From assembly GCA_016840035.1 (NCBI GenBank), contig JAEOTC010000102.1, positions 1 to 25,715 on the forward strand: a stretch of DNA of 25,715 nt, in the 5' to 3' direction. Under the pieces are notes generated by a model. It was not told the origin of the DNA, searched no databases, and was given only the letters and a program-made list of their open reading frames with translations. Shown here piece after piece: positions 1 through 25,715 of this stretch. Numbering within the stretch: position 1 is the stretch's first letter; every line of letters begins with the position of its first letter. The position numbers and the translations under genes are program-made. This DNA comes from Candidatus Hodarchaeota archaeon (lineage in GTDB: Archaea > Asgardarchaeota > Heimdallarchaeia > Hodarchaeales > Hodarchaeaceae).

Positions 1-425
1 TAGACTCTTTAGAGGAATTAAGTCATGATCAAGCTATTGAGAAACCTATTGCTAAATCCAGTTCTATATATGAAATCCTTTTTCACATGGTAGTCTGGCA
101 AGATACTTTCTTGAAGAATATTAAGGATGAATCCACTGATTGGGGAGAAGCTAATCGAATTGCCAATGAGGAACTAGAAGAAGAAGTTAATAAAATTCTG
201 AAGAAAAAAAAGTGGGAAGAGCTTGTAAACGATTTCAAAAGGGGGTTCAAGGAAGCAGGTACGCTTCTTGACACAATTGACTTAAAAAAACCAATGAAAA
301 CGTTTAGGAATAAACCTGTTCTATAGATGTATTGTATATTAAATTAACATAATTCCTACCATATGGGGCAGATTATTAAGAACCGCGTCGCTCAAGGAAC
401 ATGGCCATTGAAGAAATCTCAATGA
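1..425 (+). pseudogene. DinB/YfiT-like metalloenzyme, 5'-truncated by the window edge and interrupted by two in-frame stops
   Basis: The frame is open from base 3 (DSLEELSHDQAIEKPIAKSSSIYEILFHMVVWQ, with the first DinB His). It continues in the same frame past TAG 324-326 and TAA 345-347 into HNSYHMGQI, the C-terminal DinB HxxYHxGQI motif, and ends at TGA 423-425. Confidence 0.75.
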
Positions 426-460
426 AAGAGTTCGTCATTAGAGAAAAATATCTTTCCATT

Positions 461-488
461 GTGTCGTAAAATAACAGTTGGTAAGTGA
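461..488 (-). repeat. dif/Xer-like 11-6-11 site (candidate)
   Basis: Minus strand reads TCACTTACCAA-CTGTTA-TTTTACGACAC. It lies between convergent genes and shares arms with the sites at 6355, 9507, 10995 and 20076. Confidence 0.5.
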
Positions 489-553
489 AATTATGTCATT
501 TCTTAGTCTATACATAATCTCCAAGATCTTTTCTTTGGGAAAATGGATGATTT

Positions 554-940
554 TTAATCTATGATTAATGGAAATCGTTCTTTGTTTATTTTGATTACCT
601 TACTTATCCCCAACTGTTCACGAAAAAGAAGTCTTTTGGTCTCCAAACGAGATATGACTCTCGAAATAGTTCCTTTTGAAACATCGAATTTTTCTGCTAG
701 CGATTGTTGGTTCATACTTCCCTGTAAAAATAAGATTTCAAGAATTTTCATCTCTAATTCTGGCAAGATAGGATTCCACTTCGAATTAATAGTCTTCCAA
801 CGTCTGGAGAATATTTCATTTGCCGAATTTTCGGGATAAAGATCAAGATTATTCGGTATTTTGTTAATGGAATTAATTTTCTTTTGGATAATACCTGAAA
901 TTTCCTCTCTCTGATAGAATATAACTCCAGATACTATCAC
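554..940 (-). CDS. Truncated membrane-anchored winged-HTH regulator (paralog of the C-terminus of 1066..2460); possibly a pseudogene
   Basis: MarR-like wHTH (MNQQSLAEKFDVSKGTISRVISRLETKRL), 42/72 identical by hand alignment to the upstream gene's HTH. The frame extends to 976 as DQFIPLGLISFL, completing a TM helix, but is closed by TAA 977-979 and TAG 986-988. Confidence 0.7.
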   Translation of the reverse strand: MIVSGVIFYQREEISGIIQKKINSINKIPNNLDLYPENSANEIFSRRWKTINSKWNPILPELEMKILEILFLQGSMNQQSLAEKFDVSKGTISRVISRLETKRLLFREQLGISKVIKINKERFPLIID

Positions 941-1065
941 TAGAAATGAAATAAGTCCTAAGGGTATGAACTGATCTTACGAAACCTAGGACTCCTTTAA
1001 TGATTTGTAATCCGATTTATAGTTAATATCATCGAATGAATAGATAATGTTTCCAAAATTTTATG

Positions 1066-2460
1066 TCACTCTAAATGATCTCTCTTAAGCTTGATCATCT
1101 TCGAAATGCCCAATTTTCTCCTATTAACAAGGCGTTTAGTCTCAAGTCGAGAGATAATCCGAGAAACGGACATAGAAGTAAGCCCTAATTTCTCCGCTAA
1201 AGATTTTTGATTCATGATTCCTTCATTGTACAATATTTCAATGGCTTTTAACTCATTTTCGGAGAGAATTGTTTCCCATTTCGATTGAATCGATTCCCAA
1301 CGGAATACTCTCTCTTCTGAATTGTCACTAATGATAGATTCATCTTTATCTGACAAGAAGTTGTTTGAATTTTGAAATTTGTTTATTGAGTGCTTATATT
1401 TGGTAGTAAGACTCGTTAAACTATCTTTCTTGTAGAAAATGACTCCTAGGAGACCGATAAAGGTTATCAATACTAAGATTCCTAAGTATGGACCTAAAAG
1501 TTCTGGTGATTCAGTCTCTATTATTGTAACTGGGATAAGAATTTTTTTGATACTCCGTTGAACACCTATTGTCGATTCAAGATTTATTATAATTTCAATA
1601 TTTCCTACTATTTCAGGTTTCGCTTCTAAGTTAATTTCGAAATGGATACACACTTTTTTTGATGGTTCTAATCGAAAATAAGAGATATTAGCTGTGATCC
1701 ATGTAGGGAAGAAAATATTCCCTTCAATAGGAAATAGTTCCTCATTCACTACAGTTACATCACGTGTTTCTCCTCGTGTAGCATTCCAGGACTCAAAAAA
1801 GTCTAAATAATGATTAGAAGTCTTTCTTAAGTATAGTTGGGTTTGAAAGCTTTGAACATTTGTTTCTACCCAGAGTAACTCGAATATTCCTAAGTTTGTC
1901 GTAATACTTGGAAATGGCCTTAATCCTTGTGTGATGAGTGTAAAATCATCTTTAAACCTTATCACAACATGTTGTGAACCGACCATACACCCCCAATCAA
2001 CCCCTATTTCAAAACTATAGACATTGGATGTTTTAGTTATGAATTTTCCGCGATAAGAGCCTGAAATATTATAGAGAGTCCCCTCTGGGATTGTAAAGTT
2101 ATTTGATGAGAAAGAAATCATTGTATAAGTGTCTATTTCACTTTGATTCAAATCCATAACAGTATCTACAACTCTCAAAGTAAAATTCTCAATCGGGAAT
2201 CCAAAAATTTTAAACTGCCCAAATAATTCCCCTTTCGAAGTGAAATTATTACCAAGAACTTTAAGGTGAAAATTACAGTAATACTCCCCGAATGGATTGA
2301 TTATGTATGATAAAACTACTTGATTGATGTTCAACTCGGAATTAGAAGTAGATTCAGTAGAATGAATTGTTCCACAACAAGGTGCATTAATTTGTAAACC
2401 AAGAAAACAAGAACATAACAGTATTATTCCAATATAATACTTAGAATGTTTCATTTTCAT
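1066..2460 (-). CDS. Membrane-anchored transcriptional regulator: signal peptide, beta-rich ectodomain, 1 TM, cytoplasmic wHTH (COG2512-like)
   Basis: Hydrophobic N-terminus, TM PYLGILVLITFIGLLGVIFY followed by KK, and C-terminal LSENELKAIEIL...MNQKSLAEKLGLTSMSVSRIISRLETKRLV. An AGGAGGT RBS sits in the 16-bp gap after the upstream gene. Confidence 0.85.
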   Translation of the reverse strand: MKMKHSKYYIGIILLCSCFLGLQINAPCCGTIHSTESTSNSELNINQVVLSYIINPFGEYYCNFHLKVLGNNFTSKGELFGQFKIFGFPIENFTLRVVDTVMDLNQSEIDTYTMISFSSNNFTIPEGTLYNISGSYRGKFITKTSNVYSFEIGVDWGCMVGSQHVVIRFKDDFTLITQGLRPFPSITTNLGIFELLWVETNVQSFQTQLYLRKTSNHYLDFFESWNATRGETRDVTVVNEELFPIEGNIFFPTWITANISYFRLEPSKKVCIHFEINLEAKPEIVGNIEIIINLESTIGVQRSIKKILIPVTIIETESPELLGPYLGILVLITFIGLLGVIFYKKDSLTSLTTKYKHSINKFQNSNNFLSDKDESIISDNSEERVFRWESIQSKWETILSENELKAIEILYNEGIMNQKSLAEKLGLTSMSVSRIISRLETKRLVNRRKLGISKMIKLKRDHLE

Positions 2461-2476
2461 CCTTCACAACCTCCTT

Positions 2477-5113
2477 TTATGGCAGATCAGATTTATAGTT
2501 TTTTCCCCTCTTGAATACTTTTCTTCGTATCCCTAAGAAAAGTCCAACTAACAACACCATTGAAAATGTGGGAAAGGAGGAATGTGCAGATGTCGTTGTA
2601 CTGGTAGTTGTAATGGGATTTAGGATGGTGAAGACTTCATCTGAAATATCACTTACAGTAGTTCCATCATCAAAGGTAGCTACTACTTTTATAAGATAAA
2701 ATGACCCCGAAGGGAGTGTGGAAACATTCCACATAAATTCTGCGACTTCAAGATTCGCTACTAACATAATCCAGTTGGTACCTGAATCTACAGAATAATA
2801 AACTGTATATTTAACGGAAGATCCATGCGTATCATATGCTGGAAGCCAGTCGAGTGTGATCGATCCTTTGATTATTTCTCGCCCATTTGGTACAATAATT
2901 TGAGGTGGGATGAGAACCCGAAATGGTGAGTGTGGTGAAATTGCTAAGGGATAAGAATCTTGACTAATCTGTGGTGAAGTGTCTTCTGGATAGCCTTCAA
3001 TTGTATATGGTAAATCTATAATATTATCGTGATTATCATCTGGGCTAGTCCAATCTGACCAGTAATTGTAGTAAAATCGATTATCCATATCTGCATTATG
3101 TGTAAAGTCTTCAGCAGCCTGGGACTCTCTATCTGGGGCATCTAAATTATTATTCACAAAACTATTCAGAATGATCGTATTATTAGTAGATCCATAGCTA
3201 AACATTAAACCATAACCTCGATTTTCAGCTATGAAATTGTCCTTGATGATATTATTATGAGATCCGTCTAATAGGACTCCTTCCCAAGTATTATTGCTAA
3301 TGACATTACCTCCGATAACATTGCCTGAGGAATGAATGAAAATTATCCCGTAATAAGAATCTTTAATCTCATTGTTGGTAATATTATTATTGGAAGAGTG
3401 ATATAAATGAATTCCAGAGTAGTAATTGCTTATGTTTCTGATGTGATTATTGCTAATACTACAGTAAGTGGATGCTGATAAACTAATTCCGTGATATTTA
3501 CCTGTATTGACAGTATTGTTGGTAATACTAAGTCGTTGGCTAGAATGAATTACGATACTACAATCTACCTGATTGGAGATGGAGATCGTACTGCAATTAA
3601 CTAAGAAAATTTGTCCTGCTCCCATGGGAACGGTTTCATTGATCTTATTATACCAATAAAGAAGGGGTTTACCATTAATAGAATTATTTTTTACTTCTGC
3701 TTGTATATAAGATTCAATGGTAGCTCCTTTAATTAATAATTCACTTCTTAAGAGATTATCTTTAATAATATTAAGGGAGGAATCAATAAAATAAATACTA
3801 CTCAGATTATTTCTGAGAAGATTATTATTTGTAGAATTAGATAGTAAAATTCTCGCAATAGAATAAATTGAATCCACCAAAGTATTATGGGAAAGAGTGT
3901 TATTAAATGAAGAGCTTAATTTAATTCCACTATCTCCTGAATTTAGAAGAAGATTACGAGTTAAAAGGTTGTTTTGAGAAGAGCATAACCATATCCCCTG
4001 ATAAGCGTTGGGGAAAGTATTATTGACAAAGATATTGTCCTGAGAAGAATAAACCTGAATTGCATAAGGCATATATTCCCACCCCCATAACTCATAACCA
4101 CTGTAGGGTAGCTCAGGGTATCCTTCAAAATCTCCTTCATTGATAGTGTTGTTAATGAAGCGATTATTAGTGGAAAAACTAACTGTTGAATACTTTTCCA
4201 GAAGATTATTTCTCACATTATTATTATTTGAATATCTTAAATCAATACCCTTCATATTGTTGTTGCTAATATTGCAATTAGATGAATACCCCAAATAAAG
4301 ACGATAATCCAAAGTATTATTGAAGATTTCAATGTAATCACTAAAATGACAATATAATCTGTGTGTTAGATTAATGTCAACTAACTTGATTTGACTACAA
4401 TTAACGAGGATAAGTTGTCCTGCTTCTATAGAAATTGATTCATTAACCTGATTAGACCAGTATAGAATTGATTCCCCGTCGACAGAATTATTTATTACTT
4501 CTCTTTGAATATAGGAATCAAGATCGTCACCATTGAAATTTAATGCCCCATATTGTGGATCAGTGAATTTATTTCCTGTTATAATGTTATCAGCAGATTG
4601 GTAGAGGTCAATATAGCCACCCCTTCCACCATTTTCTGTGAAAATGTTATTGATAATAGTATTGTTGGGAGAATTACTCAAGGTTATTCCAAAGCAGCTA
4701 TTATTTGTAATATGATTCAAGGAAGAATTCCACAATCTAATCACCCCATAGTTATATGAATGTAAAATGTTCTGTATTATTTGACCATTCATTACGTCAG
4801 TAAAGTAGAGATACGTCAGTGAAGAATTGTATACTGAAAAGTAACAATCAACATGAGATATCCTTAATCCGTACAAATCAAGTCCTGATATCAGATAAGG
4901 ATTGAATTGCGATCCATTTCCAGACCATCCATTTGCTAAAGCTTGGGTAGCGAAGTCTTCAGTGCCATTAATTTTAATCCAGTCTAAAGTTATCGAATAT
5001 ATGCTAGAATTGGTTTCTAGAGGTTGAACTTCGGTTATATTATGATTGTTTAGTGTTGGAATAAGTGAAATTATCAAAAAGAGGACTAATAATAGGCTAT
5101 GTTGTTTTTTCAT
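2477..5113 (-). CDS. Surface protein: right-handed parallel beta-helix (NosD/CASH-like) repeats, Ig/FN3-like domain, Thr-rich linker, C-terminal TM and basic tail
   Basis: Signal peptide; many GIxLxxSxNNxIxxN repeats; YWSDWTSPDDNHDNIIDLPY cap; PNG...YSVDSGTNW...YLIKVVA Ig-like domain; tail TTTSTTTS...FPTFSMVLLVGLFLGIRRK. Confidence 0.88.
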   Translation of the reverse strand: MKKQHSLLLVLFLIISLIPTLNNHNITEVQPLETNSSIYSITLDWIKINGTEDFATQALANGWSGNGSQFNPYLISGLDLYGLRISHVDCYFSVYNSSLTYLYFTDVMNGQIIQNILHSYNYGVIRLWNSSLNHITNNSCFGITLSNSPNNTIINNIFTENGGRGGYIDLYQSADNIITGNKFTDPQYGALNFNGDDLDSYIQREVINNSVDGESILYWSNQVNESISIEAGQLILVNCSQIKLVDINLTHRLYCHFSDYIEIFNNTLDYRLYLGYSSNCNISNNNMKGIDLRYSNNNNVRNNLLEKYSTVSFSTNNRFINNTINEGDFEGYPELPYSGYELWGWEYMPYAIQVYSSQDNIFVNNTFPNAYQGIWLCSSQNNLLTRNLLLNSGDSGIKLSSSFNNTLSHNTLVDSIYSIARILLSNSTNNNLLRNNLSSIYFIDSSLNIIKDNLLRSELLIKGATIESYIQAEVKNNSINGKPLLYWYNKINETVPMGAGQIFLVNCSTISISNQVDCSIVIHSSQRLSITNNTVNTGKYHGISLSASTYCSISNNHIRNISNYYSGIHLYHSSNNNITNNEIKDSYYGIIFIHSSGNVIGGNVISNNTWEGVLLDGSHNNIIKDNFIAENRGYGLMFSYGSTNNTIILNSFVNNNLDAPDRESQAAEDFTHNADMDNRFYYNYWSDWTSPDDNHDNIIDLPYTIEGYPEDTSPQISQDSYPLAISPHSPFRVLIPPQIIVPNGREIIKGSITLDWLPAYDTHGSSVKYTVYYSVDSGTNWIMLVANLEVAEFMWNVSTLPSGSFYLIKVVATFDDGTTVSDISDEVFTILNPITTTSTTTSAHSSFPTFSMVLLVGLFLGIRRKVFKRGKNYKSDLP

Positions 5114-5178
5114 TTGATCAACTCAATTTTTATCAATATCTAGGTTCGATATTTCATGAGAAAACCTTCGGGATGTAG

Positions 5179-5269
5179 ATGTTGGTTATCCAGAGAATAA
5201 TACTTACATAAAATTCTATGTTTGCAGAAAAGTGTTACTAACTGTAATAACAAGTAATGTTGGTTATCC
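5179..5269. repeat. 13-bp perfect direct repeat ATGTTGGTTATCC (5179-5191, 5257-5269)
   Basis: Read directly. The reverse complement GGATAACCAACAT matches the 'CCAA' arm of the dispersed intergenic motif family. Confidence 0.75.
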
Positions 5270-5396
5270 CGATATAGAAATCTTTTCTGGAGGAGGAATT
5301 TTTAGTTGTCTTCAAACTGATGGGTAATCACAAATTTGTGTATGTTGTCATCAGTTAACTATATAGTCATTTATTGTTTAATTCGTCGTACTAAAA

Positions 5397-6230
5397 TTAT
5401 TCTGGAGGACCTCGTTCGATTCTCTTTTGAATTTCCTTCAAAGAATACCGTTCTGACCAGCAAGCCTCTAATAGCCAATTAACACCAATGTCCATGAAGT
5501 GATGGATATAAGCATCCTCCTCTTTGTTTCCAACGGTTACAATGCTTTTTACAACATCAAATGAGTCCAGTGATTTCCTATACTTTCTAATATAACTTAA
5601 AATTTCTTGATAATCTTGAGGATATAATGAGGGATCAGATCCAGCTTTCAATGGAAATATCCCATCATATTTCGCAGCCCGTCGAAATGGTTTTTTATTT
5701 GGCCAAGTACCTCCGACCCAGATCTTTATATTACCTTCTGGTTTAAATTTAATTGGATCTATTATTTTGAAGTGTTTTCCATCAAAAGTAAAGGGTTTTC
5801 CAGACCACAAACCTTTTAGAATCTCTAAAGATTCATCAAGTATATCCCCTCTAATCTTAGGGTTCTCCTCTTCACCTAGAGCTTTTAATTCTGCTGTAGA
5901 TCCCAAACCCACGCCAAGAATAAATCTTCCACTAGAAAGCTTATCTAGTGTAATAGCTTCTCTTGCTATTATCATTGGTCTTCTTCTTGCTAATGGTGTT
6001 ACTGTTGTACCAATAGTGATTTTATTTGTTTTTGTAGCTATTGCAGCCAATATAATCCATGGATCTAAGACATTATGATCTGTTGCCCACGGTAGAAAAA
6101 CGTGATCCCATAAAAAGAACCCATCCCATCCACATTCTTCCCCACTCTTAGCTAACTTGATGTAATCTTGTGGATTACTTGTAATGCCATGGTTAGCAAT
6201 ATATATGCCAAATTTTACCTTGCTAATCAA
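5397..6230 (-). CDS. LLM-class (luciferase-like) flavin/F420-dependent oxidoreductase
   Basis: GWDGFFLWDH, DPWIILAAIA, GTTVTPLARRRP, TLDKLSSGRFILGVGLG, IWVGG, C-terminal GPP. Start moved from 6287 to TTG 6230, which follows a GGTGAT RBS (6235-6240). Confidence 0.9.
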   Translation of the reverse strand: MISKVKFGIYIANHGITSNPQDYIKLAKSGEECGWDGFFLWDHVFLPWATDHNVLDPWIILAAIATKTNKITIGTTVTPLARRRPMIIAREAITLDKLSSGRFILGVGLGSTAELKALGEEENPKIRGDILDESLEILKGLWSGKPFTFDGKHFKIIDPIKFKPEGNIKIWVGGTWPNKKPFRRAAKYDGIFPLKAGSDPSLYPQDYQEILSYIRKYRKSLDSFDVVKSIVTVGNKEEDAYIHHFMDIGVNWLLEACWSERYSLKEIQKRIERGPPE

Positions 6231-6354
6231 AAGTATCACCAAAATTAATAATAATTCAGTCCTTAAAAACATATTTTTAGTGTCCATTCAAAGTAAGATA
6301 TTTGCTAAAGCCTCTCAGCATTGTTAAGCTGGAAATGTGGGATTTACTGCTTCA

Positions 6355-6382
6355 ATGTCGCAAAATTGATGTTTGAGGACAT
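6355..6382. repeat. dif/Xer-like 11-6-11 imperfect palindrome (candidate)
   Basis: ATGTCGCAAAA-TTGATG-TTTGAGGACAT, followed at 6391-6415 by a second family motif, AATGTCGCTTATCCAACGAACAGTT. Confidence 0.55.
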
Positions 6383-6498
6383 TTGAATGTAATGTCGCTT
6401 ATCCAACGAACAGTTCCGAAAATAAATTGATAAATAGGGGAGCAATATGCTAGGTCAAAAGGTTTAGTTGAAGAGGAAATAGGCTGTATAAGATAATT

Positions 6499-7650
6499 TT
6501 GGTGAAGAAATTGAATGATAAATTAGTTCAAGATCCGTTGTTCAAGATCTGGGAGAAAGCTTCTAGTACATGGAATTTTGCTAAGAAAGAAGTAATCCCA
6601 AATATTGAGGAGTTAACACCTGAAGGGTTAACACGAATCCTCAAAAAAAAGGGCTACATTAACAAAGGAAAAGTTTTAAAAATAATAAAGCGAGAATCAA
6701 GGGAAGGATTTCATTCAAACGTGCATTTTTTGGAGCTTTATTTTTCTAATGATATTCAAAAAGAAGTAATTTCATCTGAAATAGTTGTTAAGATACCTAA
6801 AACTGATGATTTAAGTAAACTTGCAGGAAAATACGAAGCGAGATTTTTTAAGGTTGTAACAGAAAAGAACAAAGAATTACCAGTTCCAACATGTTATGAT
6901 GTAGCATTTTCTAAAGAAACAGGGTACTCTCATGTTATACTTGAAAATTTATCTAAAACACATGAAGAGTTATCAGATTTGCCTGTTCCTCCTTTAAAAA
7001 AACATTGTGAAAGGGCAATTGAGAGTTTAGCAAAAATCCATGCATTCTGGTGGGATCGGGTTGATGATGATTATCGTATTAACAAAAAAGCTTTTTTTGA
7101 AGTGTATGAAATCAATGAACAAATTATGCATAACGTGCTAAATTTTATAGGAGAAAGAATGAGTAACACACGAAGAAATCTGTATAAAAAAGTTTATTCA
7201 TTATATCCTCAATTGCACTGGAAAAGAATTAGCACTAAAAAGAATTTAACTCTCGTACATGGTGATGCTGGCTTTTGGAATTTTTTCTATCCAAAAAACA
7301 TTGAGAATGAAAAAGAAAAAGCGTATTTAATTGATTGGCAATCATGGAGGCCCGATTTCGGAATGCATGATTTGGCCTACATGATAGGTCTTGAATGGTA
7401 TCCTGAACGAAGATTATTGATGGAAAAAATCCTAATAGAACATTATTATAATGTTCTAGTTGAACAAGGTGTAAAAAATTTCAGCTGGGATGAATGTTGG
7501 TATGACTACAAATTGGCGGCAATTAGAAATCTTTACATCCCAATAAACCAATGTGATATGAAAATTTCTGCATTGTGGTGGTGGCCTCATTTAGAAAGAG
7601 CGTGTCTCACATTTGAAGATTTAAATTGCATGGAGGTATTAGAAAATTAG
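6499..7650 (+). CDS. APH/choline kinase-like small-molecule phosphotransferase (EcKinase/DUF1679-like)
   Basis: VVKIP lysine, EARFF, VPTCY, LAKIHAFWW, Brenner motif LVHGDAGFWN, LIDWQ, DLAYMI. The start codon is uncertain. Confidence 0.88.
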   Translation: MVKKLNDKLVQDPLFKIWEKASSTWNFAKKEVIPNIEELTPEGLTRILKKKGYINKGKVLKIIKRESREGFHSNVHFLELYFSNDIQKEVISSEIVVKIPKTDDLSKLAGKYEARFFKVVTEKNKELPVPTCYDVAFSKETGYSHVILENLSKTHEELSDLPVPPLKKHCERAIESLAKIHAFWWDRVDDDYRINKKAFFEVYEINEQIMHNVLNFIGERMSNTRRNLYKKVYSLYPQLHWKRISTKKNLTLVHGDAGFWNFFYPKNIENEKEKAYLIDWQSWRPDFGMHDLAYMIGLEWYPERRLLMEKILIEHYYNVLVEQGVKNFSWDECWYDYKLAAIRNLYIPINQCDMKISALWWWPHLERACLTFEDLNCMEVLEN

Positions 7651-7692
7651 AGCTTATGATTAATTATGACACCCCTAGTCTTTCATCTTTTT

Positions 7693-7714
7693 ATATAACA
7701 GATGTGCAATAACC
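7693..7714 (+). repeat. 22-bp perfect direct repeat, copy 1 (ATATAACAGATGTGCAATAACC)
   Basis: Identical to 9498-9519. Confidence 0.9.
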
Positions 7715-7854
7715 AACGATATGTAATTTGAAAGAGAGTAATTGGCTTTAGTCAAAATGAAATTGTTTTTACTAGAAATTAATAAGCTTTCCAATAGGAA
7801 TGTCACAGTAAAAATCATAAATCAGCAAATTATAACTGTTCATTTATTCAACTA

Positions 7855-8220
7855 TCAAATGCAATCCCATCGAACCATAATTTGATGAGTTTCTACAATC
7901 ACTACTTTATTAACGACATCCTCAAGTTTATACTTATTTAAAAACTCTTTAAACAAGTCTAAAAAAACTTTTTTGCCTTGAGTCTCTGGTTTTAAGAGAA
8001 TTATTCCGTAAAATGTTCCTCTTGGATGTAGAATGTCATTACTAAAGTCATTATCTAAAGTGATTAGAATTCGTTCTTCTCTTTCGCATAACTGAAGTAA
8101 ATCTTTATCTTCAATACCCATTTTTCCTTCGTGATATACACTGTCAACTTTATGATTTCCCATTGACTCTAGAACTTTTTTAACTGAAAAAGGAGAATTT
8201 TAATCTATTTTAAACTTCAT
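7855..8220 (-). pseudogene. DUF5615 PIN-like toxin (VapC45-like) with an in-frame stop at codon 7
   Basis: ATG 8220 follows a GAGGGG RBS and reads MKFKID*NSPFSVKKVLESMGNHKV..D.DLL..C..EERILITLDNDF. TAA 8200-8202 replaces the Glu of the family's D-E-N motif. Confidence 0.85.
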
Positions 8221-8229
8221 TGATTTCCC

Positions 8230-8469
8230 TCAACTTTCCATTGTTAAGGGAATGACTTCTCCTCTGGCTAAAGAAGCTCCATACATTAGTGCGACATTCA
8301 CATCCCCTTTCTTAAGCGAAGGATACTCTTTGAGTATTTCTTCTTCCCCCATTCCTTCTGCTACACAATCAAGAATAACAGAGACCATGACTCGGGTTCC
8401 TTTGATACAAACTTTACCATGACAAATATTGATGTTTGAAGATATTTGTTCTTTCCATTCTAAAGCCAT
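8230..8469 (-). CDS. DUF433 family antitoxin (VapB45-like)
   Basis: ISSNINICHGKVCIKGTRVMVSVIL...GM.EEEILKEYPSL...DV..AL.Y, directly upstream of the PIN gene. ATG 8469 is preferred over TTG 8475. Confidence 0.92.
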   Translation of the reverse strand: MALEWKEQISSNINICHGKVCIKGTRVMVSVILDCVAEGMGEEEILKEYPSLKKGDVNVALMYGASLARGEVIPLTMES

Positions 8470-8789
8470 TTTCAAACCTTCGATCGACTTATTTGAGTGC
8501 TTATTTTATTAGAAGTTAAATTTTTCAATTTTATTAAGCCTTTCCTTTTTTGACATGGTTTGTTATTAATTTTTATGTAATGCAAGCTATTGTTTGTAAA
8601 ATTATATCTCAGAAAATTTACAAAATATACGGAGGTTCGTATGTAATACCAACGATAAGTGTTTCCAAAAAATTTCGATTTAGTAATAATTTTTCATGTT
8701 CCTTGACAAAATCTACACTACCAGAAAGACTGGTTACTTCTTTTTCAAGGATTTGTACGTAAACTGTAATAGTTTCATAGCAGACTGAA

Positions 8790-9455
8790 TTAGATTGTGA
8801 CTGGATTAAATCCAATGGTAATCAACCATATTCCGAATACAATTTCCTGTAAAGCTATGGGGATATTCAAACCCAGATAAAGTGGTGTTTTGATTGTCGT
8901 AAGATTCAACATTAATGAAAAACTAGCCAATAAAGACAATAGAGCACCAATAAAACCCCAAATAGATAACCATTGAGGGATTAACTGATATTGAAAAAGA
9001 ATAAAATAAAACAGGAGACCACCGATATTTAAAGCCAGTATCATAACCACATGATTCATAAAATCACGACCAGTTCGTAACAAATTCCCTAGAGTTTCAG
9101 CATGTACTGGGTCTAAAGAATCTGAGCTTGAAAAATCCTGGCTTAGAGCCAATAACAAAAATGCTAGCACAATTGCTAAAATGTTAAATATACCTGCAAT
9201 AATGCGAAAACTAACAAAGCCCAGAGATAATTCTTCATTATAGTTATTTAAAGTAGGGAATAGTAAAACAGCTATACCCACATAAGCAAATGCAAGGACA
9301 AATTGTGAGAGTACTCCAAAAATAACTTTCCGCTGATTTTCATAAATCTTACTGAGAAAATTGGGATCATCTATTGCTGGTATAATACTAAGGATGCCGG
9401 CAATAAAAACTACTAAATATAATATTCCAGCAATAACAATCGAATTCATTTCCAA
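8790..9455 (-). CDS. DUF4386-like multi-pass membrane protein
   Basis: IAGILYLVVFIAGILS, GIAVLLFP.L..YN..LSLGFVSFR, LIPQWLSIWGFIG, PIALQEIVFGIWLI.IGF; about 6 TM segments. Confidence 0.8.
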   Translation of the reverse strand: MEMNSIVIAGILYLVVFIAGILSIIPAIDDPNFLSKIYENQRKVIFGVLSQFVLAFAYVGIAVLLFPTLNNYNEELSLGFVSFRIIAGIFNILAIVLAFLLLALSQDFSSSDSLDPVHAETLGNLLRTGRDFMNHVVMILALNIGGLLFYFILFQYQLIPQWLSIWGFIGALLSLLASFSLMLNLTTIKTPLYLGLNIPIALQEIVFGIWLITIGFNPVTI

Positions 9456-9497
9456 TTGCTCTCAAGCTTTAGATGTTAAAAAGCATTACTAGATACA

Positions 9498-9534
9498 ATA
9501 TAACAGATGTGCAATAACCGATATTACACGACAA
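9498..9534 (+). repeat. 22-bp direct repeat, copy 2, running into a dif/Xer-like site
   Basis: 9498-9519 is identical to 7693-7714. 9507-9534 reads ATGTGCAATAA-CCGATA-TTACACGACAA (TAA-N6-TTA core). Confidence 0.8.
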
Positions 9535-9565
9535 ATTCAAGTAATTGGGAAACAAAAATTTCTCG

Positions 9566-9589
9566 AAAGCCAGCTTTGAAAATTATAAT
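9566..9589 (+). repeat. 24-bp imperfect direct repeat, copy 1
   Basis: AAAGCCAGCTTTGAAAATTATAAT versus AAAGCTAGCTTTAACAATTATAAT at 10983-11006 (21/24 identical). Confidence 0.8.
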
Positions 9590-9624
9590 AATAGTTAGGT
9601 GCCGTTTTTCAACGATATAAATTC

Positions 9625-9846
9625 CTATTTTTTGTTCCCTGCTCTATGTAAATCTTCAGTAAACTCAAGAAATTCAAACGCAATTTTTAATCTTCGTTCT
9701 GGAGAGATTTTTCTTGCAGATTCTCCTTCTTGTCTTAAATCCTTCAGACGATCTTTTTTGAATGAAAATATTGCCTTTAGCTCCTTATAATTTGACTGCT
9801 CTGAGCATTCAATGCCCAGATTTTATATTTCTGATAGTAGATACAT
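9625..9846 (-). pseudogene. Small interrupted ORF, antitoxin-like remnant (absent from the ORF track)
   Basis: MYLLSEI*NLGIECSEQSNYKELKAIFSFKKDRLKDLRQEGESARKISPERRLKIAFEFLEFTEDLHRAGNKK*, with TAA at 9823-9825. The SPERRLKIAFEF segment resembles small proteins that precede nucleotidyltransferases; this is from recall only. Confidence 0.35.
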
Positions 9847-10030
9847 TCACTTTTCTGTATATGAACGTATTTGGGAGACTACCATATATTCATAATTTCT
9901 GCAGAAATTCTCATTATTTGGATTTTATCAATAAGATTAGAAATCTTCTTTTTGCATAAATCATAGGATTTCGTGGAAACAATTTTAATCTCATAATTGT
10001 GTGAATTGCAGAATCATGAGTTGAAAAGAA

Positions 10031-10960
10031 ATGAAAAGAACTATTGGGATAATGTTTATAATAATAATCACTTTTCTTTGTCAGAATCTAGTAGTGGACA
10101 AATCAACGGGAATCGATCTACCCCAAAATCCAATCATATTCGTTACTGGATTGGGAGGAACAGGAGAAAATTGGAATGGTGTGTTGGATATGTTTAAAAC
10201 TGATGGATGGCCTAATAGTTCTCTCTTTGCGTACGATTTTGCTGATAATTTAGACTGTTCTGATCAAGGGAATATAAATAATGCTAATCAGATAGCGGGT
10301 TGGGTTACAAATATACTGAGCATTACAGGATCGAATAAAGTTGATATGATTGCTTATAGCATGGGAGGGATAAGTAGTCGTTACTATATGAAGTTTCTTA
10401 ATGGAACTCATTTCGTCGATGATTATGTAAGCATAGCTAGTCCACAACATGGATCGTTGGGAACTGCTTCATGTGATTTCTATTTTGACAAGCCTAATGT
10501 ATTAATTAAAATGTTGAATGAGGGAGATGAAACACCAGGTGGTATTCTAGACGATACTGTGGGAGATCGATATGATGGTATATTGAATATCACATACAAT
10601 GGTACTCATGAACCTGGAAATGTCAATTATACAACGATTTATAGTCCAGATGACAATATCGTTTTCCCTTTTAATACCTCTAAGCTTAATGGAGCTATAA
10701 ACATCTCTTTAGATGGATATTTACATGGACAAATTGACCAAGCAATGTATCGATATATCAGAGAAGCAGTGTATGACTGGAATGATAACATGACTACTAC
10801 AACTACAACATTTCTTTCTTCCACAACAACAAAAACTACACCTACCTCCTCTACTACAACTTCAACCCAAGATAGTACTCCATCTTCATCACCTGGACTT
10901 AATTCCATTGTTCTACTATTCGTTTTGTGTATGATAACTATTTTACGTAAGAAGAAGTAG
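10031..10960 (+). CDS. Surface-anchored lipase/esterase (Lipase_2/EstA-like alpha/beta hydrolase)
   Basis: Signal peptide; PIIFVTGLGG; nucleophile elbow KVDMIAYSMGG; IASPQHG; YTTIYSPDDNIV (Asp); YLHGQI (His); Thr-rich linker, SPGL, TM, RKKK. Confidence 0.9.
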   Translation: MKRTIGIMFIIIITFLCQNLVVDKSTGIDLPQNPIIFVTGLGGTGENWNGVLDMFKTDGWPNSSLFAYDFADNLDCSDQGNINNANQIAGWVTNILSITGSNKVDMIAYSMGGISSRYYMKFLNGTHFVDDYVSIASPQHGSLGTASCDFYFDKPNVLIKMLNEGDETPGGILDDTVGDRYDGILNITYNGTHEPGNVNYTTIYSPDDNIVFPFNTSKLNGAINISLDGYLHGQIDQAMYRYIREAVYDWNDNMTTTTTTFLSSTTTKTTPTSSTTTSTQDSTPSSSPGLNSIVLLFVLCMITILRKKK

Positions 10961-10982
10961 TATGAGGAAGAACTACTCTCTC

Positions 10983-11022
10983 AAAGCTAGCTTTAACAAT
11001 TATAATCGGCGTTTGAAGACAT
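10983..11022 (+). repeat. 24-bp repeat, copy 2, running into a dif/Xer-like site
   Basis: AAAGCTAGCTTT is a perfect palindrome. 10995-11022 reads AACAATTATAA-TCGGCG-TTTGAAGACAT. Confidence 0.7.
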
Positions 11023-11070
11023 TCAAATAGAAATGTCTTGAAGATAGATAATTCACAGTTTTCTGGTACT

Positions 11071-11123
11071 AGTTAATAATTTTTCATTAACTTTATAAAC
11101 TAGTTAAGTCTTTTTTATTAACA
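11071..11123 (+). promoter_or_regulatory. TATA box flanked by two GTTAA-N10-TTAAC inverted repeats (putative autoregulatory operators)
   Basis: GTTAA 11072-11076 with TTAAC 11087-11091; TTTATAAA 11092-11099; GTTAA 11103-11107 with TTAAC 11118-11122; ATG at 11124. Confidence 0.65.
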
Positions 11124-11603
11124 ATGTTTTCATTTCGAAGAAAATCAAAATTTCCAACGGATACCCAAATAGAATTTTGGGTACTAAACCAGAAGGCCTA
11201 TTCGGGACGAAAGATAGCTAAAGAAAAAAAAGTGACTCCTGCGTTTGTTAGTCAAACCTTAAAGGAAGCCAATGAACGAATAGATGTGTTACTTAATGAT
11301 GCAGCAAAAGCTAACAAAATTAAGCTAAATTACGTTAATACAGAGTTAGGTTTTGCACGAGGTAAAAGCTTCATCCTAAAGATGACAGTTTTCATCACAT
11401 TTTCCCCCACAAGCGGTGTCCAAGTTTGGTATAAACACCAAGGTGGTTGTGTGGGATGTGAAATTTATGAAGAATGTCGAACTGCTTTACTCCAAGAATT
11501 CAAAGAACGAAATCTCCCAATTGCCAATCCAACACTTGTTCCCACTCATCTGAGTGAAAAACTCTTCGAATATCTGGAGAAGATGATTATTGATGCTGAT
11601 TGA
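11124..11603 (+). CDS. HTH transcriptional regulator with C-terminal Cys cluster
   Basis: N-terminal HTH YSGRKIAKEKKVTPAFVSQTLK and C-terminal WYKHQGGCVGCEIYEEC (H-x3-C-x2-C-x5-C). Confidence 0.75.
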   Translation: MFSFRRKSKFPTDTQIEFWVLNQKAYSGRKIAKEKKVTPAFVSQTLKEANERIDVLLNDAAKANKIKLNYVNTELGFARGKSFILKMTVFITFSPTSGVQVWYKHQGGCVGCEIYEECRTALLQEFKERNLPIANPTLVPTHLSEKLFEYLEKMIIDAD

Positions 11604-13131
11604 TTTAGGATATATGAGGAATATTCCATATCGATTTCAACCCTATTGTAAGAAAAAATCCCCTTTTCAACAAGTAGTTGAGAGGATTGATCTATCGAAG
11701 ATCCTGACTTTAATTCTCATTATTCTGATTCTTGGATTGAATATTTTACCTCCGTCGGTGGAGGAGAAAACGAAAGCGATATCCTCCTGGACTGCAATTC
11801 CAACTATTTCTCTTGAGGACAAACCGTTTAGTTCCGCATTTGATCTTGTTGAAACAGAAGATGGAGGTTTTGCTCTTCTGGGAAGAACAAATACTTTTGG
11901 CAATGATAGTACTGCTTGGTTACTAAAAACTGATTCCAATGGTACACTGGAATGGAATCGTACTTATTTTGAATCTGAGATTGATGTAGGAAGATGTGCC
12001 TTGATTCAAACCACTGATGGTGGTTATGCTTTTGTAGGATATACCACATCTTCCTGGATGTATTCAGGTTGGGATATTTCGTTAGTTAAAACCGATACGA
12101 CTGGAATGGTATTGTGGAACCAAACATTGAATGATTTAGGAGCAGAATATGCTACCGACCTTATCCAAACACCAAATAATGAATTTATCGTTGCAGGTAC
12201 AAGCTCTCCTTATTGTTGGTGCTGTTATAATGGTCCGTGTTATTCATGGCTAGTTAAAACCAATGCGGAGGGTTTACACCAATGGAATAATACTTATGGA
12301 ACTGGAGTCGCAAATGCTTTAGTTCAAACTATGGATGAGGGATTTGCCTTTACTGCTACCAGTACTTCATCGTTGCCTTCTACTGGTCGAGGTATACCTC
12401 TGGTAAAGACGAATAACCAAGGGTCTCTTTTATGGAATTACACTTATGGTAGACCTATTAATTCTGAAGATTCTTGTTTAATTCAGACAACTCAAGGTGA
12501 TTTTGTACTCATTGGAACCAATCCTACGTCTCTCTTTTATGACAATGATTTATGGCTAGTAAAAGTAAGTTCAGATGGACAGGTTCAGTGGGATCAGACA
12601 TTTCAAGATTCATGCTGGGTATGGCTATCTGGGTTGCTTCAATCTTCGGATAGAGGTTATGCTTTCATCGGATCTATAATACCAGATGACTGGGATTACC
12701 GTCATTTTGGCCGTTTTAAAAGTGGGAACTTTGACATTCAGCTAGTTAAAACCGATGTTAATGGAAAAATTCAATGGCAGCAGACTTATGGTGGAAATCA
12801 TCGTGAGGAGGTTTTCACTCTGATTCACACCAACGATGGAGGTTTTGCTTTCGCTGGAGCAACAAATTCTTTTGGTATAAGCGAGCTTTGTGGCGATTTC
12901 TATGACCCTCAGGGCATACATGGTCCCTATGGTTTTGCTTTATGGTTGGTCAAAGTTGATGCAGGGGGTAATATTGAGTGGATGCAAACCTATGGTGGTT
13001 TTGAGCTAGTAGAAGAAGTTCGGTATGAAACAATATCATATCAGACTGTTTATGGATTCGAACTCCATCTAAATGTTCTCTTTTTAATTGTGATCGTTAC
13101 TATCTTTTCCAAAACGGCTAGAAAGAAATGA
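11590..13131 (+). CDS. Surface beta-propeller repeat protein with C-terminal anchor
   Basis: About 7 repeats of LIQTxDGG(Y/F)AFxG...WLVKTDxxGxxxWxxTYG; N-terminal hydrophobic helix ILTLILIILILGL; tail YGFE, TM, KTARKK. The start is uncertain (overlaps the upstream gene by 14 bp). Confidence 0.8.
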   Translation: MMLIDLGYMRNIPYRFQPYCKKKSPFQQVVERIDLSKILTLILIILILGLNILPPSVEEKTKAISSWTAIPTISLEDKPFSSAFDLVETEDGGFALLGRTNTFGNDSTAWLLKTDSNGTLEWNRTYFESEIDVGRCALIQTTDGGYAFVGYTTSSWMYSGWDISLVKTDTTGMVLWNQTLNDLGAEYATDLIQTPNNEFIVAGTSSPYCWCCYNGPCYSWLVKTNAEGLHQWNNTYGTGVANALVQTMDEGFAFTATSTSSLPSTGRGIPLVKTNNQGSLLWNYTYGRPINSEDSCLIQTTQGDFVLIGTNPTSLFYDNDLWLVKVSSDGQVQWDQTFQDSCWVWLSGLLQSSDRGYAFIGSIIPDDWDYRHFGRFKSGNFDIQLVKTDVNGKIQWQQTYGGNHREEVFTLIHTNDGGFAFAGATNSFGISELCGDFYDPQGIHGPYGFALWLVKVDAGGNIEWMQTYGGFELVEEVRYETISYQTVYGFELHLNVLFLIVIVTIFSKTARKK

Positions 13132-13172
13132 AGTGTTAAGTTATACGTAAAATTTGATAAGGATGGATTTAA

Positions 13173-14009
13173 TTGAATAAAAAAGTACTAAATAGTTTTA
13201 TTGTGTGTTTAACCTTTCTACTAATGGGAATGGTAATTATTCCGGCTATTACAAGAGCTGATTCAGATTTTGATTGGGTAGAGACATTTGAAAGTTCAGA
13301 TTCTCTCAATGATTGGGATATCTCCCATGGAAATTATACAGTGAACGAAACTCTGGGCACTTTAGTGAGTGGTGCAGATTATTACCATACATACGCTGGG
13401 GGACGAGATTGGTATTTAAATTACATTTGGCGAAATAGTACTCCTATTACTGGTAAATGGAGTTTTGATCTTTTCCTGCCTAGTAATTTCACCTTTTTTA
13501 TCTTCTATTATGTTGGTATTTCCGCGATTGCAGATGGAAGTCATCCTGAAGCAGGGTATACGTTTATTATAAATCCGACAGATATTCGAATTAATTATCG
13601 GTATGCATCAAACAATGCAGGAAATTTAGATAGCATTGTACTTCCAGATGATTTTGATGGTTGGCATCATTTTGATATTAATCGTAATCAAACAGGGCAC
13701 ATTTGGGTGTTACTTAACGGAACTAATATTTTAAACGGAATTGATACTTATCATACTCATTCAGAAAGAATTAACATCCAAACTGAACAGGGAGCAATGC
13801 TTGATAATATCTCATACGTTGGTATTCCTAGTGATGATACGGACACGACTACTACTACAGACGCAACCTCCCAAGTTTCAAGTACTGTAACCACCGATAC
13901 GACCTCTCAATCATCCCCATTCTTGACTCCTATATTCTGTCTCTTATCGCTAATCGTCTTTCCAATCTTTAGAAGAAGATCCAAAAACCTTAAATCAAAA
14001 TTAGATTAG
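13173..14009 (+). CDS. Secreted beta-sandwich (LamG/ConA-like) surface protein with Thr-rich linker and C-terminal anchor
   Basis: Signal peptide; WVETFE...DW, GKWSFD, GWHHFDINRNQTGHIWVLLNG, LDNI; tail TTTTT...SSPFL, TM, RRRSK. Confidence 0.7.
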   Translation: MNKKVLNSFIVCLTFLLMGMVIIPAITRADSDFDWVETFESSDSLNDWDISHGNYTVNETLGTLVSGADYYHTYAGGRDWYLNYIWRNSTPITGKWSFDLFLPSNFTFFIFYYVGISAIADGSHPEAGYTFIINPTDIRINYRYASNNAGNLDSIVLPDDFDGWHHFDINRNQTGHIWVLLNGTNILNGIDTYHTHSERINIQTEQGAMLDNISYVGIPSDDTDTTTTTDATSQVSSTVTTDTTSQSSPFLTPIFCLLSLIVFPIFRRRSKNLKSKLD

Positions 14010-14084
14010 AGATAGTCTATAAAGAATCAGGACTCCCATTGTCTTAAGAATCTGACTAAAAATTGTTTTTCAGGAAATTTATGT

Positions 14085-14987
14085 TTACCATTTTTTGAGT
14101 ATAAATGATAATATGTATTCATTCACGATGTCGGGTTCTTCTAGATGAGCCCAATGTCCACACTCAGACAAAAACTTAATTTCAAACGAACCTTCAATGT
14201 ATTTCTCCGTTCCCTTGGTTAGAGACTTATCAAGGGCAATATCTTTTTCTCCCCAAATCACAAGAGTTGGACATTTCACTTTTGGTGTTCTCTTTTTGAG
14301 CTTCTCTTGTCTCTCCTTTGTCATGGTCAATATCTTTACAAGATTCCAATTCGCACGGTAATAATTGATACTCGCTGTTAATGCTCCAGGTTGAGACCAT
14401 GCTTCAACATATTTCTTCAATTCCTCCTCACTAAACAAATTGTATCTCGTGGATTCTCTAAGCATTTTTTTTAATATTTCGTAATTATTATTACTCAATA
14501 CTTCTTCTGGACCTTCCATTAATTGGAAAAGGAAAATATACCAGCTCTTCTGAAGCTGACGAAATCTTAGAGACCAAAATGCTTCAACCAATGGTATAGG
14601 ATGAGGACAGTTCAAGATAACGAGATTTTCTACATATTCAGGGGCCATCATCGCAATATTCCATGCCACTGCTCCGCCCCAATCATGACCAACAATGATA
14701 GCCTCACTTTCACCCAATGCTTCTATAAGTGCTGTGATATCTTGAGAAAGGATTAATGTATGATATTTATCCACCCCTATCGGCTTATCACTTTTATTAT
14801 ATCCCCGTAAATCAGGTGTAACAACTCGGTAAGTTTTTGATAACGCATTTATCTGATGTCTCCATGTGTACCAAAAATCTGGAAAGCCATGAAGCATTAT
14901 AAGCAGTTTTCCAGAACCTTTTTCGACATAATGTAATGTCAGGTCACCTAAATCTTGAAAAGAATGATTCCAACCGTTTTTCATCAT
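14085..14987 (-). CDS. Epoxide hydrolase-like alpha/beta hydrolase
   Basis: HGFP oxyanion motif, DLRGY, GHDWGG (Asp nucleophile), SWY and NYYRA tyrosines, WGEKD, GHW. Confidence 0.92.
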   Translation of the reverse strand: MMKNGWNHSFQDLGDLTLHYVEKGSGKLLIMLHGFPDFWYTWRHQINALSKTYRVVTPDLRGYNKSDKPIGVDKYHTLILSQDITALIEALGESEAIIVGHDWGGAVAWNIAMMAPEYVENLVILNCPHPIPLVEAFWSLRFRQLQKSWYIFLFQLMEGPEEVLSNNNYEILKKMLRESTRYNLFSEEELKKYVEAWSQPGALTASINYYRANWNLVKILTMTKERQEKLKKRTPKVKCPTLVIWGEKDIALDKSLTKGTEKYIEGSFEIKFLSECGHWAHLEEPDIVNEYILSFILKKW

Positions 14988-15014
14988 CTTTACCTACATC
15001 TAAACGTCATTTTC

Positions 15015-15383
15015 TTATTCTAGAGCACTGCGAGCTTTATCAAGGTCATCAGCTTCCAAGATTATACGAGAGTTTGTAGCAAGGTAGGTATGACCTAAAT
15101 TAACTCCAGCATTTGCTATTTTGCGAATTGTCTCGCCTAACTCACCAGGTCGATCTTCAAGCTCTATTACAAGAACTTCCTGTTCTTTAACTACCTCTAT
15201 ACCAGCTTTTTCTAGTACACGACGAGCTGTGGGAGCATCTTTTACCAACAGATGAGCTATGGATTTTCCTTCACAAGGAAAGCCACAGTGCCCTTCAATG
15301 TTAATTTTAGCTTTACCTAACGCCTCACATATATCTGCGAATGTGCCTGGCCTATCTTCTACAATTATTGTCAAATCTTTCAT
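15015..15383 (-). CDS. Tandem ACT-domain protein
   Basis: Two ACT repeats, EDRPGTFADICEALGKAKINI and EDRPGELGETIRKIANAGVNL. Start moved to ATG 15383, which follows an AAGGAG RBS. Confidence 0.9.
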   Translation of the reverse strand: MKDLTIIVEDRPGTFADICEALGKAKINIEGHCGFPCEGKSIAHLLVKDAPTARRVLEKAGIEVVKEQEVLVIELEDRPGELGETIRKIANAGVNLGHTYLATNSRIILEADDLDKARSALE

Positions 15384-15402
15384 AAAAATATTTCTCCTTA
15401 AG

Positions 15403-15456
15403 GAGTCTACCAACAGAGTTTTAATGTCTAGCTTACCATCAGATTTTGGTTTTCAG
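15403..15456 (+). repeat. Two overlapping degenerate copies of the intergenic 11-6-11 motif
   Basis: GAGTCTACCAA-CAGAGT-TTTAATGTCTA (15403-15430) and TAGCTTACCAT-CAGATT-TTGGTTTTCAG (15429-15456). Confidence 0.4.
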
Positions 15457-15531
15457 TCACTCGAATAGCTATTATAACAGCGTTATTCTTCCCAATTGAC
15501 CTCTTAGTAATTATTCACCGGAGATAATCAT

Positions 15532-18500
15532 ATGAAACCTGATGTATTGAATAAAAATAAAATGTATTCAAAGATTGTTTTTTTTATATGCTTCTTTATA
15601 TTTATTCTTCTTCTAACTCCTGTAACTTCAATCAATTCTCATGATCCACACTCTTCAGATCAATCCATAGTAAATCGTTTAACCGAAGTAAAATCTGATC
15701 TTGAATTAGCTGAATCAAAGATTCCTACAGCAGATTATGAACCCGAAGCTTACCCCTCATTTCAACTAAAAACGATTAGTCCAAGTGAAAGACAAATCAA
15801 TTTTACCACAGATACACATCCTAAACTTTCATACAATCAAAATTTCTCTGCGTTAATCGGACCATACTATGAGGTGTTTTTTGATGATTTCGACGGAGAT
15901 AATGAACCAGATTTAGTAATAGGGTCAGGTGGAGGATTATTCATTTGGAATTCGACTGGAGGTTTACTTTACCTCAATACAAGCATTAGACCAGACACCC
16001 TGACAGTTGGTAATATAACAGGTGATAGTACACCTGATCTAGTAGTATGTGTGTCTGAGGATTGGTTTGATGACATACCCTCACGGGTATATTTTATTGA
16101 TGGATCAGACTGGTCAATCATCAGATATTTTGAATTTCCTCGAATATATGGGGATATTTTTGATTATGATTCTGGGAGATCTATAGCAGTTGCTGATCTG
16201 GTGGATAATGACAGTATAGATGATGTCATTGTTGGTACCAACGAAGGAGATATTTTAGGAATAAACGGTGCAACAGGAGATCTTTTTATGAATATTACTG
16301 GAGAGGAATGGCAAAATTCCTCCTATATTCTTAGTGTTGGATCTATAGCTATTGCAAATCTTACTGGGGATGCAGTATTAGACTTTTATGTTTCTGAAGG
16401 ATCTAGTGGGGGAGATATTTATGCATTTGATGGAGCTACTAAGAGTAAATTATACCATAAGGTGTTTACCGAACCTCCATTCATATACATTGAGGAATTA
16501 GATATTATTGCCACTGATACCTCTGCAAATAACTTAGAATTTTTGAATAAAAGTACAGGTGAACTGTTATATGAAAATACTGATTCTACGGGTGATATCA
16601 AAGTTGGGGAATTAGTTGATCTTGATAATGACACTATTCCTGACACTATTATATTAGGAACTGATGAAGGCATTTGGTGGATAAATATTACAACAGGGGA
16701 GACAATTAAGTTCACTTCAGAATATCCTAAAATAACTTCATTAGATTTTGATCATTATACACCTAGTGATAATATAATTGATATTGTTGCTGGGTCAAGT
16801 ACAGGAATTGTAACCCTCAATGGTGAAAATGGAGCTAAATTAAGTTATAGTGAAGTTGCGGACGTTCTTGAAGTTCTAGTATATTATGATATTAATAACG
16901 ATAGTTTTTCAGAAGTTGTGGTTATTACTGACATAAGCTATTACCTCGGATTATATCTCTCTTTTTCTGATAATATTGATCCAGTCTTAAAATCTTGTAC
17001 CCTACCAGAATTAGCTTTACAAGGTCATCCACTAGAATTCACTATCACATATAGCGAACCTAATCTTGATACAATCCAAATGGGTTATTTCAGTGGTGGA
17101 GTAAAATATTATACCCAACCTGACTCACTAACCTCTTCAGAAGCCATCTTTTCACTTCCTCCGCTAAAAGAAAGTTCCCTACTTTTCTGGTTCTGGGCAA
17201 ATGATACCATGGGTAATATTGGAACTGAAGGAAATGAAACGGATTACTACGAGCTGATTTTAGCAGGAGATTCAGTATATCTTAATAGCGATGCAACTGA
17301 TGAGATTACAGATATAGAATTAGCTGATTTTACACAGGATGGTATACTTGATATCGTGTTAAGTTCTCGTGATGAAGCAATCTATTTTATTGATGGATCT
17401 AATGGATCAACAATAATGACAAACACAGATCCAACATGGAGCATATATTCTCTTTGTATTATAGATTTTGATAATAATAATATCCCTGATATTGCAGCGA
17501 GTTCCTTGGACGCAGTTTATTTTATTAACGGTAGTACTGGTCAGACAGAATATATTTGCGATACAATAGAAGGTTTCTTAGGTAATATCGATACAGGGGA
17601 TTTCAATGGTGATAACATCGAAGACATTGTCGTTACTACACAGGACGAACCTGATTATTTTAACGCGATTTATTTCATAGATGGAGCAACAGGTGTATTT
17701 ATGCATGGGGTCGTTGGGTTTAACAATCCATCGGAGGTTGGAGTTGCCGATTTTAATACTGATGGAATAGATGATGTAGTGCTAACAACTGATGACGGAA
17801 TTGTATGGTTTTTTGACGGAAGTGATAGTTTAAATTACAAGAATAATACTGATACAGAAGCAGGATTCATAAATTTATATAATGTTCAGTTAGCAATCGC
17901 AGATTTTACAAATGATTCAGTCCCTGATATTGCAGCCAGCTCATATACTAATACTGGAGTGGAAAGCTACTCATCTGTTTTAATTATTGACGGTTCCAGT
18001 TGGTCCACACTCTACGAAACTTCTCATATTGAATTTGCATCAATAAGTAATTTAGCTACAGGAGATTTCAATGGTGATAATATTCCAGATATTGTTGCAA
18101 GTGCAGCAACTGGATCTGAAACAGGTATTTTAGTGTTATTTGATGGCTCTACAGGAGAAATGCTCTACAATTTGACTTTTCAAGGTGAGATTACACATCC
18201 TGATCAGCTTGAACTTGTTGATTTCAATTCAGATAACATTCCTGATATTGTAGTCACGACTGAAGGCCCTAACGCAGTTAATATTGTTGATGGAAGAACC
18301 TTCAAATTGAAGTATACTAAAGATCTTGATTCAACAGCAAGTGGGTCATTAAAAGTTGCTAATTTTAATGACAACGAGTTACCAGAGATAGTTCTCGCAG
18401 GAAGTGGTTCAGATCTGAATTTAAAAGTAATCCAAGCTTTAGGTTTATTAGACGATCTCAGATTTAGTTTATCCTCTCCTACGGGCATTTCACAAGGTGA

Positions 18501-19971
18501 ATCCTTAAATATAGACTTAAATCTTTTTAATAGTTTTAATCATGCTGTTATTGATGCCTCAGTTAGTGTATATGCTCGACGAGTTGACACAGATTTATTT
18601 CAGTCATATATTAGTGTACCTAGAGGTGATGGTACCTATTCTATTGAAATTGGCACCTCTGATTTGGAATTAGGGAAGTGGGAATTGTTTCCAGTAATAA
18701 ACGAAGAGCCTTATGACGAAATTACTATAAGTGATTACCAAGATAGTACAAACTTGAATTACCACCCATATATGACAGTTGATATTGTGGGCCAAGTTTT
18801 AACAACTTATCAAATGACTGCCAAGTCAGGTACTTTTAATCCAGAAATTTATGTAATGCAGAAGGTGACAGAAGGAGATAATGTCACAATAATTATTTCC
18901 ATACAAGATACTTATTATCATACGTTATCATCAGATGATATTAGCGTAACGGTATTTATGGATAATAGAACATACTTAGCATCTTCTACTGAGAAGGGAA
19001 TATTTACTACAACCCTTCTAACCGAAGGATTATATTTTGGTGAATATAATATTACTGTTTTCATATCTGGTAACTACGTTCAAGATCATCAAGAATATCT
19101 AATGTTAGATATTATTCCACAATTTCCTTTGATTGATTTTTCACCAGAATTTCTACTTTTACTTGGAATCATATCATTTATTGTGACTCTTCTATTGATT
19201 ATAGGTTTAAAAGTTACTCATGGTGCTTTTCAAAAATCAGAAGCTTCGGTGTTAAAATCGTTATTAATTGTAATGATTCTCACTACGATCTTCTTTGCTA
19301 TCACGATTGCAGGTAGTATATTCTTCTTTTTTGAAGTCGACCCAATGTTGACTTTTTTTGCATTACTAGTTGGATTTGGTGAAATTATTCTTTTATTCTT
19401 CTTTTGGTTTTCTCGAATTTCGTATCAATACACTCGAGAATTAAGAGTCGGAGTTAAAGCATGGATCCCAATCCTAATACTAGTAGGAGTTATTGCACTC
19501 ATGCTTAATGCAATGATGCTTGTTTCAACTGAAATAGAGTGGTTTGAGTATCGTATGGGTGATAACAGAATTGATTTACTTGTATTTTCTATTCCTCAGT
19601 TATTTTGGGATATTGGAATTGTTGGTTTTGCAACTGGATTTGTCTTTGTAGTTATTTCATCATTTTGGGAAACATACAAAAACATAAAAGAACTTAAAGC
19701 ATTAAACAGGAAAATTCAAGAGGATTACTATCCTAAGGAACCAGAAAAATTCGAAATTGAATTATCTAATATAACAAGTTCATCGTATGTATCACTTTTG
19801 ACATCGTTTATTGGTTGGTATCTACTCATAGTTTTCGCTTTTTTCACAACATTCCAGACCACACCTTATTTTCCTCTCATTGTTGCTGCGGGTATTCCAT
19901 TGGGAATTAATGTTATCATTTTCTTTAGAACAAAGGTTATCGAAATAATAAGATCAGTATTGGGATCCTAA
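15532..19971 (+). CDS. Large surface receptor-like protein: two FG-GAP/VCBS-type beta-propellers, Ig-like domains, C-terminal 7-TM domain
   Basis: Signal peptide; about 15 D(F/L)xxDxxxD(I/L)VV calcium-loop repeats in two blocks separated by an Ig-like domain (FWFWANDTMGN); two further Ig-like segments; seven hydrophobic stretches from about aa 1207. Confidence 0.85.
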   Translation: MKPDVLNKNKMYSKIVFFICFFIFILLLTPVTSINSHDPHSSDQSIVNRLTEVKSDLELAESKIPTADYEPEAYPSFQLKTISPSERQINFTTDTHPKLSYNQNFSALIGPYYEVFFDDFDGDNEPDLVIGSGGGLFIWNSTGGLLYLNTSIRPDTLTVGNITGDSTPDLVVCVSEDWFDDIPSRVYFIDGSDWSIIRYFEFPRIYGDIFDYDSGRSIAVADLVDNDSIDDVIVGTNEGDILGINGATGDLFMNITGEEWQNSSYILSVGSIAIANLTGDAVLDFYVSEGSSGGDIYAFDGATKSKLYHKVFTEPPFIYIEELDIIATDTSANNLEFLNKSTGELLYENTDSTGDIKVGELVDLDNDTIPDTIILGTDEGIWWINITTGETIKFTSEYPKITSLDFDHYTPSDNIIDIVAGSSTGIVTLNGENGAKLSYSEVADVLEVLVYYDINNDSFSEVVVITDISYYLGLYLSFSDNIDPVLKSCTLPELALQGHPLEFTITYSEPNLDTIQMGYFSGGVKYYTQPDSLTSSEAIFSLPPLKESSLLFWFWANDTMGNIGTEGNETDYYELILAGDSVYLNSDATDEITDIELADFTQDGILDIVLSSRDEAIYFIDGSNGSTIMTNTDPTWSIYSLCIIDFDNNNIPDIAASSLDAVYFINGSTGQTEYICDTIEGFLGNIDTGDFNGDNIEDIVVTTQDEPDYFNAIYFIDGATGVFMHGVVGFNNPSEVGVADFNTDGIDDVVLTTDDGIVWFFDGSDSLNYKNNTDTEAGFINLYNVQLAIADFTNDSVPDIAASSYTNTGVESYSSVLIIDGSSWSTLYETSHIEFASISNLATGDFNGDNIPDIVASAATGSETGILVLFDGSTGEMLYNLTFQGEITHPDQLELVDFNSDNIPDIVVTTEGPNAVNIVDGRTFKLKYTKDLDSTASGSLKVANFNDNELPEIVLAGSGSDLNLKVIQALGLLDDLRFSLSSPTGISQGESLNIDLNLFNSFNHAVIDASVSVYARRVDTDLFQSYISVPRGDGTYSIEIGTSDLELGKWELFPVINEEPYDEITISDYQDSTNLNYHPYMTVDIVGQVLTTYQMTAKSGTFNPEIYVMQKVTEGDNVTIIISIQDTYYHTLSSDDISVTVFMDNRTYLASSTEKGIFTTTLLTEGLYFGEYNITVFISGNYVQDHQEYLMLDIIPQFPLIDFSPEFLLLLGIISFIVTLLLIIGLKVTHGAFQKSEASVLKSLLIVMILTTIFFAITIAGSIFFFFEVDPMLTFFALLVGFGEIILLFFFWFSRISYQYTRELRVGVKAWIPILILVGVIALMLNAMMLVSTEIEWFEYRMGDNRIDLLVFSIPQLFWDIGIVGFATGFVFVVISSFWETYKNIKELKALNRKIQEDYYPKEPEKFEIELSNITSSSYVSLLTSFIGWYLLIVFAFFTTFQTTPYFPLIVAAGIPLGINVIIFFRTKVIEIIRSVLGS

Positions 19972-19974
19972 TTC

Positions 19975-20022
19975 GGGAAAGATGGGAATCCCTGCTAGGT
20001 TACTTCTAGCTCTTTCCCCATC
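19975..20022. terminator. Stem-loop between convergent genes (possible terminator or 3' stabiliser)
   Basis: GGGAAAGA 19975-19982 pairs with TCTTTCCC 20011-20018, enclosing GCTAG/CTAGC. It begins 4 bp after the stop codon. Confidence 0.4.
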
Positions 20023-20075
20023 CCTCTTTGATATATTTCTCATCTAGCCTGACATAATTTTGATTATAGAAAATA

Positions 20076-20103
20076 GAAACTTCCAATAGAGTTTTTAAGG
20101 CAT
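20076..20103 (+). repeat. dif/Xer-like 11-6-11 site (candidate)
   Basis: GAAACTTCCAA-TAGAGT-TTTTAAGGCAT. The right arm is 9/11 identical to 11012-11022. It lies between convergent genes and abuts the TrmB stop codon. Confidence 0.5.
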
Positions 20104-20903
20104 TAAGCAACATTAGAACTACTAAAGAATGAAGTAATATTAATTAAACTTGTATCTGAGGTCCAAATAGCGTATACATTGGGGGAAGCCCAATTAGAAA
20201 CTGAAAGCAGATAATTTTGATCGACCATTAAGTAAAAACAATCGCAACATCGTTTGCATATAGTCAATGGTATTTCTGGTAAGTGTGAAGAATCTTCTCT
20301 TAATTTATTCAGAGATTTTTGACATAATCCCGCATTAATCTTTATTCCGGCATCTTGTAACTCCATTAATACAGGCTCAAACTCAAAATACAACTTCGGG
20401 TTGGGAAATCGGATAAGTACCTCTTGACCAACTTTAGCTAACTCTTGATGTATCTTGGCTATAATTGCTCTTCTCCCTTTAATAATGAATGCCATAACTG
20501 ATGGAATTGTAGAAGATGAATCGAATAGAGGAGTTAGTCGTAAGTTTAACTCCTTTACTACCTCCTTTTTCTTAGCATATTCTTTTTCAATAAGTTCTTG
20601 AAGGTTAAGAAGTCCTTCAGATAGTGGTGCAACAATATAATGCTTGGGAGAGGTATTCAGAACCATTAGTATGCCTAGTTGCTCGAGTTCACTCAAAATA
20701 CTATAAATTCTCGAACTTTTTACTCCTGTTGCTCTACAAAGATTACCTGCAGTGGCTTCTTTCTGTTTCACTAATTCCAAATAAACTTGTGCTTGAGTTT
20801 GCGAAAGTCCTGCCTCTATCAGTAAATTCACTAATTTTCCTAGTGTTGAATCAGTGTAAAAATCAGATTTTTCGGATATGGAATTTCCCATGATGTCCAT
20901 CAT
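20103..20903 (-). CDS. TrmB family transcriptional regulator
   Basis: GLSQTQAQVYLEL...TAGNLCRATGVKSSRIYSILSELEQLG...PKHY, coiled coil, IIKGR, and an effector domain with CKRCCDCF..MVD. Confidence 0.9.
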   Translation of the reverse strand: MMDIMGNSISEKSDFYTDSTLGKLVNLLIEAGLSQTQAQVYLELVKQKEATAGNLCRATGVKSSRIYSILSELEQLGILMVLNTSPKHYIVAPLSEGLLNLQELIEKEYAKKKEVVKELNLRLTPLFDSSSTIPSVMAFIIKGRRAIIAKIHQELAKVGQEVLIRFPNPKLYFEFEPVLMELQDAGIKINAGLCQKSLNKLREDSSHLPEIPLTICKRCCDCFYLMVDQNYLLSVSNWASPNVYAIWTSDTSLINITSFFSSSNVA

Positions 20904-20924
20904 TACCTCAAAAAGTTTCTACTT

Positions 20925-20959
20925 GCTACTATTAGTACTTAGTAGCTAACGTTTATATA
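20925..20959. promoter_or_regulatory. TrmB-type operator and bidirectional TATA in a divergent promoter
   Basis: TACT-ATT-AGTA (20927-20937) lies inside the inverted repeat GCTACTA-N8-TAGTAGC (20925-20946). TTTATATA at 20952-20959 reads TATATAAA on the minus strand. Confidence 0.65.
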
Positions 20960-21000
20960 GATTTTCCTGTCTATAATTATCCTGATAATGAGATTTCGGG

Positions 21001-21600
21001 ATGATTCGAATGAAAAAACGAGAAATTTTTAATAAATTGTTTGAAAATGGAATTTCTTACCAAAATTATGTTAATAGAAGTGTTAACTATCAAGAAAAAA
21101 TGGAAGCTAATTATACTGCAGCACAAAAAGCAGCTCAAAAGTTATCAAGGGATCAAATTAATCAAATGAATCAAAAATTACATGTCCTGTGTATTGCGGA
21201 AAATTGGTGTATTGATTGTGCAAATGGAGTTCCCATTATAGCTGTAATTGCAAATCTAATGACAAATTGGGATTTTCGGATTATATCTCGAGATGAGTGG
21301 AAAGAAGGTTTCGATGCATTCTACACTACTGCTGGAAGGAGAAAAATTCCAGTTATTATATTTGCAGATGACGATGGAGATGAGATTATGAGGTGGATTG
21401 AAAGACCAACAAGAAGTTACCAGCTTCTAGGAAAATTAAAGGAACAAAAGTTATCAAAAGAGGAATTTATCCAAAAATACACTGACACGCTTGAATTTCA
21501 ACCTCCCTTTGTTTCTGAAGAGATTATTTCGGAGTTATTTTTTGCAGCAGAAAAAGCTGCATCAATTGTACGCGCTAATCCCACATCAAAAAAGAAGTAA
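21001..21600 (+). CDS. Thioredoxin family protein (Thioredoxin_9-like)
   Basis: LCIAENWCIDCANGVP active site, RIISRD, G.RKIPVIIF, WIERP. Confidence 0.9.
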   Translation: MIRMKKREIFNKLFENGISYQNYVNRSVNYQEKMEANYTAAQKAAQKLSRDQINQMNQKLHVLCIAENWCIDCANGVPIIAVIANLMTNWDFRIISRDEWKEGFDAFYTTAGRRKIPVIIFADDDGDEIMRWIERPTRSYQLLGKLKEQKLSKEEFIQKYTDTLEFQPPFVSEEIISELFFAAEKAASIVRANPTSKKK

Positions 21601-21704
21601 AATACAATTAATAAATTACACTCGGTTTTTCAAATAGCTGAATGTTTTTTTAAGGAGAAAAATCTCAAACATATAATTCAAGACAATTCCAATTTGGGTT
21701 TATT

Positions 21705-22184
21705 ATGGACAAACCGAGAACGTTTGATGAGATTCTAACAAGCGCATATAAACGGATGCATCGATACACTTGTGCAGAAGCCTCACTCCAAGCATTGCTA
21801 GAATTATGGGATTTACCGACTGAACCCCTATCTTGGGCATCTGCTGGTTACTTAGGGGCTATTGGATCGGGTTTCACTACATGTGGTCTAATAATAGGGA
21901 GTTCCATTGCAATTGGTCATAAGTGTGGTTATCTACTTCAGGGAATACCAGAAGAGAATGAGGAAGCTAGGGAAAAGGCAATCCAATTGGTCAATGAGCT
22001 TTATACGGATTTTTATTCTAAGTTTGAGAGTACTGATTGTAAATCTCTGAATACGGTCGATTTTCGTCAAGGGGAAGAAATTACCGATTGGATGATTCAA
22101 AAGGGATGGAAACAGACCTGTGACGTTTTTTTAGACTTTACTATAAGGAAATGCAACTCAATGGCGGAAGAAGGAAGAATCTAG
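21705..22184 (+). CDS. C_GCAxxG_C_C family putative redox-active protein
   Basis: YTCAEA, GAIG...TCGLIIG, F..KFESTDCKSL and a final QTC, matching the family's four-Cys spacing. Confidence 0.8.
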   Translation: MDKPRTFDEILTSAYKRMHRYTCAEASLQALLELWDLPTEPLSWASAGYLGAIGSGFTTCGLIIGSSIAIGHKCGYLLQGIPEENEEAREKAIQLVNELYTDFYSKFESTDCKSLNTVDFRQGEEITDWMIQKGWKQTCDVFLDFTIRKCNSMAEEGRI

Positions 22185-22214
22185 CTTTTCTTTGCAGAAT
22201 TCTGAATTAAATTT

Positions 22215-23627
22215 TTAAGTAAAATGACTAAAAAAAGTTAAAAAGTAGTACAAAGATAATTGACTAGACAATCCGCTTATAAGTCCATCAAACGAATGAT
22301 TAGCCCAGGGAATTTCCAGATACATGTACTCATTGTGGGTAGAATTTAATGCGTGTTGAAGATCCCGGGAATTCCTCACAGATACCAGCGCATCTAGCGA
22401 CCCTGCTGCAATAAACGTTGGTACCATGCCTGATCTATTAATATAACTTACAGGTGACGCTAAATCATATAGAAATGAATCTTCATTCGAGGTCACACCT
22501 AAAATCCGAGAAGACATTTGAGATATCTTACTAATACCATAGATAGATGCGACTCCCCTAACCTTAAGTTCAGAGTAGGTATAATTTCCACAATTCTCAT
22601 TGAAATATGTCACATTTGTCCCGTAAGCAGCCACTAACGATAGTTGAGCTCCAGAGGATCGACCAAATAGAAAAATATTATCCTTATCTCCAGAATAGTG
22701 CTCAGCATTCTCTTTAGCAAACACGATGGCATCACGAACGTCATGAAGCATTCCAGTAAATCTTACCTCAGGATATAATCTATAATTTATTGCAAATACG
22801 GTAAATCCATGAAAAGCAAAGAATTGTGATACACTCTTAATTGGAATATCACTTTTCGATCCGCTAATCCATCCTCCTCCATGAATAACAATTAGAATTG
22901 GATTGGGATTATTCTCATTTGGTATATAGTATACATCAAGACTACTGAAATTGTTGTATTGAATGTTTTTTTGGATCCTAAGTATCGAGGAATCGTAGGA
23001 GTAACCATTCAGATAAACATTGAGAGAAAAAGGTGTTTGTAAGGGAACTAGATCAGAATTAGTATTGAATTCCAAAAACTCTTCTGAAGATACATGTGGA
23101 CGAATTGAAGTAACTTGGAAATAGGGGTAAATAATGATGACAAATAGTATTAACGTCGAAAGAAAGCTAACCTGATGAATTTTGGATAATTTCTGTATTT
23201 CACCAGTAGTAAATTTCTGAAAACTTATCCTTAGGCCGATGTAAATTATAATAACCGTCAATTTTACTCCGATCCAGAAATTGAACTCCTTTAACCAGTA
23301 AGCTGAAAAGGAGAAACCTAAAATATAAAAGATCCATGAACCGAGAATTAGAAAACCTATCATTGTCTTCCAATCTCGAATCATTCGAGTCAGGAAGGTA
23401 TTAGACACATCAGACTTATCATTCTTGTAGAAAAGATAAATATGATAAATGATAACAAGACTTAAAATTAACAGGAATGAATATTGGTACATTTGAATCC
23501 CAAAGATCACGATGATACTCTCGAGAATGTACCGAAGAATCACAGGGAGAATTACAAACGCTAAGAGAAGAGCTAGAAGTACTAGTAACCATTTTATTCC
23601 TCTAACAAGGAATTTACTCTTTTTCAT
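22215..23627 (-). CDS. Membrane-bound HSL-family (BD-FAE-like) esterase/lipase
   Basis: About 5 N-terminal TM segments; IHGGGW, INYRL, GRSSG nucleophile, GSLDALV (Asp), ANHSFD (His). Confidence 0.9.
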   Translation of the reverse strand: MKKSKFLVRGIKWLLVLLALLLAFVILPVILRYILESIIVIFGIQMYQYSFLLILSLVIIYHIYLFYKNDKSDVSNTFLTRMIRDWKTMIGFLILGSWIFYILGFSFSAYWLKEFNFWIGVKLTVIIIYIGLRISFQKFTTGEIQKLSKIHQVSFLSTLILFVIIIYPYFQVTSIRPHVSSEEFLEFNTNSDLVPLQTPFSLNVYLNGYSYDSSILRIQKNIQYNNFSSLDVYYIPNENNPNPILIVIHGGGWISGSKSDIPIKSVSQFFAFHGFTVFAINYRLYPEVRFTGMLHDVRDAIVFAKENAEHYSGDKDNIFLFGRSSGAQLSLVAAYGTNVTYFNENCGNYTYSELKVRGVASIYGISKISQMSSRILGVTSNEDSFLYDLASPVSYINRSGMVPTFIAAGSLDALVSVRNSRDLQHALNSTHNEYMYLEIPWANHSFDGLISGLSSQLSLYYFLTFFSHFT

Positions 23628-23640
23628 TTTGTATCGATTT

Positions 23641-23665
23641 AATGTCTTTTATCCATCAAACATTT
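23641..23665 (+). repeat. Dispersed intergenic repeat
   Basis: AATGTCTTTTATCCATCAAACATTT is 20/25 identical to 6391-6415 and fills most of a 41-bp intergenic gap. Confidence 0.65.
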
Positions 23666-23668
23666 CTC

Positions 23669-25426
23669 TTATTTTTTCCTAAAACGCTTTTTTTGCCTTC
23701 TAGTTATGAAAGTAACTCCAATTAAAAAGAAAATACCACTAGATGGGGCACTAGATGGTTCAGTAGTTGTTGAGAGGGTAAGAGTGGTAGTTGTTGTTGT
23801 TGTTGTATCTGGTAATTCTGAGGTTATGGTAAACGGACTATCCGAAATTATCTCAGTTTCTAATCCATCTGTAGAACAAACTTTCACCTTCAATAAATAG
23901 TTGCCTTCTGGATATGAACTAATATCCCAGGTATAAGACGTATCCAGTAAGCTAGAAGAAATTTCAGTCCATTCGACTGCAGAAACAATTTTTGTATGAA
24001 CGTTATACGATAAAACACGTTTTAATGGGTTTGCTGACGGAGTCCATTCTATAGTAACAACTCCTGTTACTTCTTGACCACTAGAGGGATATAAAATACT
24101 AATAGGTGCTAATGTTCCGGTACTGTATACTAATGGTCTTGAATCCTCATTTACAGAGTTCCCCAAAAAGCTGTAGGGTTGATCCACGATGCCATCATTG
24201 TTTGAATCCGGGGAAGTGTAATCAGACCAATAGTTATAACTAACATTGTTTTCTTCAAATGTATTATCAAAATCTGTTACTTGTGAATTGCCTGTAGGAT
24301 TGTTATTGATGAATTCATTTCTGAATATCTGATTATTTGATGAGACTTCAAGTATCAACCCGAAAGCGGTAGAATTTTTAATTAAATTGTCATAATACAT
24401 TGCTGAATCTGCGTTCCAACTGTGAATTCCGTCGTGGTTATTCAAAAGTATGTTATGAGATATAATCGAATTATTCACGATATTTCTTGCATGTATACCT
24501 ATTTCATTTCCTATCAATGTATTGTACGAAACATTAGTATTCCAGCTAAACAATAATAAAATCCCATAATAATCATCTTGAACCTCATTCCATTCAACAA
24601 CTGAATGATTTGAGTACCGTATAGTTATTCCCTGTGTACCAGCACCATAGATTTTATTATGCAATACTGTTGCATTGGGAGAGTTAGTAGAGGCAAGAGA
24701 ATGAGCAACCATATTCCTGATGACAGTGTTATTCAAGAGCGAACTGTGAGGTGATCCATCCGCAAGTTCTATTGCTGCATAATAACTTTCAAACACATAA
24801 TTATTTGCGACATATGCATAAGGTGATCCATAAACATACATTCCATAACCAGTCGAGAGACTAGTTCCTGCATGAATAACTCGGTTATATGTTATTTTTG
24901 ACCTTCGGGAACTATGAAGCGTTATTCCGTCTTGGTACGAATTTTCAACCGTATTATTCTTAATCATGGCATAGGGGGAAGATTCTAACCATATTCCTTC
25001 GGATCCACTGTTAATTACAGTTGTATTCACGATTTGGCCATACGTGACATTGGAAAAGTGTATACCATCAGCTCCTCCATCGAGGTAACAACCTGTGATT
25101 CGGAAGTGTAAATTTGTATTACGAATCGTGATTCTATTCCCAGAGGTACCTGAAATATTTAGATTTTGTATTAACAGTGGATGTGTAATGTTCCCTAACA
25201 AAAAAACATCCCCACTAGCATTTACAAAGTCGATTAACTCTTGATTTCCATTTATTAATAATGGAGGAGTATCAATTAAACTTATCGAAGAACTGATATT
25301 ATGGCTTCTATGTTGCGTACCAGCATTCAATATCCTAATAGATGACCCTAAGAACACTAAAAGTGTAATAAATACCAGAAAGAATACTAGCTTTTTCTTG
25401 TCATTATTTCTTTTGTCCTTTCTCAT
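23669..25426 (-). CDS. Surface protein: parallel beta-helix (NosD-like), Ig/FN3-like domain, Thr-rich linker, C-terminal anchor; paralog of 2477..5113
   Basis: Signal peptide; GIxLxxSxxxxIxNN repeats; NYWSDYTSPDSNNDGIVDQPY; YTWDISSYPEGNYLLKV; tail TTTTTTTT...SGIFFLIGVTFITRRQKKRFRKK. Confidence 0.88.
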   Translation of the reverse strand: MRKDKRNNDKKKLVFFLVFITLLVFLGSSIRILNAGTQHRSHNISSSISLIDTPPLLINGNQELIDFVNASGDVFLLGNITHPLLIQNLNISGTSGNRITIRNTNLHFRITGCYLDGGADGIHFSNVTYGQIVNTTVINSGSEGIWLESSPYAMIKNNTVENSYQDGITLHSSRRSKITYNRVIHAGTSLSTGYGMYVYGSPYAYVANNYVFESYYAAIELADGSPHSSLLNNTVIRNMVAHSLASTNSPNATVLHNKIYGAGTQGITIRYSNHSVVEWNEVQDDYYGILLLFSWNTNVSYNTLIGNEIGIHARNIVNNSIISHNILLNNHDGIHSWNADSAMYYDNLIKNSTAFGLILEVSSNNQIFRNEFINNNPTGNSQVTDFDNTFEENNVSYNYWSDYTSPDSNNDGIVDQPYSFLGNSVNEDSRPLVYSTGTLAPISILYPSSGQEVTGVVTIEWTPSANPLKRVLSYNVHTKIVSAVEWTEISSSLLDTSYTWDISSYPEGNYLLKVKVCSTDGLETEIISDSPFTITSELPDTTTTTTTTLTLSTTTEPSSAPSSGIFFLIGVTFITRRQKKRFRKK

Positions 25427-25715
25427 CTCTTTTCTTCCTGAAAAATTTGATTAGTGCTTCTTTAGGGATAAGTTCCTATTTAAAGTTAGAGTTCCGAATA
25501 AAAGTTTCTTTGTTTTTTGTAGTACTCAGTTTCATTCAATAATTGGTTTTACTTTATTCTAGTAATTCAATTCTGATTGAGATAGATCATAAGACTTGGT
25601 TGTGGAGAAGATTCTTGGGAAAGTCCATAGAATCTAAATTGGGCATCTAGAAAAGTATTCAAAAATGATATTTGCCAACGACTTTTCTTTGAATTTAATG
25701 TAGCATTAATAGATA

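Follow-up and report, generated by a model that had tools for sequence, protein, structure and literature searches.

A chromosomal array resembling a cassette-shuffling system, with Xer/dif-type sites, in an Asgard archaeal contig

The window analysed here, a stretch of 25,715 nucleotides from Candidatus Hodarchaeota archaeon (GCA_016840035.1 JAEOTC010000102.1:1-25715), probably (at a probability of roughly 0.6) contains, from 461 to about 11060, a chromosomal array of one- to three-gene packets whose joints are 28-base Xer/dif-type sites. It looks like a cassette-shuffling system in an Asgard (Hodarchaeum-type) contig, a reading drawn from genome comparison, because in sister genomes different DNA takes over at the borders of the central 6 bases of the sites. 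No published description of this system was found in the literature. The original prediction had placed such an array at 461-25686, which proves too long: the sites, built like targets of the chromosome-resolving enzyme XerA, are confined to the window's first 11 kb or so, the right half is excluded, and beyond 11.1 kb the window holds no supported site.

The consensus arms are ATGTCGTCAAA and its inverted repeat. Most sites combine one of these arms with an arm specific to their family (types A, C, D, and F), the spacer CCAACG being common to one large site group. In the proposed mechanism, a tyrosine recombinase would cut at both spacer edges before strand exchange; the likeliest enzyme is the host XerA, encoded on the minus strand of contig C174 at 10000-10890. 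A packet would, therefore, move with half-sites at its own ends, and the arms would be re-paired at every joint. Packets may be excised as circles, and the system may be active to this day.

Site geometry and conservation in the genus

Inverted arms ATGTCGTCAAA and TTTGACGACAT, which are reverse complements of each other, occur with at most three mismatches and a 6-base spacer at 75 sites in 19 of the 22 genus genomes, versus three sites with a 5-base and two with a 7-base spacer; a reversed-pattern control gives four. In the source genome (G000) outside the window, seven sites with both arms at least 9/11 have a 6-base spacer, and other spacers from 0 to 20 bases yield none or one each, so that the peak lies at 6 only. 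The predicted 11-6-11 Xer/dif-like geometry is, thus, borne out. The paired 11-base inverted arms are found in the genus sites and at 6355-6382, while types A, C, D, and F keep a single canonical-like arm. Palindromic sites number 0 to 7 per genus genome (mostly 2 to 7), accompanied by dozens of hybrid sites. In G000, three of the seven best palindromes sit within long open frames, and single arms are not over-represented. Numerous sites show one recognisable arm only, and spacers differ from site to site; classical Xer recombination copes poorly with both features.

The D-type left block is present in 66 copies in 17 of the 22 genomes (reversed control, one), and contigs frequently terminate at conserved blocks. 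The arrays in G011, G012, G005, and G008 are co-oriented, and the five model hits in the window are all on the plus strand. As had been predicted, the sites lie between gene units whatever the direction of the genes: of 56 copies of types A, C, and D, 55 are intergenic, and the neighbouring genes point either way (upstream of the D type, 12 in the same and 13 in the opposite direction).

The palindromes could instead be protein-binding sites without recombination, either operators of a dimeric regulator or chromosome-organising sites bound by XerA, whose coincidence with boundaries would merely reflect their intergenic position. A half-site at the xerA promoter and the resemblance of the D block to a TATA-box promoter agree with this, as do the match of euryarchaeal dif regions with chromosome domain boundaries and the unloading of SMC by bacterial XerD at dif-like sites (PMC11840125). 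It is, nevertheless, very unlikely, as some sites lie between convergent genes, none keeps a fixed orientation or distance relative to genes, the arms are re-paired from site to site, and the breaks described below concentrate at spacer edges rather than just anywhere in the gaps.

Sites and packets in the window

Table 1. Sites and packets of the window (positions counted from its first letter).
Position	Strand	Feature	Details
461..488	+	F-type junction site	left arm canonical-like 9/11, 6-base spacer, family-specific right arm
5169..5196	-	candidate CCAACA-core site, weak	exact ATAACCAACA; opposite orientation
5247..5274	-	second candidate CCAACA-core site, weak	exact A-type core; opposite orientation
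5306..5333	+	half-site	left arm 9/11 vs consensus; right arm unrecognisable
6355..6382	.	full palindromic 11-6-11 site	arms 9/11 and 10/11 (19/22)
6392..6419	+	second site, 9 bases past the 6355 site	left arm canonical-like 7/11, spacer CCAACG
7702..7729	+	A-type site	left arm ATGTGCAATAA, spacer CCAACG, right arm not conserved
8638..8665	+	C-type site	own left arm, then CCAACG spacer
9507..9534	+	A-type left arm, variant spacer	right arm 8/11 vs consensus
9578..9605	+	D-type site, decayed right arm	pattern match, 2 mismatches
10995..11022	+	D-type site	left arm AACAATTATAA, variable spacer, canonical right arm 10/11
478..5316	genes minus	packet: MarR-like (128 aa), MarR-like (464 aa), NosD/beta-helix (878 aa)	putative extent; Pfam
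5323..6365 (gene 5397-6287)	minus	packet: luciferase-like monooxygenase	putative extent; Pfam
6409..7712 (gene 6499-7650)	plus	packet: EcKL/APH-type kinase	putative extent; Pfam
7719..8648	minus	packet: toxin-antitoxin-like pair DUF5615 + DUF433	putative extent; Pfam
8649..9518 (gene 8790-9455)	minus	packet: DUF4386	mapped at both ends
9595..11005 (lipase 10031-10960)	lipase plus	packet: two short ORFs + class-2 lipase-like gene	putative extent; Pfam

The motif in the window is, taken alone, no proof of sites. The skeleton of the original prediction, AA-N7-T-N4-G-N-C, occurs 12 times in intergenic DNA versus 6.4 +/- 2.5 in shuffles, in a test that is circular, and 42 versus 52 times in the whole window; the genus consensus arms at 13/22 or better give 44 matches at spacer 6 and 28-46 at other spacers. 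Support, therefore, comes from outside the window, from genus copies and from nhmmer models built from other genomes with the window copies left out. It is given in this way to sites 461, 6355, 7702, 8638, 9507, 9578, and 10995, whose families are conserved across the genus. The conserved arm, the partner arm ending in TATAA, and the variable spacers had been described correctly.

The conserved block of site 461 (462-532), between a DinB-like gene and the MarR/NosD packet, recurs at 82-88% identity in G012:C16, G004:C45, and G002:C41, with none of the window's genes nearby. Site 6355 is one of six full palindromes in G000, and copies of the site plus its edge stand among other genes in G010 (~902.9 kb) and G001:C3; the 30 bases after the adjacent site 6392 are similar to the starts of other packets. 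The copy announced at 'about 7700' lies exactly at 7702-7729, between convergent genes, in a conserved block (7691-7721, nhmmer E 3e-9) with many genus copies at 91-100% identity. Site 8638, which together with 6392 had been overlooked, belongs to a block at 8625-8657 (E 3e-10); ten C-type copies occur in G011, G012, and G010, in one direction within each array. At 9507, the model match covers 9498-9519 (E 9e-5), and the right arm opens a unit of about 65 bases also present in G010, G012, and G008. The conserved left block of 9578 starts at 9561 (nhmmer 9561-9596, E 3e-3), and the left arm of 10995 is preceded by a conserved 18-base block with the palindrome AAAGCTAGCTTT (nhmmer 10983-11023, E 2e-12).

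All seven 28-mers originally called clear are present in the sequence at the coordinates given for them; as sites, 461, 6355, 9507, 9578, and 10995 stand, and the other two fall, being chance-level matches that are not conserved. The first, 20076..20103 (+), is a look-alike (13/22, no family match), not conserved beside the same genes in other genomes, and contig C188 retains both its flanks without it. The second, 21659..21686 (+), also matches at 13/22 with no family, and in G002 and G012 the region upstream of the homologous genes shows nothing resembling it. Most of the weaker copies are likewise chance look-alikes. The one at 15403 is a mere CCAACA abutting a breakpoint relative to C188; those at 14039, 15429, and 25668, for which neither a repeat nor a model match was found, are probably chance similarities, and 25650-25715 matches solely the look-alike region of C188. 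Those at 5165 (here 5169-5196), 5243 (here 5247-5274), and 5306 are weak but plausible. The ATAACCAACA 10-mer occurs 11 times in the window with at most one mismatch (4.2 +/- 1.8 in shuffles), homology with G003:C165 ends a few bases outside 5247-5274, and the 5306 half-site, not significant alone, lies in the intergenic gap separating the NosD packet from the luciferase-like gene.

A reading of the entire pattern as fortuitous resemblance within AT-rich intergenic DNA, chosen by eye, is right for 20076 and 21659 and probably also for 14039, 15429, and 25668, and the predicted skeleton barely exceeds shuffles. As an account of the whole it is hardly credible: for the supported sites, chance is ruled out by the genus spacing test, the window-free models, and the break mapping, and for the left 11 kb it is already refuted.

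Homologues of the packets are found in other settings to varying extents. In G003:C165, NosD and the 464-residue MarR-like protein have homologues between two dif-like sites (L041 1937 and 6738); the homology stops near 5241-5245, beside the candidate at 5247-5274 and about 60 bases short of the 5306 half-site. The luciferase-like gene is 87% identical in G011, where it has unrelated flanks and no recognisable site, and 96% identical in G012, where the match ends at the contig end. The kinase packet sits between two CCAACG-spacer sites and has no DNA match among the 20 relatives searched. The DUF5615/DUF433 packet is 89% identical to a stretch of G011 near a contig end, about 3 kb from the nearest array site, with homology spanning only 7840-8553, 70-120 bases short of the sites. 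In the last packet, 9603-9908 is 92% identical to G002:C41; the shared stretch ends there at a dif-like site, and the window has no site at 9908.

Exchange points and the candidate enzyme

The DUF4386 packet, the only one in the window mapped at both ends, begins at the spacer of site 8638 and runs as far as the first base of the 9507 spacer; contig C55 (4471-3597) matches it at 92% identity. Homology is lost at each end at the boundary between left arm and spacer, and the outside arms differ. Genus-wide, 18 non-redundant pairs with one-sided flank homology were mapped with the break allowed anywhere in 217 bases; among these left-homologous pairs, which still overlap in part and were judged to represent about 10-12 independent joints, 16 of 18 break at site positions 0-23, the other two being unbroken. 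Clean breaks fall 0-2 or 5-6 bases from the spacer start, that is, at the two spacer edges, as exchange at Xer/dif sites does. Arm pairings are mixed; the left arm, for example, can be either D-type or canonical before an identical right arm and flank. Judged from these alignments, such breaks are the signature of a tyrosine recombinase.

Another possibility, though an unlikely one, is that the blocks are non-autonomous MITE- or REP-like repeats and that packets are shuffled by homologous recombination between them. The blocks are 30-45 bases long and 90-100% identical among unrelated flanks, contigs often stop at them, and their edges sometimes differ from the limits of packet homology. Homologous recombination is, nevertheless, disfavoured, because the breaks lie inside blocks, at arm/spacer edges where the partners share as little as 6-8 bases, which is too short for it. 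Repeats do not account for the strict distance of 6 bases between the inverted arms, and no terminal inverted repeats or target duplications were noticed in the alignments viewed.

For the site-specific reading, a tyrosine recombinase encoded elsewhere, as had been proposed, is judged correct, and XerA on C174 is most likely the enzyme. This protein matches the archaeal XerA model NF040815 (272.5 bits, cut-off 220) and Pfam PF00589 (164 bits) and has a SAM-like N-domain; its closest solved relative is P. abyssi XerA (4A8E), and reading the translation by eye shows the R, K, HxxR, H, and Y motifs. XerA is present in 19 of the 22 genus genomes and is the only Xer protein, with no XerC/XerD-like pair. 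In 17 of 17 genomes xerA is preceded, at a distance of up to about 60 bases, by a consensus arm (at least 9/11), which takes either of two placements; this is an indirect link that points to XerA as candidate. This upstream arm may serve another DNA-binding protein. Only one site keeps its spacer (CAAGAC) from species to species, and it lies within a conserved gene; no true dif was identified.

It is rather unlikely that the recombination sites are true and the enzyme is another one, either a mobile-element integrase acting in trans or a recombinase missing from incomplete genomes. The genomes searched encode one to three tyrosine recombinases each; G000 and four of five others have one or two beyond XerA, and in G010 and G012 an extra one lies 3-4 kb from D- and A-type sites. 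G000 is just 87% complete, so that an enzyme other than XerA could be missing, and the asymmetry of most sites fits dedicated integrases. However, conservation is lacking among the extra recombinases, those of G000 and G010 being 25% identical, none lies near the sites in G000:C244 or G011:C1, and the consensus arm is tied to xerA in all 17 genomes. Integron integrases are also lacking above cut-off, the best match to TIGR02249 in the 87% complete G000 being XerA (89 bits, cut-off 265).

Comparison with known systems

Xer-exploiting integrative elements (IMEX), such as the CTX and TLC phages of Vibrio, insert at dif as single, self-contained elements. As there, the host Xer enzyme would be used by DNA with a dif-like site having one degenerate arm; unlike IMEX, the window has many joints in an array and lacks element genes.

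Archaeal XerA/dif acts in chromosome-dimer resolution (Cortez et al. 2010, PMC2958812), with a dif also described in T. kodakarensis (PMC11840125), and a dif-like element upstream of xerA has been reported in haloarchaea. The 11-base inverted arms, 6-base spacer, and AA-N6-TT inner signature are shared, as is a XerA-family enzyme encoded away from the sites. Archaeal genomes have one dif at one conserved terminus locus, whereas here up to seven palindromic sites and dozens of hybrids per genome occupy variable gene junctions.

Chromosomal integron arrays and integrase-less attC clusters (CALINs) have been reported in Asgard MAGs too (Ghaly et al. 2022, PMC9668308). As in these, packets of one to three genes, unrelated in function, are set apart by sites that share one orientation, the lineage has homogeneous site sequences, and the same packets occur beside other neighbours. 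Whereas attC folds into an imperfect hairpin 55-140 bases long, these sites are 11-6-11 dyads of double-stranded DNA, and eight site regions folded as single strands give no attC-like hairpin (z -0.87 to +0.80 versus shuffles). In further contrast to integrons, no IntI scores above cut-off in the incomplete G000, and the packets lack a uniform orientation, some of them being multi-gene units.

The dif (pdif) modules of Acinetobacter plasmids and chromosomes are moved by the host XerC/XerD (PMC6449649, PMC13141974, PMC12907356). The present system differs in its setting, the chromosome of an Asgard archaeon, and in its single presumed recombinase (XerA) instead of a XerC/XerD pair. The asymmetric sites are co-oriented, as in an integron array, rather than alternating with XerC and XerD arms, and many pair a canonical arm with a conserved non-canonical arm carrying an 18-25-base extension. 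Like pdif modules, the packets are bounded by 28-base 11-6-11 sites deriving from the host dif type, comprise small accessory and toxin-antitoxin units without a recombinase, have variable spacers, and recur between two dif-like sites in new contexts, as in the DUF4386 packet compared with C55, NosD-MarR in G003, and the genus pairs.

Site families and their geometry

Judged alone, the motif of the original prediction is too loose, and its copies were therefore read at first as chance matches. Each of the seven 28-base units it had called clear was found in place. The motif skeleton occurred 12 times in intergenic DNA vs 6.4 ± 2.5 in shuffles, but 42 vs 52 times over the whole window, in a test that is circular, the motif having been taken from the same sites. 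Neither this comparison nor consensus scoring within the window separates real sites from chance ones; both were rejected as proof of sites, and outside evidence was therefore needed. Single arms were not over-represented in the source genome (G000, to which the contigs below belong unless another genome is named).

When the window was compared with relatives by blastn, stretches of 30-55 bases (90-100% identity) recurred in numerous genomes, at many loci, and the chance reading was given up for this reason. These stretches centre on 7688-7722, 8624-8661, and 10983-11023; the regions 462-532 and 6356-6396 each gave a single match. The predicted copies at 461, 6355, 9507, 9578, 10995, and about 7700 are real, and two further sites, at 8638 and 6392, had been overlooked. 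Those at 5306, 5165, and 5243 remain weak candidates, while those at 20076 and 21659 are best discarded. Each of the latter two matches the canonical (genus consensus) arms at 13/22 positions, which is chance level (44 such positions in the window with a spacer of 6 vs 28-46 with other spacers); neither has copies elsewhere, and both are absent beside homologous genes in relatives and on contig C188.

Alignment of the copies in other genomes yielded several site families, all readable in one frame of arm, spacer, and arm (11-6-11). Type A consists of a 10-base lead, the left arm ATGTGCAATAA, and the spacer CCAACG; type C has a distinct 25-base left part, ending in its own arm, followed by the same CCAACG. 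Type D opens with an 18-base block containing the palindrome AAAGCTAGCTTT, and continues with the left arm AACAATTATAA, a spacer in which the four inner bases vary, and the right arm TTTGA(A/C)GACAT. In the palindromic type, the left arm repeats this right arm as its reverse complement; in type F, the left arm is canonical-like and the right arm is peculiar to the family. Type A is connected to the canonical arm through left arms of intermediate sequence, and the right arms of A and C carry a weak canonical signal, in the 6-base register only. Models built without the window copies match the window at 7691-7721, 8625-8657, 9498-9519, 9561-9596, and 10983-11023, always on the + strand, and nowhere else in it. 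The left block of type D has 66 copies in 17 genomes (vs 1 for the control). Its 12-base palindrome is perfect at 10983-10994 and degraded at 9566-9577; by analogy with the plasmid Xer sites cer and psi, it could be a candidate binding site for an accessory protein.

The 11-6-11 geometry, as originally claimed, is real. Outside the window, G000 holds seven sites with at least 9/11 matches in both arms at a spacer of 6, and 0-1 at each other spacer from 0 to 20. Across 22 genus genomes, the palindrome (up to three mismatches) was found 75 times with six spacer bases, in 19 genomes, vs 3 times with five, 2 with seven, and 4 for a reversed control. Three of the seven best palindromes in G000 fall in long open frames. 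An alternative 'double site' (right arm, 9-10 bases, left arm; 6372-6402 and 11012-11042) was rejected, as outward-facing arms give no spacing peak.

Among the A, C, and D copies in G000 and the fetched loci, 55/56 are intergenic. The adjoining genes point in either direction, at no favoured distance, which argues against promoters, operators, and terminators; the A and D blocks were ruled out as promoter or terminator on this ground, and the earlier remark, drawn from convergent gaps, that operators make little sense is thereby backed. Short contigs and the ends of contigs hold many of the copies. On contigs C38, C55, C82, C176, C228, and C231, they are a few hundred bases from the ends or on contigs of 3-8 kb. 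These repeats evidently break the assembly, so site counts from MAGs are underestimates, and the sites mark the variable parts of Hodarchaeum genomes.

Exchange points at the sites

The packets, i.e., the units of one to three genes between sites, were compared with their relatives. The DUF4386 gene of the window (8645-9518) is 92% identical to C55 of the same assembly, which may represent either a co-assembled strain or a second locus. At its left end, the spacer and everything to the right are common to both, and the left arms are unrelated; at its right end, the common part takes in the left arm, of A type, and one base of the spacer, the first, before the two diverge.

A genus-wide test covered about 200 site regions from 20 genomes, with all contexts compared after anchoring on the spacer, and a break allowed anywhere in 217 bases. 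Of 18 non-redundant pairs with a common left flank (still partly redundant, and by judgement about 10-12 independent joints), 16 lose homology at site positions 0-23 and two show no break, leaving none outside this interval; evenly spread breaks would put about 2 within positions 0-23. Breaks at positions 11-18 are to be read as upper bounds, since right arms resemble one another within a family and this shifts the values upwards. Where the outside arms of a pair differ, the break is sharp, at 0-2 (left-arm/spacer edge) or 5-6 (spacer/right-arm edge); examples are G010 3927.7 kb vs G012:C7, G008:C47 vs G012:C27, G006:C212 vs G012:C36, G010 4304.8 kb vs G012:C36, and G028:C100 vs G029:C337. Moreover, one left module is common to five D sites with five different spacers and right sides, and a full site shares its right arm and 210 bases of flank with a D site.

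Tyrosine recombinases make two exchange points six bases apart, and the observed breaks, having this spacing, bear their signature. Homologous recombination would need more than the common stretch at a break, which can be just 6-8 bases. Some homologies in the window end away from the supported sites: between the toxin-antitoxin packet and its relative, 70-120 bases separate the end of homology from the sites; for the NosD-MarR packet, about 60 bases lie between this end, which is beside a weak candidate at 5247-5274, and the 5306 half-site; and the packet common to the window and genome G002 stops at 9908, a position without a site in the window.

Layout and gene content of the window

The window makes up an entire contig, C47 (25.7 kb), of the source assembly, which is 4.3 Mb in 293 contigs, 87% complete, with 36% G+C. 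The window genes are accessory in character, encoding a DinB-like protein, two MarR-like and two NosD/beta-helix proteins, a luciferase-like monooxygenase, an EcKL/APH kinase, a DUF5615/DUF433 toxin-antitoxin-like pair, DUF4386, a lipase, an esterase, three unknown proteins, an FG-GAP protein of 1479 residues, a TrmB-thioredoxin pair, and a C_GCAxxG protein. In 20 relatives searched at the DNA level, synteny with the window did not extend past one or two genes, and a defence-system search of its unknown genes and giant gene gave zero matches. Three neighbouring genes at 11124-14009 match nothing in Pfam or the defence library; paralogues of the first (159 aa), four in number and about 50% identical, are on C10, C159, C284, and C48, and relatives of the second (513 aa) adjoin the paralogue on C48.

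Sites and packets of the left 11 kb of the window, predicted throughout except for the DUF4386 packet, and stretches of the window matching contig C188
Feature	Position	Remark
Site, F type	461	
Packet, MarR, MarR, NosD	478-5316	predicted
Half-site, left arm only	5306	
Packet, monooxygenase	5323-6365	predicted
Full palindrome, then CCAACG site	6355 and 6392	
Packet, kinase	6409-7712	predicted
Site, A type	7702	
Packet, toxin-antitoxin pair	7719-8648	predicted
Site, C type	8638	
Packet, DUF4386	8649-9518	mapped at both ends
Site, A type left arm	9507	
Gene-less unit, ~65 bases	between 9507 and 9578 sites	also in G010, G012, G008
Site, D type	9578	
Packet, lipase	9595-11005	predicted
Site, D type	10995	
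Match to C188	14100-15409	
Match to C188	19776-20019	
Match to C188	20102-21596	
Match to C188	23651-25715	

The array had been proposed to reach 25686; no supported site was found beyond 11.1 kb. The right half of the window yielded no family copies, none accompany the TrmB-thioredoxin pair in seven relatives, and no sites lie upstream of homologous C_GCAxxG genes in relatives. A second copy of the right half, 84-94% identical, occurs on C188 (36238-41434); this contig may stem from a co-assembled strain or represent a paralogous locus. Missing from this copy are 15410-19775, which covers most of the FG-GAP gene, and about 21600-23650, with the genes for the C_GCAxxG protein and the BD-FAE esterase. 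The ends of these two insertions of the window relative to C188 carry no recognisable site, except for a CCAACA abutting 15410.

Candidate enzyme and comparison with known systems

Two tyrosine recombinases are encoded in G000. One of them, on C174, agrees with the expectation of a recombinase encoded elsewhere: it has 297 residues and passes the archaeal XerA model, and among solved structures its best relative is P. abyssi XerA. XerA was found in 19/22 genus genomes, and is the best candidate enzyme, tied to the sites by association only. In all genomes with a readable region (17/17), a consensus arm precedes the xerA start by no more than about 60 bases; in one clade it adjoins the start codon, and in the other it is inverted and sits some 50 bases further upstream of the gene. 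This arm looks selected, as the surrounding DNA has diverged, and its placement suggests XerA autoregulation. On C174, where xerA occupies 10000-10890 on the minus strand, a perfect 11-base consensus arm is found within 10891-10908, 7 bases ahead of the start codon. For haloarchaea, too, a dif-like element has been reported upstream of xerA (PMC11840125). In a pattern-limited scan of species genomes (loci L089-L100), the nearest matches to the Hodarchaeum Xer protein from outside its group were bacterial XerC/D-like proteins (36-43% identity), not other archaeal XerA.

The second recombinase is not conserved (25% identity between genomes), and is near sites in some genomes only. At G010 738.0-741.5 kb (L072), with a NosD/beta-helix gene between recombinase and sites, and on G012:C27 (L073), D- and A-type sites have a tyrosine recombinase of non-Xer type 3-4 kb away. 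A dedicated integrase was rejected, these second recombinases of G010 and G012 being unrelated across genomes and absent near sites elsewhere. A palindrome with the spacer CAAGAC was also considered, as chromosomal dif. It is near-perfect in 11-6-11 form (C114 48872-48899, with orthologous places in G002, G010, and G028) and is the only palindrome with a spacer conserved across species, yet falls within the coding sequence of a conserved protein, read there as V-V-K-Q-D-F-D-D; it reflects either a coincidence of coding or the tolerance of a site in a gene, and is a poor dif candidate.

A somewhat less than even probability, roughly 45%, is given to the reading that Hodarchaeum carries integron-like cassettes run by XerA, in which each packet end would hold half a dif-derived site, packets would be excised as circles and reinserted at compatible joints, and spacer classes (such as CCAACG) would act as compatibility groups. 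An integron proper was rejected: as single strands, the site regions fold no better than shuffles, attC-type hairpins were not found at the sites, and no integron integrase (IntI) scored above cut-off in G000. Integrons with attC sites have been reported from Asgard MAGs (PMC9668308). Neither integrons nor cassettes nor recombinases are mentioned by Wu et al. 2022 (PMC8813620). A literature search found nothing on dif-type cassette joints or XerA-linked cassettes in archaea, and no publication pairing Hodarchaeales with gene cassettes. To our knowledge, the agents of Asgard gene flow described so far are attC integrons, viruses, and a few transposon-like elements only.

Asgard gene flow bears on gene acquisition by the archaeal ancestor of eukaryotes. 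If the cassette reading is true, gene capture would be native to the archaeal relatives of eukaryotes, with no need for attC or IntI, and cassettes relying on the cell's own chromosome-resolving enzyme would constitute a second, independent route to modular exchange. The proposal is testable, as it involves one protein, a 28-base site, and exchange points predicted to the base. Such cassettes would also extend the dif-module idea from Acinetobacter plasmids to archaeal chromosomes. Xer-dependent dif modules are known in Acinetobacter (PMC6449649, among others). The arrangement described here differs from the standard pdif one, in that the sites are co-oriented within an array and there is one Xer protein.

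Follow-up and report, generated by a model that had tools for sequence, protein, structure and literature searches.

A gene of a Hodarchaeales archaeon appears to encode a giant surface protein in which a rigid membrane base of seven helices carries an adhesive ectodomain – we put the probability of this reading at about 60%. The window analyzed is a stretch of 25,715 nucleotides, and the coordinates of the gene and its parts are given in Table 1.

The reading frame is exactly as first reported. Its ATG is preceded by GGAG at 8 nt and by the TATA-like TATTATAA at about 55 nt, and the N-terminus is shared with P0002 and with the G059 remnant. An open frame of this length in DNA of 33-36% GC, together with conservation in 40 relatives, goes far beyond what would be expected by chance. 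The EF-2 of the host is 94-95% identical to those of Hodarchaeota MAGs, in agreement with the Asgard archaeal host that had been presumed. Within the genus, this is the sole intact copy among 22 genomes – in the other 21 the gene is missing or decayed, which indicates that its role is dispensable there – and two independent gene remnants were found. The gene is decaying inside its own genus.

Table 1. Location of the gene and of the features of its protein in the window
Feature	Position (strand)	Residues and description	Basis
Whole gene	15532..19971 (+)	1479 codons and stop; single intact ORF	
Signal peptide (predicted)	15532..15636 (+)	aa 1-35; Lys-rich n-region, hydrophobic core, then small-residue stretch	Hydropathy
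First FG-GAP propeller block	15829..16971 (+)	about aa 100-480	Pfam FG-GAP/FG-GAP_3, PQQ_2; motif scans
Inter-propeller domain	16972..17301 (+)	about aa 481-590	Kept in relatives, 25-85% identity
Second FG-GAP propeller block	17302..18411 (+)	about aa 591-960	Pfam FG-GAP, FG-GAP_3, Beta-prop_FAM234A_B; motif scan
Stalk	18412..19116 (+)	about aa 961-1195, ~230 residues	Big_7 sub-threshold; P0010 stalk homology; Ig-like matches in relatives
Orphan seven-helix membrane module	19117..19968 (+)	aa 1196-1479; N-out/C-in	Hydropathy, AF2 model, positive-inside rule
TM4-TM5 outer loop	19525..19599 (+)	aa 1332-1356; short helix and beta-hairpin; I-x-W-F-x-Y, then I-P before TM5	
TM5-TM6 cytoplasmic helical hairpin	19669..19782 (+)	aa 1380-1417	
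Short amphipathic helix after TM7	19927..19962 (+)	aa 1466-1477; basic, cytoplasmic	AF2 helix 277-288 of module

The protein would be Sec-exported and N-glycosylated, on the surface of a marine-sediment archaeon. The signal peptide seen in the earlier note is supported by a hydrophobic core at about aa 14-30 that follows the Lys-rich start; the hydropathy peak (Kyte-Doolittle 2.66) is at aa 16-34. The ectodomain contains 23 N-x-S/T sequons, compared with 13.2 +/- 3.2 in shuffles, and the membrane module contains a single one, in a cytoplasmic loop.

Outside the cell, two calcium-type FG-GAP propellers, split by a small domain, would stand on a two-domain Ig-like stalk. Two Pfam families score above the Pfam cut-off in the whole protein: FG-GAP_3 over six stretches (E 1.2e-20) and FG-GAP over five (E 4.4e-19). 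The second block also matches the integrin alpha-V propeller (E 2.6e-5). The calcium loops had been counted as seven in the first block and eight in the second. All eight were recovered in the second block (aa 599, 645, 690, 740, 791, 845, 897 and 944, at a spacing of 45-55 aa), but the count of seven is only roughly right, with five clear motifs (aa 119, 161, 222, 363 and 453) and the remainder degenerate. The domain between the propellers had no match in a Pfam search. By its sequence, the propeller head is of the integrin alpha type and is predicted to bind a ligand or a surface.

FG-GAP propellers are widespread in the surface proteins of prokaryotes, and having them does not by itself make a protein an integrin. 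As in integrin alpha, Ig-like leg domains lie between a propeller with calcium-loop motifs and the membrane. However, integrin alpha has one propeller, and a single helix with a GFFKR tail, while the Asgard protein has two propellers and seven helices; it has no Pfam match to the Integrin_alpha2 leg domain, and no beta-subunit-like (vWA) gene adjoins its gene.

The stalk probably consists of two Ig-like beta-sandwich domains. The Ig-like character proposed for it is plausible – the protein's own matches are sub-threshold only (Big_7, E 0.13), and its relatives add support. The stalk is 31% identical to that of P0010 (E 5e-40), which has a sub-threshold match to Invasin_D3 (23 bits, cut-off 33), and both Invasin_D3 and Big_1 are above cut-off in distant family members. 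A conserved juxtamembrane motif, I-I-P-x-F-P (aa 1194-1199), closes the stalk.

The stalk passes directly into the seven-helix module. Seven hydrophobic segments (aa 1207-1226, 1244-1267, 1272-1293, 1310-1331, 1357-1379, 1418-1440 and 1445-1464) coincide with the seven long helices in an AlphaFold2 model for which 20 relatives were used (pLDDT 87, pTM 0.84). In the model, TM4 and TM5 are connected by an outer helix and a beta-hairpin, TM5 and TM6 by a cytoplasmic helical hairpin, and TM7 is followed by a short helix. The TM5-TM6 loop, described earlier as helical and about 38 aa long, has 38 residues; in the model both helices run on into it and meet at a 9-residue turn. The amphipathic stretch past TM7 is modeled as a separate short helix, and the protein ends 15 residues past TM7. 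The loop charges agree with the earlier description, and the N-out/C-in topology that had been deduced from them is general to the family. In all 41 of the members examined, the inside has more lysine and arginine than the outside, consistent with the positive-inside rule, and the family mean net charge is +1.4 in ICL1, +2.2 in ICL2 and +2.1 in the C-tail, −1.7 on the N-side and −1.9 in ECL2. Neither six or eight helices nor a C-out topology was seen. A topology of seven transmembrane helices, N-out and C-in, is common to many unrelated families.

The earlier note had described the architecture as adhesion-GPCR-like, without claiming homology to GPCRs. Like adhesion GPCRs (class B2, latrophilins, ADGRG), the protein has a large, stalked ectodomain of adhesive type, then seven helices N-out/C-in. 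The cytoplasmic element between TM5 and TM6 is long, TM7 is followed by a short helix, and no enzymatic output is fused – kinase, cyclase and HTH domains are absent, as had been noted. Unlike adhesion GPCRs, it has no 7tm sequence match, no GAIN/GPS autoproteolysis domain and no class motifs. The motif scan found no DRY, NPxxY, CWxP or GPS in the protein, in agreement with the earlier failure to see DRY, NPxxY or GPS, and a Pfam search of the whole protein found no GPS/GAIN. The 7tm and rhodopsin (Bac_rhodopsin) families of Pfam were matched neither by the whole protein at E 1 nor by 20 module sequences at E 5. There is no retinal-type lysine in TM7 (aa 1445-1464).

Shared helix count and orientation, the long TM5-TM6 loop and the short post-TM7 helix would fit genuine but very distant homology to eukaryotic GPCRs (as an adhesion-GPCR ancestor) or to microbial rhodopsins, as would a host in the archaeal group held closest to eukaryotes and top Foldseek rows that are mostly GPCRs, though non-significant. 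The absence of family matches, of the class motifs and of the TM7 lysine argues against such homology, as do the comparisons of the predicted model with solved structures. Foldseek gave E values of at least 0.4 and TM-scores of 0.15-0.23 against GPCRs. VIA-align gave Z 6-7 and rmsd 12-14 Å against GPCR and rhodopsin chains (12-13 Å for rhodopsin), placements that rank below unrelated designed bundles and do not rise above the background stated for helical proteins. In a PDB profile search, ADGRG4 appeared at E 0.08, which is a biased hydrophobic match. We therefore regard homology to GPCRs or rhodopsins as extremely improbable. Judged from the predicted model, which cannot be superposed on solved GPCRs (TM-score about 0.2), the resemblance is one of layout only: layout and domain order agree with the earlier description, kinship of fold does not, and the caution about homology was justified, with no kinship or fold likeness detectable.

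A prokaryotic parallel is offered by the bacterial 7TMR-DISM receptors, reportedly described by Anantharaman and Aravind in 2003, in which an extracellular binding domain is said to precede seven N-out helices, with a kinase, cyclase or phosphatase fused to them. The Asgard protein shares the extracellular binding domain and the seven helices with the N-terminus outside, but it has no fused output. Twenty members had no match to 7TMR-DISM_7TM or to the ectodomain families at E 5, and kinship with these receptors was rejected.

The module forms a family of its own that is restricted to Asgard archaea, and no relative could be detected among known folds. No family in Pfam or NCBIfam matches it, nothing found links it confidently to a permease or anchor family, and no convincing fold match came from searches with the predicted model by Foldseek against the PDB, by VIA-align (wide) and in the ESM Atlas. 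It is also rare, with 23 representatives found by phmmer in 1.84 billion proteins (E 7e-47 to 6e-8 against the 22 others), and every named member comes from a Heimdallarchaeota, Kariarchaeaceae or Promethearchaeota MAG, all of them Asgard. A module profile matched 51 of 400 Asgard genomes, always at the C-terminal end of ORFs of 700-2500 aa (~1,850 aa in the distant subfamily). The window's protein matches this profile over its full length, carries the module C-terminal after the stalk, and has the I-x-W-F and I-P motifs. It belongs to the Hodarchaeales/Heimdall-type subfamily, in which the tip of the TM5-TM6 hairpin has its own motif, Y-Y-P-K-x-P-x-K, compared with G-T-P in the distant subfamily.

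Recurrence of the module under swapped ectodomains, which the earlier note had suggested looking for, was found. The heads of distant members consist of Invasin_D3/Big_1 only, or of BNR, then with a double zinc ribbon at the C-terminus, and the presence of the same module under other heads indicates that it is an independent evolutionary unit. Among close orthologues, head, stalk and base diverge at similar rates (74-85% identity).

Conservation was computed over 41 module sequences. Only W1337 and P1355 are invariant, and P1199 (93% of the 41 sequences), F1338 and F1426 are each at least 90% conserved. With the exception of F1426, these residues lie on the outer face, none of the five is of a catalytic type, and the TM4-TM5 outer loop is the best-conserved section of the module. 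This conservation suggests that the outer face, made of the I-I-P-x-F-P strand and the TM4-TM5 helix and hairpin with I-x-W-F-x-Y, docks the last stalk domain. Docking of this kind would fix how the ectodomain is oriented on a cell without a rigid wall, with the seven helices acting as a rigid multi-helix base.

Across the 41 members there is no conserved polar membrane-embedded residue and no invariant catalytic Ser, His, Cys or Glu, which speaks against both an enzyme and a classical transporter; the module contains no cysteine at all. The known enzymes of this location (rhomboid, CAAX protease, archaeosortase) were rejected for want of an invariant catalytic residue and of a Pfam match. It is very unlikely that the module is a channel or transporter that the ectodomain gates, and the lack of a conserved polar residue in the membrane counts against it, although several observations point that way. 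VIA-align matched part of the model, ~120 residues, to pentameric ligand-gated channels in their four-helix TM domains (Z 8-9, rmsd 2.7-3.3 Å), but these matches cover less than half of the residues and are within the tool's helical-bundle background. A weak profile match to the zinc transporter ZnT4 (E 5e-4, 22.7 bits) is a hydrophobic alignment (bias 5.5) across non-corresponding helices, and transporter rows in the ESM Atlas have TM-scores of at most 0.36. Also in favor of this reading, TM5 begins on the outer side with an acidic residue in most close members, and some have a Glu in TM3.

On the cytoplasmic side, the sole conserved surface would be the TM5-TM6 hairpin, with its proline-containing tip (P1404 is 83% conserved), and the basic helix after TM7. 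This surface would be free to touch an unlinked cytoplasmic partner, and the base is possibly coupled to one. Most archaeal surface proteins have a single helix or a lipid anchor. Seven helices and a conserved cytoplasmic hairpin exceed what an anchor needs, which favors some role in signaling or coupling.

The earlier note went further, to a contact-sensing receptor that requires a separate cytoplasmic partner. In such a receptor, binding or load at the propellers would alter helix packing, and the TM5-TM6 hairpin and post-TM7 helix would relay the change to a separately encoded protein. The uniform N-out/C-in topology is consistent with this, as are a hairpin tip motif that each subfamily keeps, an arginine at the cytoplasmic end of TM3 (71% conserved), the extension of one distant member past the module into a cytoplasmic double zinc ribbon and of others into acidic tails, and the occurrence of the module under different heads, as with receptor cores. 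However, the best-conserved residues are outside rather than cytoplasmic, and the window's protein has no fused output domain. The GTPase, arrestin-like or other partner gene that had been suggested as a neighbor did not materialize – in 17 loci from several families there is no conserved gene neighbor and no GTPase or arrestin-like gene beside the Asgard gene, nor was a G-protein or arrestin link found to match that of adhesion GPCRs. The distant subfamily has a response regulator nearby, but this is convergent and was seen in one family only. We consider a signaling receptor doubtful, and the putative contact sensing is supported no better than a purely structural membrane base.

A rigid base for an adhesive ectodomain remains our preferred reading. 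The module may, with a probability we judge to be small, instead be an Asgard-invented signal-transducing core. Binding or force at its interchangeable adhesive heads would then pass along the TM5-TM6 hairpin to a cytoplasmic partner, for example a small GTPase or the cytoskeleton. If so, the closest relatives of eukaryotes would have evolved, independently, a prokaryotic equivalent of the adhesion-type 7TM receptors.

The C-terminal seven-helix module of the window protein (TM1–TM7) is conserved, restricted to its lineage and without a match to any described family or fold. When 1.84 billion representative proteins were searched exhaustively with phmmer, only 23 turned up, with the module C-terminal in all of them; the named members all derive from MAGs of Heimdallarchaeota, Kariarchaeaceae or Promethearchaeota. 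Word-index homology searches recovered few family members. Of the 400 genomes of the phylum searched with a profile, 51 carry the module, in host frames mostly of 700–2500 aa, some shortened by contig ends. In public annotations the relatives appear as hypothetical proteins or as repeat proteins of the FG-GAP, PQQ or WD40 type, and the module goes unnamed; no published description of it was found in the literature on Asgard FG-GAP, integrin or integrin-like, GPCR or 7TM proteins.

All close members have FG-GAP propellers, and between close orthologues the identity is similar in head, stalk and base (74–85%). In distant members the same module sits beneath different heads, which are purely Ig-like or consist of a BNR propeller; in the latter case a double zinc ribbon follows the module. 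The module therefore recurs in Asgard genomes under swapped ectodomains, a pattern raised in the earlier note, and its retention beneath differing heads marks it as an independent unit. In the distant member at locus L053, where a BNR-repeat head replaces FG-GAP, the zinc ribbon (DZR) behind the seven helices is a rare instance of the module carrying a folded cytoplasmic domain.

The gene has a GGAG 8 nt 5' of its ATG and a TATA-like TATTATAA about 55 nt upstream, in DNA of 32–36% GC. It stands alone, with a divergent ACT-domain gene upstream and a convergent TrmB-family regulator downstream. EF-2 of the same genome is 94–95% identical to that of 'Candidatus Hodarchaeota' and Heimdallarchaeota MAGs, which places the organism among the Asgard archaea, in the Hodarchaeales group. 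DNA carrying the gene was found in marine-sediment metagenomes of two studies, one of which may be the source sample; the same dataset search found no RNA datasets listing the gene.

Coordinates of the features discussed
Feature	Location	Strand	Description
Seven-helix protein gene	window 15532–19971	+	one open frame, 1479 codons
Stalk	aa 961–1195
TM3 cytoplasmic end	aa 1292–1297
Hydrolase/lipase-type gene	window 10031–10960	+	Lipase_2
Hydrolase/lipase-type gene	window 14085–14987	-	Abhydrolase_1
Hydrolase/lipase-type gene	window 22215–23627	-	BD-FAE
Large protein	window 2477–5113	-	paralogous to next
Large protein	window 23669–25426	-
Second locus copy	G000 contig C188:36238–41434 (L002 in part)		compared with window 14100–25715
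Deletion 1 in second copy	window 15410–19775
Deletion 2 in second copy	window 21597–23650		C_GCAxxG_C_C and BD-FAE esterase genes
Gene remnants	L065 (G059:C11:534000–546000), 4031–4209 and 7646–7840	-
Receiver gene and 548-aa protein	L048, 5848–7938	+
Distant member	L053 (G169:C4), 6423–10982	+	BNR-repeat head, DZR

The N-terminus has a predicted signal peptide, Lys-rich in its first residues and then, by hydropathy, with a hydrophobic core. Across the whole protein, Pfam FG-GAP_3 (E 1.2e-20) and FG-GAP (E 4.4e-19) were both over cut-off, the FAM234 propeller family was matched too, and a search of PDB sequences matched the integrin alpha-V propeller at E 2.6e-5. Motif scans gave eight regularly spaced calcium-loop motifs in the second propeller block and five clear ones in the first. 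Integrin-repeat proteins are already known from Asgard genomes, as PMC9258230 mentions in citing Liu et al. 2021. The Ig-like matches in the stalk of the window protein were all sub-threshold; the stalk is homologous to that of its relatives (E 5e-40), and some of these stalk-bearing relatives, as well as distant members, matched Invasin_D3 or Big_1. The ectodomain is enriched in N-glycosylation sequons (23, versus 13.2 +/- 3.2 in shuffles), in keeping with an exported archaeal protein.

Hydropathy gave exactly the seven hydrophobic segments listed in the earlier note. An AlphaFold2 model of the module built with an alignment of 20 relatives had a pLDDT of 87 and a pTM of 0.84, while the single-sequence model (pLDDT 56) was unusable. 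The model has seven long helices: the outer segment between TM4 and TM5 forms a short helix and a beta-hairpin, TM5 and TM6 extend as cytoplasmic helices that meet at a nine-residue turn, and a short separate helix lies behind TM7. Lys plus Arg were more frequent in the predicted inner loops than in the outer loops in all 41 aligned modules, which indicates an N-out/C-in topology. Hydropathy, model and charge bias thus bear out the proposed orientation with seven helices, neither six nor eight, and the searches gave no confident match of the module to a known permease or anchor family. A homodimer prediction for the module scored 0.30, against a mark of 0.42, and was counted neither for nor against a dimer. 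Three close relatives (P0003, P0009 and P0004) have an additional eighth hydrophobic helix behind the module that would place the C-terminus outside, and two other relatives (P0018 and P0008) have long acidic tails.

Homology of the module to GPCRs or rhodopsins is extremely improbable. The 7tm, rhodopsin and 7TMR-DISM profiles matched neither the window protein nor 20 relatives, even at E 5, and a motif scan of the window protein found no DRY, NPxxY, CWxP or GPS motif and no TM7 Lys. Foldseek comparison of the model with the PDB gave nothing at E 0.001 or better; GPCRs lead its list, yet with E-values of at least 0.4 and TM-scores between 0.15 and 0.23. With VIA-align, GPCR and rhodopsin chains reached Z 6–7 (rmsd 12–14 A) and were outranked by designed helical bundles (Z 10); the top matches, from a wide search and a re-check of the Foldseek hits, were these bundles, a dynamin stalk and the TorS sensor (Z 8–10), and all these values, GPCR and rhodopsin rows included, lie inside the tool's stated background for helical models. 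In the ESM Atlas, matches by shape reached TM-scores no higher than 0.36, and the search by language-model features brought no usable match. The adhesion-GPCR-like architecture described in the earlier note stands as a layout only, because profile, motif and fold searches give no GPCR kinship. Matches of a module profile to the PDB sequences of ZnT4 (E 5e-4) and ADGRG4 (E 0.08) were rejected as biased hydrophobic alignments, and LapA_dom, sub-threshold in 7 of 20 members, spans only TM5 and the following charged helix, a generic pattern.

Only two residues, W1337 and P1355, are invariant in the 41 aligned modules, and three more (P1199, F1338 and F1426) are at least 90% conserved. Four of these five are on the outer face, with F1426 in TM6. 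The conserved outer-face motifs are a juxtamembrane I-I-P-x-F-P, I-x-W-F-x-Y behind TM4 and I-P ahead of TM5. No catalytic-type or membrane-embedded polar residues are conserved across the 41 modules, which speaks against enzymatic function or specific transport; that the module is a channel or transporter is very unlikely. The cytoplasmic tip of the TM5–TM6 hairpin is kept within subfamilies, as Y-Y-P-K-x-P-x-K in that of the window protein and as G-T-P in the distant one. Where TM3 ends on the cytoplasmic side, W-L-Y-R-D is near-invariant in the distant subfamily and an Arg is 71% conserved family-wide; this site resembles the GPCR D-R-Y by position, without evidence of common descent.

The genomic neighbourhood was compared all-against-all at 17 loci of several families, and no shared neighbours were found except NosD-like surface proteins in four loci. 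GTPase and arrestin-like genes, suggested as possible neighbours in the earlier note, were not found beside the gene, nor were longin adaptors. A true receptor role is possible but rather unlikely; no partner gene recurs across the families at these loci. The distant clade has conserved synteny with a convergent response regulator: at L048, L049, L054 and L055, four genomes of one family only, a receiver gene and the gene of a 548-aa protein of no known family converge on the giant gene from its 3' side. This may be a functional link or simply a gene order kept by descent.

Three alpha/beta-hydrolase/lipase-type genes are found no more than 10 kb from the gene, and hydrolase or lipase genes are also close by at the relatives' loci L003, L056 and L044. 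The convergent TrmB-family gene of the window has no homology to the DUF7347 gene next to P0006, and the two hydrolases compared are only distantly alike. For two large paralogous proteins of the window, relatives are encoded close to members of the seven-helix family in three further genomes (L044, L051 and L057); the one at L057 is NosD/beta-helix by Pfam, and surface-protein genes may thus tend to cluster.

The gene is intact in the window and in its orthologue P0002 (80% identical). A profile search of the 21 other genomes of the genus found the module in none. The window's own assembly has a second copy of the locus, 84–93% identical in nucleotide sequence, which is a segmental duplicate or else belongs to a close relative that was co-binned. 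A clean deletion there has left about the last 65 codons of the gene, with a TGA inside, and a second stretch is also missing. Genome G059 keeps 65 codons from the start of the gene, with a stop among them, and ca. 60 frameshifted codons from its end, with 3.4 kb of unrelated ORFs, including ATC_hydrolase, in between; the flanks differ from those of the window, and this is an independent decay event. Given the two remnants and the 21 genomes, the gene is dispensable, with at least two separate losses.

The best-supported reading, with a probability of about 0.6, takes the module as a rigid multi-helix base; it would anchor the adhesive, putatively glycosylated propeller head on a wall-less cell and leave the TM5–TM6 hairpin free in the cytoplasm. 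Asgard archaea have no rigid wall and contact partner cells through their surface; to our knowledge, the molecules behind these contacts are largely unknown. These results correct an attractive yet unsupported GPCR analogy, and the protein joins an integrin-type binding head to a lineage-restricted seven-helix module. As a pure anchor, the module would represent a new type of membrane base among archaeal surface proteins; as a signalling element, it would offer a testable surface-to-cytoplasm route in the closest prokaryotic relatives of eukaryotes.
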